From assembly GCA_963764715.1 (NCBI GenBank), contig CAVXTP010000014.1, positions 32,001 through 96,000 of the forward strand: a DNA stretch of 64,000 bases, read 5' to 3'. Shown piece after piece: positions 1 through 64,000 of the stretch (within the stretch, counting starts at the first letter, position 1; every line of letters begins with the position of its first letter). A program made the position numbers and the translations under genes. The notes beneath the pieces are model-generated. The model saw only the letters and a program-made list of their open reading frames with translations, ran no database searches and was not told the origin of the DNA. This DNA comes from an uncultured Acidobacteriota bacterium (GTDB lineage: Bacteria > Acidobacteriota > Thermoanaerobaculia > UBA5066 > Gp7-AA6).

Positions 1-571
1 GTGACGCGGCGGCCGGAGCGACGGGCGGCGGCGGCGCGGCGGGCCGGGGCGACTCGGGCGCCGGCGGGGGCTCGGGCTTCTCGCCGGCGTCGTCCGTCAG
101 GCCGGAGAGGACGTCGGAGAAGATGTCGTTCGAGGTCAGCGGAGAGGCCGCGGCGGCGACCTGCGCAATGTCGATGCGCATCGTCTTCGCACCGACGTCG
201 GACGAGTCGAGGGCGTCCCGCACCGACTCCAGGAGATCGTCGTCGGTGAACGGCCGGACCAGGATGTCGAAGGCCCCCACCTTCTGCGCGTCGGCCTTCC
301 GGTTGTTTCCCCGGTAGCCGCTCATCATCAGGACGATCGGCGGCGCCGTGGCCCCGCCCTTTTTCCGGATCTCGCGGATGACCTCGGCGCTCGGCAGGCG
401 GGGCAGCATGCCCGAGAGAAGGACCAGGTCGAACTTGCTCGAAGAGAAGGCCTGCAGGCCCGCCTCCCCGTCGTGCGTCTCGGTCAGCGCGTGACCGAGC
501 GGGGAAAGCAGCGTACGAATACGCTCGATGTACCGCGGCTCGTATTCGATCAAAAGAACTTTTTTGGGCAT
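1..571 (-). CDS. Atypical (pseudo-)receiver domain protein with Pro-rich linker; 3' end runs off the window
   Basis: Absent from the ORF track. Manual translation from ATG at 571: MPKKVLLIEYEPRYIERIRTLL...HDGEAGLQAFSSSKFDLVLLSGMLPRL...GAFDILVRPF, a REC-fold pattern followed by a Pro/Ala-rich linker. Confidence 0.8.
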   Translation of the reverse strand, partial: MPKKVLLIEYEPRYIERIRTLLSPLGHALTETHDGEAGLQAFSSSKFDLVLLSGMLPRLPSAEVIREIRKKGGATAPPIVLMMSGYRGNNRKADAQKVGAFDILVRPFTDDDLLESVRDALDSSDVGAKTMRIDIAQVAAAASPLTSNDIFSDVLSGLTDDAGEKPEPPPAPESPRPAAPPPPVAPAAAS

Positions 572-626
572 GAACTGAAAGCTATTGTCGCCGGAAACGT
601 CGGGAAATCAAGGAGAACGGAGAATC

Positions 627-721
627 AGGAGGCCGGAGGCAGACGTCAGGAGGCAGGAAAGATCGCCGACGAATCCACGTCTTCCGGCGTCCTGCCTCCT
701 GCTTCCCGCCTCCTGCCTCCC
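627..721. repeat. Inverted arrays of heptamer repeats (AGGAGGC)n / (GCCTCCT)n
   Basis: aggaggc-cggaggc-agacgtc-aggaggc (627-654) faces gcctcct-gcttccc-gcctcct-gcctccc (694-721). Confidence 0.75.
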
Positions 722-727
722 GACTCA

Positions 728-747
728 TATAATCCGCCGGTTAGGAG
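728..747 (+). promoter_or_regulatory. Candidate -10 box (TATAAT) and RBS (AGGAG) for yebC
   Basis: TATAAT at 728-733 and AGGAG at 743-747, upstream of ATG 754. Confidence 0.55.
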
Positions 748-753
748 TCACGC

Positions 754-1494
754 ATGTCCGGACACAGCAAATGGAGCACGATCAAGCACAAGAAGGGCGC
801 CGCCGACGCCAAGCGCGGGCGCATCTTCACCAAGCTCATCCGAGAGCTGACGATGGCCGCCAAGCAGGGCGGCGGCGCCCCGGAATCCAACCCGCGCCTG
901 CGCAAGGCGATCGACGACGCGAAGGCCGTCAACATGCCGGCCGACAACATCAAACGGGCGATCCAGCGGGGAACCGGGGAGCTGCCCGGCGTCACCTACG
1001 AAGAGGTCACCTTCGAAGGCTACGGTCCCGGCGGCACGGCCGTCCTCATCGAGGCCCTGACGGACAACAAGAACCGCACGCTGCCGGAGATCCGGACCAT
1101 CTTCTCGAAGCACGGCGGAAACCTCGGCGAGACCAACTCGGTCCGGTTCCTCTTCCAGAAGATGGGCTACATCACCATCGAGAAGAGCAAGGCGAGCGAG
1201 GACGCGGTCATGGAGGCGGCCATCGAGGCCGGCGCCGACGACGTCGGAACGACCGACGAGTACCACGAGATCAAGACCTCGCCGGACGGGTTCGCGGCCG
1301 TCAAGGCGCACCTCGAGTCCAAGGGCTTCCCGCTCGCCGTCGCCGAGGTCTCGATGATCCCGTCGACCGAGGTGGCCCTCGACTCGCGCAAGGCCGACCA
1401 GATGGTGAAGCTGATGGAGGCGCTCGAGGACCACGACGACGTGCAGAACGTCTGGGCCAACTTCGACTTCGCGGAAACCTCCGCGGCCTCGTGA
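754..1494 (+). CDS. yebC: YebC/PmpR family protein
   Basis: [38 protein letters not shown] signatures. Confidence 0.97.
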
Positions 1495-1967
1495 TCATCC
1501 TCGGGCTCGACCCCGGAACCGTCGCGACCGGTTTCGGGGTCGTCGCCTTCGAGGGCGGCCGTCTCCGTCTCGAGAGCTGCGGCGTCTGGCGCCCGCCCTC
1601 CCGCATGGAGCTGCCGGCCAAGCTCGACTTCCTGTTCACGGCGGCCGTCGAGCTCTTCGGGCAGGTCCGACCGGCGGCCGCCTCGATCGAGACCGTGTTC
1701 GCAGCCCGGAACATTTCCTCGGCGCTCAAGCTCTCGCACGCGCGCGGCGTGCTCCTCGCCGCCGCCGCCCGCTCCGCGGTCCCCGTCTTCGAGTACGAGC
1801 CGCGCCTCGTCAAGAAGGCCCTGGTCGGCTACGGACAGGCCGAAAAGGAGCAGGTCCGGGCCATGGTCCTGTCCCTTCTCGCCCGCCAGCGCTCCCGCAT
1901 CCCGCTCGACGCCGCCGACGCCCTGGCCCTCGCGATCTGCCACATCCACGCCGGCGCCGCCCGCTAA
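1491..1967 (+). CDS. ruvC: Holliday junction resolvase RuvC
   Basis: GTG start overlapping the yebC stop; [36 protein letters not shown] motifs. Confidence 0.95.
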
Positions 1968-1997
1968 ACGGATCGGTTCCTTTCCGCCACCCGGCCC

Positions 1998-2165
1998 CAT
2001 CCGCTCGCGGCGAGGATAGTCTCCCGAGCGAAGCGAGGGAGGAGGTCCGCGCCGCGGGAGCGAGCGCGCGGCGAGGGATCAGGCGGGCGGTCGAGCCCGC
2101 ATCCGGGCGAGCCGCCCGCCGGTGCGCCGGCACGGCGCAGATCCCTCACCGCGCGCTCGCGACGG
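1998..2165 (+). repeat. Dispersed structured element, copy 1
   Basis: CATCCG...AGTCTCCCGA...GGGAGGAGG...GCGACGG; homologous to 42238, 43634 (minus) and 49040. Confidence 0.85.
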
Positions 2166-2186
2166 GGGTGCTAGCATCTCGCCCGT

Positions 2187-3140
2187 ATGTCGTTCCAGGG
2201 TTCCATCCAGGAGCTCCCGGTCCCCGACATCATCCAGCTCGTCTCGGTCTCGGGGAAGACCGGGATGTTCATGCTCGTCCGGGGATCGGAGCGCGGCTTC
2301 ATCTACCTGCGCAACGGGCGGATCGTGCATGCGGAGCTCGGTCCGCTCACCGGCGAGGAGGCCGTCTACGCCCTGGCGATCTGGTCGACGGGGGACTTCC
2401 AGTTCACGCCCGGCAAGGAAGCCGACACGGTCACGATCGAGAAGACGAACACGTCTCTCCTCATGGAGGCCGCCCGGAGGCTCGACGAGTGGAAGGTCCT
2501 CGCCCGGAAGATCCCGGGCGTCGAGTACGTGCCCGCGCTCAAGGCCCGGGAGGTCGGCGAGCCGATCACCCTCTCGCCGCCGGAATGGAACCTCGTGATG
2601 CACATCGACGGCCGGAAGTCGGTCGAAGACCTCGCGCGCGCGATGCATTCGAACTCCTTCGACACGGCGAAGATCCTCTACGGCCTCGTCACGTCGGACC
2701 TCGTCGAGATGCGCTCCCGCGAAGCCGCGGTGCGCGCCATGGCAACGGCCGCGCCGCCCCCGGCCTTTGCCGCCACCCCGAGCGCGTTTTCCCCGGCGTT
2801 CGCGCCCCGGACGACACCCTCGTCCGGAGCCACCTCGTCCATCGCGTCCATCGCTTCGACCGCGCCGGCGGCCGGCGTTCTCGGCGACGAGAAAAAGATC
2901 CTCATGATCCTCTGCACCCGGGTCAAGCAGGAGGCCGAGACGGCGATCGGCGAGTCGAACCTGCCGGGCCTCGACCGCCCCTACAAGCAGGCCCTCGCCG
3001 AGATCGACCGCGGCCGCGGCGTCGAGGCGGTCCGCGACCTGATCCGCCATACCGAGAAGGCCATCTCCTCCATCCGGGGCCCGGCCATCATGAAAGCGTT
3101 CCAGGACAAGATGTCGCTGGTGATGCAGCCGAAGGTATAG
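2187..3140 (+). CDS. DUF4388 (PatA-N-like) domain protein
   Basis: MSFQGSIQELPVPDIIQLV...GKTG...GFIYLRNGRIVHAE...LLMEAARRLDE, then a wHTH-like segment. Confidence 0.85.
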   Translation: MSFQGSIQELPVPDIIQLVSVSGKTGMFMLVRGSERGFIYLRNGRIVHAELGPLTGEEAVYALAIWSTGDFQFTPGKEADTVTIEKTNTSLLMEAARRLDEWKVLARKIPGVEYVPALKAREVGEPITLSPPEWNLVMHIDGRKSVEDLARAMHSNSFDTAKILYGLVTSDLVEMRSREAAVRAMATAAPPPAFAATPSAFSPAFAPRTTPSSGATSSIASIASTAPAAGVLGDEKKILMILCTRVKQEAETAIGESNLPGLDRPYKQALAEIDRGRGVEAVRDLIRHTEKAISSIRGPAIMKAFQDKMSLVMQPKV

Positions 3141-3240
3141 CCGTCGCCTGCGCTTGCTCGGAGGGCTGCGCCCTTCGGGCGCACCGGGGCGAAAGACCCT
3201 GCGACTGAGGGCGACTGCAAGCCGAAAAGCTCGATTCGCC
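3141..3240 (-). repeat. Dispersed structured element, partial/degenerate copy 5 (3' half)
   Basis: Minus strand reads ...CCGGTGCGCCC-GAA-GGGCGCA...GCGACGG, matching the 3' end of the other copies; begins immediately after the TAG at 3138-3140. Confidence 0.6.
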
Positions 3241-3334
3241 TCGATCGTCCGGCCGACAGCTTCAACTCGGCCCACAGCCGTGAACCCCCGCTACCTGACC
3301 GGAAGGACGGTCCCCTGTACGAGCAGAAGATGTT

Positions 3335-3363
3335 TGGCAATACGGCCTTTTTGGCTTATTATT
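3335..3363 (+). promoter_or_regulatory. Candidate sigma70 promoter for the OmpA gene
   Basis: TTGGCA-17 nt-TATTAT; AGGAG RBS before ATG 3410. Confidence 0.5.
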
Positions 3364-3409
3364 TTCGGCAGCTACGTTCCCCCGTCCGGGTTCGAAAGGA
3401 GACATTTTC

Positions 3410-4813
3410 ATGATGGCGAAGCGGACCGTGCTCCTCGGGATGCTGATCTGCGCCACCAGCGTCGCGGCCTTCGGGCAGCCCGCGGCAATCGCCCCCAACG
3501 TCGGTGGAGACGTGGGACTCTTCACCATGTCGACGGCGGACAACCCCCGCGCCGGACAATTCACTCTTGGCATGTACGCCTGGTACCAGCCGCAGATCGC
3601 CGGGCCGTTCTTCGTGGGTCAGCCGGACGAGTCGCGCTACTTCGCCCAGTACGGCGGCAACGTGTCCCTGGGACTCGGCCTGACCAACTGGTGGTCGGTC
3701 TTCGTCTCCGGAGGCGCACAGGTGACCCGGAGCGAAGGCGGCTGGGACGCGGGCTACGTGAACTCGCTCGGGATCGTCGGCCCGTTCAATGCGTCGGAAG
3801 GCCAGAAGATACGGCTCGGCACGAAGTTCAACTTCCACTCCGAGGCCGATCCCGACTTCCGCATCGCCGGCTGGCTCGCCGGGCACATTCCGATCTCGGA
3901 CCGCGACCCCGTCGCCGGTCCCGGCAGCACGATCGAGGCCGTCAACTCGCCCCGCGCCGACTGGGAATGGGGCGCCGCGGTCTCGAAGTCGTGGTTCACG
4001 GGCATGGTTTCCTACACGATGTCCGGTGGCCAGGACAATCCGCAGGATCCGAACGACACGATCCGCGTGGCCAACCTCCTGAAGTTTGGCGTCGGTGCGA
4101 CGATCCCGGTGGGCACACCGCTCCTCGAGGTCATCATCGAAGCGCTCTACAACGTCTACGACGGCGGCGACTTCCCCCAGAACGACTACGGCCAGTTGAA
4201 CGGCGGCGTCCGCCTCTGGTTCGGCCAATCGGGATGGGCGCTTTCCGGCGCCCTGGGCACGAACCTGTCGATGCTCTTCACCAACGGCACCAGCCAGAAC
4301 CCGTTCGGCGGCGTCCTCGGGGTCACCTACGCGGCCTGGCCGCCGGCCCCCCCGCCGCCGGTCGTCGTCCCCGCGCCCGAGCCGGTCGTCGAGCCGGCCC
4401 CCGTGGTGGCGCCCCCGGTGACGACCACCCAGGCCCCCCCGCCGCCGCCGCGGCCGGCGCCCCGGTCGACCTCGGACGAGATCTTCTTCGACGGCAAGAG
4501 CGCGCGCCTGACGAACATCGCCAAGGCGGTCCTGGACGGCGTGGCCCTCCGGATGAAGAACGACCTGAACTCGACGGCGGTCGTCACCGGCTACACGGAC
4601 AACACCGGCACCGAGCAGGCCAACCTGGAGCTCGGCGCCAAGCGCGCCCAGGCGGCCAAGGACTATCTCGTCACCCGCCACGGCATCGATCCCGCCCGGA
4701 TCTCGACCATGTCCAAGGGATCGGCGGAGCCGGCGTACGACAACGCGACGTCCGACGGAAAGATCAAGAACCGCCGGGCTCAGATTGTGGTAACACTCGT
4801 CTCCGGAACGTGA
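3410..4813 (+). CDS. OmpA family outer membrane protein (beta-barrel, Pro-rich linker, peptidoglycan-binding OmpA_C domain)
   Basis: Signal peptide; C-terminal VTGYTDNTG...NLELGAKRAQAAKDYL...NRRAQI. Confidence 0.92.
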   Translation: MMAKRTVLLGMLICATSVAAFGQPAAIAPNVGGDVGLFTMSTADNPRAGQFTLGMYAWYQPQIAGPFFVGQPDESRYFAQYGGNVSLGLGLTNWWSVFVSGGAQVTRSEGGWDAGYVNSLGIVGPFNASEGQKIRLGTKFNFHSEADPDFRIAGWLAGHIPISDRDPVAGPGSTIEAVNSPRADWEWGAAVSKSWFTGMVSYTMSGGQDNPQDPNDTIRVANLLKFGVGATIPVGTPLLEVIIEALYNVYDGGDFPQNDYGQLNGGVRLWFGQSGWALSGALGTNLSMLFTNGTSQNPFGGVLGVTYAAWPPAPPPPVVVPAPEPVVEPAPVVAPPVTTTQAPPPPPRPAPRSTSDEIFFDGKSARLTNIAKAVLDGVALRMKNDLNSTAVVTGYTDNTGTEQANLELGAKRAQAAKDYLVTRHGIDPARISTMSKGSAEPAYDNATSDGKIKNRRAQIVVTLVSGT

Positions 4814-4844
4814 TCGAGAAGACCCCCGACGGCGCCTCAACACA

Positions 4845-4870
4845 ACCCCCTCCCCCCGAGGGGGTTTTTT
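4845..4870 (+). terminator. Intrinsic terminator after the OmpA gene
   Basis: AACCCCCT-loop-AGGGGGTT followed by a T run. Confidence 0.7.
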
Positions 4871-5993
4871 GACGGCGCGGCCGGGGGTCGATGAGACCCC
4901 TCCCGCCCGCGTCGTCGGTCTGACCGTCGTCACGACGGCCGCGGTCGTCGGCCTGCTCTACTACGGCCAGCCGCTTCTCGTCCCGCTGGCGTTCGCTCTC
5001 TTCCTGTCCTTCGCGCTCCGGCCGTTCGTCTCGCTGCTCGAGCGGGCGGGGTTGCCGCGCGTCGTCGCGATCCTGCTGATCCTCTTCGTCATCACGGGAG
5101 GGCTCGTCCTGCTCGTGATCAACGTCACCGCCCAGATCAACCAGTTCTTCGCCGAGCTGCCCCGGTATCAGAACCGCATTCGCGACCTCCTCGCCGGCGT
5201 GATGGGCATGGTCAACAAGCTCCGGGAACGGATGGGCTCGATCCTCCCGGACGAGGCGCCCGGCGTGCGCGAGGTCAAACTGACCGAGTCGCAGCTCGAG
5301 ACGACGCGGGCCTTCGTGGCGCGGCTCGGAGCCACGGTCGGCATTTTCCTCTACGCCGCGACGATCCCGTTCCTGACGTTCTTCATGCTCAAGGACCGCG
5401 AAAAGTTCAGTCGGGTCCTCGCCGGCATGCTCACGCGCAGCGAGCGGATGGGCGAGTCGGACGTGACGGGGGCGATCTCGCGCACGATGACGGCCTACGC
5501 CCTGGGGCTCTCCTTCGTCATGCTCATCATGGCCGGGGCGACCACGCTCGGGCTCATGCTCCTGCGCATCGACTATTACTACGTCCTCGGGCCGATCGCG
5601 GGTGTCGCGATCCTGCTGCCCTACGTCGGAGTCATCCTGTCGACGGTGCCGGCCGTGGCCGTGGCGTACTTCCAGTACGACGGCGAGAAGGCCCTGCTCG
5701 TCTTCCTCGTCTACACCCTGATGCAGTTCCTCGAGGGCAACGTCCTGACGCCCTTCATCGTCGGCAGCAAGGTCCGCCTCTTTCCGCTGACCGTCATGAT
5801 CGCCTTCATCTTCTGGGGCACGATCTGGGGAATCTCGGGGGCCGTGCTCGCCGTGCCGCTGACCTCGGCGATCAAGGTCGTCTGCGAGCACGTCAGGGGC
5901 TGGGAGGGCATGGCCCGGCTCCTCGGGGAGCCGGACCTCCCCCACTTCAACAAGAAGAAGGGGCGGGAGAAGCCGGCGGAGGCCGCCGGCTAG
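4869..5993 (+). CDS. AI-2E family transporter (start uncertain)
   Basis: Multi-TM; LLPYVG, QFLEGNVLTPFIVG, WGISGAVLAVPLT motifs. Confidence 0.9.
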   Translation: MTARPGVDETPPARVVGLTVVTTAAVVGLLYYGQPLLVPLAFALFLSFALRPFVSLLERAGLPRVVAILLILFVITGGLVLLVINVTAQINQFFAELPRYQNRIRDLLAGVMGMVNKLRERMGSILPDEAPGVREVKLTESQLETTRAFVARLGATVGIFLYAATIPFLTFFMLKDREKFSRVLAGMLTRSERMGESDVTGAISRTMTAYALGLSFVMLIMAGATTLGLMLLRIDYYYVLGPIAGVAILLPYVGVILSTVPAVAVAYFQYDGEKALLVFLVYTLMQFLEGNVLTPFIVGSKVRLFPLTVMIAFIFWGTIWGISGAVLAVPLTSAIKVVCEHVRGWEGMARLLGEPDLPHFNKKKGREKPAEAAG

Positions 5994-6151
5994 AGCTCCC
6001 GTCCAGGGCCGAGCCGCATCTTCGTGTCGCTAGCCGATCGCCGGAACGGCAGGTGCGCGCAGCAGATGCTGGCCAGCAGAACCAGCGCCGCCGCGCGCCC
6101 TGTCATCGGAACCCCCGAAGTCGGGGCGGTCTCGGAACCGCCCCGCCGGCC

Positions 6152-6592
6152 TCACTTTTCCAGTTTGACCTTCAAGCCTTCCGCGGCGATCTTGAGGTTG
6201 GCGCCCTTGGTCTGGCTGGTCAGTACGATCTGGACCTTTTTGGAGTTGATGACGGCCGTCGCGCCCTTGCCTTCCTGAACCGCGATGCCGGCGCTCGCGG
6301 CGCCATAGACGCCGTCGAAGTCCTCGAGGTTCTTCAGGTCGTAGACGTTGCCGGTCGCTTGCGCCTTCGTCACGCCGACTTCGCCGACCGAGAGGCCTTC
6401 GACCTTGAACTTGTACTCCTTGCCCTTGTACGCGAGCGTGCCGTGGCCCCAGCTCCAGCCGATCCCGACGGCGACGGTGCCCTCGGAGAGCTTGACCGTG
6501 GCGTCGGGCTTGCGCCCCTCCGCGCCTCCGGCGAGAGCCGCGAGACAAAAGAGAACGACCGCCGCGATGGAAACGATGGATTTCCGGCTCAT
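6152..6592 (-). CDS. Secreted DUF1134/EipA-like beta protein
   Basis: Signal peptide; VAVGIGWSWGHGTL...FKVEGLSVG...GNVYDLKNLEDFDGVY pattern. Confidence 0.7.
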   Translation of the reverse strand: MSRKSIVSIAAVVLFCLAALAGGAEGRKPDATVKLSEGTVAVGIGWSWGHGTLAYKGKEYKFKVEGLSVGEVGVTKAQATGNVYDLKNLEDFDGVYGAASAGIAVQEGKGATAVINSKKVQIVLTSQTKGANLKIAAEGLKVKLEK

Positions 6593-6633
6593 GGATTCCT
6601 CCTCAACGTTGTTTCGAGTTCTTCGGTTTTTCC

Positions 6634-8211
6634 TCAGTTGCTCGCCGACATCAGGGACTCCAGGGCGTTGTCGAGACTAAAGCTACCAGGCTTCTGGCTC
6701 GGGGGAAATTCCTTGAACGTGCTCAGGAACTGGCCCACGAACTGCTGGGCCGGCACGAGGACGAACGCGTGGTCGACCCGCCACTGCCCGTAATTGATGC
6801 TCTCGTGGTCCGCGGTCTCGAAGGGATCGGAGCGGAGGTTGAAAAGCTTGGGGAAGCGCAGGGCCACGAACGGGTCCTGCCAGACGTCCAGGCCGTGGGC
6901 CCGCTGCTCCGCGAAGACGATCTTCCACTGGTCATAGCGCAGGCCCACGAGCGAGCCATCGTCGTTGAAGTAGAAGAACTCGCGGCGAGGGCTGGGGGAC
7001 TTGCCGGCGAGCGCATCGGTGATGTTGTAACCGTCCAGATGAACCTTGAAGGTCTTGCCGCCGACGTTCATGCCCTTCTTCAGCTGCTCCTTGACGTCCG
7101 GCACGCCGGCCGCCGCGAGGAGGGTGGGCAGCATGTCTTCGTGCGAGAACACGTCGTTCAGGACCGTCCCGGGCTTGATCACCCCCGGCCACCGTATGGC
7201 GCAGGGGACCCGAAACCCGCCCTCCCAGTTGGTGGCCTTCTCGTTGCGGAAAGGAGACGTGCCGCCGTCGGGCCAGGAGAACTTCTCCGCGCCGTTGTCG
7301 GTGGAGTACATGACGATCGTGTTGTCCTCCAGGCCGAGCTCCTTGAGCTTGTCCAGCAGGAGGCCCACGTCGGCGTCGTGCTCGAGCATGCCATCGGGAT
7401 ACACTCCGAGACCGGTCTTGCCCTGCCACTTGGGCGAGAGGTGCGTCCAGATGTGCATGCGCGTCGCGTTCCACCACAGGAAGAACGGCTTGTTCTCCTT
7501 CTTGGACTCGTCCATGAAGCGGAGCGCTTCCCTGGTGAACTCGTCATCCACCGTTTCCATGCGCTTGATGTTGAGAGCTCCGGTGAGCTCGATCTTCTGC
7601 GAGCCGTCCGGGTTCGCCCAGGTATGCAGGACTCCGCGCGTCGCAAATTTCTTTCGCATTTCGGGGTTCTTGAAGTAGTCCGGGTGCTCGGGCTCCTGCT
7701 CGGCATTCAGGTGGTAGAGCGAGCCGTAGAACTCGGCGAAACCGTGCGCGGTCGGTAGGTGCTCGTCGCGATCGCCGAGGTGATTCTTGCCGAACTGACC
7801 GGTCTTGTAGCCTTGAGCCTTGAGCAGCTCGGCGATCGTCACGTCCCGGGCCTGAAGCCCTTCCTTGGCCCCGGGCAGCCCCACCTTGAGGAGGCCGGTC
7901 CGGAAGGGCGATTGCCCGGTGATGAAGGCGGCGCGGCCGGCGGTGCAGCTCTGCTGGCCGTACCAGTCGGTGAACATCGCCCCTTCCTTCGCGATGCGGT
8001 CGATGTTGGGGGTGCGGTACCCCATCTCTCCCTGGTTGTAGGCGCTGAGGTTGTACCAGCCGATGTCGTCTCCCCAGAGAATCAGGATGTTGGGCTTCTT
8101 GCCGGCGGTCTGGGCGCGCGCGGCAACCGATCCGAGGACGAACAGGACGGCGGCGACGGCCACGCGCCGCAGGAGACTCATCGAACGGGACGGGAACCTC
8201 CAGATCATCAC
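6634..8211 (-). CDS. Arylsulfatase (Cys-type formylglycine sulfatase) 1
   Basis: Signal peptide; KPNILILWGDDIG, SCTAGRAAFITG, GKNHLGD, TDNG, WEGGFRVP. Confidence 0.95.
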   Translation of the reverse strand: MMIWRFPSRSMSLLRRVAVAAVLFVLGSVAARAQTAGKKPNILILWGDDIGWYNLSAYNQGEMGYRTPNIDRIAKEGAMFTDWYGQQSCTAGRAAFITGQSPFRTGLLKVGLPGAKEGLQARDVTIAELLKAQGYKTGQFGKNHLGDRDEHLPTAHGFAEFYGSLYHLNAEQEPEHPDYFKNPEMRKKFATRGVLHTWANPDGSQKIELTGALNIKRMETVDDEFTREALRFMDESKKENKPFFLWWNATRMHIWTHLSPKWQGKTGLGVYPDGMLEHDADVGLLLDKLKELGLEDNTIVMYSTDNGAEKFSWPDGGTSPFRNEKATNWEGGFRVPCAIRWPGVIKPGTVLNDVFSHEDMLPTLLAAAGVPDVKEQLKKGMNVGGKTFKVHLDGYNITDALAGKSPSPRREFFYFNDDGSLVGLRYDQWKIVFAEQRAHGLDVWQDPFVALRFPKLFNLRSDPFETADHESINYGQWRVDHAFVLVPAQQFVGQFLSTFKEFPPSQKPGSFSLDNALESLMSASN

Positions 8212-8308
8212 TCCTCCTTTCCGGGTTTCCTGACTTCCCGACAGGCTATGTCATTGCAAGGTCACGAGGAAACTTCGAACTTCGAGCCGCCGCCGCGGCT
8301 CCGACGGT

Positions 8309-10684
8309 TCAGCGCGGCGGCGCCGGCCCCTGCAGCTCTTCGAGAAGCCGCGCCGCCTCCGCGCTCTCCGGAGCGATCGCGACGAGCGCCCTGGCATATT
8401 CGATGGCTCCGCGCCGGTCGCCGGCCCGGAGCGAAAACGATGCCAGAGCCTCGAGGATCTCGCGGTTGGCGGGATGGCGCGCGTGGGCCGCGGCGAGGAC
8501 GGCGATCGCCTTCGGCGTCTGGCCCACCGAATCGAGCGCCACGCCGTAGACGTAGTCGTAGCGGACCCGCTCCGGCGGAAGCTCGGCGGCCTTCCGGAGC
8601 TCCACGAGGGCTTCCGGCATCCGCCTCGCCCGAACGAGGGCCAGGCCGAGCGCGTGGTGCACGCCAGGATCGTTGGGCGCCGCGGCGATGCCCCCGCGCA
8701 ACGTCTTTTCGGCCTCGTCTTCCCGCCCCTGCGCCCGGTAGAGATCCGCGAGGTTCGCCCAGGCTCCGCCGAATGCCGGCGTCAGCGCGATCGCCCTCCG
8801 ATATTCCGCCTCCGCCCGCGCCGGGTCGCCCTGCGCCACCGCGAGGGAACCGAGGTTCAGATGCGCCTCCGCCCGGTCGGCGTCCACGCCCTGGGACTGC
8901 ACGTACTCGGCGAGCGCGGCATCGAACGCCGCCCGTTCGGACGCGGTCATCCCTTCCCGCGGCACCGAGGCCAGCCCCTGGGCGGCCTCGATGCGGACCG
9001 TCCGGACGGGGTCGCGCAGGAGCGGCGAGACCAGGCGAAGCCGCTCGCTCGGCTCGAGCGCGCCCGCGGCCGCGAGGGCCCCGTTCCGGACGAGGGGGTC
9101 CGGGTCCGCCAGCGCCCGCGCGAGGGCCGCGCGCGGCGCCGGAGCGCGGGGGTCGAGCATCGAGGCGGCGGTCGCGCGGCGGATGGCCGGCCGGGCCGCG
9201 TCGCCGACGAAAGCGGCGAGGGCCGCCTGGGCGCCCACGAGCTCCTCGCGCCCGGCGCGCGCGATCTCCCCGTAGTGGGTCTCCTGCCGCACCCGGTCGC
9301 CCCACCACTTCTTCGCCGCGTCGGCGGCCCATTGGTCCGACTTGTCCCGGTGGCACTGCGTGCATGCGTTCGGCGTCCCGAGAGTGAGCGAGAGGTCGGG
9401 CCTCGGGATCCGCAGGCTGTGATCGCGGCGGGCGTGGACGACCATGTAGTTGCGGGTCGGCATGTGGCAGGCCACGCAGCTCGCGCCCGTCGAATTCGCC
9501 TTGTGGAAGTGGTGCTTCGGCGATTCGAACTTCTCGGTCAGGTGGCAGGCCAGGCAGACGCGGTCCGCCGAGCCCTTCACCTTGAGGTCGTGGGCGTCGT
9601 GGCAGTCCGTGCAGGTCACGCCCCCGGCGTACATCTTGCTCTGGAGAAACGAGCCGTACTCGTAGACCTCGTCCTGGATCTGGCCGTCGGCGAAGTAGAG
9701 ACTCTCCTCGAGGAGCGCCGGCCGGTGCGTCTGCAGGATGGGCTCGCCCCAGACGTAGTCCTCCGACACGACCGACCGGCGGGAGTGGCACCGCGCGCAG
9801 GTCTCGACCTCCACGCGCGAAGTCCGGGGGGCGCTCCGCTTCGCGATCCCGGTCTTCATGTCCATGTCCCAGGAGGCCCGGACGGGGTCCTGGAGCGTCA
9901 CGGCCATTCCCTTGTCGGCCGCGTCCTTTCGCGCCCTCCCGGCCTTCACCGCCTCGGCCCAGGCCACGTGGGCGGACCCGGGCCCGTGGCAGGCTTCGCA
10001 GGAGACGTCGAGCTCCGACCAGGTCGTCGCGTAGGAGTTGGTCGCCGCGGAATAGCCCTTCTTCACGTTGGTCGAGTGGCACTCGGAGCACATGAAGTTC
10101 CAGTTCTGGTACGCGCCCGTCCAGTGGAGGGGGTCCCGAAAGGAGACCTCCTCCTTCGGGTAGAGGTGGAACCAGCGCTGGCCCCCCTCCTTCGCCGGCC
10201 GCGCGTCCCAGCAGACGTTCAGCGCCTGGTACCGGCCGCCCGGAAACGCGATGAGGTACTGCTGGAGCGGGTAGACGCCGAAGGTGTAGGCAATCGGGTA
10301 TTCGTGGAGCTTTCCGTCGGGGCCGTCGGTTCGAACGAAGAACTTTCCGTCCCGCTTGAAAAACGTCGACGTCACGCCGAAGTGCGTGAACGAGGCGTGG
10401 TCGAAGTTGCCGAGGACGGTCTCCGGGGTCGCCTCCTCCATCGCGCGGTCGTGGTGCGACCCTTTCCACCGCGCGTCCTCCGCGGCGTGGCAGGGCGCGC
10501 AGGCCTGGCGCCCGACGAAGGTCGCTCCCTGCGACCGCGGGGCCGCGGGCGTCGGCCGGGCGGAGGCCGCGGGCGTCTCGCCCCGGCCCCGGCACGCGAG
10601 GATCGCGGCAACGAGCGTGATCGCCGGGAAGAGGGCCCCGAACCTGCGCCCCGGCCGGTTCCGGAGCGGCGTGGCGGGCTTCAC
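8309..10684 (-). CDS. Octaheme cytochrome c lipoprotein with C-terminal HEAT/TPR repeats
   Basis: Eight CxxCH motifs (CAPCH, CSECH, CEACH, CARCH, CTDCH, CLACH, CVACH, CTQCH); ILAC lipobox; TPR-like AHLNLG/AWANLADLY/HHALGLAL. Confidence 0.9.
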   Translation of the reverse strand: MKPATPLRNRPGRRFGALFPAITLVAAILACRGRGETPAASARPTPAAPRSQGATFVGRQACAPCHAAEDARWKGSHHDRAMEEATPETVLGNFDHASFTHFGVTSTFFKRDGKFFVRTDGPDGKLHEYPIAYTFGVYPLQQYLIAFPGGRYQALNVCWDARPAKEGGQRWFHLYPKEEVSFRDPLHWTGAYQNWNFMCSECHSTNVKKGYSAATNSYATTWSELDVSCEACHGPGSAHVAWAEAVKAGRARKDAADKGMAVTLQDPVRASWDMDMKTGIAKRSAPRTSRVEVETCARCHSRRSVVSEDYVWGEPILQTHRPALLEESLYFADGQIQDEVYEYGSFLQSKMYAGGVTCTDCHDAHDLKVKGSADRVCLACHLTEKFESPKHHFHKANSTGASCVACHMPTRNYMVVHARRDHSLRIPRPDLSLTLGTPNACTQCHRDKSDQWAADAAKKWWGDRVRQETHYGEIARAGREELVGAQAALAAFVGDAARPAIRRATAASMLDPRAPAPRAALARALADPDPLVRNGALAAAGALEPSERLRLVSPLLRDPVRTVRIEAAQGLASVPREGMTASERAAFDAALAEYVQSQGVDADRAEAHLNLGSLAVAQGDPARAEAEYRRAIALTPAFGGAWANLADLYRAQGREDEAEKTLRGGIAAAPNDPGVHHALGLALVRARRMPEALVELRKAAELPPERVRYDYVYGVALDSVGQTPKAIAVLAAAHARHPANREILEALASFSLRAGDRRGAIEYARALVAIAPESAEAARLLEELQGPAPPR

Positions 10685-12129
10685 GACCCCGAGGCCTGCG
10701 ATTCGGGCGCGCGCTCGTAACGGCGCGCGAGCGCGCGATAGGCGAGCCGGGCCGGCACGGAGCCCGCCAGGAGGACGACGATCAGGATCAATCCGCGCCA
10801 GAAGGCGTGGTCGACGACCCGCTTCAGGTCGTCGCCCGTCTGCTGCCCGATCTTCGCGAGCGCCGGAGCGGTCTCGTTCGCCGAGCGCAGGAGCGTGTTG
10901 AGGTCGCGGGCCATTCCTCCGACGTCCGTGGCCGCCTTTCCAAAGTCGAGCGGGTCAAAGGGCTTCCCAGCGGGCTTTGGAGGCGCGTTGGGGTCGGGCG
11001 GCGGCGAGACGTAGTGCACGAAGGCGTCGAGGGACTGGATCGTCCCCGTCAACGACTTCCCCATTTCTCCCCCGGCGTTCATCGTCTCGCGGAGCTGGCC
11101 GAGCAGCGTCTGGATCGTGGCCTCCTTGGCATCGAGCTCGGCCAGGATGGCCTGGCGCTCGGCCGCGACGCCCGCGAAGAGCTGGTCGATCGCCGCCTTG
11201 CGCTGCTCGTCCACGAGCACGGGCAGCCCCTCGGCGGTCTTCGAGATCGATTCGATCGACCGGGAGGCGCGGCCGAGGTCGGACACGACCTGCTGCGGCG
11301 CCGGTTGCTGCTGCACCTGCAGGGCGAGGAGCTCGGCCTGCCAGCGCATGAGGGTCGGCGCCCGCTCGGCGTAGGCGACGACCCGCTCGGCGAGCTCCCG
11401 GCTCTGCTCGATCGCGACGGTCGTCGGCGAGAGGCCGGCGAACGGATCGAGGTAGAGCATGCTGAAGATGCTGGCGGGCTTCTTCCCTCCGCTGGCCGCC
11501 TGGGCCTTTCCGAGGCTGACCGCGAACTCGCGAAACCGCGCGCCCGAGACGTCGCGCTCGGTCGGGTTCTGCTTGCGCCACTCGACGATCAGGGTGCGCA
11601 GCTCCTCGGCCTGCTCGGGCGACAGCAGGACGCCGGCGAGCGTCCAGGCGCTCTTTTCGAGCGCTATGTGCGTGGAGATCAGGGGCTCGACCGCCTCGCC
11701 GAACTCCTCCCGCGCCTTGGCGTCGTCGATCACGAGTCGCGAGACGGTGGCGAGGACGGTCAGATCGAGCGTGTTCCAGACCGGGTTCTCCCCCGTCGCG
11801 TCCGCGTAGGCTGCCGTGGCCTGGTCGATCTTCCACTTCAGCGCGGCGACGTCGCCTTCCCGCGTTCGCAGAGCCTTCGCGGCCGCGTCGGCCGCGTGCG
11901 CAACCGAGTTGACGTAGTCGTCCGCGAAACGCAGCACCTCCGTCTGGAGCGTGTTGATCGAGAGACCGCTCTCATTGAGGCGCTTTTCGACCGGCGGTGG
12001 TTTGCGGAAGACGGAAGACAGGGTCGTGCAACCGCCAGCGAGGAGAAGCAGGGTCGCCGCGGCCGCGCCGGCGAGGGTGCCGGCCCGACGGGCCTCGCGC
12101 GGCATCGTTCCTTGCGTGAGCTTCCTCAT
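10681..12129 (-). CDS. Hypothetical helical lipoprotein with C-terminal TM helix
   Basis: LAGGC lipobox, coiled-coil-like body, hydrophobic FWRGLILIVVLLAG near the C-terminus; stop overlaps the start of the octaheme gene. Confidence 0.75.
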   Translation of the reverse strand: MRKLTQGTMPREARRAGTLAGAAAATLLLLAGGCTTLSSVFRKPPPVEKRLNESGLSINTLQTEVLRFADDYVNSVAHAADAAAKALRTREGDVAALKWKIDQATAAYADATGENPVWNTLDLTVLATVSRLVIDDAKAREEFGEAVEPLISTHIALEKSAWTLAGVLLSPEQAEELRTLIVEWRKQNPTERDVSGARFREFAVSLGKAQAASGGKKPASIFSMLYLDPFAGLSPTTVAIEQSRELAERVVAYAERAPTLMRWQAELLALQVQQQPAPQQVVSDLGRASRSIESISKTAEGLPVLVDEQRKAAIDQLFAGVAAERQAILAELDAKEATIQTLLGQLRETMNAGGEMGKSLTGTIQSLDAFVHYVSPPPDPNAPPKPAGKPFDPLDFGKAATDVGGMARDLNTLLRSANETAPALAKIGQQTGDDLKRVVDHAFWRGLILIVVLLAGSVPARLAYRALARRYERAPESQASGS

Positions 12130-12219
12130 GGATTTCGGCGCCCATGATAACTGCGCGGCGAGTCTTGCCCGAAGCGTCTTGGAAGGGGACTGCGTTCGGA
12201 ACTTCCGGGCGCGGGCTTC

Positions 12220-13065
12220 TTACTCAAAGAGCGTGCCCTGGATGAGTTTGGGCAGCACGGGCGTCAGCTGGATCTGGATGTTCCACCTCTGGCCGACGGG
12301 TTCGGGCTGCGTGACCATGTACTGGCCAGCCAGCGAGACCTTGACCGGCAGCCGGCCGAACTTCACGACCTTCCCGGCGCCGATGCCGATCGGAACGGTC
12401 CATCGATTGTCCGACGGCGCCTTCCAGTCCACGAGGATGTTGCCCGAGTAGCCGACGTTCCAGCCGCCCTCGAAGAAGAAGTTGATGATCGGCTGGATAT
12501 TCATCTGGCTCGTGTCCGGCCGATTCTCGTCGCCCGCGTAGGACCACCACTGCTGCGGAAAGACTCCGAGCATGTACTTCTTCGTCATGTAGGCGACGAC
12601 GAGCGCCGGGCCGACCTGAAATTTCCCCTGGCCCGTGTAGACGGAACCTGCCGTCGGAAAGATGAACGTGGGCCCGACGCCCAGGAGCCACTCGCCGCTG
12701 TGCGCGGGCGAGAAGAGCTCGAGCTGCGTCCAGTCGCCGAAGTTCGTCGTGCGCTGCTCCACTCCATTGCTGTCGGTGTACGGCGCACTGTTGTAGACCT
12801 GGATGACGGGACGGGTGATCAGGTTGATGTCCTTCGTCAGGCTGACCGGCATGACCGGCTGGAAGTTCAGATTGTTGTTCCAGCGGTCGTTCGTCAGCTC
12901 GAAGTTGTTGAACTGGAACTGCAGCGACCAGAGGTTGGCGACCGGGTTGGCCAGCTCCTGGGCCAGCTTGTTGGCGTCCGCCGGCTTATCCTCGTCCTGG
13001 GCCATCGCCGCGCCGGAAACGAGCAGAATCGAGAGACAGAGCAGAATCCTCTTCGCGTTTTTCAT
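12220..13065 (-). CDS. Outer-membrane beta-barrel transporter ('neuromedin U'/SphA-like)
   Basis: Signal peptide; LAQELANPVANL, QPVMPVSL, GVGPTFIFPTA, WTVPIGIGAGK. Confidence 0.8.
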   Translation of the reverse strand: MKNAKRILLCLSILLVSGAAMAQDEDKPADANKLAQELANPVANLWSLQFQFNNFELTNDRWNNNLNFQPVMPVSLTKDINLITRPVIQVYNSAPYTDSNGVEQRTTNFGDWTQLELFSPAHSGEWLLGVGPTFIFPTAGSVYTGQGKFQVGPALVVAYMTKKYMLGVFPQQWWSYAGDENRPDTSQMNIQPIINFFFEGGWNVGYSGNILVDWKAPSDNRWTVPIGIGAGKVVKFGRLPVKVSLAGQYMVTQPEPVGQRWNIQIQLTPVLPKLIQGTLFE

Positions 13066-13078
13066 GGTCCCTCCTGTT

Positions 13079-14323
13079 TCAGAGTTGGAACTGAAGGCGG
13101 AGCTGGTAGAAGTCGGTGCGTCCCACGATCCCGCCGCGCTCGAGCCGCCCGTATCCGTAGTTGAACTCGAAGCGCCACTGCTCCGTCGGGCGCCAGAACA
13201 GGCCGCCGCTCCACCGCTCGAACTCGCCTCCGTCGAGAGTGCCGCTCGTCAGGTCGATGCGCGAGTATCGGGCGGCGAGCTCCCAGGCTCCGCGGCCGCC
13301 GTGCCTGAAGGAAAAGGGCTGCGCGGGACGGATCGCGCCGAAGGCTCCGAGCTGGCGATCGTACGGACGACTCTCGCCGGTCAGGCACCACGACGCCATG
13401 ACATAGAAACCCTGGAAGTGCGGGTCTCCCGTCTGCGGGGACGCGACGGCGGTCCAGGTGGACTCCGCCGAGACCTCGACGGGCCCTTCGACCATCGCCA
13501 GCTCGGCGCCGACGGAGGAGCCATGATCGGCCGGGAACGAGCCCGTGTCGACGAAGTCGGGGGCCTCGTAGACCTCGGGCACGCTCCGGAGCTTGAAGTT
13601 CCCGTCCTGCGCCTGGCGGTAGACCCCGGAGACGCCGAGATGGAGGAGCCGGCGGCCGCCATTCGCGACGATCGGCAGGCCGCTGATGCGTCCGGCGAAA
13701 ACGCTTCCGCTCTGGGAGAACGAGAGGTCGTCGTCCAGCCAGTTGTTGAACCAGCCCGCGGACCAGGTCATGCGCTCGCCGGCAGCCGTGCCGGAAAACC
13801 GCACCCCGGCGATGTGCGAGTCGACGAACGCCATCGCCGTGGTCATCGTGGACCGTTCCATGAAAGCGAGATCCCGGCCGTTCTCGATCAATTCCAGCCC
13901 GAGTCCTTCCTTCTGCTTGCCGATCGTCACCCACGCGGCGTCGCCGAGCGGCACCGAGACGTACAGATAGGTGCTCGTCCACCCGCTGGCGTCGGTCGGA
14001 TCGAGACCCTTGTAGTTGCCGCCGATCCGATATGTCCAGGGCTTCGCGAACTTGATCCGGCCCTCGAGCTGGAGGCCGTCGACGCGGAAGAGCTGCTCGT
14101 TGTTCAAGTCGCCGACCTGTTCCCGGCTCTCCGCGTCCTGGGAATAGAAGGCGCCGTCCTCCATGCCGGCGAAGTGGAACCGGGCCGAGATCCACGACGT
14201 GTCGAGCTCGTACCAGGCCCTCCGGGGGTTCTCCTGTGCCGTCACCGCCGTCGCCAGGCAGACGCCGAGGCTCGAAAAGAGGATCCCGCTCCTTCCACTC
14301 CTTCGCCGCCAGCGCTTCGGCAC
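13079..14323 (-). CDS. OprO/OprP-family anion-selective porin
   Basis: TIGKQKEGLGLE, FMERS, GFYVMASWCLTGESR, AWELAARYSRIDL, C-terminal LRLQFQL. Confidence 0.85.
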   Translation of the reverse strand: MPKRWRRRSGRSGILFSSLGVCLATAVTAQENPRRAWYELDTSWISARFHFAGMEDGAFYSQDAESREQVGDLNNEQLFRVDGLQLEGRIKFAKPWTYRIGGNYKGLDPTDASGWTSTYLYVSVPLGDAAWVTIGKQKEGLGLELIENGRDLAFMERSTMTTAMAFVDSHIAGVRFSGTAAGERMTWSAGWFNNWLDDDLSFSQSGSVFAGRISGLPIVANGGRRLLHLGVSGVYRQAQDGNFKLRSVPEVYEAPDFVDTGSFPADHGSSVGAELAMVEGPVEVSAESTWTAVASPQTGDPHFQGFYVMASWCLTGESRPYDRQLGAFGAIRPAQPFSFRHGGRGAWELAARYSRIDLTSGTLDGGEFERWSGGLFWRPTEQWRFEFNYGYGRLERGGIVGRTDFYQLRLQFQL

Positions 14324-14341
14324 TTGCCGCGGCTCACTTCG

Positions 14342-15238
14342 TCAGAAGGTGACGGTGAGGTAAACGCGCGGACCGTAGTAGTGGTAGCTGAAGTCGACGA
14401 GCGTTTGGTTGTCCTCGTCTTCCTTCCTGATGTTGAACTTGGTGTAGTCGAACGCCGCTCCCACACCGAAATTGCGTGCAAAGAACCAGTCGAGATGCGC
14501 GTCAGCCTGGAAGATGGATCCCACGTACGGATGCACGGGCGCGAAGATGCCGTTGAAGAGCACTCCGGCGGAGACGCGATCACCCAACCGGGCATCGAAC
14601 AGCAGCCCGAGGAGGGGCACCGGCGTCGATATCTTCGCTTCCTTCGTCACGGTCTGTCCGACGATCGGCCCACCCGGCCCGACGACTCCCGCTGACGCGC
14701 TCAGCTTCGCCTCCAGGATCGGGTATGCGACGCCGAGCGTGAAGCCGAACTGCACCGCGTCGTTCTTGATCAGGTTGTATCGAAAGTCGAGGTACGGAAG
14801 GTGCGACTGCATGGACGTTTCCAGCGACGCGCCCGCGGTGTAGGTCACATCTCCGAACGGGATGTCGAAGGCAATCGAATCCGAGCTACTGCGATCGAAG
14901 CCGGTGTAACCGAAGTCGATGAAGAAGCGGCCGAAGGGATTCCAATAGCCGCGAGAGGAGAATCCGGGCCTCGACTTCGGCGCGCCGAGGTCCTCGAAGT
15001 TGATCCCGGCTCCGATGGGTCCTCCGGGAGTGAAGTCTTCCTGAAAGGTGACGTCCGTGCCGAACCAGGCGTACATTCCGCCGACGTTCAACCGGAAGGT
15101 GTCCGGCACGTCGCCGGGAAACTGCGCCTGAGCCCGGGAGGCGGCAAGAAGCAAGCACGCTGCGGCTGCGAGCAAGCGCAGCTTTCGAAGTGCGGTCTCC
15201 AGTCTCCTCGAAATCTGGTCTGTCGGTTGCATGGACAT
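14342..15238 (-). CDS. Hypothetical outer-membrane beta-barrel protein
   Basis: Signal peptide, alternating amphipathic strands, C-terminal YYGPRVYLTVTF BAM-type motif. Confidence 0.75.
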   Translation of the reverse strand: MSMQPTDQISRRLETALRKLRLLAAAACLLLAASRAQAQFPGDVPDTFRLNVGGMYAWFGTDVTFQEDFTPGGPIGAGINFEDLGAPKSRPGFSSRGYWNPFGRFFIDFGYTGFDRSSSDSIAFDIPFGDVTYTAGASLETSMQSHLPYLDFRYNLIKNDAVQFGFTLGVAYPILEAKLSASAGVVGPGGPIVGQTVTKEAKISTPVPLLGLLFDARLGDRVSAGVLFNGIFAPVHPYVGSIFQADAHLDWFFARNFGVGAAFDYTKFNIRKEDEDNQTLVDFSYHYYGPRVYLTVTF

Positions 15239-15300
15239 CTCCTATCCTGGCCTTCGTTCGAGCGCATTGATGATCGCGATTCTTCGCCGGCAGTCACACA

Positions 15301-16488
15301 CTACAGGAACACTTTGAAAATGAGATCGAAGATCTTCGTGGGCGGGAACATCGTCAGCACCAGCGGCGTCATGGGGACCAGGGCAGCCAGCGAGAGCGCG
15401 ACCGCGTCCCGCGGGTCGAACGGCACGGGTCTCATTCTGTAGAGGACGTCGGACGCGCCGGCGAGGTCCGCGAGCGAGGATATTTCCGGCGCGCCGAGCG
15501 GCACCTCGTCCTTCCCGTGGCCGCCCTGCACCCACTTCTCGTCGAAGAGCCGGTTGTGCAGGACGGCCAACGCGCTGTAGTCGTGCATGCTTTGGACCTT
15601 GGCACGGCTCAGCTGTCCCGAAAACATCGTCAACGGAAGGAGAAAGACGGAGAGCACGAGCACGACGTAACCCGCGATCGCGAATTTGAAACTGGGGAGG
15701 GGCACTCCGGCGTAGACGATCTCGTCGGCCAGGACACCGGCCGCCGTGAAGGCGAACGCCGAAACGATGATCCAGAAGTATCGCTGGGCGTCTCCGACGA
15801 AGCCGAGTCCCGCCGCGCGGTCGGGGTGGGTCGGAATCAGGCGAAGCTCAAGCCTCGACATGCGCCACAGAAAGCCGTACCAGATGAGGAGCCTCCAGAG
15901 CCAGCGCCACAGAAGGAACTCGAACAGCGCCACGCCGACGACCAGATACCACCAGCCGGCGAGGGTGCGCGTGTGGCCCGCGCTCGACACGAGCGATCGC
16001 CACGTCGAAAAGTCGAGAGGAAACTCGCGAAGCACGAGGACGGCGCTCAATCCCGCCAGGAGGAGAATCACCGTCTCCGCCAGCGTCGAGTCGCGCATGC
16101 GCTTCGCCCGTTCGATGGCCGCCGCGTATCTCGGGCGATCCGATTCCGAGATGAGCCCGGCCCGGTCGAAGTGAGCGGCCACGGTCGCGATCTGGCGCCC
16201 GATCAGCCCCTCGGCGACGATCAGCATGGGAATCGCGAGGAGAAACCTCGCATACGCCGCGTAGTCGTAGAGAAACGGGATCTTCACCCCGTCTCCGATG
16301 GCCAGTCCCTGGACCGCGGAGAGAACGAGGAGGACGAACCAGGTCAGGAGGATCGAGAGCAGGGCCCTCCGGGCGGGCCTGAGCGACCCCGTCCCGCCCC
16401 CCACCAGCCCGAATCGTTCCTGGAGCCGGTGCGCCGGCCCTCCCGCGACGAGGGAAAACCCATCGAATGTCGACGGCGGAGCCTTCAT
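15301..16488 (-). CDS. Hypothetical multi-pass membrane protein
   Basis: Several TM segments; PTHPDRAAGLGF and ISSLADLAG motifs. Confidence 0.75.
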   Translation of the reverse strand: MKAPPSTFDGFSLVAGGPAHRLQERFGLVGGGTGSLRPARRALLSILLTWFVLLVLSAVQGLAIGDGVKIPFLYDYAAYARFLLAIPMLIVAEGLIGRQIATVAAHFDRAGLISESDRPRYAAAIERAKRMRDSTLAETVILLLAGLSAVLVLREFPLDFSTWRSLVSSAGHTRTLAGWWYLVVGVALFEFLLWRWLWRLLIWYGFLWRMSRLELRLIPTHPDRAAGLGFVGDAQRYFWIIVSAFAFTAAGVLADEIVYAGVPLPSFKFAIAGYVVLVLSVFLLPLTMFSGQLSRAKVQSMHDYSALAVLHNRLFDEKWVQGGHGKDEVPLGAPEISSLADLAGASDVLYRMRPVPFDPRDAVALSLAALVPMTPLVLTMFPPTKIFDLIFKVFL

Positions 16489-16497
16489 TCCGGGCTT

Positions 16498-17505
16498 CTA
16501 CTCAAAGGAAAAGATTCTCTTCCAGTCGCCCTTCATGCTGACGACGGTCCAGCCCTTCTTCTTCGCTTCGTCATAGAGCGCCTGGGTGAAGGTCCCGACC
16601 TTGGTCTCCGGAAGCCCGGCCGCCGGACCGTAGGCGTACTCGCGTTTCGCGTCGTCGTGGAGGACCAGCATCATGAGCCGCGCGCCGTCCCCGGCTCCCG
16701 TGTATTCCAGCATCTCCCGGTCGCCGGTCGAATTGCCGAACGCGGCGTGCGGCCGGCGCCCGATCATGAGGTATATGCCTTCGGCCTTGCCGGCGTTGTT
16801 GTCGTTCAGGACGAGCCTGGGCTCTTTTGTCAGGAACGGGCGACCGTCCTTGTCGTAGCCGAATTTGGTGGCCCCGGCCGTCCCGACGACCTGCTCCGGC
16901 GGAATGCCGTAGACCCTCTCTGCGTACGTCCGAACGAAGTCCTGGCCCCCGCCCGTCACGATGTAGGTCTTGTAGCCGTTGGCTCGGAGGTACTTGAGGA
17001 CCTCCTGCATCGGCTGGTAGGTCAGGTCGGTGTATGGCCGTTTCCAGCGGGGATCCCTGGCCGCAGCGGTCCACCTGGCGGCCTCGGCGCGGAACTCGTC
17101 GACGGACATCCCGGTCAGCGTCGCGATCGCGATCTTCTCGATATCCGCCATCGGGAGCTTCGCGATGGCCTCGCGATCGCCCGACATCACCGTCTTGAAA
17201 GGCTCGACGTTGGCGAGCTCGGGCTTGGCCTTGACGAGCGCCGGGACGCGGTCGAGGCAGTAGATCAGCTGCGAGTAGACGGGGTGCTCGACCCAGAGAG
17301 TGCCGTCCTGATCGAACGTCGCGATGCGTTCTTCGGGCGGCACGAACTTCGGGCTCCCGGGGGTCGTCGTCGACTGCACGAACTCGACGATCGTCTTTTT
17401 CGCCGAGCCGTCATTCCAGGACGGCAAGGGATCCTGGGCCAGGGCGGCCGCGGCTCCGGCGGCCACGAGGACCAGAAAAGCAACGGCATGGCGTCTCGTT
17501 TTCAT
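16498..17505 (-). CDS. Secreted HAD-superfamily hydrolase (phosphatase-like)
   Basis: Signal peptide from ATG 17505; FDQDGTLW, IVTGGG, AFGNSTGD motifs. Confidence 0.92.
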   Translation of the reverse strand: MKTRRHAVAFLVLVAAGAAAALAQDPLPSWNDGSAKKTIVEFVQSTTTPGSPKFVPPEERIATFDQDGTLWVEHPVYSQLIYCLDRVPALVKAKPELANVEPFKTVMSGDREAIAKLPMADIEKIAIATLTGMSVDEFRAEAARWTAAARDPRWKRPYTDLTYQPMQEVLKYLRANGYKTYIVTGGGQDFVRTYAERVYGIPPEQVVGTAGATKFGYDKDGRPFLTKEPRLVLNDNNAGKAEGIYLMIGRRPHAAFGNSTGDREMLEYTGAGDGARLMMLVLHDDAKREYAYGPAAGLPETKVGTFTQALYDEAKKKGWTVVSMKGDWKRIFSFE

Positions 17506-17535
17506 CCGCAGATCTCCACTCCGGGCGTACACGGG

Positions 17536-17760
17536 TCAGTTGTGCGGCGGTGAAAGGGTCTCGAGCTCATCCAGGCGTTTCATCGCCTGCATCGCCTGGA
17601 GCGAGTTGTAGTTGATGCCCGCGGCGTTCAGGCTGCTGCCCTGCTGGAACGGGAAATCCGGAAGCGCCAAGAGGAACGCCTGGGCCGCCGCCTGCGCCGC
17701 GAGGGCGAGGCCGATGGCAGCCATCGCGAATCGACTCGCAAGTCGGGTGTGTCCGTTCAC
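17536..17760 (-). pseudogene. Arylsulfatase remnant: signal peptide fused in-frame to a sulfatase C-terminal tail
   Basis: Strong RBS; N-terminal signal peptide ending AAAQ, joined to AFLLALPDFPFQQGSSLN, which resembles the FL..FP..Q..S.N tails of the three intact sulfatases. Confidence 0.65.
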
Positions 17761-17791
17761 CGCTTCCTCCTGTGCGGGATGCGCCTCTGTG

Positions 17792-17823
17792 AAAATGCGG
17801 GCGGCCCCTTCGGACCGCCCGCC
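17792..17823 (-). terminator. Probable intrinsic terminator after sulfatase 2
   Basis: Minus strand GCGGGCGG-loop-CCGCCCGC followed by ATTTTC. Confidence 0.5.
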
Positions 17824-17848
17824 GAGTGATCGATGATCCGCTTTTCGA

Positions 17849-19546
17849 CTACTGGCCGGGGGTCTTCACCGGCTTCTTGAGCTCGTTCATGACCTGGGTC
17901 AGGTTGTAGCTCGCCGGATCCTGCATCGGCGGGTACGTCTGGTAGGACTCGAGCTCGTGCAACCACAGCGACTGACCAATGGGCAGCATGTTCCAGTCGT
18001 AGAGGTAGGCGGTATAGGGTCCCGCCAGGGTGCCCCCCATGCCCATGAGCGTCTTGTACTGTTGTCCGATGGACGTTTCGAAGGGATCGCGCTTGATGTT
18101 GACGACCTGGGCCCAGGAATACGGCATCACGCCGGCGATGAAGCCCGCCGGGTCGTCGGACACCATGGCGAAGTAGATCTTCCAGTTCTTGTACCGGACC
18201 GCCGAGGGATGGGCGCCGGAATAGTAGAAGAAGGTATCGCGCGCCGACTTCTCCGTCTTGCCCTCCAGATAGTCGCGCTGGTCGACGCCGTCGAGCGTCG
18301 TCTTGACGATCCCGGGATAGGTTCCGGATTCGATCTTCTTCTTCAGCCCGTCGCCCGTGGGACCCCCGGCGATGTCGACGAGCGTCGGCAGCCAGTCGAG
18401 CGACGCGAAGATGTCGCTCTTCACCGTGCCGGGTTTGATGTGCCCGGGCCAGCGCACGAGCATCGGAGCGCGCATGCCGCCCTCCCAGGTGGAAAGCTTT
18501 CCGCCCTTGAACGGAGTGGTGCCGCCGTCGGGATAGCTGATGGTCTCGGCCCCGTTGTCGGTGGTGAAGCAAAGGACCGTGTTGTCGAGCTGGCCCATCG
18601 CCTCGAGCTTCGCGATGACGAGGCCGATGTTGTCGTCCATCTGCTTCATGCCGGCTTCGTTCATGCCCCAGTCCTTGCCGCCGGGCTCACCGACCATGGC
18701 CTGGTATTTGTCCGACAGGACGGTCGTGACGTGCATGCGGGCCGGGTTGTACCAGACGAAGAAAGGCTTGTTGGTCTTCTTGGGGTCGTTGCGATCCAGG
18801 AAGTCGACGACCTTGGCCGAAATCTCCTCGTCCACGGTCTTGGAGCGCTCGAGGGTCAGCGGGCCCTGATCCTGGCAGGACTGGTTCTTCGCCGTGCCGT
18901 CGGAAGACTTGCACCAGATGACGGGGCGTGGCGGCGTCAGGCAGACTCCCTGACTTGGATCGATCGCTCCCGGCACCTCGGCGAGGCCCGGGATCGCCGT
19001 GTTCTTGCACGGCGGAGCCACGGTCTGCTGAGTCGGGGTCTTGTTGATGTCCGGGAAGCTCACGCCCTGCATGGCGTCGAGGTGATACAGGTAGCCCCAG
19101 AACTCGTGGAACCCGTGCGCCGTCGGCAGCGCGTCGGTGTGGTCGCCCAGGTGGTTCTTGCCGAACTCGCCCGTGTTGTAGCCGAGATCCCGCAGGAACC
19201 ACGCGAGCGCCGGCGTGCCGGGTCGCAGGTAGGACGGGCTGCCCGGAAGCTGCGGCGGGATCATGCCGGTGCGGAGCGGATGCATGCCGGTGAAGAAGGC
19301 GTTGCGCCCGGCCGTGCAACTCTCCTCGGCGTAGTACGTCTGGAAGAGGGCGCCTTCGGCCCCGATGCGGTCGATGTTGGGCGTTTCGCCCACCATCAGG
19401 CCGCGGTGATAGATGCCCGGCTGCATGATCCCGATGTCGTCGCCCATGATGAAGACGATGTTTGGCTTCTTCTGCTGCGCGTGGGCCGCTCCGGCCAGCA
19501 TCAGACCGGAGACGGCGGCAAACCATCGAACCCACTTCCCCTTCAT
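17849..19546 (-). CDS. Arylsulfatase (Cys-type) 2
   Basis: Likely start MKGKWVRWF at 19546 with RBS (the ORF-track extension is spurious); KPNIVFIMGDDIG, SCTAGRNAFFTG, GKNHLGD. Confidence 0.95.
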   Translation of the reverse strand: MKGKWVRWFAAVSGLMLAGAAHAQQKKPNIVFIMGDDIGIMQPGIYHRGLMVGETPNIDRIGAEGALFQTYYAEESCTAGRNAFFTGMHPLRTGMIPPQLPGSPSYLRPGTPALAWFLRDLGYNTGEFGKNHLGDHTDALPTAHGFHEFWGYLYHLDAMQGVSFPDINKTPTQQTVAPPCKNTAIPGLAEVPGAIDPSQGVCLTPPRPVIWCKSSDGTAKNQSCQDQGPLTLERSKTVDEEISAKVVDFLDRNDPKKTNKPFFVWYNPARMHVTTVLSDKYQAMVGEPGGKDWGMNEAGMKQMDDNIGLVIAKLEAMGQLDNTVLCFTTDNGAETISYPDGGTTPFKGGKLSTWEGGMRAPMLVRWPGHIKPGTVKSDIFASLDWLPTLVDIAGGPTGDGLKKKIESGTYPGIVKTTLDGVDQRDYLEGKTEKSARDTFFYYSGAHPSAVRYKNWKIYFAMVSDDPAGFIAGVMPYSWAQVVNIKRDPFETSIGQQYKTLMGMGGTLAGPYTAYLYDWNMLPIGQSLWLHELESYQTYPPMQDPASYNLTQVMNELKKPVKTPGQ

Positions 19547-19599
19547 TGCTCCTCCCTTCGTTTGTCGACAGCCTCTCTCCGCCACGAGATTCGTGACAC

Positions 19600-19983
19600 T
19601 CAAGGCTTGGATTCCTGGGCGAGCGCCGTGTCCACCGCACCGACGAGCAGCCGTCCCTCGAACGGCTTGATCAGGAAGGCGATGGCGTCGAGCCGGTCGG
19701 CTTCCCGCCGCGCGGCGACCGTGTCGTGCGCCGTGATGAAGATGACGGGCCGGTCCCGACCCGACTCCACGAGGCGCCGCTGAAGCTCGAGCCCGGAGAG
19801 CCCGGGCAGCCGGATGTCGGCGACCAGGCAGCCGAGCTGCGCGACGTCGCCAGCCTCCAGGAACTCTTCCGCGGAGCCGAAGGTGCGCGCGTCGAATCCC
19901 GCGCCGGTCAGCATGCGTTCCAGCGCCTTTCTCATCCCGGTGTCGTCCTCCACCACAGCCACGGTTCCTCTGCAGACCGGCAT
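19600..19983 (-). CDS. Single-domain response regulator (FixJ-associated type)
   Basis: VAVVEDD, CLVADIRLPGLSG, VIFITAH, FLIKPF; start uncertain. Confidence 0.9.
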   Translation of the reverse strand: MPVCRGTVAVVEDDTGMRKALERMLTGAGFDARTFGSAEEFLEAGDVAQLGCLVADIRLPGLSGLELQRRLVESGRDRPVIFITAHDTVAARREADRLDAIAFLIKPFEGRLLVGAVDTALAQESKP

Positions 19984-20049
19984 CGAACTGGGACGAAGCA
20001 TCGGCTCTGAGGCCGGCCCCCAATAGACGGACGTTCGGGAAGGGAGGCA

Positions 20050-20065
20050 TTGCACTTTGGTGCAA
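20050..20065. promoter_or_regulatory. Palindromic candidate operator TTGCAC-N4-GTGCAA
   Basis: Perfect 6-bp inverted repeat between the LuxR regulator and the receiver/sulfatase genes. Confidence 0.4.
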
Positions 20066-20109
20066 CCCGCCGAATCGAGGGCGGCAGCGCCGGCGTCGGC
20101 GCCCCGGCG

Positions 20110-20760
20110 TCAGTCCGTGGGGGCGGCGGCTCCGGGGGGGGGCCCGGCCCGCGTCCGCAGCATGGTCTCCGCGTGGACGAGCTCCGCCACGGAGCCCGCC
20201 TGCATCTTCTCCATGACGCGCGCGCGATGCGCCTTGACAGTGCGCTCGCTCGTCCCGACCGCCGCGGCGATCTGCTTGTTGAGGCGCCCGGCAACGACGT
20301 GAGTGAAGACTTCCCGCTCGCGCGGCGTCAGGGTGGCGAAGCGGTCGGCGAGCTCCCGCCGTCGGCGGCCGAACTTCGCCTTCGCCGCCTGGCGATTCAG
20401 CGCCTCGGCCACGGCCGCCAGGAGCTCCTTGCGCTGGACCGGCTTGGTCAGGAAGTCGACCGCGCCGGCTCGCATCGCCCGCACGCTCTGACGGATGTCT
20501 CCCCGGCCGGTCAGGAAGATGACCGGGAGCCCGAATTCCTCGCGCGCCAGGGCCTCCTGCAGCTCGAGGCCGCTCGGGCCGGGCATGTGGACGTCGAGGA
20601 TCAGGCAGCCTGCGCCGTCGCCGGGACGGCCGAGGAGGAACTCGCCCGCGGAGTGGTAGTCCTTGACCGCGTAGCCGGCCGCGCGCAGCAGGCGCGCGAG
20701 CGCGGTGCGGAACGAGTCGTCGTCGTCGACGACGTGGATGACCGGCGCGTCGCCCGTCAC
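20110..20760 (-). CDS. FixJ/NodW-family response regulator (REC + LuxR HTH)
   Basis: VVDDD, LDVHMPG, LTPREREV...GRLNKQIA...ERTVKAHRARVMEKM. Confidence 0.95.
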   Translation of the reverse strand: MTGDAPVIHVVDDDDSFRTALARLLRAAGYAVKDYHSAGEFLLGRPGDGAGCLILDVHMPGPSGLELQEALAREEFGLPVIFLTGRGDIRQSVRAMRAGAVDFLTKPVQRKELLAAVAEALNRQAAKAKFGRRRRELADRFATLTPREREVFTHVVAGRLNKQIAAAVGTSERTVKAHRARVMEKMQAGSVAELVHAETMLRTRAGPPPGAAAPTD

Positions 20761-22667
20761 GGCGCAATACCTCCGGCCGCGGTCCGCCGGTCGGCCCGGA
20801 CCTCCTGCTCCCCCGGCAGCAGGAACCAGAACGTGGCTCCGCCGCCCGGGTTGTTCGCCGCGCCGATCGCCCCGCCGAGCCCCTCGACGATCGACCGGCA
20901 GATCGAGAGGCCGAGGCCGACGCCGTGCGGCTTCGTCGTGAAGAAGGACTGGAACAGCCGGGCGCGGTCGAGCTCCGCAATCCCCGACCCGGCGTCCGAC
21001 ACCCGGAACTCGATGCGGTCCCCCGCGGCGCGCGTCGACAGGCGGAGCCGGCGGGCGCCGGGAGGCGTCCGCTCCATCGCCTCCATCCCGTTGAGGGCCA
21101 GGTTGATCAGGACCTGCTGGAGCGAGACCTCGTCCGCACGCGGCACGACGAGGCCGGCCGCCAGGTCGGTCTCGACGCTCACGCCGTGCCGGCGTCCTTC
21201 GTACTGGAGCAGCCGCAGCACGGTCGCGACGATCTCTCCGGCCTCCACCGGCTTGAGCTCGAGCTCGCGCTTGCCCGCCAGGCCGCGGACGCGGCGGACG
21301 ACCTCGCTCGCCCGCAGGTCGTCGCGCCGGATGTCCGCGAGGATCCGGCGAAGCTCGTCAAGACTGCCGCCGTCGGCGTCGAGCAGCATCTCCGCCGCCT
21401 CGGCGTTGGCCAGGATCGCCCCGAGCGGCTGGTTGATCTCGTGCGAGATCGACGCCGTCAGCTCGCCGACGGCCGTGAGGCGGCCCGCGTGCGCCAGCTC
21501 CCGGCGGCGCTCCCGGCTGTCGTCCTCGGCACGGCGGCGTCGGCGGCGCTCGAAGAGCAGCGCCGCGATGAGAACGCTCTGGATCGCGAGCGCGGCGAGG
21601 GTTGCGACGACCGCCGAGCGATGGTCGCTCCACAGCGACGGGGCACGAAACAGAATCGTGCCGCCTTCGGGCAGTCGCGAGTCCGGCACGTGGAAACGCC
21701 GCAATTTCCGGTCGTCGAAGAGCAGGCGGCTGAAGCTCGCGGGATCGCTTGCCCGGACCGGCCGCCCCTCGAGAAGATCCATCGTCTGGCGGGCCGCTTC
21801 GGCGCCGACCTTCCGGTAGTCGAGCACCCACCCGGCCGCCAGGCCGTGGCCCATCATGGTCTCGCTGACGCCCATGACCGGCGAGTTCGAGGTCCGCGCC
21901 ACGCGCGCGAGCACGTCCCGAGGAACGAAGTGGCGGCCGCTCCCGTCGTAGTGATAGCTCTCGAAGAAGACGACGGTGTCCGGGGGCAGCCGCGCCATTC
22001 TCGACTCCAGGTCCTCCAGGCGCAGGCCCGTCAGGTCGACGAACTCGAGGCCGCGTGCGTCGAGGTCCTTCTTCCACTGCGCGTTTCCGCTGGCGTCCTC
22101 CGAAACGTACGCCACGCGCCGCGTGCCGGGAAAAAGCGTGCGGGCCAGATCGACCGTCCGCTCGTTCTGAAATTCGGCCCCGATGCCGGTCACGCCCGGC
22201 GGCAGGCGCGAGGCGTCGAGGCCCCGGCTCGGGGTCAGCAGGACGACGGCGGAATCCGGCCACCGCTCGGCGCGCAGCGGCAGGATGAACTGAAACGCCG
22301 AGGTCGTGACGGCGATGATTGCGTCGAATCGCTCGTCCGCGTACCGCTTGCGGAACCACTCGAGCTGCGCGGGCGCCTTGTCGGGCTGGCGCATGGCTTC
22401 GAGATAGTCGGTCCGAATCGCCGGCCGACGCTCCGCGGGAACGGCGTCGAAGATTTCGAACATCCCGGCCGAGAGGTCGGCAACCCACGGGAGACTCGGC
22501 TGCTCGATGTTGAGGATGAGAACGCTCTTGCGCGTTTCCCGAGAAGCATCCCCGGGGGGTTCGCCGGCGCAGACGCCGGTCGCGAAAACTGCGAGGATGG
22601 CGGGCACGGCCAGTAGTAGGCCCGGCCGCGAAGCGCTCAACCCGCTCGAGGCGCTCAAACAGGGCAC
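20757..22667 (-). CDS. Sensor histidine kinase with periplasmic solute-binding-like domain
   Basis: Signal/TM, periplasmic domain, TM, H-box SISHEINQPL, N-box QQVLINLALNG, G-boxes DAGSG and GVGLGL. Confidence 0.93.
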   Translation of the reverse strand: MPCLSASSGLSASRPGLLLAVPAILAVFATGVCAGEPPGDASRETRKSVLILNIEQPSLPWVADLSAGMFEIFDAVPAERRPAIRTDYLEAMRQPDKAPAQLEWFRKRYADERFDAIIAVTTSAFQFILPLRAERWPDSAVVLLTPSRGLDASRLPPGVTGIGAEFQNERTVDLARTLFPGTRRVAYVSEDASGNAQWKKDLDARGLEFVDLTGLRLEDLESRMARLPPDTVVFFESYHYDGSGRHFVPRDVLARVARTSNSPVMGVSETMMGHGLAAGWVLDYRKVGAEAARQTMDLLEGRPVRASDPASFSRLLFDDRKLRRFHVPDSRLPEGGTILFRAPSLWSDHRSAVVATLAALAIQSVLIAALLFERRRRRRAEDDSRERRRELAHAGRLTAVGELTASISHEINQPLGAILANAEAAEMLLDADGGSLDELRRILADIRRDDLRASEVVRRVRGLAGKRELELKPVEAGEIVATVLRLLQYEGRRHGVSVETDLAAGLVVPRADEVSLQQVLINLALNGMEAMERTPPGARRLRLSTRAAGDRIEFRVSDAGSGIAELDRARLFQSFFTTKPHGVGLGLSICRSIVEGLGGAIGAANNPGGGATFWFLLPGEQEVRADRRTAAGGIAP

Positions 22668-22743
22668 GATGGGTGGATTCTATGTCTCCGGCCTGAAGTC
22701 CGCGCGGGGACGGCTCAGGCGCCGCTCTGCCCCGGGGAGAGCG

Positions 22744-23274
22744 TCAGCCCGCGGGAGGCGGCGCCGACGACTTCCGAAAAAAGATGTCGAAAAGCTTCCG
22801 GTCACCGACCAGGTGTCCGAGCTCCCAGAAGGCGAAGAAAGGAATGAACGCGACGAAAAGGATCAGGGTTCTCCCGAGGATCTCCCAGACGCCCTGGTTC
22901 AGGAAGGCCCCCAGGCTCGCCGCCAACGTCTTCCCGTGGACGAGGCCATCGATCACGTGCTCGAGCACGGCGAACACACCGACCAGCGCTCCGTACGCCA
23001 GGGACGAGCGGAGGACCGAAAACGCCAGGGTCCGGCGCGCGCCTTTCCGGCCGAGCCCCAGGGCCTTGCCGATCAGGATGACCTTGGCGATCACGACGGC
23101 CTCGATGAGCGCGTAACCGTAGTGAAAGGAGCTGACGCCGAACTCCCGCGAGATCAACCGTCGGTAGGTGAGGAAGGCGACGAAGAAAGCGGCGAGATAG
23201 GCGGTGATCAGCAGGAGCAGCCGGAACTCTTCGGCCGCCTTCTCCTTGAGCTGCGCCTTCCTGTCGGTGGTCAT
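22744..23274 (-). CDS. Hypothetical 4-TM membrane protein
   Basis: MTTDRKAQLKEKAAEEFRLLLLITAYL...AKVILIG...FIPFFAFWEL; C-terminal part of ORF-track ORF 22744..24969. Confidence 0.8.
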   Translation of the reverse strand: MTTDRKAQLKEKAAEEFRLLLLITAYLAAFFVAFLTYRRLISREFGVSSFHYGYALIEAVVIAKVILIGKALGLGRKGARRTLAFSVLRSSLAYGALVGVFAVLEHVIDGLVHGKTLAASLGAFLNQGVWEILGRTLILFVAFIPFFAFWELGHLVGDRKLFDIFFRKSSAPPPAG

Positions 23275-23305
23275 GTCTCTTTCGGCCAGAGTCTCGAATA
23301 AGGAG

Positions 23306-23328
23306 CGGGCGCCCCCGAGGGGCGCCCG
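23306..23328 (-). terminator. Hairpin after sulfatase 3
   Basis: CGGGCGCCCC-CGA-GGGGCGCCCG perfect stem; weak U tract. Confidence 0.45.
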
Positions 23329-23345
23329 TCGCAAATCGGATTCGG

Positions 23346-24953
<1,608 letters not shown>

Positions 24954-25050
24954 GAGGACCCTCCTTCAATTTAAGGCGAGTGTCCGCACGGGAGCATGCG
25001 AACGCGTCGGCCCCGCATCCTATCCCGGTTGTGCGAGGGGCCGGGACGAA

Positions 25051-25953
25051 TCAGGCGATCCGCGTCACGCGCCGGGTGTACTTCCTGCCGAGGGAGAGCA
25101 GGCTGCCCGCGAGGCCCGCGGCCGCGCCGGCGAGCGGAAGAAGCAACGCCGTCGGTAGCGGCAGGAATCCCACCCAGAAGACCGACAGCACGGGGTGCGG
25201 GTCCCGGGCGAGCCAGTGCGCCGCGAACCGGTAGGTCCCGTAGAGCAGGCCGAGCGCGAGGGCGCCGCCGAGGAACCCCTCGGCCGTTGCGTAGAGCCAG
25301 AAGGGGGCCCGCACGGCGCCCTCGGTCGCGCCCATCAGGCGCATGATCCCGACCTCGTCGCGGTGGAGGTCGAGCGCGAGCCGCACGGCGGAAGCGACGG
25401 ACAGGATGCCGGCGAGCACCAGGATCCCCCCGAGGAAGAGGCCGGCGTTGCGCACGAGGCCGATCGCGTCGCGGAACCGGCGCGCGAACTCCTCCTCGGA
25501 CTCCGCGGACTCGACGCCCGGCCACAGCTTCGCGGACCCGGCGATCGCGATCCCCGCTCCGCGCGGAGCGTCGGGCTTGAGGACGACTTCGACCGACGGC
25601 GGGAACGGCGCGTCCTTGAGCTCCGCGAGGGCCGCCCCGATGTCCGGAAACGCCCGGCGGAACCGGTCGAGGGCCTCTTCGCTCGGAATCACGCGGACGG
25701 ACCGGACGCGCGGGTCGGGCGTCAACCGCGCCGCGAGCGCCCGGGCGTCGGCCTCCGGCTGGAGCGTGATCACCACCGCCGCGGGCTCTCCCGCCTCCCG
25801 GACGTCCAGGCGCGAGAGGTTGCGCGCGACGAGCGCCAAGAGCCCCGGGACGTAGACCGCGATCGCGATCAGGACGATGGCCGCCAGCGTCTGCCGCGGG
25901 CTCGACTTCGCGATCGACCACGCCTCGCCGACGACGTAGCGCGGCTTAACCAC
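25051..25953 (-). CDS. ftsX: Cell division permease FtsX
   Basis: 4-TM layout; [11 protein letters not shown]...VRAPF; directly downstream of ftsE. Confidence 0.9.
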
Positions 25954-25965
25954 GGGCGGCCCGGC

Positions 25966-26679
25966 TCACGACACCGGGAGGAACGGCGCCTCGCGCACGA
26001 TGGGGGCGGCTTCGCGGGGCCGGTCGGGATCGTGGAGGCGGCCCCGCTCGAGGGTCAGCGTCCGCTTGCCCATGCGGCGAATCAGCTCGATGTCGTGCGT
26101 CGCGACGACGACCGTCGTCCCCCGGATGTTGATCTCGACGAAGAGCCGCATGATCTCCTCGGCGAGCACCGGGTCGAGGTTGCCCGTGGGCTCGTCGGCG
26201 AGCAGCACCGTCGGCTCGTTGACGATCGCACGCGCGATCGCGACGCGCTGTTGCTCGCCGCCGGAGAGCTCGTCCGGGTAGGCGTTCATCTGGTGGTGGA
26301 GGCCCACGCGCTTCAGGACGTGGTACGCCCGGCGCTTCTGCTCCGCGCGCGCGAGCCCCAGCACGTTCTGCACGTACGAGATGTTCTCGAACACGGTCTT
26401 GCGCGCGATCAGTTTGAAGTCCTGGAACACCACGCCCATGGTCCGGCGCAGGTACGGGATCTGCGACTGCGGAAGGACGCCGATGTTGCGGCCGTTGACG
26501 ATGATCTGGCCCGCCGTCGGAGGCTCCTCGAGAAAGAGCAGCCGCAGGAGCGTCGACTTCCCCGCCCCCGAGGGCCCCGTGAGAAACACGAACTCCCCGG
26601 AGTCGATGCGGAACGAAACGTCGAGGAGGGCGTCCCGGAACGTCCCGTATTTCTTCGAGACGCCGAAGAGCTGGATCAC
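25966..26679 (-). CDS. ftsE: Cell division ATP-binding protein FtsE
   Basis: [51 protein letters not shown]. Confidence 0.95.
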
Positions 26680-28175
26680 GGGGCCCCCGCCGGCGCCGTC
26701 TCGAGCGCGCGCGTCAGCGCCTCGCGGACCGCTGCCGGGTCCGCCCGGCCGCCGGTCTTCTTCATGACCTGCCCGACGAACCAGCCGAACGTCTGGGTCT
26801 TGCCGGAACGGTACAGCGCGACCTGGGAGGGGTTCGACCCCACGATCTCGGCGATCGCCGCGTCGAGCGCCCCGCTGTCGCGCAGCGCGCCGAGCCCCTT
26901 CTCCTCCACGATCGCGGCGGCCTCCGCCGGCGAGTCGAGCATCGCGGCGAAGACCTCCTTCGCCGACGCCGCGGAGATCGCCCCCGACTCGGCGAGGCCG
27001 AGCAGGCCCGCGAGACGGGCCGGGGAAATCGGGAAGGACGAGGCCTCCTCGGCGGAAATCCGGCGCTCCTTCATGAAGCGCAGAACCTCGCCGGTGACCC
27101 AGTTCGACGCGAGCTTCGGCGGCGCTCCGGACTTCAGGGTCCGTTCGAAGTAGTCGGCCAGCTCGCGCGCCGAGACGAGCGTTTCGGCGTCCTGGGGCGC
27201 CAGGCCGTAATCCTTCACGAAGCGCGCGCGGCGGGCGCGCGGGAGCTCCGGCATCCCGGCGACCGACTCCGCGATCCAGGCCTCGTCGACGGCGAGCAGC
27301 CCCAGGTCCGGCTCCGGGAAATAGCGGTAGTCGTGCGCCTCCTCCTTGCCGCGCATCGAGACCGTCCGGCCGGCCTTCTCGTCCCAGAGGCGGGTCTCCT
27401 GCACGATCTTCTCGCCCCGGGCGAGCGCCTCCGCCTGCCGCTCGATCTCGTGCTCGATCGCCTTCGCCACGAAGCGGATCGAGTTGAGATTCTTGATCTC
27501 GACCCGCGTGCCGAAGGGCGCGGCCTCCGAGGGGCGCACCGAGACGTTGGCGTCGCAGCGCAGGTTGCCCTTCTCCATGTCGCCGTCGCAGACGCCGGTG
27601 TAGCGGACGAGCCGCCGGAGCTCCGTCAGGTACGCGGCGGCCTCCTCGGCGGTGCGCACGTCGGGCTCCGAGACGATCTCGCAGAGCGGCACGCCCGCCC
27701 GGTTCCAGTCGACGAGCGAGACGTCGGTCGGCACGTCGGCGTAGGGCGTGTCGTGAAGGAGCTTGCCGGCGTCCTCCTCGATGTGGATGCGCACCAGCCG
27801 GATCGACTTCTCGCCGAGGGGCGTGTCGATCGCGATCGCGCCTCCGGTCGAGAAGGGCCGGTCGTACTGGGTGATCTGGTAGCCCTTGGGAAGGTCCGGG
27901 TAGAAGTAGTTCTTCCGCGCGAACTGGGACTCCGGGTGGATCGTCGCCCCGGCCGCCTTCGCGAGCCGCAGGGCGAGCGTCACGGCCTGGCGATTGAGGA
28001 CCGGGAGAGTTCCCGGAAAGCCCAGGCAGATCGGGCAGGTGGCCGAGTTGGGCGGCGCACCGACGGTCACGGGACAGGCGCAGAAGATCTTCGAGCGGGT
28101 CTGGAGCTGGGCGTGGACCTCGAGCCCGATGACCGGAAAGACCCTGATTTTACTGGGCGTTTCGGCTGCCGGCAC
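26676..28175 (-). CDS. gatB: Asp/Glu-tRNA amidotransferase subunit B
   Basis: IGLEVHAQL, RKNYFYPDLPKGYQITQ, NLRCDANVS, DYRYFPEPDL. Confidence 0.97.
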   Translation of the reverse strand: MPAAETPSKIRVFPVIGLEVHAQLQTRSKIFCACPVTVGAPPNSATCPICLGFPGTLPVLNRQAVTLALRLAKAAGATIHPESQFARKNYFYPDLPKGYQITQYDRPFSTGGAIAIDTPLGEKSIRLVRIHIEEDAGKLLHDTPYADVPTDVSLVDWNRAGVPLCEIVSEPDVRTAEEAAAYLTELRRLVRYTGVCDGDMEKGNLRCDANVSVRPSEAAPFGTRVEIKNLNSIRFVAKAIEHEIERQAEALARGEKIVQETRLWDEKAGRTVSMRGKEEAHDYRYFPEPDLGLLAVDEAWIAESVAGMPELPRARRARFVKDYGLAPQDAETLVSARELADYFERTLKSGAPPKLASNWVTGEVLRFMKERRISAEEASSFPISPARLAGLLGLAESGAISAASAKEVFAAMLDSPAEAAAIVEEKGLGALRDSGALDAAIAEIVGSNPSQVALYRSGKTQTFGWFVGQVMKKTGGRADPAAVREALTRALETAPAGAP

Positions 28176-28214
28176 CGACGAATATTAACACGCGGCCTCC
28201 CCTACAATGCATCC

Positions 28215-28946
28215 GTGGACTGGATCGAGGAGACCCGCGAGGACATCGTCGCCATCCGGCCGGCGAACGCGCCGGAAGGCGTCGTCGTCGCGTTCTCGGG
28301 ACGCGGCGTGGCTCCGGCCGACGAGGCGACGCCGACCGCGTACCTCGCGCGGCGCTTCTCGCGCTCGATCGGACTCGACGGAACGCCGATCCACTGGGCC
28401 CACCAGGTCCACGGGAACGATGCGACGACGGTCCATGCGGCGGCCCGCGGCGAGCCGAACGTCGGGCACTGCGACATCCTCGCGACGGCGCTTCCGGGCG
28501 CCGCTGTCGTCGTCCAGTCCGCCGACTGCGTGCCGATCCTGCTCGCGGCCCCACCGGCCGTCGGTGCGGCGCATGCCGGCTGGCGCGGCTCGGCGAAGAA
28601 CGTGGCCGCCGCGGCGGTCCGCGCCCTCGCCGCGCTCGGCGCGGCGCCCGAGACGCTCCGGGCCTGGATCGGCCCGGCGATCGGGCCCTGCTGCTACGAG
28701 GTCGGCGGCGAGGTCGCCGCACAGTTCGCCGGAGACTTCGTCCGCGCGGGCTGCGGCGGCGGGTTCCGTTTGGACCTGAAGCGCGTCAACGCGGCCCAGC
28801 TCGTGTCCGCGGGCGTCCCCGAAGAGTCGATCGCCGTGCATCCCGCGTGCACGAAGTGCGGCGGCGTGCGCTGGGCGAGCTACCGGCGGGACGGGCCGAA
28901 GGCGGGGAGGATGATTGCGCTGATCGCGAAAGTCCCCCGGGCGTAG
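28215..28946 (+). CDS. pgeF: YfiH/PgeF (laccase-domain) purine nucleoside phosphorylase / peptidoglycan editing factor
   Basis: QVHG, ADCVPILL, AHAGWRG, IGPAIGPCCYEVG, SYRR; GTG start inferred. Confidence 0.9.
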   Translation: MDWIEETREDIVAIRPANAPEGVVVAFSGRGVAPADEATPTAYLARRFSRSIGLDGTPIHWAHQVHGNDATTVHAAARGEPNVGHCDILATALPGAAVVVQSADCVPILLAAPPAVGAAHAGWRGSAKNVAAAAVRALAALGAAPETLRAWIGPAIGPCCYEVGGEVAAQFAGDFVRAGCGGGFRLDLKRVNAAQLVSAGVPEESIAVHPACTKCGGVRWASYRRDGPKAGRMIALIAKVPRA

Positions 28947-28967
28947 GGGCGGGGCTCGTCCCCGCCC
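28943..28967 (+). repeat. GTAG-family REP element
   Basis: GTAG-GGGCGGGG-CTCGT-CCCCGCCC; its TAG is the pgeF stop codon. Confidence 0.8.
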
Positions 28968-28976
28968 TCGGCCGCT

Positions 28977-31127
28977 CTACGCGGGCGTCAGATCCGCGTA
29001 GCGCGCAACGAACTTCTTCTTGCCGGCGCGGTCGAAGTACACCGTCAGGCGAGTCTCCTCCCCGGATCCCTCCTCGCCGAGGATGACGCCGTAGCCGTAG
29101 CGGGGATGACGGACGCGCCGGCCTCGGCGCAGCGGCCGGTCGTCGACCTCCTGGTTCTCGTCCTCGGCCTCGGCGACGAACGAGCGTCCCGAGAAGACCG
29201 GCGGCGCCGGGCGGCCGAACATCCGCTCTTCGATCGCCGACTTCGGAATCTCGTCGACGAAGCGGGAGGGCCGCCTCGGCTCGACGCGGCCGTAGACCAG
29301 GCGCCGGTCGGCGAGCGTCACCGTCAGGGAGTCCTTGGCCCGGGTCATCCCGACGTACATCAGCCGCCGCTCCTCCTCGAGTTCCTCCTCGTCCTCGGCC
29401 GACTGGCCGTGCGGGAGGTACCCCTCCTCCAGTCCGACGAGGAACACCTGGGCGAACTCGAGGCCCTTCGCCGCGTGAAGCGTCGAGAGGGTCACGGCGC
29501 CTCCGCTTTCGATGGCGTCCTCGTTCGTCGCGAGCGCCACGGTGTCGAGGTACTCGGCGACCGTCGAGTCCTCGGCGTTGCGGCGCTCGAACTCGCGGGC
29601 CGAGGACAGGAGCTCCCGGATGTTCTCCCGGCGCGCGACGTCGTCGCGGTCCTCGGAGCCCTCGTACAGGGCGCCGTAGCCCGTGATCGCCAGCAGGTGC
29701 TCGAGGAGCTCCGACGGCTTCGACGTCTCGACCCGGGCGTGGAGCTCTTCGACGATGTCCCGGAAACGCGCCAGGGCGGTGCGCGCGCGGTCCGGCACGC
29801 CGACGGGATCGGCCGAGACCTCCCACCAGGACTTGCCGGTCTCCCGCACCGCGGCGGCGAGCTTGTCGAGCGTCGCGGCGCCGATGCCGCGCGCGGGAAC
29901 GTTGACGACGCGCCGGAAGGCGAGGTCGTCCTGCGGCCGGGCCGCGAGGCGGAGGTACGCGAGGACGTCCTTGACCTCCGCGCGCTCGTAGAACTTCATG
30001 CCCCCGACGACGACGTAGGGAATGCGCCGGCGCACGAGGTCCTCCTCGAAGGGCCGGGACTGCGCATTGGTGCGGTAGAGGATCGCGATCTCGCCGGGGG
30101 AGCGGCCGGAGCCCGCGATCTCGCGCGACACGGCCTCGACCTCGGCGCGATCCTCTTCGAAGTGCCAGAGGCGCACGGCCGCGCCGTCGCCGCGGTCGGC
30201 GCGGAGCTTCTTCTCGCGCCGGCGCCGGTTGTGGGACACGACGCCGGAGGCCGCCGCGAGGATCTTCGCCGTCGAGCGGTAGTTGGCTTCGAGCGCGATG
30301 ACCCGCGCCCCGGGGAAGTCCTCCTCGAACCGGAGGATGTGCTCGATCTCGGCGCCCCGCCAGCGGTAGATCGACTGGTCCTCGTCCCCGACGGCGCAGA
30401 GCGAGTCGGCCTCCGTGCCGAGCAGCTTGACCAGCGCGTCCTGCGAGGAGTTGGTGTCCTGGTACTCGTCGATGAGGAGGTGGCGGACGCGCCGCCGCTC
30501 CTCGGCCGCGACCTGCGCGTTGGAGGAAAGCAGGCGCACGGATCGCCCGATGAGGTCGTCGAAGTCGAGGGCGCCGGTCGAGGCGAGCTTCTTCTCGTAG
30601 AGGGCGTAGACCTGGCCGATCCGCTCCCCGGCGAAGTCCGTCTGCTCGGCCCGGAAACGCTCGACCGAGACGAGCGCGTTCTTGGCCTGGGAGATCCGGG
30701 AGCGCACCGCATTGGCGGGCAGGACGTCGGTCGAGAAGCCGAGCTCCTCCATCGCCTCCTTCACGAGCGCCATCTGGTCGCCCGAATCCGCGATCGAGAA
30801 CCGCGGCGGCAGATTCGCCTCCCGGGCGCGGCGGCGCAGCAGGCGCAGGCACCACGAGTGGAACGTGCCGACGAACGACGGGAGCGGCGCTTTCCCCACG
30901 AGGGCCTGCGCCCGTTCGCGCATCTCCCCCGCCGCCTTGTTCGTGAAGGTGACCGCCGCGATCGTGCGCGAATCGACCCCGGCCTGAACCAGACGCGCCA
31001 GCCGGTGGGTGATGACGCGAGTCTTGCCCGAGCCTGCCCCGGCGAGGACGAGGAGCGGGCCCCGGTCGTGGAGGACGGCTTCGCGCTGCTCGGGATTCAG
31101 CCGGTCGAGGAGGGAGTCGTTCGGCAC
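28977..31127 (-). CDS. uvrD: ATP-dependent DNA helicase UvrD/PcrA
   Basis: AGAGSGKT, TFTNKAA, DEYQD, GDEDQSIY, TLHAAKGLEF, EERRLMYVGMTRA, C-terminal Tudor-like domain. Confidence 0.96.
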   Translation of the reverse strand: MPNDSLLDRLNPEQREAVLHDRGPLLVLAGAGSGKTRVITHRLARLVQAGVDSRTIAAVTFTNKAAGEMRERAQALVGKAPLPSFVGTFHSWCLRLLRRRAREANLPPRFSIADSGDQMALVKEAMEELGFSTDVLPANAVRSRISQAKNALVSVERFRAEQTDFAGERIGQVYALYEKKLASTGALDFDDLIGRSVRLLSSNAQVAAEERRRVRHLLIDEYQDTNSSQDALVKLLGTEADSLCAVGDEDQSIYRWRGAEIEHILRFEEDFPGARVIALEANYRSTAKILAAASGVVSHNRRRREKKLRADRGDGAAVRLWHFEEDRAEVEAVSREIAGSGRSPGEIAILYRTNAQSRPFEEDLVRRRIPYVVVGGMKFYERAEVKDVLAYLRLAARPQDDLAFRRVVNVPARGIGAATLDKLAAAVRETGKSWWEVSADPVGVPDRARTALARFRDIVEELHARVETSKPSELLEHLLAITGYGALYEGSEDRDDVARRENIRELLSSAREFERRNAEDSTVAEYLDTVALATNEDAIESGGAVTLSTLHAAKGLEFAQVFLVGLEEGYLPHGQSAEDEEELEEERRLMYVGMTRAKDSLTVTLADRRLVYGRVEPRRPSRFVDEIPKSAIEERMFGRPAPPVFSGRSFVAEAEDENQEVDDRPLRRGRRVRHPRYGYGVILGEEGSGEETRLTVYFDRAGKKKFVARYADLTPA

Positions 31128-31152
31128 CGCCGGATCATAAGACAGACAGTGC

Positions 31153-31173
31153 GCCGCCTGCCGCCTGCCGCCT
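31153..31173. repeat. Heptamer tandem repeat (GCCGCCT)x3
   Basis: Three exact copies between glmS and uvrD. Confidence 0.7.
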
Positions 31174-31175
31174 GA

Positions 31176-33002
<1,827 letters not shown>

Positions 33003-33191
33003 GGAGTTACCTCGAATGGAAATGCCGCGGCGCCAATGGCCCCCGCCGACGACTTGTCATGGAAGGCCGTATTGTAGCCGATGGCCGTCGGTGCCACTGG
33101 CCGCTGCACGAACAGGCAACGGGAATGCCGCCGCGGGCGAACCCCGTGCGGCCGCGCGCCGCCAGCCCCCGAAACCGTGCCGTGCCCGGGG

Positions 33192-34628
33192 TTACGTCCA
33201 GCCGGACTTCTTCGCCTTGCGCCTGGCGGCCCAGCCGGGCTTGTTGGTCTGGGCCGTCCGCGACAGGGCCAGCGCGCCGTCGGGCACGTCCTCCGTCACG
33301 GTGGTGCCCGCGCCGACGTAGGCGCCGGCGCCGACCGTGACCGGGGCGACGAGCTGGACGTCGCTCCCGACGAAGGCCCCCTCGCCGATCGTGGTCGGGT
33401 GTTTCTTCTCGCCGTCGTAGTTGCAGGTGATGACGCCGGCCCCGATGTTCGCGCCGGCGCCGATGTCCGCGTCCCCGAGGTAGGAGAGGTGCTGCGCCTT
33501 GGCCCCCCGGCCGACGCGCGTGTTCTTGGTCTCGACGAAGTTGCCGATCCGGGCGTCCTCGCCGATCGCCGAGCCGGGACGGAGGCGCGAGAAAGGGCCG
33601 ACCCGCGCCCGCGGTCCGATCGACGCCTTCTCGCTTTCGACGTGCGGCCCCACGACCGCCCCGGCCTCCACGCGCGTGTCGACGAGCCGGGTGAAGGACA
33701 GGATCTCGGCGCCCTCGTCGAGGGTCGTCTCGCCTTCGAGCGAAACGAAGGGGTGCAGCACCACGTCCGGCGCCACGCGGACCCGGGGAGCGATGCGCAC
33801 GGTCGCGGGATCGAGCACGGTCGCGCCGGCGTCGAGGGCGCGATCGACGCCGCGGCGCCGCTCCATCTCCTCGGCCGCCGCGAGGTCCCGCCGCGTGTTG
33901 ACGCCCCAGGCTTCCCGCCAGTCCCCCGCCTCGATCGCCTCGACGCGGCCCTTGCCCGAGGCCAGGATCTCGACGGCGTCGGTCAGGTAGTACTCCCCGG
34001 CGACCGGGTTCTTCCGAATCCTCGCGAGCGCCCGTCCGAGCGACTCCGGGGCGAAACAATAGACGCCGGCGTTGACCTCGCCGATGCGCTTCTGCCGCGC
34101 CGAGGCGTTCTTCGCTTCGACGATTCCCCGGACCTTTCCGCGGGCGTCCCGCACGACGCGTCCGAAGTCGCCCGGCTCGGGAGGCCGGAAGGTCAGAAAC
34201 ACGAGATCGAGCCGCTTCTCCGCCTGCCGCGCGACCAGGCGCGCCAGCGTCTCGCCCGTCAGGAGCGGCGTGTCGCCGGCGAGCACGAGAACGGGACCGC
34301 CGCCCGCGGGGAGCGCCTCGAACGCGCGCCGGGCGGCGTCCCCCGTCCCGAGCGGAGGGTCCTGAATCACGAATTCGACGGCGCGCCCGTCGAGCGAGCG
34401 CTCGATGCGCTCCCGGTCGCCGCCCACGACGACGAGGACGCGCTCCGGCGAAAGATGCGCGAGCGAGTCGAGGACGGCCTCGACGAGAGTGCGCCCCGCG
34501 ACGCGGTGCAGCACCTTGGGCAGCGAGGAGCGCATCCTCGACCCGACGCCCGCCGCGAGCACGACGGCGCGCGGAGGCGCCGGGAAGGGGCGCCCCGAAG
34601 CCGGCCGACTTCCGGAGCGCCGCTTCAT
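33192..34628 (-). CDS. glmU: Bifunctional UDP-GlcNAc pyrophosphorylase / acetyltransferase
   Basis: LAAGVGSRM, PKVLH, EYYLTD, HLSYLGDA, TCNYDG, hexapeptide repeats. Confidence 0.97.
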   Translation of the reverse strand: MKRRSGSRPASGRPFPAPPRAVVLAAGVGSRMRSSLPKVLHRVAGRTLVEAVLDSLAHLSPERVLVVVGGDRERIERSLDGRAVEFVIQDPPLGTGDAARRAFEALPAGGGPVLVLAGDTPLLTGETLARLVARQAEKRLDLVFLTFRPPEPGDFGRVVRDARGKVRGIVEAKNASARQKRIGEVNAGVYCFAPESLGRALARIRKNPVAGEYYLTDAVEILASGKGRVEAIEAGDWREAWGVNTRRDLAAAEEMERRRGVDRALDAGATVLDPATVRIAPRVRVAPDVVLHPFVSLEGETTLDEGAEILSFTRLVDTRVEAGAVVGPHVESEKASIGPRARVGPFSRLRPGSAIGEDARIGNFVETKNTRVGRGAKAQHLSYLGDADIGAGANIGAGVITCNYDGEKKHPTTIGEGAFVGSDVQLVAPVTVGAGAYVGAGTTVTEDVPDGALALSRTAQTNKPGWAARRKAKKSGWT

Positions 34629-34665
34629 GGCCGAAGTATAGGCCGAGGCCCGGCGGGCCCCGGCG

Positions 34666-35337
34666 CTACGACGCCAGCAGCTTCTGGAACTCGGGCGCCT
34701 CGCGCACCGGGTCGAAGTCCCGGTCGTGCCGCGCGAGCACGCGGTGGCGCTGGTCCTCCTCGATCGCCTTCTGCAGGTGGACGAGGGCGGTTCCGAGCTC
34801 CCCCTGCTGCGCGTAGCAGCAGGCGAGCAGGAAGTCGACGCGGCCGCCGCCGTTCTTGCGCGCCGCGCGGTTCAGGTGCTCGATGGCCTCGGCGACGTTG
34901 CCGCGGTTCTTCTCGAGGACCGCCGCGTAGTAGAAGTCCTCCGGCTCCGTCAGCGCGGGACGCGGATCGCGGCGCTGGCGCTCGCACACGGTCAGGTAGA
35001 CGCGCGCGCGGTCGACGAGCTCGCGCTCCTCGGGGTACTTCTGGATGAGGTCGACGAAATGCCGCTCGGCTTCGTCGAGCTTCTTCTTCTGGAGGGCCGC
35101 GACGCCGCGGTCGTAATCCTTGCGCGCGTTCTCGGTGTGCTTCGAAAGCTCCTTGAACGTCTGGGGCTTCTTCGGGGCGGGGCCGTCGGCCGCGCCGCCG
35201 AGCAGTCCCAGGGCCTTCATCTTCTTCTCGAGCTCGTCGATCCGGACCGACAGGGCGTCGGCGAGCGCCTGGACGCTCATCTTCTCCGCGTTGTCCCGGA
35301 GGAACCTCAACTCTGCTTCCGCCCAGCGCTTGCTCAT
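34666..35337 (-). CDS. N-terminal HTH-like domain + TPR protein
   Basis: KRWAEAELRFL...QALADAL HTH-like start; TPR helices; FLLACCYA...ARHDRDFDPVR TPR-end motif. Confidence 0.75.
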   Translation of the reverse strand: MSKRWAEAELRFLRDNAEKMSVQALADALSVRIDELEKKMKALGLLGGAADGPAPKKPQTFKELSKHTENARKDYDRGVAALQKKKLDEAERHFVDLIQKYPEERELVDRARVYLTVCERQRRDPRPALTEPEDFYYAAVLEKNRGNVAEAIEHLNRAARKNGGGRVDFLLACCYAQQGELGTALVHLQKAIEEDQRHRVLARHDRDFDPVREAPEFQKLLAS

Positions 35338-35469
35338 CTCGATCAAACCTCCCGGCCGCTTTCGAAAAAACGGCGTATTGTAGGGAGGCCCCGGCGCGGT
35401 GTCAAATGACGGGAATCGCCGGACCGCCCCGAAGCGTTGATTCCGGTGGAGAACGCCCGAGAAACTCGA

Positions 35470-35760
35470 ATGAGCCGAGCCATCCGTTTCACGCTGCTGG
35501 CCGCCGCGCTCGCGGCCCCGCCGGCGCTCCGGGCCGAGGCGGACAAGGCGCTGACGGTGACCGGAACGATCGCGCGGCTGCAGGCCACGGCGCGAACGGT
35601 CGTCGTCGCGCTCGCGGAGGGCGGCGAGGCCACCTTCGTCTGGAACGCCGACACGAAGATCAGCGGGGTCCTGACGCCCGGGGCCCGGGTCACCGTGCGC
35701 TACGTGTCCGGCGACAACGGCGGCAATCTCGCCCTCCAGATCACCGTCGCGCGGAGCTGA
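35470..35760 (+). CDS. Small secreted OB-fold-like protein
   Basis: Signal peptide; VTGTI...ADTKI...GARVTVRY pattern. Confidence 0.65.
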   Translation: MSRAIRFTLLAAALAAPPALRAEADKALTVTGTIARLQATARTVVVALAEGGEATFVWNADTKISGVLTPGARVTVRYVSGDNGGNLALQITVARS

Positions 35761-35839
35761 TCCGCGGCGCCCTCGACCGGCCGTCCCGGTTTGCTAGAAT
35801 CTCCGCGCGCCGCGCTCCGTCGCGGCGAGGAGGAATCCG

Positions 35840-36103
35840 ATGGGGATGTACATCATCGCGGAGCCGTGCATCGGGACCAAGGACACGGCGTGCGTCGACG
35901 TCTGTCCGGTCGACTGCATTCATCCGCGCAAGGACGAAGCCGGCTTCGAGGCCGCGGAAATGCTCTACATCGATCCCGACGTCTGCATCCAGTGCGGCAA
36001 CTGCGAGCCGGCCTGCCCGGTGACGGCCATCTTCACGGAAGAGACGATCCCCGAGAAGTGGAAGCACTTCCAGCAGATCAACGCGGACTGGTACAAGAAA
36101 TGA
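35840..36103 (+). CDS. fdxA: 7Fe-type (FdxA-like) ferredoxin
   Basis: CIGTKDTACVDVCPVDC and LYIDPDVCIQCGNCEPACPV. Confidence 0.9.
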   Translation: MGMYIIAEPCIGTKDTACVDVCPVDCIHPRKDEAGFEAAEMLYIDPDVCIQCGNCEPACPVTAIFTEETIPEKWKHFQQINADWYKK

Positions 36104-36104
36104 C

Positions 36105-36150
36105 GTAGGGGCGGGGCTTGTCCCCGCCCGGGGCGGCCGCACGGCCGCCC
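36105..36150 (+). repeat. GTAG-family REP element followed by a second hairpin
   Basis: GTAG-GGGCGGGG-CTTGT-CCCCGCCC, then GGGCGGCCG-CA-CGGCCGCCC. Confidence 0.8.
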
Positions 36151-36167
36151 CAGGTCCCGTTCGGTCC

Positions 36168-36914
36168 CTACTTCCCCTTCAAGGTTCTCCCAAGAAACGC
36201 GTCCGCCCGAGCGTCGGCGTCCTTCGCGTCCGCCGAGCGATACACCTTCGGGTCCTTCGACGACGCGAAGCCGTGGCCGGCGTCGGGGTAGACCTTGAAG
36301 TCCACGCTCTTGCCGTCCTTCTTCGCCGCGGCGGCGAACTCCTCGACGTCCTTCGCGGGAATGCCCTGATCCTGCCCGCCGAAGTTGCCGAGGAGGGGCA
36401 CCTTCAGGCCGGCGATCGTCGCCGGATCGGTCATGAGGTGGCCGTAGTAGATGACGGCGCCGGCGAGCGTCGGCTCCGCCACCGCCAGGTTGAGCGAGAG
36501 TCCGCCGCCCATGCACCAGCCCACGGACGCGATCTTCGTGCCGTCGACGTCGGGGCGCCCGCGCAGGTAGGCCACCGCCGCCTTCATGTCCCGCAGCGCC
36601 CGGTCGTCGGGCATGCCGCGCATCAGCTGGTGCGCGGTGTCGGGGTCCGCGGTGACCTTCCCGCGGTAGAGATCGACGGCGAGGGCGACGTAGCCCTGTT
36701 TCGCGAAGCCGTCGGCCTTGGCCCTGGCCCAGTCGTTCAATCCCCACCACTCGTGGATCACGACGATCGCCGGCTTCCTGGCGGCGCCCTCGGGCGCGGC
36801 GAGGTAGCCCGTGACCGTCTCGGGACCGCTGGGATACGAAACCATCGTGCCGGCCGCCGCGAGACCCGCGACCGCGAGCCAGCCGACGAGCGTGACGAAG
36901 AGCTTTCTGAGCAT
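36168..36914 (-). CDS. Dienelactone hydrolase family protein (secreted)
   Basis: HEWWGLN, GWCMGG nucleophile elbow, YPDAGHGF. Confidence 0.93.
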   Translation of the reverse strand: MLRKLFVTLVGWLAVAGLAAAGTMVSYPSGPETVTGYLAAPEGAARKPAIVVIHEWWGLNDWARAKADGFAKQGYVALAVDLYRGKVTADPDTAHQLMRGMPDDRALRDMKAAVAYLRGRPDVDGTKIASVGWCMGGGLSLNLAVAEPTLAGAVIYYGHLMTDPATIAGLKVPLLGNFGGQDQGIPAKDVEEFAAAAKKDGKSVDFKVYPDAGHGFASSKDPKVYRSADAKDADARADAFLGRTLKGK

Positions 36915-36942
36915 GGTGCCTCCCTGCGCTAATCTTAGTGCG

Positions 36943-37434
36943 GTGGAGCTGCTCTTCCCCATCGCCGAGCCCGACCCCGAGTCGCGGCTCCAGCTCCTCT
37001 ACGATCGCCTCGCCTCCCGCTTCGGTCTCGACCCCGCCCGCGTCCGGCTCTCGCGCCGCAAGCTGACGGGCGGCGAGATCGTGTACGGACCGCCGCACCG
37101 CATCGTGATCTCCGCGCACCTCTCCCCGGCCGAGCAGGAGGACACTCTCCGGCACGAAGCCGCCCACGCCTGGGTGTGGCGTCTCGAGGGCCCCCGGGCC
37201 GGGCACGGCGCCCTGTTCCGACGCCTTTCCCGCACGCTCGGGGCCCGCGACGGCGGGGCCCCCGAGACCGCGGCGCTGCGCGAGTTCCGCGAGAAACGCG
37301 CCCGCGTCGCGTACGGGTGCGAGGGATGCCGGCGGATCTTCCGGCGCTTCCGTCCGTTCCGCGGCGCGCGCGAGTGCCTGGCCTGCCGGCGGGCCGGACG
37401 GCCGGCGCGCCTCGAGCGCCTGCCGCTTCCATGA
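36943..37434 (+). CDS. SprT-like zinc metalloprotease with Zn ribbon
   Basis: TLRHEAAH...GHG, followed by CEGC and CLAC. Confidence 0.85.
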   Translation: MELLFPIAEPDPESRLQLLYDRLASRFGLDPARVRLSRRKLTGGEIVYGPPHRIVISAHLSPAEQEDTLRHEAAHAWVWRLEGPRAGHGALFRRLSRTLGARDGGAPETAALREFREKRARVAYGCEGCRRIFRRFRPFRGARECLACRRAGRPARLERLPLP

Positions 37435-38282
37435 CCTCGGAGCGCAAGGGGCTCCTCTTCGTCGCGGCGGCGGCGCTGCTCTGGTCGACCGGAGGCATCG
37501 GCATCAAGTCCCTGTCCGAGCCGCCGCTCGTCATCGCGTTCTACCGTTCGGCCACGGCCGCGGTCGCGCTGCTCGCGATCTTCCGGCCCCGCGCCTGGCG
37601 CTGGACGCCGGCCTTCCTCGTCGGCCTCGTCAGCTACGCCGCGTGCCTGACGACCTTCGTCCTCGCCACCAAGTGGACCTCGGCCGCCAACGCGATCTTC
37701 ATCCAGTACGCCGGCGTCATCTGGGTGCTGCTCGCCTCGCCCCTCGTCCTGCGGGAGCCCCTGCGCCGCCGCGACGCGTTCGCCGTGGCGGCCGCGTTCG
37801 CCGGGATGCTGCTCTTCTTCCTGGGCCGCTTCGAGGCCCGCGGCCTGCGGGGCGAGATCACGGCCCTCCTCTCGAGCCTCTTCTTCGCGGCCCTCGTCCT
37901 CGCCCTGCGGCGCGAGCGGGGCCAGGCGGCCGAGGCCGTCGTCTGCTGGGGCAACGTGCTCGCCGCCGCGGCCCTCCTTCCGTTCGTGTGGAGCGAGCTC
38001 GCGGTGCCGCCGCGCTCGGCCGCCATCCTGACGTTTCTCGGCGTCTTCCAGATCGGCGTGGCCTACGCGCTCTTCGTCCACGGCCTGCGGTACGTCACGG
38101 CGACCGAGGCGTCGCTCATGGGGATGCTCGAGCCGATCGCCAACCCCATCTGGGTGTTTCTCTTCGTCGGCGAGCGGCCGACCGCGCCGTCGCTCGCGGG
38201 AGGCGCGATCGTCCTCTCGGCGATCGCCTGGCGCACGCTCACGGGCGGCACGCCGACGCCCGAGGCCCAGCCGCCGGACTGA
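37431..38282 (+). CDS. EamA/DMT family transporter
   Basis: Multi-TM; LWSTGG, ANAIFIQY, LEPIANPIWV. Confidence 0.92.
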   Translation: MTSERKGLLFVAAAALLWSTGGIGIKSLSEPPLVIAFYRSATAAVALLAIFRPRAWRWTPAFLVGLVSYAACLTTFVLATKWTSAANAIFIQYAGVIWVLLASPLVLREPLRRRDAFAVAAAFAGMLLFFLGRFEARGLRGEITALLSSLFFAALVLALRRERGQAAEAVVCWGNVLAAAALLPFVWSELAVPPRSAAILTFLGVFQIGVAYALFVHGLRYVTATEASLMGMLEPIANPIWVFLFVGERPTAPSLAGGAIVLSAIAWRTLTGGTPTPEAQPPD

Positions 38283-38288
38283 GGACCC

Positions 38289-39428
38289 TCAGCCCGGGAG
38301 GTCGAACTCGCGGCGCAGCCGCTCGCCGTCGGCATCGAGCGCGGGCGGGGCTTCGAGGCGCCGGGGCGCTCCCTCGACCCGGATCGGCGACGCGACGAAC
38401 GCGAAGCCCCCGGCCTCGACGACGGCGCCGAGGGCGCGGGCCGTCTCGCTGCGGAGCGCCTCGAGCGGGCTCCGAACCGGTCCGGCGGGAATGCCCGCGG
38501 CGCGGCAGCGCGCGACCCAGGCCTCGCGGGTCTCGCGGCGGAAGATCCCGGAGAGCTCGGCCTCGAGCCCGGCGCGGTTTCGCACGCGGTCCGCGTTGGC
38601 CCGGTAGCGCTCGTCGGCCGCCCACTCCGGCCGGCCGACGAGCCCGGCGAGCCGCTCGAACTGCCGGTCGGTCCCGACTCCCAGCACGAAGGCGCCGTCG
38701 GAGGCCTCGAACGTCCGGTACGGGACGATCTGCGGATGCGCGTTCCCGTGGCGGGCGGCCTCTTCGCCCGTGACGAGCGCCGACTGCGCGACGTTGATGA
38801 GCGAGCCGAGCGTCGCCGAGAAGAGGTCGGTTTCGACGTGCGTCCCCCGCCCGGTCCGCTCGCGCGCCGTGAGTGCGGCGAGGATCCCGATCGCCGCGTA
38901 ACAGCCGGCGAGCAGGTCCGAGACCGCGACACCCACCTTGGTCGGGCCCGACTCGGGCGTGCCCGTGATCGCCATGAGGCCCGCGCCCGCCTGCGCGAGC
39001 AGGTCGAAGCCCGGGGCCGTCGCGTCCGGACCGCGCGGGCCGAAGCCCGTGATCGAGGCGGTCACCAGCCGCGGGTTCTCGCGCCGCAGCTCCGCGGCGG
39101 ACAGGCCGAACTTCTCGAGTCCGCCCGGCGGGAAGTTCTCGACGAAGACGTCGGCGCGCCGCGCGAGCCGCCGCACGGATTCCGCGCCCGCCGGCGAACC
39201 GAGGTCGAGGGCGATCGACTCCTTGTTGCGGTTGACCGAGAGAAAGTAGGCCGAGAGACCGGAGCCGGGGTCGTAGGGCGGGCCCCAGCCGCGCGTCACG
39301 TCGCCGTCGCCGGGGTGCTCGACCTTGACGACGCGCGCGCCGAGGTCGCCCAGCATCATCGTGCAGAACGGGCCCGCCAGCACCCGCGAGAGATCGAGGA
39401 CGAGGAGGCCCTCGAGGGGCGCGCCCAC
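38289..39428 (-). CDS. CaiB/BaiF family III CoA transferase
   Basis: LSRVLAGPFCTMMLGDLGA, NRNKESIALDL, ENFPPG, ITGFG. Confidence 0.95.
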   Translation of the reverse strand: MGAPLEGLLVLDLSRVLAGPFCTMMLGDLGARVVKVEHPGDGDVTRGWGPPYDPGSGLSAYFLSVNRNKESIALDLGSPAGAESVRRLARRADVFVENFPPGGLEKFGLSAAELRRENPRLVTASITGFGPRGPDATAPGFDLLAQAGAGLMAITGTPESGPTKVGVAVSDLLAGCYAAIGILAALTARERTGRGTHVETDLFSATLGSLINVAQSALVTGEEAARHGNAHPQIVPYRTFEASDGAFVLGVGTDRQFERLAGLVGRPEWAADERYRANADRVRNRAGLEAELSGIFRRETREAWVARCRAAGIPAGPVRSPLEALRSETARALGAVVEAGGFAFVASPIRVEGAPRRLEAPPALDADGERLRREFDLPG

Positions 39429-39434
39429 CGCGGC

Positions 39435-41045
39435 CTACCGGGCGGCCGCCGGCGCCGGGTGCCAGCCGAGCGGGCCGGGGAGGAAGTGGAAGAGGCCGAT
39501 CGGGGAAAGCTCCACGCCCTGGACGCGCCGCGAAACGCCCCAGTACTGGTCGGCGCCCCAGAGGAAGTCGGCCGGCGGGTCCTCGGCGAGGATGCGGTGC
39601 ACCTGCCGGTACAGACCGATGCGCTTCTCGGGGTCGGTCTCGAGACGCGCCGCGGCCATGACGCGGTCCGCCTCGGCGTTGGCGTAGAACCCGGTGTTCT
39701 GGCCGCGCGGAGCGTGCTGGCTCGAGTGGTAGTACGGGAACGGATCGAAGTTCGGAGGGAGGAAGAACCGGGCCGTCAGGTAGCCGTCGTAGTCGCCGGC
39801 CTGCGCGCGCTCGGCGACCTGCGCCGCGTCGAGGGCGAGGATCTGGAGCTCGACGCCCACCTGGGCGTAGGCGCTCCGGAGGATCTCGGCGAGGTTGCCG
39901 TCGATCCGCCGACCGGCCTTGATCAGCAGGGTGAGCGAGGCTTTCTTCCCGCCCCTGCGCCGCACGCCGCCCGCGTCCGCCCTCCAGCCGGCCTCGTCGA
40001 GGAGGCGGCCGGCGAGGGCCTTGTCGAAGGCGGCCGGCGCGACGTCCGGCGCGTTGGCCGAAACAGCCGGCGGAAACGGGCCCGACACCAGGGCCGCGCC
40101 GTCGGGCGGATAGAGCAGCTTCGCCGCGTCCTCGCGGGACCAGGAATGCGCGAGGGCCCGCCGCACGCGCGGGTCCGACAGGAACGCGTTCCGGACGTTC
40201 CAGAGAAGGAGGACCTCGAGGGGTTGGGGAACGCGCAGAATCCGGTTGCGCGCCTTGAACTCTTCGCTCGACTCGGCGATCGCCCGCTGGTCGCGGCTGA
40301 TCCGGAACTCGTCGAGCTCGCCGCGGGCGCCCGCCTGGAAGCGGGTGCTGTCGCTCGGGATGACTCGGAAGACGAGCTCCGGGAAGCCTCCCTCCTTCGC
40401 GTCCGGGCGCCGCGTCAGCCGGATGCTCCGGTTGGGCTCCCACGACGCGAACCGGTAGGGGCCGCTCCCGACCGGCGAGCGGTCGGTATCGGCGCGGCTC
40501 TTCGCGCGGCCGTAGGCGGCCGCCGAAACGATCGGCAGGTTGAAGGCGAGGATCCGCTCCGCGTAGGGGCGGGAGAACCGCACCCGCACGGTCGCGGCGT
40601 CGGGCGTCTCGATCGCGGCCACTTCCTCGAAGAACCCGCTCCAGCTCGCCGCGTGGACCTTCGGGTCCCGGATCCGCTCGATCGTGAAGCGTACGTCGTC
40701 CGAGGTCACGGGCGATCCGTCGTCCCAGGTGGCCGCCGGATCGAGCCGGAACTCGTACGTCAGTCCGTCCGGCGAGACGGTCCACGATTTCGCGAGCGCC
40801 GGAACGGTCGCGAGCGTCCGGTCGAGCCCGACGAGCGGCCGGAACATCATCCAGACGACCCGCAGCTCCTCCTCCTCCGTGATGGCCGTCGGGTCGAGGG
40901 TCGCGGGTTCTCCGAGGAGGTGCAGCGAGAGAGGAGCGGCCGACGGCGCCGGCGCCTCGCGGCGGGCGCAGGAGACGGCGGCGAGGAGCCCGAGACCGAG
41001 TCCGAAGCCGGCGAGAGCGGTGAGGCTTCGGGAAAGGCGCTTCAT
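39435..41045 (-). CDS. Peptide/nickel ABC transporter substrate-binding lipoprotein (family 5)
   Basis: Lipobox; LAKSWTVSPDGLTYEFRL, GSGPYRF, DPRVRRAL. Confidence 0.92.
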   Translation of the reverse strand: MKRLSRSLTALAGFGLGLGLLAAVSCARREAPAPSAAPLSLHLLGEPATLDPTAITEEEELRVVWMMFRPLVGLDRTLATVPALAKSWTVSPDGLTYEFRLDPAATWDDGSPVTSDDVRFTIERIRDPKVHAASWSGFFEEVAAIETPDAATVRVRFSRPYAERILAFNLPIVSAAAYGRAKSRADTDRSPVGSGPYRFASWEPNRSIRLTRRPDAKEGGFPELVFRVIPSDSTRFQAGARGELDEFRISRDQRAIAESSEEFKARNRILRVPQPLEVLLLWNVRNAFLSDPRVRRALAHSWSREDAAKLLYPPDGAALVSGPFPPAVSANAPDVAPAAFDKALAGRLLDEAGWRADAGGVRRRGGKKASLTLLIKAGRRIDGNLAEILRSAYAQVGVELQILALDAAQVAERAQAGDYDGYLTARFFLPPNFDPFPYYHSSQHAPRGQNTGFYANAEADRVMAAARLETDPEKRIGLYRQVHRILAEDPPADFLWGADQYWGVSRRVQGVELSPIGLFHFLPGPLGWHPAPAAAR

Positions 41046-41076
41046 CGGCGGCGGCAGACAGAATAGCATCCCGGGC

Positions 41077-41763
41077 GTGGCGACCGTCGTCCTCGACATC
41101 GAAACCGCCGGTCAGCCCTGGGACTCGCTCGACGACGCGCAGCGCACGTACCTCGCGAAGAACGCGCGCTCGGACGAAGAGCGCGAGAAGCTGCCCGAGA
41201 CGCTTTCGCTGTGGCCCCTGACCGGAAAGATCATCGTGGTCGCAATGCTCAATCCCGAGAGCGGCCGCGGCCGGATCTGGTACGAGAAGACCGACGGGCG
41301 CTCCGAGGAGACCTCCACCGACCGGCGCTTCACCTTCGTCGGCGACGAGGAGCCGGTCTTCCTCGCCGAGTTCTGGAAGGCGATGCGCCGCTTCCAGCGC
41401 TTCGTGACCTTCAACGGCCGCGGCTTCGACGGCCCGTTCCTGATGCTCCGCAGCGCCGCCCTCGGCGTGCCGGCGACCCGCAACCTCGTCGGCTACCGCT
41501 ACTCCCTCAAGCCCCACACCGACCTGCTCGAGGCGATCACCTTCTTCGGCGCCTCCCGCAAGTGGAACCTCGACTTCGCCTGCAAGGCGTTCGGGGTGGA
41601 AAGCCCGAAGGAGCAGGGAATGGACGGATTCTCGGTGGGACCGTATTATCGGGCGGGGAGGCTGCGCGAGATCGCGAACTACTGCCGTCGGGACGTCGAG
41701 GCCACGGCCGGGCTCTACCGGAAGCTCGAGAAGACGCTGCTCCCGGCCCTCGATATCCGCTGA
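41077..41763 (+). CDS. 3'-5' exonuclease, PolB-like (RNase H fold)
   Basis: VLDIET, TFNGRGFDGPFL, HTDL, YCRRDV (DEDDy). Confidence 0.9.
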   Translation: MATVVLDIETAGQPWDSLDDAQRTYLAKNARSDEEREKLPETLSLWPLTGKIIVVAMLNPESGRGRIWYEKTDGRSEETSTDRRFTFVGDEEPVFLAEFWKAMRRFQRFVTFNGRGFDGPFLMLRSAALGVPATRNLVGYRYSLKPHTDLLEAITFFGASRKWNLDFACKAFGVESPKEQGMDGFSVGPYYRAGRLREIANYCRRDVEATAGLYRKLEKTLLPALDIR

Positions 41764-41804
41764 AAGTGCTGTGCTACGATGACGACCCCAAAACCGAACT
41801 CAAC

Positions 41805-42170
41805 ATGCGGAAGGATCCGAGTCAGCGCTCTATGACTCGAAAACCGGCGAACGAGAGATCTTCCGAGCGCGTCCGCATCGGCGCGCCCGCGACGCTCAAG
41901 TGGGGTGAGCAGGAGCTGACCGGTTTCGTCGAAGTCGTGAATACGAACGGGATGTTCGTGGCGACTCCGAAGGCGCCCGAGATCGGCGACTACGTCGAGC
42001 TCGTGTTCTCGCTGCCGGGAGATCGCCGGAGCTTCCGGGTCCGCGGCAACGTCGTCTTCCTCGACCAGACGCCCCCGACGGGCGCACGGCGCCCCGGCTT
42101 CGGCGCCCGCTTCGAACGGCCGCCCGTCACCCTCCTCGACGCGATCCGCAACCTTCACCGCGAACACTGA
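41805..42170 (+). CDS. PilZ domain protein
   Basis: ERSSERV (RxxxR), NTNGMFV, VRGNVV, GFGARF. Confidence 0.8.
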   Translation: MRKDPSQRSMTRKPANERSSERVRIGAPATLKWGEQELTGFVEVVNTNGMFVATPKAPEIGDYVELVFSLPGDRRSFRVRGNVVFLDQTPPTGARRPGFGARFERPPVTLLDAIRNLHREH

Positions 42171-42179
42171 ACCGGCAAA

Positions 42180-42204
42180 GGGCGGGGACAAGCCCCGCCC
42201 CTAC
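42180..42204 (-). repeat. GTAG-family REP element
   Basis: Reverse complement is GTAG-GGGCGGGG-CTTGT-CCCCGCCC, identical to the 36105 copy. Confidence 0.85.
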
Positions 42205-42237
42205 GTACCGGAGCCCCGTTAGAACACCCCTCAGCAA

Positions 42238-42427
42238 CATCCGTTCGCGGCGCGGGAAGTCTCCCGACCGAAGGGAGGGAGGAGGCCCGCGCCGCGGGAG
42301 CGAAGCGCGAAGCGCAGGGTCAGGCCCGCGGTCGAGCGCCGTCCGCGAGCCGCGGGCCGGTGCGACGCCGCGGCGAGCGAAGCGAGCCGCCGGCGGCGCA
42401 GACCCGAAGCGCAGCGCGGAGCGACGG
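42238..42427 (+). repeat. Dispersed structured element, copy 2
   Basis: Same conserved blocks as 1998-2165; ends GCGACGG directly against the stop codon at 42428. Confidence 0.85.
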
Positions 42428-42910
42428 CTAGTCCGGTTTCGCCTGCGTCAGCGTCAGCGTGCTGTAGGAGAACTCGATCGTGGCGGTGACCTCGGTCAGG
42501 GAGCCGGTGCCGGCGGACGAGAACGTGGCCGGCTGGACGTTGGTCAGCTCCCATCGCGCCAGGATCACCTGCTGGTTGTCGCGGGCCACGATCGAGGCAT
42601 TCTTCGAAACCGGATTGTCGTTGGACGTCGCGTCGTTCAGCCAACCCATGAGACGGTTGAGCCCCTTCTGGGTCACGGTGATCGCGAGGCGCCGCTGGTC
42701 CGGCGAGTACGCCGTGTTGAGCTGGCGCGAGTCGGTCTTCAGCTGGGGGTCGTGATTGAACTCGATCCGGTAGCCGATCACTCCCTGGACCTGCGCCCCG
42801 TCGACGATGAACTGAAAGCTGTTCTCGCGCGGATCGCCCCCCGTCTGGGCGGAGAGCAGGGCCGGCGACAGCATCGCCATCGCGAGCAACAGGTGACGAA
42901 ATCGAAGCAT
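42428..42910 (-). CDS. Secreted protein resembling a phage/CIS tail-tube (gp19-like) protein
   Basis: Sec signal (LLSA|Q); FQFIVDG...LMGWL...KNASIVARDNQQVILARWELTNVQP pattern; GGAGG RBS. Confidence 0.6.
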   Translation of the reverse strand: MLRFRHLLLAMAMLSPALLSAQTGGDPRENSFQFIVDGAQVQGVIGYRIEFNHDPQLKTDSRQLNTAYSPDQRRLAITVTQKGLNRLMGWLNDATSNDNPVSKNASIVARDNQQVILARWELTNVQPATFSSAGTGSLTEVTATIEFSYSTLTLTQAKPD

Positions 42911-43077
42911 CGTGCCTCCAAAAAATGAGGCCCCAGCCTAGCATGGGGCCGGCGGATTCGCGGGAGACCCGGACGCAGGAACTACGGAGCTCGGGGCGAG
43001 CTCGTCGCTCGTTCCCGGAACGCGGACGGCGAGGGCCCGTTCGTCGTTTGCCGGTAGAATCGCCGGGGAGGGACAGC

Positions 43078-43632
43078 GTGACGCCCGACGACATCGCCCC
43101 CGAGTTCCGCTCCCAACCCAAGGACTACGCGAAGGCGGCCCCGATCGACGGGGTCCGGACGCTCCGCCTCACCCGCTTCACCGACGACCGCGGATTCTTC
43201 CTCGAGATCTTCCGTTCGAAAGCGAACCATCCCGGCAGCCGCGAGCTCGCGGAGTTCTTCGCCGGCGTGCCGGTCGCCCAGATGAACTACTCGATCGTCG
43301 ACGCCGAAGGCCACATCAAGGGGCTTCACTACCACCTCAAGCAGGACGACATCTGGTTCGTGCCGCCCCCGTCGAAGGCCAAGTTCGTGCTCTTCGACGT
43401 CCGCGAGCGCTCGTCCACGTTCGGAAAGACCCAGGTCATCGTGGCCGGCGGCGGGCAGGACGTCCTGGTCCGAATTCCCGCCGGCGTGGCCCACGGCTAC
43501 CGTCCGCTGACGAACCCGTGCGCTCTCCTCTACTTCGTGACGGAGACCTTCGACCCGGCGGCGCCGGACGAGCTGCGGATCCCCTGGGACCACCCGGCCG
43601 TCAAGGACCTCTGGGCGGTCCCGAACGGATAA
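43078..43632 (+). CDS. dTDP-4-dehydrorhamnose 3,5-epimerase family (RmlC-like cupin)
   Basis: DDRGFFLE, QMNYS, GLHYH, DVRERSSTFG, IPAGVAHGY, IPWDHP. Confidence 0.9.
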   Translation: MTPDDIAPEFRSQPKDYAKAAPIDGVRTLRLTRFTDDRGFFLEIFRSKANHPGSRELAEFFAGVPVAQMNYSIVDAEGHIKGLHYHLKQDDIWFVPPPSKAKFVLFDVRERSSTFGKTQVIVAGGGQDVLVRIPAGVAHGYRPLTNPCALLYFVTETFDPAAPDELRIPWDHPAVKDLWAVPNG

Positions 43633-43633
43633 A

Positions 43634-43788
43634 CCGTCGCTCGCGCTTCGCTCGGGGTCTCGCTGCGCGACCGGTGGGCGGCTCGCCAAATGGGGCTCGA
43701 CCGCCCACCTGACCCCTCGCTTCGCGCTCGCTCCCGCGGCGCGGACCTCCTCCCTCCCTTCGGTCGGGAGACTATCCGCGCCGCGAGC
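43634..43788 (-). repeat. Dispersed structured element, copy 4
   Basis: Reverse complement matches copies 1-3; starts 1 nt after the TAA at 43630-43632. Confidence 0.85.
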
Positions 43789-43818
43789 TTGAGGGACTTC
43801 TCCTCTCGACGAGGTTCG

Positions 43819-44319
43819 TCAGGCTGAGGTGCTCGCCGCGAGCTTTTCCATCGCGTCTTCCGGGAGCGTGTAGCGCACCCAGTCGGGCTGGGGACCCGCG
43901 CCGATGCGGCGGTAGAAGCGCATCGCGTTCACGTTCCAGTCGAGGACGGCCCAGTCGATCCGGAGGACCTTGCGGCGCACTCCCTCGCGGGCGAGCGCGA
44001 CCATGAGCGCCTCCCCCACGCCGCCGGAGCGGTCGGTCTGCGCGACCACGAGGTCCTCGAGGAACAGGAAGGGCCGGGCGCGGAACGAGGAGCCGAGGCC
44101 CTCCCAGAAGATCGCCATGCCTTCGATCCGCCCGCCGCGCTCGGCGACGAGGGCCTCGATCTTCTTCTCGTCGAAAATCATCGCGCCGAGCCGGGCCGCC
44201 TCGGCGTCGTCGGGCAGAGGCAGCTTCTCGAACGCCGCGAGCTCGCGGTCGAGCTCGACCATGCGCGGCCAGTCCTCCCGGCGCGCGGGCCGGACCGAAA
44301 CCGGGTCCGGCGAGGTCAC
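43819..44319 (-). CDS. GNAT N-acetyltransferase (SSAT-like)
   Basis: ELAAFEKL, FLEDLVV, RSGGVGEALM, WAVLDWNVNAMRFY. Confidence 0.92.
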   Translation of the reverse strand: MTSPDPVSVRPARREDWPRMVELDRELAAFEKLPLPDDAEAARLGAMIFDEKKIEALVAERGGRIEGMAIFWEGLGSSFRARPFLFLEDLVVAQTDRSGGVGEALMVALAREGVRRKVLRIDWAVLDWNVNAMRFYRRIGAGPQPDWVRYTLPEDAMEKLAASTSA

Positions 44320-44843
44320 TTCGCCGCCGCGACCTGGGCGAAGTCGACGTACGAAAGGAGCTTCAACGCCGCGTCCCGGTCGATGTTCGCTCCCTGGGCG
44401 AGCACCAGGCGCGAGGGCAGCACCACGACCGTGACGAGCGTCGTCGGGTTGCCGCTCGAGCGGTCGGTCACGGCGAACGCCTTCTTGCCGGCGATCGTCG
44501 TCTCCTTCGTCTCGACGCTGCCGACCTTGGCGGACTCCGCGACGGCCTTCCGGATCTCGGGCTCGAGGTCCTTCTCCTTGCCGTAGTCCTGGACGACCAG
44601 GCGGAACTGCCGCGTCACGGTCGGCCCCTCGATGCGCTGGTAGAAGCGCGAAACCTCGGTGAAGACCCCCATGTCGTTCTCGTCGGTGTCGGGCAGAGGG
44701 TCGCGGGGCGCCGCCTCCCAGCCCGGGATCTGGGCCGGCAGTCCGTTGCGAAGCGATCCCGGCCAGGCCGTCGGCGCCTTCTCCTGCGCCGCGAGCGCCG
44801 AGGCGAGCGCGAGGCCGAGGACGGCGGCGGAAAGCGTGCGCAT
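44316..44843 (-). CDS. Hypothetical secreted protein
   Basis: MRTLSAAVLG signal peptide; stop overlaps the GNAT start. Confidence 0.7.
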   Translation of the reverse strand: MRTLSAAVLGLALASALAAQEKAPTAWPGSLRNGLPAQIPGWEAAPRDPLPDTDENDMGVFTEVSRFYQRIEGPTVTRQFRLVVQDYGKEKDLEPEIRKAVAESAKVGSVETKETTIAGKKAFAVTDRSSGNPTTLVTVVVLPSRLVLAQGANIDRDAALKLLSYVDFAQVAAAK

Positions 44844-44897
44844 TGCGAAAAGGATAGCGCAATCGTTGTTAAACTCGGGAGAGTCGCCGTCAACTCC

Positions 44898-46418
44898 ATG
44901 GACGAGCTCGAGCGCGCGCGCATTCGCGTGTATCGCAACGACCCTGCCGGGCGGGGCGAGCGGCTCGTCGCCACCGATCCCCCGCGCTTCGTGGACGAAG
45001 GCGCATGGGCTTTCCGCGTCGAGGGACGCGCTCCGGACCCGAAGCCTTACCCTCCCGACACCGCCGAGTTTCTCCACTGGCAGCTCTCTTCGGCTCTCGA
45101 GCGCGGCAAGCGGCTGTGGCAGGGGCTCCGGCCGGGCGGCCGCTGGGTGCCGGGCGCGGTGCTTCCGGCAGTTCCGGCCGCGGGCGACGACCTCAACGCC
45201 TACTACGACCGCCGCGCGCTGCGCTTCTTCCGCACCCGGGACGCGCGGACCGGCGCCGTCGTCCAGTCGGGCGACAGCGTCGACGTCGCCGCGCACGAGC
45301 AGGGGCATGCGGTCCTCGACGCGCTGCGGCCGGACCTCTGGGACGCGCCGCACTTCGAGGTCGCCGCGTTCCACGAGGCCTTCGGCGACCTCGCCGCGAT
45401 CTTCGTGGCCCTCGCCGAGCCACCGCTCGCCTCGCGCGTCGTCGAGGAGACCGGCGGCGACCCGGCGCGCTCGAATCTCGTCTCGCGACTGGCCGAGGAG
45501 CTCGGCGGCGCGGTGCGCGACCGCTACGGCGAGGACGCGGCGATGCCCCGGTCGCTCCGCGACGCGGCCAACGACTTCCGCTACGCCGACCCGAAGACGC
45601 TGCCCGACGCGGCGCCGGCGTCCGAGCTTTCGGCCGAGCCCCATTCCTTCTGCAACGTGATGACGGGCGCCGGCTGGGACCTCCTCGTCGCGCTCTTCCG
45701 CGCCGAGCCGGAACGCGACCGCGTCGGGGCCCTGCGCAACGCGGCCGCCGCGCTCGCCCGGCTCGCCGTCGCGGCGGCGGAGGCGGCGCCCTCCGGCGCC
45801 GACTTCTTCGGCCGCGTGGCGCGCCGCCTCGTCCGCTCGGCGCGGGACGCCGGTGACGCCTCCGCCCCGGAGCTCGCGCGAGCGCTCGTGGCGCGCGGGC
45901 TCCTGTCGACCTCCGACGTCGGCGACGAGCTCGCGCCGGACGCGGACCGCGCCCTCTTCCTTCCGGACGACGGCGGGCCGATGCCGCCGCCGCTTCGCGC
46001 GGCGATCGAAGCGAGGCTGCCTCCGGCGCGGGGCGGCGAGATCGTCACCCTCGCGTCCCGGGGCCCGGAACGCCCGCCCCTTCTTCGCGGGCGACGCCGC
46101 CGCGACCTCGTGCTGCGCGGCAGCGAGTTCGGCCCCGCCGACGGCGCCGCCGTCGAGCTGTCGGATTCCTTCGCCCTGGCGTTCGAAGGCTCCGGCGTGC
46201 TGCGCGCGTCGCGCTTTCATCCGGCGTCCGACCGCGATGCCGACGACGCTCGCGCCTTCGTGCGGTTCCTCGCGCGCCGACGCGCGATCGCCGACGAGAC
46301 CGAGGGCCGCGCCGCGACCCGGCGGCTCGCAAGCGAGGGGAAGTCCCACGCCGTGGTCCGGGAAGAAGACGGGATCCGCCGCCTGCGTCGCGTGTGGATC
46401 GCGAAGGAGGAACGATGA
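44898..46418 (+). CDS. M4/M36 (thermolysin/fungalysin-like) zinc metallopeptidase, no signal peptide
   Basis: LNAYY, VAAHEQGHAV (HExxH), FHEAFGD (ExxxD), EPH. Confidence 0.85.
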   Translation: MDELERARIRVYRNDPAGRGERLVATDPPRFVDEGAWAFRVEGRAPDPKPYPPDTAEFLHWQLSSALERGKRLWQGLRPGGRWVPGAVLPAVPAAGDDLNAYYDRRALRFFRTRDARTGAVVQSGDSVDVAAHEQGHAVLDALRPDLWDAPHFEVAAFHEAFGDLAAIFVALAEPPLASRVVEETGGDPARSNLVSRLAEELGGAVRDRYGEDAAMPRSLRDAANDFRYADPKTLPDAAPASELSAEPHSFCNVMTGAGWDLLVALFRAEPERDRVGALRNAAAALARLAVAAAEAAPSGADFFGRVARRLVRSARDAGDASAPELARALVARGLLSTSDVGDELAPDADRALFLPDDGGPMPPPLRAAIEARLPPARGGEIVTLASRGPERPPLLRGRRRRDLVLRGSEFGPADGAAVELSDSFALAFEGSGVLRASRFHPASDRDADDARAFVRFLARRRAIADETEGRAATRRLASEGKSHAVVREEDGIRRLRRVWIAKEER

Positions 46419-47020
46419 GGATGAGGAAGCAACTGCTCGCCGCGGCCGCCGTCCTGGCGTCCGCGCGCTGCGCGTCGGCGCCGACCGCCGCGACCGCTCC
46501 GGCGCCCGAGCCCGTGACGCCGGCCGACTTCGTCGCGTCGATCGCCGACGTCGCCGCCGGCCGCAACGCCGCCATGGCCGAGGCCGGCCTCGTGCTGGCG
46601 AAGGTCGAGTTCCGCCTCGCCGTCGGCACCGAGACGAAAGGCGGCGGGAAGATCGAGGTCCTGGTGCTCGACGCCGAGGCGGCCCGGCGAACCGAGACGT
46701 CCTTCCTCCAGGAGCTCACGCTCGAGATCCCGGCGTCCGGACGGCGTGGCGCGGCGCCGCGGCCGCTCGTTCCGGGCGTGCGCGAGTTCGTCGAGGCCGC
46801 GATGAACACGGCGCGGGACCTCGCGCGGGCGACGGCGGAGGCCGGCCTGCCTCAGCGCCTGCGGTCGGTCGAGCTGACGGCGAAGATCACGCGGTCGCGC
46901 ACGCTCTCGGGCGGAATCGCCGCGACGATCCCGGCCTGGGTCAAGCCCTCGGTCGGCGCCGAGCTCGGGCGGACCGCCGAGGAGGAGAACACGGTCCGGA
47001 TGGTCTTCGAGGCGCGCTGA
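46415..47020 (+). CDS. Lipoprotein-like protein with two Trypco2-like domains
   Basis: ATGA overlap with the peptidase stop; signal ending in Cys; two repeats of helix + VE(F/L)xxx...GGx(K/I)...(L/V)xL strand pattern. Confidence 0.6.
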   Translation: MRMRKQLLAAAAVLASARCASAPTAATAPAPEPVTPADFVASIADVAAGRNAAMAEAGLVLAKVEFRLAVGTETKGGGKIEVLVLDAEAARRTETSFLQELTLEIPASGRRGAAPRPLVPGVREFVEAAMNTARDLARATAEAGLPQRLRSVELTAKITRSRTLSGGIAATIPAWVKPSVGAELGRTAEEENTVRMVFEAR

Positions 47021-47038
47021 CGCGGCCGCTCCCGGGCC

Positions 47039-47075
47039 AAAAAAAAGCGGCCCCTTGCGGGACCGCTTCTTTCTC
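47039..47075. terminator. Bidirectional intrinsic terminator
   Basis: A8-GCGG..loop..CCGC-TTCTTT between convergent genes. Confidence 0.75.
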
Positions 47076-47092
47076 TCCCCGGGAGAAACGAA

Positions 47093-47392
47093 CTACTTCT
47101 TCACTCCGAGGATGGCGTCCTTCGCCTTCTTCGAAACGCGGAACTTCACCACCCGCTTGGCAGGAATCTTGATCTCTTCGCCCGTGGCCGGGTTGCGGCC
47201 CATGCGCGCCTTCCGATTCACGAGAACGAGCTTGCCGACGCCGGGGATCGTGAAGCTGTTCTTCGCTTCCTTGTAGGCGAGCGCCGTCAGGTCGTCGAGG
47301 AACTGCGTCGCAACCCGCTTCGTGGTGCCCGTGGACTTGGAAAGATGATCGGCGATGGAGGACTTCGAAAGCGCCTTGGAGTCTTTGGCCAT
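47093..47392 (-). CDS. HU family DNA-binding protein
   Basis: IPGVGKL...RKARMGRNPATGEEIKIPAKRVVKFRVSK; true start MAKDSK at 47392. Confidence 0.96.
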   Translation of the reverse strand: MAKDSKALSKSSIADHLSKSTGTTKRVATQFLDDLTALAYKEAKNSFTIPGVGKLVLVNRKARMGRNPATGEEIKIPAKRVVKFRVSKKAKDAILGVKK

Positions 47393-47566
47393 ATGCACTA
47401 CCCCTTTTCTCTGTGGAATCGCCCCTTCGGGGCGTATCAAACTGGGGCCGTATTCTAGTCCCCCCGGCGCGACGTGAAGCAAGAAAAATTCGCGCCCGCC
47501 TGCGAAAAACCATTGGCCGACTCTTTCGCCGCATCGCGCGCCGGACGATGTAAGATCCGGCGTCCG

Positions 47567-49024
47567 ATGATTCGCGCCCTCGATCGGGACCCCGGAACCG
47601 TCGGCCGCGGACGATCGGAAACACGACGAGCGATCGCGACGGCCGCCGTCTGCCTCGCGCTCCTCGGCACATCCGGATGCGAAGGCGGCTCCGCCGCGAT
47701 AGGCGGGCGCATCCTCGAGCGTTACCGCAAGGTCTCCGGGGCCAAGCCTTTGCCGGCCGGCGGGATGATCCGGATCCGCCTCGCCCGTCCGGCCGGCGAG
47801 CCGGGCGAGCCCGGCCGCGAAGAGGTGCTCTGGGAGCCGTTTCGGTATCGCGACACGGTGTCGTCGGCCGGGCTGACGACGGTCCTGGGGATCGAGTCGG
47901 CACGCGCGTTCTTCGTCGACGGCGACGGCGTCACGCGCGTCGCCTCCGAGCCGGTGCTCCGCGACCTGCTGACCCGCTCCTATTTCTGGCGGCGCGCCTG
48001 GCTGTTCCGCGATCGGGAGAAGGCGCTCCTGCACCTCGGGCCGGCGGAGGCCGACGCGGTCTCGATCCGGCTCGAGGTCCTCGGCGGAAACACCCTGACC
48101 CTGTCGTTCTCGGGAAAGGACGGACGGCTCCTTTCGGCCCGCGCTCCCCGCTTCCACCTCGAGTTCCAGTCCCCGGAGCGGTTCCGCGACCTCTCCGACC
48201 CAAAGCGCCCGTTCGAGGGCGAGATCGCCTGGACGGGCCTGCCGACCGGCCGCATGCCGAGCCCCGAGGTCGGCGGGGGGCGGGCGCGGTTCGCGCAGCC
48301 GTCGTCGCAACTCCCCTACGTGCGCGCCGGCGGGGCCCTCGTGGTGGATGCCCGCATCTCCGGCGTCCCGGTCCGTCTCGCGATCGACGCCGCCGCCGAC
48401 GGGCCGATCGTCCTGTCCCCCGCCCTCGCGGCGCGACTCCCCCTGAAGTTCACGACCGACGTGTTCGGACGGCGGCTCGCCCCCGGGGCGACGCTCGAGG
48501 CCGGGGCGGCCTCGTGGCCCTCCCTCTTCGCGCAGGTCGACGACTCGGTGCCGTCCGGCGCCGACGCCGTGGCCGGGGCCTGCCTGTTCCGCGAGACGGT
48601 CGTCGAGCTCGATCCCGTCGCGCGCCGCCTCGGGCTCCACGACCCGGCGGCCTGGGTGGCGCCGGACGGCTTCGTCCGGATCGTGATCGACGACGACAAC
48701 GACCGCCCCGTCGCCACGCTCCGGAACGGCTCCGAGGACTTGCGGCTGACGGCCCCGAGCGACGCCGGCGGCGCGGCCATCGAGCTTTCGGCGGCGAGCG
48801 CCGCGCGGACTGGGCTCGCGGGGGCCCCCGAGGCGGCGGGGCTCAAGTGGGGACCGCTCCGTCTCCCGGCCCTGCGCCTCGCCACCTCGTCTCGCGCGTT
48901 CGCCCCCGACTGGGGCGACGACGGGCGCCTCGGGTTCCCGATCTTCGAGCGCTGCCACGCCTTCATCGACATGCCCCAGCGCTGGTCGTACCTGAAGCCG
49001 TTGGATGAGGCGACCGCTCCTTAG
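47567..49024 (+). CDS. Hypothetical lipoprotein with degenerate retropepsin-like (aspartyl protease) domains
   Basis: LLGTSGC lipobox; LVVDARISG...RLAIDAAA, C-terminal DGRLGFPIF...FIDMP; catalytic DTG is absent. Start uncertain. Confidence 0.6.
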   Translation: MIRALDRDPGTVGRGRSETRRAIATAAVCLALLGTSGCEGGSAAIGGRILERYRKVSGAKPLPAGGMIRIRLARPAGEPGEPGREEVLWEPFRYRDTVSSAGLTTVLGIESARAFFVDGDGVTRVASEPVLRDLLTRSYFWRRAWLFRDREKALLHLGPAEADAVSIRLEVLGGNTLTLSFSGKDGRLLSARAPRFHLEFQSPERFRDLSDPKRPFEGEIAWTGLPTGRMPSPEVGGGRARFAQPSSQLPYVRAGGALVVDARISGVPVRLAIDAAADGPIVLSPALAARLPLKFTTDVFGRRLAPGATLEAGAASWPSLFAQVDDSVPSGADAVAGACLFRETVVELDPVARRLGLHDPAAWVAPDGFVRIVIDDDNDRPVATLRNGSEDLRLTAPSDAGGAAIELSAASAARTGLAGAPEAAGLKWGPLRLPALRLATSSRAFAPDWGDDGRLGFPIFERCHAFIDMPQRWSYLKPLDEATAP

Positions 49025-49039
49025 CGCGTCCTTCCGAAA

Positions 49040-49202
49040 CATCCGTTCGCGGCGCGAATAGTCTCCCGACCGGAGGGAGGGAGGAGGTTCGCGCCGCGGG
49101 AGCGAGAGTGCGGCGAGGGACCAGGGGCGCGGTCGAGCCCACAGGCGAGCCGCGACCCGGTGCGCCCGCAGGGCGCAGGTCCCGCGCAAGCTCGAGCGAC
49201 GG
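49040..49202 (+). repeat. Dispersed structured element, copy 3
   Basis: Same conserved blocks; ends GCGACGG directly against the stop at 49203. Confidence 0.85.
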
Positions 49203-49436
49203 TTACAGGGCGCGCTCTTGCCGCGGCTCGAACGCGATCTCGGCGTCGCAGCGCCCGCAGAGAACCTTGTCCAGTCCCTCGAGCCAGCGGGCCGCCAGGC
49301 GAAGCTCGCTCGCGCAGCCGGGGCACTCCATCCGAACGTACTCGTCGGCGGAGGTTCCGTTCTTGTCGGGGGCGCCGCGGCGCGCCAGGCCTCCGCGCCG
49401 CGCGGGGTCAAAAGGGACAACGTTGGGTTGGCTCAC
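49203..49436 (-). CDS. Small Zn-ribbon protein
   Basis: CPGC...CGRC; AGGAGG RBS; start overlaps the upstream stop. Confidence 0.7.
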   Translation of the reverse strand: MSQPNVVPFDPARRGGLARRGAPDKNGTSADEYVRMECPGCASELRLAARWLEGLDKVLCGRCDAEIAFEPRQERAL

Positions 49437-49753
49437 CGTCGTTCCTCCTGTCCGAAATGCCGTTGGGCTTCCGCCACGGCAGAAGCATCCGGGTCCGCCA
49501 GGGTCAGGCGCGTCCGTCCCGGGCCCCGCGACTTGCGGACCGCGAGCAGGACGACGCCGAAGAAGAAGAGCACGCCCCCGGTCGAGAGCAGGCTCGCGAT
49601 CGCGGCCCGCACGGGCCGGGGAGCTTCGCGCAGGTCACGCCCGCCGGCACCGACGACGACCCCGCCGAGAAAGAGGCACAGCACCGAAACGAGCAGGAGG
49701 GTCCGCGGGCGGTCGTCCGAGCGGCGCGCGGGCTGCGACCACACGAGCCTCAT
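49433..49753 (-). CDS. Small 2-TM membrane protein
   Basis: Two hydrophobic segments; coupled to the Zn-ribbon gene. Confidence 0.6.
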   Translation of the reverse strand: MRLVWSQPARRSDDRPRTLLLVSVLCLFLGGVVVGAGGRDLREAPRPVRAAIASLLSTGGVLFFFGVVLLAVRKSRGPGRTRLTLADPDASAVAEAQRHFGQEERR

Positions 49754-49958
49754 GCCGTCACCGAAAGCGTCCGGGACGCGGCTGGCCGGGATGGCCGCCG
49801 CGAAGCTGCGTCGCGAGCGAGGTCGAGTGCCAATCGGCCCTCCGCAGCGTCCGGGGGCGAAGAATGGCTCTTCGTCCCCTATTTCAACGATTCGATTCTA
49901 CCCGTCGGGCGGCGCACCGGCAATGGAATTATGCTTGCGCCCCGTCGAAAGGAACTTC

Positions 49959-52217
49959 ATGCGCCGCTCCGCACCGATCGCCCTCGCCTTCGTGTTTCTC
50001 GCCGCGTCTCCCGCGACCGGCCCCGTCCCGCCCGCGCCGCGCGGCTTCTTTCCCGACGGCGTCGCCGCGCAGCAGAAGGTCGAGCGCGAGTTTCGCGCGA
50101 TCCCCGACCCCGCCGTCGCGCGCGAGACGATGCGGCGGCTCGCGGCGGCCCCGCACCATCTCGGCTCCCCCGAGGGCGCGAAGAACGCCGAGTGGATTCT
50201 GGCGAAATTCCGAGAATACGGCCTCGAGGCGCGCATCGAGACCTTCGACGTGCTGTTTCCGACGCCGACCGAGCGCGTCGTCGAGCTCGTCGAGCCCTAC
50301 AAGTTCCGCGCGGCGCTCGCCGAGACGACCCTCAAGGAGGATCCGACCTCCGGCCAGACCGCGCAGCAGCTGCCGACCTACAACGCCTACTCGATCGACG
50401 GCGACGTGACGGCGCCGCTCGTCTACGTGAACTACGGCGTGCCCGCCGACTACGAGCGTCTCGAGCGGCTCGGCGTCGACGTGAAGGGCAGGATCGTCAT
50501 CGCGCGCTACGGCGGGGGCTGGCGAGGCATCAAGCCCAAGGTCGCGGCCGAGAAGGGCGCCGTCGGCTGCATCATCTACTCGGACCCGAAGGACGACGGC
50601 TTCTTCGAGGGCGAGGTCTACCCGAAGGGGCCCTTCCGCCCCGAGCAGGGCGTCCAGCGCGGGAGCGTCGCGGACATGCCCGTCTATTCGGGGGACCCGC
50701 TGACGCCGGGCGTTGCCGCCACGAAGGCCGCGGCGCGCCTCGACCGCAAGGACGCCGCCACGATCACGAAGATCCCCGTGCTCCCGATCTCCTACGCCGA
50801 CGCGAAACCCCTGCTCGCCGCCCTCGAGGGAGCGGTCGCGCCGGCGGACTGGCGGGGCGCCCTGCCGATCACCTACCGCGTCGGCCCGGGGCCCGCGAAG
50901 GTCCATCTCAAGCTCGCCTTCGACTGGAAGCTCGTCCCCGCCAACGACGTGATCGCGACGATCCCGGGCGCGGTCTGGCCGGACGAGTGGATCATCCGCG
51001 GCAACCACCACGATGCCTGGGTCAACGGCGCCGAGGACCCGATCTCCGGCCTGAGCGCCCTCCTGGAGGAGGCGCGCGCCTACGGACAGCTCCTCGAGAA
51101 GGGCTGGCGGCCGAAGCGGACGATCGTGCTCTGCGCGTGGGACGGCGAGGAACAGGGGCTGCTCGGGTCGACCGAGTGGGCCGAGGCGCACCAGGACGAG
51201 CTGCGCGCGAAGGCGGTCGCCTACATCAACACCGACGGCAACGGCCGCGGGTTCCTCAACGCGGGCGGCTCGCATTCCCTGGAGGGCCTCGTCTCGGCGG
51301 CCGCGGCCGAGATCGAGGACCCGGAGAAGAAGATGCCCGTCCTCCAGCGGGCCCGCCTCAAGCAGATCGAGGACGCGGACAAGCCCGAGGACCGCAAGCG
51401 GATCCGCGAGCACGCGTACCTGCAAATCGAGGCCCTCGGCTCGGGCTCGGATTTCACGCCCTTCCTCCAGCACGTCGGGGTCGCCTCGCTCAACCTCGGC
51501 TACGGCGGGGAGAGCTCGGGCGGCATCTACCATTCGATCTACGACGACTTCACTTGGTACTCGCGCTTCGCCGACACGGACTTCGTCTACGCCCGCGCCC
51601 TCGCCCAGACCGGAGGGACGCTGACGCTGCGCCTCGCCAACGCCGACATCCTGCCGTTCGAGTTCACCGCCGCCGCCGAGTCGATCGCCCGCTACGTCAA
51701 GGAAGTCTCGGAGCTCGCCGACACGAGACGCAAGGACGCCGAGGAGTGGAACCTGCAGATCGAGGAGAACCTCCCCTGGGCGGTGAACGACCCGAAGAAG
51801 CCGTTCGCCGCTCCGAAGCCGCGGATCGTGCCGCCGCACTTCGACTTCGCCCCGCTCCAGAACGCCTCGGACTCGCTGACGGCCGCGGCCGGCGTCTACT
51901 CGCGGGCCTTCGAGTCGGCCATGGCGCCCGGCGCCGCTCCGCTGCCCGCGGACCGTCTCGCCGCGCTGAACCGGGCGATCGCCGCCTTCGAGCGCAGCCT
52001 CACCTCGGAGGCCGGACTGCCCAACCGCGCCTGGTATCGCCACTTCGTCTACGCCCCCGGGGCCTACACGGGCTACGGCGTCAAGACGCTTCCCGCCGTC
52101 CGCGAAGCCCTCGAGGAGCGCCGCTGGAACGACGTCAACCCGGCCGCTGAGCAAACCGGCGCCGTCATCGAAAAGGCCGCCGAGCAGGTCCGCACCGCCG
52201 CCAAACTGCTCCAATAG
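49959..52217 (+). CDS. M28 glutamate carboxypeptidase II-like peptidase (PA + TfR dimerization domains)
   Basis: Signal peptide; GNHHDAW, GAEDPISG, WDGEEQGLLGSTEW, GSGSDF, YHSIYD. Confidence 0.95.
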   Translation: MRRSAPIALAFVFLAASPATGPVPPAPRGFFPDGVAAQQKVEREFRAIPDPAVARETMRRLAAAPHHLGSPEGAKNAEWILAKFREYGLEARIETFDVLFPTPTERVVELVEPYKFRAALAETTLKEDPTSGQTAQQLPTYNAYSIDGDVTAPLVYVNYGVPADYERLERLGVDVKGRIVIARYGGGWRGIKPKVAAEKGAVGCIIYSDPKDDGFFEGEVYPKGPFRPEQGVQRGSVADMPVYSGDPLTPGVAATKAAARLDRKDAATITKIPVLPISYADAKPLLAALEGAVAPADWRGALPITYRVGPGPAKVHLKLAFDWKLVPANDVIATIPGAVWPDEWIIRGNHHDAWVNGAEDPISGLSALLEEARAYGQLLEKGWRPKRTIVLCAWDGEEQGLLGSTEWAEAHQDELRAKAVAYINTDGNGRGFLNAGGSHSLEGLVSAAAAEIEDPEKKMPVLQRARLKQIEDADKPEDRKRIREHAYLQIEALGSGSDFTPFLQHVGVASLNLGYGGESSGGIYHSIYDDFTWYSRFADTDFVYARALAQTGGTLTLRLANADILPFEFTAAAESIARYVKEVSELADTRRKDAEEWNLQIEENLPWAVNDPKKPFAAPKPRIVPPHFDFAPLQNASDSLTAAAGVYSRAFESAMAPGAAPLPADRLAALNRAIAAFERSLTSEAGLPNRAWYRHFVYAPGAYTGYGVKTLPAVREALEERRWNDVNPAAEQTGAVIEKAAEQVRTAAKLLQ

Positions 52218-52308
52218 GGGGTCAGGTCTTCATTTTTCGGATTTCAGGTCTCGCCCCGCTGCCAGGGGGAAACCCGTCTGAAATCCGAAAAACTGAATAC
52301 CTGACCCC
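52218..52308. repeat. Long AT-rich inverted repeat with GGGGTCAGGT/ACCTGACCCC ends (REP/MITE-like)
   Basis: ggggtcaggt-cttca-tttttcggatttcag ... ctgaaatccgaaaaa-ctgaa-tacctgacccc; arms of about 30 bp. Confidence 0.8.
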
Positions 52309-52317
52309 GATTCGGAC

Positions 52318-52824
52318 TCAAGGGGCGATTCCGCCCCCCCGCATCCGCTCGTAGATCTCCTGGGCGTCGGACTTGCCGAGCGCGATGGCGCAGGTGCCGT
52401 CGCAGCGGGCCGTGACCCGGCCCTCGCCGTCGAAGATCTCCGCGGCGGCGAAGACGAGGTTGAGCCCCGCACGGACGAGGCGGGCTTCGGCCACGATGCG
52501 GTCGCCCCGCGTCGCCCGAAAGAACGACATCGCGAGGTTGACGGTCGCCGAGCGCGTGTCGGGCCGCGTCAGCCAGCCCACGGTGCCGATGACGAGATCG
52601 AAGAGCCCGGCGAGGACGACGCCGTTGACGGCGTCCGTGCCGAGACCGCCGCGGTGAATGTCCCCCACCGGATCGATCACGGCCCGCACGCGGTCGACGC
52701 GCTCGAACTCGAGCCTCGCCCCGAAATGCTTCATCGCCGGCGAGTCGTTCCACATCTGGCCGAGCGCGCGGAGCGACTCGAGCGTCGGGTACGCGGGCGA
52801 GAACGGCTGGCCTTCGGGCGGCAT
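52318..52824 (-). CDS. PaaI family thioesterase
   Basis: VNGVVLAGLFD, ATVNLAMSF, hot-dog fold pattern. Confidence 0.88.
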   Translation of the reverse strand: MPPEGQPFSPAYPTLESLRALGQMWNDSPAMKHFGARLEFERVDRVRAVIDPVGDIHRGGLGTDAVNGVVLAGLFDLVIGTVGWLTRPDTRSATVNLAMSFFRATRGDRIVAEARLVRAGLNLVFAAAEIFDGEGRVTARCDGTCAIALGKSDAQEIYERMRGGGIAP

Positions 52825-52837
52825 CCGGAAGGCGACT

Positions 52838-55429
52838 CTACTTCAGGCCCTCGACGACGAACAGGTCGGAGAGCAGGCGGCTGTACGTGTAGGCGTAGGA
52901 GGCGCCGTCCGGCGTGACGACGACGTTGGAGATGCGCTCGATGCCCGACGGGTCGACCGGCATCAGCGCCTTCCACGGCTCGTGCCGGCCGCTGGCGATG
53001 TCGACCCGGGACACGTGGGCGGGAAGGTCGCGCCGCCAGACGTAGAGCGTCTTGCCGTCCGGCGTGAAGCGCAGGGGGAACTCCCCCGACTCGAGACCCG
53101 GGATCGGCCGCGGCTCGCCGCCGCCGAGCGGGAAGAGAACGCCCTTGTGATCGGGCCCGACGGCCGCGACGGAGTGCCCGTCCGGCGAAACCGCGAAACC
53201 CGGGAACGCCGTGTTGATGCCCTCCGTCGTCACGGCCCGGGGCGCCCCGCCGTCGATCGGCTGGACGTAGAGGCGGACGCCGCGGCCCGGCGCATTGCCG
53301 GCGATCAGGACGCTCTTGTTGTCCGGGAGCCAGTAGGCCGACTGGGACGGCGTGATCCCGGCGAACTCGAGGCGCCGCGGCTGCCCCGCGCCCGTCGGCA
53401 GGAGCATCAGCATCGACGTCGGCGTCGAGATGGCGGCCAGCGCCCACTGCGTATCGGCCGAGAGTGCGAGGGCCGAGCCGTCGCCGAGCTTGACGACCGG
53501 AGCGCCGACCTTCCGGAGGTACGTCGTGTAGTTGGTTCCGCCCGCCTCGCCCTCCTCGTCGAAGAGCAGCGTGCGGCCGTCGGCCGAGATGTCGGCGACG
53601 AAAGAATAGTCGAGCCACGACAGGTCGCGCTCCCGCGTGTCGCCCGGGAGGATCCCGAGCGTGCCGACCCGCGAGCTGCCGCGCGCCATCAGGACGCGGC
53701 CGTTGGGCGCGACGTCCTGGAGCCGGATGCCGCCCGGAACGCGCACGATGACGCGCACGACGCCCGAGAGGTTGACGGCGTAGAGCGACAGGTTGGCGCC
53801 CGTGTCGGTGGCCGTGAACCAGACCTCGTTGCCCGACGGCGACCAGGCAAGACCGCCGGCCTTGTTCCACCGCGACGTGAGCACCTTCTTCGCGCCCCTG
53901 GCGTCGAGGACCGCGACCACGCCCGAGTCGTCCTGCGGATACGGATGATCGAGGAAAGCGATCAGCTTGTTGTCGCGCGAGAGGCGCGCGTCGCTGACGT
54001 AGCCGGTCGTCTCGTAGAGGACCTTGCCGATCGGATACTCGATCCGCGCCTTTCCCTCGACGTCACGCACGATCATCAGGTTCGTGCCGTCGGCGGACCA
54101 GTCGGCGTCCTGGACGTTCTCGGCGACGTCGCGGGGGGAACCGCCCGTCAGGGCCGCGCGGGCCAGAGTCCCGGCGCAGGCGGAGGGATGCGAGCCGCGG
54201 CAATTCACGTCGATCGCCATCTCGCCCGACGGCGAGATCGAGAGCAGGTTGGCGCTCGGAAGCTCCAGCGGCAGGGCTTCGGGGCTCGACGGGTGCTTCA
54301 GGAAGAGCTTGCGCGGATTGCCGTCCCAGGCGGCGCTGTAGACGATCGTCTGCCCGTCGGGGGCGAAACGCGCTGCGAGAATGGTCCCGCTGCCAAAGGT
54401 GATCTGCTGAAAGGACGGCGGGACCGTGCGGCTGAATCGGCGACCCGTCCAGGCGCCCGCCACGAAGGCCGCCGCGATGGCAACGAGGACCCCGAGGGCC
54501 CCCAGCCACCGGCGCCTCGGCCGGACGGGCGCCGTCGGTCCGGAGCGGGCCGCGCCCGTCGGCAAAGACGCCTCCGACAGATGCTCGCGCACGGAGCGGA
54601 CGTCGCGTGCCAGGTCCCGGGTCGAGGCGTAACGCTCCTCCGGGTCCTTCTGCAGGCAGCGTTCGATGATCCAGCGGAACGGCCCCGGCACGCTCGCGTT
54701 GACCTCGGCGACGGGCTCGGTGTCCTCCCGGATGATCGCGGTGAGCGTCTCGGCCGTCGTGCCTCGCTGGAACGCGCGCTTGCCCGTCGCCATCTCGTAG
54801 AAGATCGAGCCCATGGAGAACTGGTCGGTGCGATAGTCGAGCGGCTTGCCGCTCGCCTGCTCGGGCGACATGTAGCCGATCGTGCCCATCACCGTTCCCG
54901 CTTGCGTCGCCTGCGCGGTGGGCGCGTTGGTGACCTGGTCCGACGGGTCCTTGAGGAGCTTGGCGAGGCCGAAATCGAGGATCTTGAGCGCCCCGTCCTT
55001 CGTCACCATGACGTTCTCGGGCTTCAGGTCCCGGTGCACGATGCCCGCCGCGTGCGCCTTGGCGAGGCCGTCGGCGAGCTGGTAGGCGAGATCGAGGAGC
55101 CGCCGCGTCGGCAGCGGCCCGGCCCCGAGCACGTCCCGAAGCGTGCGGCCGTCGATGAGCTCCATCGCGATGTAGACGGTGGAGGCGTCGGTCCCGATGT
55201 CGTGGATCGTGACAATGTTGGAATGGTTCAGGGCCGACGCCGAACGCGCCTCCTGCTCGAAGCGCTTCCGGCGGTCGACGTCGGACGCGAACTCGGGCGA
55301 GAGGACTTTCACGGCGACCTCGCGACCCAGACGCGTGTCGCGCGCGCGGTACACCTCTCCCATGCCTCCGGCGCCGAGGGGCGCAAGGATCTCGAAGGGA
55401 CCGAGTCGGGTTCCGGCCGCGATGGTCAT
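52838..55429 (-). CDS. Ser/Thr protein kinase with TM and TolB-like beta-propeller
   Basis: [31 protein letters not shown]; repeated (W/F)SPDG-type motifs. Confidence 0.95.
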
Positions 55430-55494
55430 GGATTCGGCGTCGCGGGATTCTACCCAGAATCGCCGTAGAATCCCGGCCTCCGAAAGGAAATCGG

Positions 55495-56790
55495 ATGCGA
55501 TCGGTCCTGCGCTGCCTCGTTTGGCTTTATCTCGTCGCTGCCGCCGCGCGCGCCGCCGATGCGCCGGTGACGGCCGTCAAAGCCGGGCGACTGATCGATC
55601 CGAAGGCGGGCAGCGTCGTCCCGGGCGCCGTGATCCTAATCGAGGGAGGCCGGATCAAGGCCGTCGGCCCCGCGCTCGCGATCCCGCCCGACGCGAAAAT
55701 CATCGACCTCTCCGGCCTGACCGTCCTCCCGGGCCTCATCGACTGCCATACCCACCTCGTCGGCGACTACGCGAACGACTCGGACCCGCTGACGGAGCTC
55801 CGGAGCTCCTCGGCGCAGCGCGCCTTCGAATCCGTTCCGAACGCCCGGGCGACGCTCGACGCCGGGTTCACGACCGTGCGGGACGTCGGCACCTACCGCG
55901 CCTTCGTCGACGTCGCCCTGCGCGACGCGATCGCGAAGGGATATTTCCCGGGCCCCCGCATGTACGTCGCCGGCGCCTACCTGACGATCACCGGCGGCGG
56001 CGGCGCCATGTCCGGTAGCCTCGCCCCGGACATCGCGCTGCCCTGGGACCTCAGGTTCGGGATCGCCGACGGCGTCGACCAGGTGCGACAGCGCGTGCGG
56101 GACATCGCGCAGCACGGCGTGGACGTCATCAAGCTGCTCGCCACCGGCGCCTTCCTCGCCCACGGGTCGGACCCCCACGCGGTGGAGTACACGTACGACG
56201 AGATCCGGGCCGCCGTCGAGGAAGCGCAGCACAAGGGCCTGAAGGTGGCCGCCCACGCCCACTCGGCCGAGGGCATCAAGCTCGCCGTCCGCGCCGGCGT
56301 CGCCTCGATCGAGCACGGCACGTACGTCGACGAGGAGGGGCTGCGTCTCATGAAGGAGCGCGGGACCTACCTCGTGGCCGACGTCTACGACGCCGAGTAC
56401 ATCCGCCAGGGCAAGGCCGCCGGCATCCCCCAGGACTTCGCCGACAAGCAGCCCGAGGGCGACGAGATCCAGCGGCAGAACTTCCGCAAGGCCGTCCAGA
56501 TGGGGGTCCGGGTCGCGTTCGGCACCGACGCGAGCGTCTATCCCCACGGGCTGAACGCCCGGCAGTTCGCCTGGCAGGTCCGCTACGGCCAGACGCCGAT
56601 GGAGGCGATCCGCTCGGCGACCGTCTCCGGCGCGGACCTGATCGGCCGCGGCAACCAGGGCGGCTCGCTCGAGCCGGGAAAGTGGGCGGACCTGATCGCC
56701 GTCGCGGGCGATCCCCTCCAGGACGTCACGGCCCTGGAGAAGGTCGCGTTCGTGATGAAGGAAGGGCAGGTCTCCAAGAGCCTCCGTTAG
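55495..56790 (+). CDS. Secreted amidohydrolase (Xaa-Pro dipeptidase-like)
   Basis: PGLIDCHTHL, GFTTVRD, AAHAH, SIEHG, FGTDA. Confidence 0.93.
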   Translation: MRSVLRCLVWLYLVAAAARAADAPVTAVKAGRLIDPKAGSVVPGAVILIEGGRIKAVGPALAIPPDAKIIDLSGLTVLPGLIDCHTHLVGDYANDSDPLTELRSSSAQRAFESVPNARATLDAGFTTVRDVGTYRAFVDVALRDAIAKGYFPGPRMYVAGAYLTITGGGGAMSGSLAPDIALPWDLRFGIADGVDQVRQRVRDIAQHGVDVIKLLATGAFLAHGSDPHAVEYTYDEIRAAVEEAQHKGLKVAAHAHSAEGIKLAVRAGVASIEHGTYVDEEGLRLMKERGTYLVADVYDAEYIRQGKAAGIPQDFADKQPEGDEIQRQNFRKAVQMGVRVAFGTDASVYPHGLNARQFAWQVRYGQTPMEAIRSATVSGADLIGRGNQGGSLEPGKWADLIAVAGDPLQDVTALEKVAFVMKEGQVSKSLR

Positions 56791-56846
56791 CCGCGGCCCC
56801 GGCGTCTTTTTCCATCGGTTCTCCGCCCGAGGGCGACTTCGCGAAT

Positions 56847-56862
56847 TGATGCAGCTGCATCA
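56847..56862. promoter_or_regulatory. Perfect 16-bp palindrome upstream of the hydrogenase operon (candidate operator)
   Basis: TGATGCAGCTGCATCA is its own reverse complement. Confidence 0.55.
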
Positions 56863-57064
56863 TGGCCCCTCGCCACGCACGGACCCTATGTTGAACGGAA
56901 CTCGGAGGGCTCGTGCATCGAGACCTTGTGCTTCCGCAGCCGCCTCCCACGCTGCAACCGCGGACCGCACCCGAGCCCTCCTCATCTCTTCATGCTCCGC
57001 GCCCCTTCGCCGGCCCGGAAGGAGCGCTTTCGTAATCCGGCGCCGCCGGAAGGAGGCATCGCCC

Positions 57065-58216
57065 ATGCCGCAGTCCACGCGTTGGTTTCTGGATGAGCTC
57101 GATCGCCGGGGAGTCTCGCGCCGGGACTTCATGTCGTTCTGCGGCGTGATGGCCGCGGCGCTGGCCCTGCCCAGGAGCGCCGCCGCCACCATTGCCGCCG
57201 CGATCCAGAAGACCCAGAAGCCGGTCCTCGTCTGGCTCGAGTTCCAGGATTGCTGCGGCAACACGGAGTCATTCCTGCGGGCGGGACGCCCGACCGTCGC
57301 CGAGATCGTCCTCGACACCCTCTCGGTCGACTACCACGAGACGATCATGGCCGCCGCCGGCGACCGCGCCGAGGCCAACCTCGCGAAGGCCGTCAAGGAC
57401 AACAAGGGCAAGTACATCGCGGTCGTCGAAGGCTCGATCCCGACCGGGATCGACGGCGCCTACTGCACGATCGGCGGGCGGGCGGCCCTCGACATCGCCC
57501 GCGAGGTCTGCGGCGACGCCCTGGCGACGATCGCGATGGGGACCTGCGCCACGTTCGGAGGGCTTCCGGCCGCCGCGCCGAACCCCACGGGCGCGCTCGG
57601 CGTCGCCGACGCCGTCCCGGGGGTCAAGAACCTCATCAACCTCTCGGCCTGCCCCGCCAACGTCGAGAACCTGACGGCCCTGATCGTCTACTACCTGACG
57701 TTCAAGGCGCTTCCGCCGACCGACTCGTACCACCGCCCGCTCTTCGCCTACGGCAAGGCCATCCACGACAACTGCGAGCGCCGCGCCCACTACGACGCCG
57801 GCCAGTACGTCGAGGCCTGGGGCGACGACGGGCACCGCACCGGATACTGCCTCTACAAGATGGGGTGCAAGGGCCCCGTCACCTTCCAGAACTGTCCCAA
57901 CGTCCGCTGGAACAGCGGGACCAACTGGCCGATCGGCTGCGGCCACCCGTGCATCGGCTGCGCCGAGCCCGATTTCTGGGACAAGATGACTCCCTTCTAC
58001 CGCCACCTCGAGGGCATCCCGGGCTTCGGCGTCCAGTCCAGCATCGACAAGGTGGGCGTCTGGTCCACGGTCGGCGTCGGCGCCGCCTTCGCCACCCACG
58101 GACTCATCTCGCTCGCCAAGCGCTGGAAGGCGGGCTCGCCGCCGCGCAACCTTCCCGAGCCTCCGGAGAAGCCGGCCGCGAACAAACCGCCCGCGGAGAA
58201 AGGAGAGCGGTCATGA
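57065..58216 (+). CDS. hyaA: [NiFe]-hydrogenase small subunit (Tat substrate, C-terminal TM)
   Basis: SRRDFM Tat motif; WLEFQDCCGNTES, HDNC, CLYKMGCKGP, GHPCIGC. Confidence 0.95.
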   Translation: MPQSTRWFLDELDRRGVSRRDFMSFCGVMAAALALPRSAAATIAAAIQKTQKPVLVWLEFQDCCGNTESFLRAGRPTVAEIVLDTLSVDYHETIMAAAGDRAEANLAKAVKDNKGKYIAVVEGSIPTGIDGAYCTIGGRAALDIAREVCGDALATIAMGTCATFGGLPAAAPNPTGALGVADAVPGVKNLINLSACPANVENLTALIVYYLTFKALPPTDSYHRPLFAYGKAIHDNCERRAHYDAGQYVEAWGDDGHRTGYCLYKMGCKGPVTFQNCPNVRWNSGTNWPIGCGHPCIGCAEPDFWDKMTPFYRHLEGIPGFGVQSSIDKVGVWSTVGVGAAFATHGLISLAKRWKAGSPPRNLPEPPEKPAANKPPAEKGERS

Positions 58217-59919
58217 CGCATGTCGTCGTCGATCCCGTGACCCGCATCGAAGGCCACCTCCGGATCGAGGCCGAAGTCGACGGTGGAAAAGTCCAGGACG
58301 CCTGGTCCTCCGCCACGATGTTCCGCGGCGTGGAGCTGATCCTGAAGGGCCGCGATCCGCGCGACGCCTGGGCCTTCACGCAGCGGATCTGCGGCGTGTG
58401 CACGACGGTGCACGCGATCGCCTCGATCCGCGCCGTCGAGAACGCGATCGGCGCAACGCCGCCGCCCAACGCCCGCCTCCTGCGCAACCTGATCATCTCC
58501 TCGCAGTGCGTGCAGGACCACGTCATCCACTTCTACCACCTGCACGCGCTCGACTGGGTCGACATCGTCTCGGCGCTCTCGGCGGACCCGGCGAAGACCT
58601 CCGCCCTCGCGCAGTCGATCTCGGACTGGCCGCTCTCGAGCACGACCTACTTCGCCGGGATCCAGGGCCGCGTGAAGGCGTTCGTCGAGCGCGGGCAGCT
58701 CGGGCCCTTCGCCAACGCCTACTGGGGCCACCCGGCCTACAAGCTGCCGCCGGAGGCAAACCTGATGGCGGTCGCCCACTACCTCGAGGCGCTCGACTGG
58801 CAGCGCGAGTTCATCCGGATCCACGCGATCCTGGGCGGAAAGAACCCGCACCTCCAGAGCTTCCTCGTCGGAGGCATGGCGACGCCCATCGACCCGGACC
58901 GGCAGGCGTCGTTGAACGCCGGATCGATCGCCGAAATGCAGGAGCTCATCCAGAAGGGCCGCGACTTCGTCACGCGCGTCTACATTCCGGACCTCCTGGC
59001 GATCGCGTCCTTCTACAAGGACTGGGCCGGGTACGGCGCCGGGGTCGGAAACTACCTGGTCTACGGCGAGTACCCCGAGGACGACGGGCCGAACCCGCGG
59101 CTCTTCCTGCCCTCCGGCGTCATCCGAAAGCGCGACCTCTCGAAGGTCGACAAGTTCGATCCCGCGAAGATCACCGAGCAGGTCAAGCACTCCTGGTACG
59201 AATACGACGGCGGGGACGACAAGGGCCTTCACCCGTTCCAGGGCGAGACGAAGCCGAAGTACACCGGCCCGAAGCCGCCGTACGAGCGGCTCGCGACCGA
59301 CGCCAAGTACAGCTGGCTGAAGTCCCCGCGCTACGACGGCGAGCCCATGGAGGTCGGTCCCCTCTCCCGGATGCTCGTCGCGTACGCGTCGGGCCAGCCG
59401 CGCGTCAAGGAGCTCGTCGGAGCGGTCCTCGGGAAGCTCAACGTGGGTCCCGAGGCCCTCTTCTCGACGCTCGGCCGCGTCGCCGCCCGGGGCATCGAAA
59501 CCCAGGTCCTCGCCGAGAAGATGGACGAGTGGGTCAACGCACTGGCCGCGAACATGGCGCGCCGCGAGCTCCGCATCGCCGACAACTCGAAGTGGGAGCC
59601 CTCGACCTGGCCGAAGGAGGCCTCGGGCGCCGGCTTCCACGAGGCGCCCCGCGGCGCGCTCGGCCACTGGGTCCACATCCGCGACGGCCAGATCGCCAAC
59701 TACCAGTGCGTCGTGCCGAGCACGTGGAACGCCGGGCCGCGCGACGCCGAGGGCAACCGCGGCCCCTACGAGGAAGCGCTTCGCGGCACCCCGGTCCACG
59801 ACCCGGCCCAGCCGATCGAGATCCTGCGCACCGTGCACTCGTTCGACCCCTGCATCGCCTGCGGCGTCCACGTCGTCGACGTCGAGCGGCGCGAGCTCGC
59901 GCACGTGAGGGTCCTGTGA
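58213..59919 (+). CDS. hyaB: [NiFe]-hydrogenase large subunit, group 1 (probably 1f)
   Basis: DPVTRIEGH, L1 RICGVCTTVH, L2 SFDPCIACGVH plus cleavable tail. Confidence 0.96.
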   Translation: MTHVVVDPVTRIEGHLRIEAEVDGGKVQDAWSSATMFRGVELILKGRDPRDAWAFTQRICGVCTTVHAIASIRAVENAIGATPPPNARLLRNLIISSQCVQDHVIHFYHLHALDWVDIVSALSADPAKTSALAQSISDWPLSSTTYFAGIQGRVKAFVERGQLGPFANAYWGHPAYKLPPEANLMAVAHYLEALDWQREFIRIHAILGGKNPHLQSFLVGGMATPIDPDRQASLNAGSIAEMQELIQKGRDFVTRVYIPDLLAIASFYKDWAGYGAGVGNYLVYGEYPEDDGPNPRLFLPSGVIRKRDLSKVDKFDPAKITEQVKHSWYEYDGGDDKGLHPFQGETKPKYTGPKPPYERLATDAKYSWLKSPRYDGEPMEVGPLSRMLVAYASGQPRVKELVGAVLGKLNVGPEALFSTLGRVAARGIETQVLAEKMDEWVNALAANMARRELRIADNSKWEPSTWPKEASGAGFHEAPRGALGHWVHIRDGQIANYQCVVPSTWNAGPRDAEGNRGPYEEALRGTPVHDPAQPIEILRTVHSFDPCIACGVHVVDVERRELAHVRVL

Positions 59920-60677
59920 GCACCGCGCGGCCGCTCGTCGATCCCGGCTCGATCCCGCCTCCCGCCGACACGGACCTCGTCCGCGTCTACGTCTGGGAGT
60001 GGCCCGTGCGCCTGGCGCACTGGCTGATCGTCATCTCGCTCGTCGTGCTCTCCTGGACCGGCCTCTACATCGGCCGTCCGTTTCTGATCTCGCCCGGCGA
60101 GGCCCGCTTCGAGTTCGTGATGGGCACGGCGAAGACCATCCACTTCTACGCGGCGATCGTCTTCACGATGGCCGTCCTCGTGCGGGTCATCTGGATGTTC
60201 ACCGGAAACCGGTTCTCGCACTGGGACAAGTTCCTTCCGGTCGCCAAGCGCCGCCGGCAGGCGATGATCCCGACGCTCAAGTACTACCTCTTCGCGCTGC
60301 GCAAGCCGCCGGGCTTCATCGGCCACAATCCCCTGGCCGGGCTCACCTACACCCTGGTGTTCGTCCTCTACTTCACGATGATCGCCACGGGGATCGCGCT
60401 CCGCACGGTGGGCGCGGACGTGCACTCGCCCCTCCGGATCTTCTCCTTTCTCGTGCCCCTCTTCGGCGGCCCGCAGTCGGCGCGCTGGATTCACCACGTC
60501 GGCATGTGGCTCCTCTGGGGCTTCGCCGTGCACCACGTCTACAGCGCCATCCTGATGTCGCAGGTCGAGGGCAACGCCACGATCGAATCGATCTTCTCGG
60601 GCTACAAGTTCGTTCACCGCGACGACGTCTACTACTCGGGCTACCGCTTCCTCGCCCGGAAGGACGAGCATGGCTGA
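59916..60677 (+). CDS. cybH: Hydrogenase b-type cytochrome subunit
   Basis: VWEWPVRLAHW, TGLYIG, GHNPLAGLTY, HHVY. Confidence 0.93.
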   Translation: MSTARPLVDPGSIPPPADTDLVRVYVWEWPVRLAHWLIVISLVVLSWTGLYIGRPFLISPGEARFEFVMGTAKTIHFYAAIVFTMAVLVRVIWMFTGNRFSHWDKFLPVAKRRRQAMIPTLKYYLFALRKPPGFIGHNPLAGLTYTLVFVLYFTMIATGIALRTVGADVHSPLRIFSFLVPLFGGPQSARWIHHVGMWLLWGFAVHHVYSAILMSQVEGNATIESIFSGYKFVHRDDVYYSGYRFLARKDEHG

Positions 60678-61215
60678 GCCGGGCCGCCTGCTCGTCCTCG
60701 GGCTCGGCAACCTGCTCTGCGGCGACGACGGCCTCGGCGCGGCCGCCGTCGCCCGGCTCGACCGCGACTGGGAGGCGCCCGACGAGGCGCTCGTCCTCGA
60801 CGGCGGAACGCTCGGTCTCTCGCTCCTGCCGTACCTCGAGGACGCCGAGGACGCCATCCTCGTCGACGCCATCCGCGACGACGCGCCGGCCGGCGCGCTC
60901 GTGCGCCTGACGGGTGAAAACGTCGCGCCCGCGGTGCTCCATCGCCTCTCGCCCCACCAGGTCGGGGTCGCCGACCTGCTCGACGGAGCGCGGCTCCACG
61001 ACCGGTATCCGCGCCGCCTCGTGCTCCTCGGGCTCGTGCCCCTGACGCTGGGGCTCGGCGTCGAGCGCTCGGCCGGGGTCGAGGCCCGGATCCCCGACCT
61101 CGTCGAGGCGGTCGTCGAGGAGGCTCGCCGCATGGGCCACACCTTCGTGCGCAGGACGGACGATGAAAAAGTCTCTCGTTGTCGCGGCGATGTGGCTCGC
61201 GTTTTCGGCCTGTAG
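60670..61215 (+). CDS. hyaD: Hydrogenase maturation protease
   Basis: GLGNLLCGDDGLG, DGGTLG, LVDA, SPHQ. Confidence 0.93.
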   Translation: MAEPGRLLVLGLGNLLCGDDGLGAAAVARLDRDWEAPDEALVLDGGTLGLSLLPYLEDAEDAILVDAIRDDAPAGALVRLTGENVAPAVLHRLSPHQVGVADLLDGARLHDRYPRRLVLLGLVPLTLGLGVERSAGVEARIPDLVEAVVEEARRMGHTFVRRTDDEKVSRCRGDVARVFGL

Positions 61216-61561
61216 GGGCGGGGACGGCCGCCTGCCGGAGCCGTACCGGAGCCTGGCCGTGCCCGAGGAGCGGCTGCGCTCGGCCGAGGCGCGGGCGCAC
61301 GGCCGCGCGCTCTATCTGCAGAACTGCGCCCTCTGTCACGGCGAGCGCGCCGACGGCCGCGGCGTCCGGCAGCAGGCCCTGAGCACTCCCCCGCGCGACT
61401 TCACCGATCCGGCCTGGCGCAGGCGCACTTCTCCGCGCCAGGTGTTCCACGTCATCCGCGAGGGCTCCCCCGGCACGCCGATGCCGGCCTGGAAGGCCCT
61501 CGACGAAAACGACGCGTGGGACCTGACCGCCTACCTGCTCGCCGTCGGAGAGAGGCCGTGA
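61163..61561 (+). CDS. Monoheme cytochrome c lipoprotein
   Basis: FSAC lipobox; CALCH; GTPMPAW distal Met. Confidence 0.88.
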   Translation: MKKSLVVAAMWLAFSACRGGDGRLPEPYRSLAVPEERLRSAEARAHGRALYLQNCALCHGERADGRGVRQQALSTPPRDFTDPAWRRRTSPRQVFHVIREGSPGTPMPAWKALDENDAWDLTAYLLAVGERP

Positions 61562-63849
61562 GCGCGCAGGGACGGCGCATCGAGGTCCGCGGGATCGTGC
61601 AGGGCGTCGGGTTCCGGCCCTGGGTCTACCGCCTCGCCCGCGAGGAGGGCATCGGCGGGCGGGTCTCCAACGGAACGGAAGGAGTCACGATCGAAGCCTT
61701 CGGCCTCGACGCGGCGCTCGATGCGTTCCTCGACCGGCTGCGCTCGAGCCCGCCGCCCGCGGCCCGCATCCGGGAGCTCGAGTGGACGCCGATCCCCGCG
61801 GAGCTCGCGAGGGAGTTCGTCATCGTCGAGAGCCGCGCCGGGGGAACCCGCCGCGTCTCGATCCCGGCCGACCTCGCCACCTGCCCGGATTGCCTGCGCG
61901 AGGTCTTCGATCCGGAGAACCGCCGCTACCGCTACCCGTTCACCAACTGCACCAACTGCGGCCCCCGCTTCACGATCGCCCGCGGCGTGCCGTACGACCG
62001 GCCGGCGACCACGATGGCGTCCTTTCGCATGTGCGCGGACTGCCAGCGCGAGTACGACTCGCCGCTCGACCGCCGTTTCCACGCCCAGCCCAACGCCTGT
62101 CCCGCCTGCGGCCCGCGCCTCTTCGCCGTGGATGCCCGCGCCCGAATTCTCGACGCGGCCGACCCGATCCGCGCCGCCGTGCAGGTCCTCCGGGACGGCG
62201 GCATCCTCGCCCTCAAGGGCATCGGCGGCTTCCACCTCGCCTGCGACGCCACCGCGCCGCCGGCCGTCGCCCTGCTGCGCCGCCGGAAGCGGCGCGACGA
62301 GAAGCCCTTCGCCGTCATGGTCGGCGATCTCGAAGCGGCCGAAGAGGTCGCCGTCCTCTCCGGGGCGGACCGGACGCTCCTCACCGCGATCGAGAGGCCG
62401 ATCGTTCTCGTTCCGCGCCGCGGCCGAAGCCGCCTCGCACCCGAGATCGCGCCCCGCAATCCGCTCGTCGGTCTTCTCCTCCCCTACTCGCCGCTCCATC
62501 ACCTGCTCCTCGCCGACGCCGGGCGGCCCCTCGTCATGACCTCCGGCAACCTCTCGGAGGAGCCGATCGCGTACGAAGACCGCGACGCCCTCGCGCGGCT
62601 CGCGGGCATCGCCGACCTCTTCCTGGTGCACGACCGGGAGATCGAGTCGCGCTCGGACGACTCGGTGGCGCGCGTCGTCGCGGGCCGCCCCGTCGTCTTC
62701 CGGCGGTCCCGCGGCTACGTACCGCGCGGCGTGCCCGTGCGGCGGCCGTTCGAGCGTCCCGTGCTCGCCTGCGGGGGCCACCTGAAGAACACGTTCTGCA
62801 TCGGCCTCGGCGACACGGCGTGGCTCGGCCCGCACATCGGAGACCTCGACGGCCTCGACACCGTCCGCGCCTTCGAAGAGGCGATCGAGCGCGCCGAGCG
62901 CTTCCTCGGGGTCCGTCCCGAGGTGGTCGCGCACGACCTTCATCCCCTCTACGCGTCGACGCGCTACGCGCTGGAGCGGCCGGAGGCGCAGAAGGTCGCG
63001 GTCCAGCATCACCACGCCCACGTGGCGAGCGCCATGGCCGAGCACGGGCTCGAAGGCCCGGTCCTCGGCGTCGCCTTCGACGGCACCGGATACGGAACCG
63101 ACGGCACCGCCTGGGGCGGCGAGCTGCTGCTCGCGTCCGCCGACCGGTTCGAACGCGCGGGCACGCTCCGGCCGATCGCGCTGCCCGGCGCCGACCAGGC
63201 GATCCGCGAGGTCTGGCGGATCGCGGCGGCGCTGCTGTGCGACGCGTTCGGCGACGATCCGCCCTTCGACGCCTTCCCCGTCTTTTCGGAGGTCCCGGCC
63301 CGCCGCCTCGAGCTCGTCCGCCAGATGGCCCTCCGGGGCATCCAGGCGCCGCTCGCCCGCGGCGTCGGCCGGTACTTCGACGCGCTGGGCTCCCTCTTTC
63401 TCTCCCGGCCCGTCTCCCGCTTCGAAGGCCAGGTCGCACAGGAGTGGAACTTCGCCGCCGACGTGCGCGAGCGCGGCGCCTATCCCTTCGAGATCGCCGC
63501 GGACCATGGCCTGCGGACGCTCGACCTGCGGCCGCTCGTGCGGGCCGCGGCGGCCGACTTCCAGGGCGGGGCGTCCCCCTCCGAAATCTCGGGCCGCTTT
63601 CACAACACGCTCGCCGGAGCGACGGCGGCGATGGTCCGGGCCGCGGCCGAAACGGCCGGCGCGCTTCCGGTCGTGCTGACGGGAGGATGCTTCCAGAACG
63701 CCCTCCTGACCGAGCGCGTCCTCGCCGCGCTGACGCCCGAGTTCCGGGTCTTCCTCCACGGCGAAGTGCCGCCCGGCGACGGCGGCCTCGCCCTCGGCCA
63801 GGCGCTCGTCGCCGGCGCGGTCGCACGCTCGAGCGAAGGAGGTTTCTGA
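61558..63849 (+). CDS. hypF: Carbamoyltransferase HypF
   Basis: GIVQGVGFRP, zinc fingers CPDC/CTNC/CADC/CPAC, KGIGGFHL, QHHHAH, PPGDGGLALGQ. Confidence 0.97.
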   Translation: MSAQGRRIEVRGIVQGVGFRPWVYRLAREEGIGGRVSNGTEGVTIEAFGLDAALDAFLDRLRSSPPPAARIRELEWTPIPAELAREFVIVESRAGGTRRVSIPADLATCPDCLREVFDPENRRYRYPFTNCTNCGPRFTIARGVPYDRPATTMASFRMCADCQREYDSPLDRRFHAQPNACPACGPRLFAVDARARILDAADPIRAAVQVLRDGGILALKGIGGFHLACDATAPPAVALLRRRKRRDEKPFAVMVGDLEAAEEVAVLSGADRTLLTAIERPIVLVPRRGRSRLAPEIAPRNPLVGLLLPYSPLHHLLLADAGRPLVMTSGNLSEEPIAYEDRDALARLAGIADLFLVHDREIESRSDDSVARVVAGRPVVFRRSRGYVPRGVPVRRPFERPVLACGGHLKNTFCIGLGDTAWLGPHIGDLDGLDTVRAFEEAIERAERFLGVRPEVVAHDLHPLYASTRYALERPEAQKVAVQHHHAHVASAMAEHGLEGPVLGVAFDGTGYGTDGTAWGGELLLASADRFERAGTLRPIALPGADQAIREVWRIAAALLCDAFGDDPPFDAFPVFSEVPARRLELVRQMALRGIQAPLARGVGRYFDALGSLFLSRPVSRFEGQVAQEWNFAADVRERGAYPFEIAADHGLRTLDLRPLVRAAAADFQGGASPSEISGRFHNTLAGATAAMVRAAAETAGALPVVLTGGCFQNALLTERVLAALTPEFRVFLHGEVPPGDGGLALGQALVAGAVARSSEGGF

Positions 63850-64000
63850 TGTGCCTCGGAGTTCCGGGCCGCGTGCTCGCCGTCGAGGGCCTGACGGCCA
63901 CCGTCGACTTCTGGGGGATCCGGCGCCAGGTGCGCCTCGACGTCGTCGACCAGGCGGTCGAACCGGGCGACTACATCCTCAACCACGTCGGCTTCGCGAT
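63849..64000 (+). CDS. hypC: Hydrogenase chaperone HypC (truncated by window end)
   Basis: MCLGVPGRV...VEPGDYILNHVGFA. Confidence 0.93.
   Translation, partial: MCLGVPGRVLAVEGLTATVDFWGIRRQVRLDVVDQAVEPGDYILNHVGFA

Follow-up and report, generated by a model that had tools for sequence, protein, structure and literature searches.

The 4.36-Mb genome of a soil bacterium of the Acidobacteriota contains a family of dispersed repeats, about 170-200 nt long, with 39 complete or nearly complete copies and additional fragments (nhmmer); one end of the repeat usually lies exactly on a stop codon. On balance, these are probably non-autonomous, mobile or recombinogenic DNA repeats of the broad REP/BIME/MITE kind, larger and modular, which would move as folded single-stranded DNA (ssDNA). 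The general kind (REP/MITE) is familiar; the repeat is unusually complex for it. No copy contains an ORF and none adjoins a transposase; the neighbors are ordinary genes, e.g., ruvC, PilZ, GNAT and sugar epimerase.

The window, the whole 64,000-nt stretch analyzed here (positions 32,001 to 96,000 of contig CAVXTP010000014.1), carries four full copies and a partial one, all of which the initial annotation had located correctly (covariance model R1, E 3e-22 to 2e-29 for the full copies and 0.005 for the partial copy):

1995-2172, plus strand: full copy 1 (R1 E 3.2e-26)
3134-3308, minus strand: partial, divergent copy 5 (R1 E 0.0048; nhmmer model positions 121-170)
42180-42204, plus strand: GTAG-headed REP hairpin from a different family, which precedes copy 2 in the orientation found before 15 of 39 copies
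42235-42434, plus strand: full copy 2 (R1 E 3e-22)
43627-43796, minus strand: full copy 3 (R1 E 1.4e-28)
49037-49209, plus strand: full copy 4 (R1 E 2.4e-29)

Copy 1 is flanked by ruvC (ending at 1967) and a DUF4388 gene (starting at 2187; Pfam assignments of the neighbors); it is one of five copies between genes co-directional with the folding strand (hereafter, the fold strand), and its 3' end touches no stop codon. In copy 5, some of the core, the last hairpin and the terminus with the CGTC tag remain; that terminus (3141-3147, plus strand) comes immediately after 3138-3140, where the DUF4388 gene stops with TAG. The last hairpin of copy 2 carries an additional insertion of about 25 nt; the GCGACGG end of this copy (42421-42427) lies directly against CTA (42428-42430), the TAG stop of a minus-strand gene (42428-42910). 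Copy 3 sits between convergent genes, with its terminus (43634-43640, plus strand) one base past the TAA stop (43630-43632) of a dTDP-sugar epimerase-like gene (43078-43632). The GCGACGG end of copy 4 (49196-49202) abuts TTA (49203-49205), the TAA that terminates a minus-strand CxxC..CxxC ORF of 42 aa (49203-49331); the gene to the left ends with TAG at 49022-49024.

This geometry recurs in the genome at large. With crude gene calls, based on ORF length and GC by codon position, an opposite-strand gene ends between -17 and +16 nt from the terminus in 21 of the 39 copies (22 with the 42-aa ORF at copy 4), and a gene end faces the tagged terminus in 32/38. A stop triplet stands 0-1 nt before the heptamer CCGTCGC in 23 of 36 cases inside copies vs. 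93 of 4133 elsewhere (p = 3e-28). The abutted stops (TAA 9, TAG 10, TGA 3; n = 22) depart from the usage in 2429 long ORFs of the genome (TAA 7.7%, TAG 32.5%, TGA 59.8%; chi-square p = 2e-9). Some copies have non-stop flanks beside the T-R-R ones, and one abuts the 3' end of tRNA-Gln rather than a stop codon. Among 26 copies from 12 genomes of other genera, 11 have the same stop geometry (TAA 6, TAG 2, TGA 3).

The fold model comprises 173 positions, 43-46 pairs, 7-8 helices and two branch points. Read along the fold strand, it has an optional leader of about 25 nt, in part a repetition of the first stem arm. It further comprises the long hairpin 1, one arm of which is purine-rich and invariant, and a long-range stem made up of GCGA-type repeats and containing G-A/A-G mismatches. 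Two hairpins are enclosed by a junction stem (GGGGTC/GACCCC), and the terminus is GCGACG(G), which is the CGTC tag on the other strand. In 36 copies, the terminal GCGACG, or CGTCGC as read from the opposite strand, shows no or almost no variation; the terminal stem is paired in 76.7% of cells. The inverted repeats at the ends are weak, the termini sharing about 8 nt. In alignment A3 (36 copies, 43 pairs), 97.3% of paired cells are complementary, a share that drops to 36-51% once the partner columns are shifted by 1-3 positions, and the stems and loops quoted in the initial annotation are all readable in the copies. Two-sided changes affect 16 of the 43 pairs, in 115 cells vs. 29.4 in shuffles, and none of 500 shuffles reached any of five measures. 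Because the copies are kin and exchange modules, the covarying cells are not independent events: whole hairpin modules have been swapped among copies, and short derivatives retain the termini only. Covariation could also stem from module exchange or palindrome correction, not selection. For copy 4, the fold energy z is -5.25 as DNA and -5.42 as RNA, and none of 200 dinucleotide-preserving shuffles folds as well.

GNA triloops predominate among the loops. Minimum-energy folds of the 36 copies, computed with RNA parameters, contain 111 hairpin loops, including 54 triloops; 47 of the 111 are GNA triloops, 46 of these closed by a C-G pair, and GNRA accounts for just 2 of the 34 tetraloops, which bears out the earlier call of GNA triloops. 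Internal loops with GA facing GA had also been claimed, and inspection of A3 by eye shows tandem G-A opposite A-G both beside the junction stem and within the third stem, in its invariant internal loop; a bulged-C plus tandem G-A loop is among the irregular features of the fold. Six G·T wobbles are conserved, one of them in 36/36 copies. Such wobbles cost DNA stability and suit RNA better, and were counted against a DNA reading.

The fold is that of one strand, with G·T cells outnumbering A·C cells 192 to 12, and this strand is the more stable of the two in 36/36 copies (energies, fold vs. other strand, -107.6 vs. -97.6 kcal/mol as RNA and -62.1 vs. -58.0 kcal/mol as DNA). The fold strand runs antisense to the abutted gene in 32 of the 38 copies with a called right neighbor and to both neighbors in 10/39; 21/39 copies lie between convergent genes. 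Since the strand that carries the GNA triloops is antisense to the gene whose stop it touches, an ssDNA form fits better than a read-through RNA. IS200/IS605-type ssDNA elements are described as showing replication-strand bias (PMC3333891); here, no bias was found, the fold strand being the G-rich strand in 19-21/39 copies, a weak test given the draft assembly and low skew. The initial proposal of folding as ssDNA is plausible overall, favored by the strand-specific fold, the triloops and the antisense placement and disfavored by the absence of strand bias.

Searching the genome and its relatives extended the few copies of the window to the 39-copy, clade-restricted family. The repeat was found in nearly every searched genome of its own family (f1, 55/56) and the sister family (f3, 7/7), in 2/57 genomes of group f2 and in 0/149 other genomes of the phylum; these tallies include the unpublished genomes G047 (f1 and phylum search) and G030 (f3). 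It is kept at full length across eight genera, which exceeds the need of termini-only recognition and was counted against a DNA reading. The Rfam check proposed at the outset gave no match in the window at gathering score, and a search with four copies at E up to 1 returned a single, spurious lncRNA match (E 0.099). Copies within this genome have diverged, with a median pairwise identity of 0.72 and only 1 of 630 pairs above 0.95; near-identical pairs are all but missing, so the copies do not point to recent transposition in this genome.

Turnover is evident among close relatives. All six loci examined are polymorphic for the repeat among same-genus genomes, and the orthologous empty sites, sought as the initial annotation had advised, consist of a 4-30 nt spacer between the two stop codons; together with the lack of an ORF or adjoining transposase, this agrees with its description of a non-autonomous dispersed element. 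At the copy-2 locus, insertions occur in either orientation depending on lineage, the tagged end falling on a stop each time. Protein length is unaltered at the copy-2, copy-3, C24:62301 and C21:149166 loci, and the abutted genes are conserved chromosomal genes found with or without the repeat. The C21:149166 copy is absent in G017, in which 4 nt separate the stops, and present in the more distant G006. Deletion is another possible source of such differences. A DDE-type MITE was rejected, the termini sharing only about 8 nt and six filled/empty comparisons revealing no target-site duplication.

In the mechanism that we favor, the repeat would move via the ssDNA form of the fold strand. A trans-acting enzyme may recognize its shape, i.e., the conserved wobbles, the bulged-C plus tandem G-A loop and the GNA triloops, and the repeat would land beside T-R-R triplets, with TAA preferred; because T-R-R elsewhere falls inside genes, only stop-codon insertions would survive. 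T-R-R might, speculatively, be read by wobble-tolerant pairing with an element-borne guide. An effect on expression of the abutted gene, as with REPs near stops, would be secondary. No mobilizing gene was found, and the resident Y1/HUH enzymes would at most be candidate movers. That the repeat stands for a new class, a single-strand-folding mobile element with a mover that is not of the RAYT/IS200 type, possibly a host function, and folded DNA that itself reads T-R-R by wobble-tolerant pairing, is quite improbable; if true, stop codons (and one tRNA end) of a 70% G+C genome become landing sites for such an element.

A Y1/HUH tyrosine transposase, either RAYT or TIRYT, whose gene lies elsewhere in the genome may instead act on the repeat; it would bind the folded single strand and would cut and join at the tagged terminus. 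This link, drawn in the initial annotation, now looks rather unlikely. The genome has one RAYT plus three Y1 genes of the TIRYT type with HUH and Tyr motifs intact, yet none of its Y1 genes has a copy within several kb: a GTAG-headed REP family flanks the RAYT at C17:16536, each TIRYT-type gene has a TIR family of its own beside it, and R1 found nothing above noise at five Y1 loci (best E 0.056). The suggested search for copies flanking an HUH, RAYT, TnpA or IS110 gene found none, and the genome has no PF01548 match. The GTAG REP does precede 15/39 copies in a fixed orientation, at 29-42 nt in 14 of the 15. A strand-specific fold with conserved stem irregularities would suit such an enzyme, as would the predominance of GNA triloops, but the stop triplet lies 3' of the last hairpin of the fold strand, the opposite side from the IS608 target, which lies 5' of the left end, and replication-strand bias is missing (19-21/39; a weak test in a low-skew draft assembly). 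Nor do the distributions agree: Y1 matches occur in 49/56 f1, 33/57 f2 and 3/7 f3 genomes, the repeat in 55/56, 2/57 and 7/7. No Y1 match was found in G019, G043 or G005, although 20-22 or more copies are present in each; G019, 97% complete in two contigs, has at least 22. TnpA-REP binding is described as requiring a stem mismatch (PMC3333891). The sole hint toward Y1 enzymes is the GGGGTCAGG...GACCCC signature at the central junction, which fits both GGGGWSAS, given as the motif of TIRYT TIRs (PMC3733652), and the heads of the three TIR families of this genome, although the match spans only about 9 nt.

It is also unlikely that the functional form is RNA, either a structured 3'-UTR/terminator module serving the flanking genes or a self-promoted antisense RNA extending into the 3' end of the abutted gene, spread by unrelated mobility and kept by selection. 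The conserved G·U-type wobbles, the preservation of sequence and structure across eight genera and the fold energy of copy 4 as RNA (z = -5.42) argue for it, and both strands may be transcribed because 21/39 copies lie between convergent genes; placement just past stops recalls E. coli REPs, which, when within 15 nt of stops, are reported to make ribosomes stall and to reduce translation (PMC12306157). However, the better-folding strand is antisense to the abutted gene in 32/38 copies and to both neighbors in 10/39, and inspection by eye revealed neither a U-run past the structure, whichever strand is read, nor a sigma-70-like promoter in the leader. The loops are GNA triloops, not GNRA/UNCG tetraloops, and no Rfam family matches at gathering score, nor at E up to 1 save the spurious lncRNA. 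As copies turn over between close relatives at 6/6 loci, no locus depends on them. Very improbable is an attC-like site, folded as ssDNA and put at secondary sites by an integron integrase. attC sites do adopt single-stranded folds and are located where genes end, the G|TTA junction presumably resembles the core-site crossover point, and this genome (G000) has an integron integrase gene with small cassettes (C17:9551-12300), where a cassette boundary bears a short palindrome resembling the terminus of the repeat. Yet the integrase is broken over three frames, no copy lies inside the intI-adjacent array, no inverse-core/core pair was found at the ends of the repeat, whose terminal stem is paired in 76.7% of cells, and the genes it abuts are conserved ones of the chromosome, present whether or not the repeat is; the distribution of IntI (f1 35/56, f2 41/57, f3 7/7) does not track that of the repeat. 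IS110 bridge-RNA ends and a retron msr-msd were rejected, with no PF01548 and no PF00078 match in the genome (96.8% complete).

Among the closest counterparts of the repeat are REP/BIME/REPIN sequences with RAYT (TnpA-REP; Ton-Hoang et al. 2012, PMC3333891), likewise high-copy, intergenic, palindromic and mostly downstream of genes or between convergent genes. Conserved stem irregularities are common to both, and the repeat bears a CGTC tag at one end, as does the CGTC-tagged REP superfamily. CGTC REPs are described as having no associated transposase and forming head-to-head dimers (Di Nocera et al. 2013, PMC3733652); the repeat shares both traits, its head-to-head pairs occurring in relatives. 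It lacks, however, their 8-9 bp stems starting with A-T pairs and their CCA tail (PMC3733652, as described there). A classical REP is one hairpin of 20-40 nt, whereas the repeat is about 170-200 nt long and has four helices plus a three-way junction, in keeping with the greater complexity noted initially. Many E. coli REPs are reported within 15 nt of a stop codon (PMC12306157); the junction of the repeat is exactly on the stop codon and its fold strand is antisense. Unlike GTAG-class REPtrons, the repeat does not flank a RAYT.

TIRtrons, as described in PMC3733652, combine TIRYT Y1 transposases with GGGGWSAS-headed TIR families, and an Acidobacteria group is named there. The repeat has GGGGTCAGG...GACCCC at its central junction, and the same genome has three TIRYT genes and GGGGTCAG-headed TIR families, which likewise sit on stop codons in relatives. 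But the motif is internal in the repeat, not terminal, the remaining sequence shows no relation, the repeat flanks none of the TIRYT genes and co-occurrence is imperfect. IS200/IS605-derived MITEs (PATEs), associated with 'peel and paste' transposition of ssDNA, have a strand-specific fold, as does the repeat. They insert beside a fixed tetra- or pentanucleotide without target duplication. For the repeat, too, no duplication was seen, and it may likewise insert beside a short specific sequence; its flank is T-R-R in 22 cases and a non-stop sequence in some others. The triplet is thus degenerate, and it is found at the opposite side of the fold strand; replication-strand bias is lacking (19-21/39; a weak test), no cognate Y1 TnpA with the ends of the repeat was found at the five Y1 loci, and the genome has no TnpB. 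Correia/NEMIS, ERIC, BOX, RUP and MIRU elements are 100-200 nt, modular, foldable and located at gene boundaries, with MIRUs overlapping the adjacent stop and start codons; Correia elements have a TA duplication. Judged by description, the repeat resembles them in size, modularity and gene-boundary insertion; it has no Correia-type TA duplication, and its G+C-rich multi-stem fold with GNA triloops is distinctive.

All five sites proposed by the initial annotation are present in the window, and the stems and loops quoted for them can be read directly in the sequence:

1995-2172, plus strand: copy 1, full
3134-3308, minus strand: copy 5, partial
42235-42434, plus strand: copy 2, full
43627-43796, minus strand: copy 3, full
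49037-49209, plus strand: copy 4, full

Searching the source genome (G000; 4.36 Mb, 26 contigs, 70% G+C) with a profile made from the four full copies recovers 39 full or near-full examples of this structured repeat (the element), plus a few fragments. In an alignment of 36 copies (A3), long invariant blocks alternate with variable, mutually complementary ones. The covariance model R1, built on the RNAalifold structure of A3 (43 pairs), scores each full window copy at E 3e-22 or below, and the partial one at E 0.005. The claim that pairing is kept while the sequence diverges is borne out: 97.3% of cells are paired in A3 versus 36-51% with partners slid, 16 of the 43 pairs change on both sides (115 cells versus 29 in shuffles), and none of 500 shuffles of A3 reaches any covariation measure. 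A terminal closing stem is possible and weaker (76.7% of cells paired); the fold of copy 4 stands at z -5.25 against shuffles as DNA and -5.42 as RNA. About half of the copies have a leader of some 25 nt resembling the first stem arm; some leaders contain a sigma-54-like GGCAC-N5-TGC, which was rejected because its -12 part is unconserved. Searched against Rfam, as initially proposed, the element matches no family at the gathering score and none at E up to 1. The G000 copies are either old or well mixed: their median pairwise identity is 0.72, and a single pair of 630 exceeds 0.95.

R1 detects the element in 55 of 56 genomes (8 genera) of the source genome's own family, f1, and, with weaker scores, in 7/7 genomes of the sister family f3; these tallies take in two unpublished genomes, G047 (f1 and the phylum search) and G030 (f3). 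The matches in 2 of 57 genomes of a third family, f2, are probably mis-binned contigs, because every one lies on a short contig from an incomplete bin (2-4% contamination). The element was found in none of 149 other genomes from the rest of the phylum, and plasmid and phage collections gave no match. Over many contigs of G047, many R1 matches are only ~106 nt long, and a shorter derivative seems to be abundant there. Among the papers listed by literature searches, none describes such an Acidobacteria element in its title or abstract opening; the additional files of PMC3733652 may list Acidobacteria repeats.

The main new point of the analysis is the position of the element, antisense to stop codons. 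By crude gene calls, based on ORF length and G+C by codon position, an opposite-strand gene ends within -17 to +16 nt of the element terminus, GCGACG(G) on the fold strand, in 21 of 39 copies (17 within 0-3 nt), or in 22 copies if a 42-aa ORF at copy 4 is counted. The 22 abutted stops are TAA (9), TAG (10) and TGA (3), against genome usage of 7.7%, 32.5% and 59.8%, respectively. The terminus heptamer is preceded by a stop triplet in 23/36 cases inside copies versus 93/4133 elsewhere in G000. Stop-codon geometry is also seen in 11 of 26 copies from 12 genomes of other genera (TAA 6, TAG 2, TGA 3). The G000 copies lie between convergent genes (21), with both neighbours antisense (10) or both sense (5) to the fold strand, between divergent genes (1) or in unclear contexts (2); two copies adjoin start codons. 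A stop codon supplied by the element was rejected as a general rule because native stops and protein ends are kept at four loci, where the length of the abutted protein does not depend on the presence of the element. There are exceptions, in which the copy provides the stop: examples are C3:22481 (contig C3) and a copy in the relative G019, with the ORF extending 5-7 codons into the element. The 42-aa ORF (window 49203-49331, minus strand) has two CxxC pairs, is zinc-ribbon-like and has no Pfam match; same-genus genomes conserve this ORF at the corresponding locus, and in one of these, G013, the reading frame continues into a short form of the element. At L016 (G000 C21:252775-253246), the 3' end of a tRNA-Gln(CTG) gene (77-150 within the locus) lies a few bases from the tagged terminus of one copy, in a stop-codon-like geometry.

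The presence/absence expected of a mobile element was found at 6/6 orthologous loci compared across same-genus genomes:

Copy-2 locus: filled, empty, or filled by a copy of opposite orientation at the stop of the other gene; a head-to-head pair of copies in G012; a different GGGGTCAG-headed palindrome in G013
Copy-3 locus: full in G000, G041 and G023; a 24-nt termini-only form in G013; empty in six genomes
Copy-4 locus: filled in G000, G023 and G017; a short form of two termini only in G041; other repeats or 9-30-nt spacers in other genomes
C10:25514 locus: full in G000, G041 and G023; hairpin 1 only in G017; absent from G013 and G006
C21:149166 locus: filled in G023, G041, G013 and the distant G006; no copy in G017, where the stops are 4 nt apart
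C24:62301 locus: filled in G000, G041 and G023; absent from G013 (14-nt spacer) and G017

No TA or 3-nt target duplication was seen at the junctions, and terminus-only forms do not abound in G000, where only a few candidates were found. When orthologous copies of G000, G041 and G023 are compared, the differences are entire self-complementary modules (hairpin 1 in one case, the core in the other), and module exchange among copies therefore accounts for much of the covariation. Tandem arrays in relatives are local duplications, since their repeat unit includes 8-110 nt of flank. The unit repeated with the copies at a 2.8-kb period in G044 was tried as a transposase and rejected, being tandem Ser/Thr-kinase paralogues: locus L154 (G044 C215:1-9705) holds three tandem paralogous Ser/Thr kinase + PD40-propeller genes (853-869 aa) with one element copy after each, kinase gene and repeat having been duplicated together.

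Paired cells of A3 hold 192 G·T versus 12 A·C, and the fold therefore belongs to the strand written in the initial annotation; in 36/36 copies its predicted stability exceeds that of the complementary strand under both the DNA and the RNA energy sets. The GNA triloops claimed for it are present: minimum-energy folds contain 111 hairpin loops, including 54 triloops, 47 GNA and 46 with C-G closure, and only 2 of the 34 tetraloops are GNRA. C-GNA-G minihairpins are especially stable in DNA. Two further motifs read from A3, an invariant internal loop of the third stem in which a bulged C adjoins tandem G-A/A-G, and GCGA-type repeats with G-A facing A-G in the long-range stem, are stable in both DNA and RNA. 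A role of the element as RNA would be in keeping with its conserved wobbles (one invariant in 36/36 copies, four more kept in 32-34), which lean that way, but the DNA-type GNA loops and the antisense genomic context lean towards DNA; such a role is rated as rather unlikely. No sigma-70 promoter or U-tract terminator was found by eye at the element. Folding as ssDNA, as first proposed, stands in part: the wobbles count against it, while an ssDNA intermediate is the likelier active form because the fold is strand-specific, the loops are of DNA type and the position is antisense.

The mobilising enzyme was sought among Y1 (HUH) genes, for which G000 has five matches:

C17:16536-16853 (region C17:16300-17200): short RAYT gene with GTAG REPs on both sides, a classical REPtron
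C6:495252-496278, C7:33418-34449 and C4:21072-29595 (L001-L003, L005): three TIRYT-type genes of ~320 aa and one truncated gene

Each ~320-aa gene has on its flanks a TIR family of its own, GGGGTCAG-headed and with AT-rich arms; the three families have 76, 34 and 18 heads in G000. The three proteins and their flanking TIRs fit the TIRYT/TIRtron description and GGGGWSAS motif in PMC3733652. Movement of the element by such an enzyme, as the initial annotation had suggested, is unlikely. The central junction of the element reads GGGGTCAGG...GACCCC, a short resemblance that is its sole link to Y1 enzymes. No copy lies near any of the five genes, R1 finds nothing above noise at their loci, and Y1 genes do not follow the element across the order: no Y1 match was found in G019 (97% complete, two contigs), which carries at least 22 copies. 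A replication-linked orientation fails as well, copy orientation being unbiased with respect to G+C skew (19-21 of 39). Neither an IS110 recombinase, nor TnpB, nor a reverse transcriptase was found in the G000 genome. An integron integrase at C17:9551-12300 (L120, L121) is broken into pieces in three frames, scoring 190, 35 and 137 bits; next to it lie small cassettes of lower G+C in reverse orientation, with a recurring short motif between them. The integron route was dropped because integrases are distributed differently from the element: across the order, 76 of 121 genomes have matches over the model cut-off, and integrases are equally common in the family that lacks the element.

On balance, we lean towards reading the element as a REP/MITE-type repeat of large size and modular build, with ssDNA as the likelier active intermediate, that would be inserted by an enzyme acting in trans. 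The TAA > TAG > TGA preference suggests that T-R-R is recognised beside the terminus; in a 70% G+C genome, insertions at T-R-R would survive mainly at stop codons. We speculate that recognition might use wobble pairing with an element-borne guide. The other strand of the terminus bears a CGTC tag; for CGTC-tagged REPs, PMC3733652 gives the mobilising enzyme as not known, and none was found for the element either. Whatever its origin, an effect of the element on abutted genes is likely by analogy, since ribosome stalling has been reported for REPs at most 15 nt from a stop codon (PMC12306157).

On the placement of REP-like repeats, and their crowding right after stop codons, the element offers an unusually sharp data set: a nucleotide-exact stop junction, TAA favoured over TGA, a one-strand fold antisense to the abutted gene, and filled, empty and terminus-only sites in close relatives. 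Its narrow clade is a place to seek the responsible gene. If the active form is ssDNA, the element could serve, as a natural substrate, in the search for a new DNA-shape-reading recombinase; if it is RNA, Acidobacteriota would have a large RNA family that is so far unannotated. In both cases, the genomes that carry the element need it masked or annotated, because antisense ORFs cross copies and some gene ends read into them.

The GTAG-headed REP family has at least 132 strict-pattern copies in G000, often as inverted pairs, and occurs in the window at 42180-42204 and near 36109; a GTAG REP of this separate family lies upstream of 15 of 39 element copies in a single orientation, 14 of the 15 at 29-42 nt. 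At the C21:149166 locus, a reverse T-arm and 3' tRNA-like stretch lies beside the REP (~5600-5660 of L156, G000 C21:143600-150300). G013 and G002 have the C7-type palindrome on stop codons at loci that are occupied by the 170-nt element in G000. In G022 (L059) and G003 (L060), the convergent gap of the copy-4 locus holds another hairpin repeat, in which a G+C hairpin comes after a purine-rich stem, and element copies in G094 (L117) and G006 (L118) are flanked by a similar 'GGGAGAGGG' hairpin.
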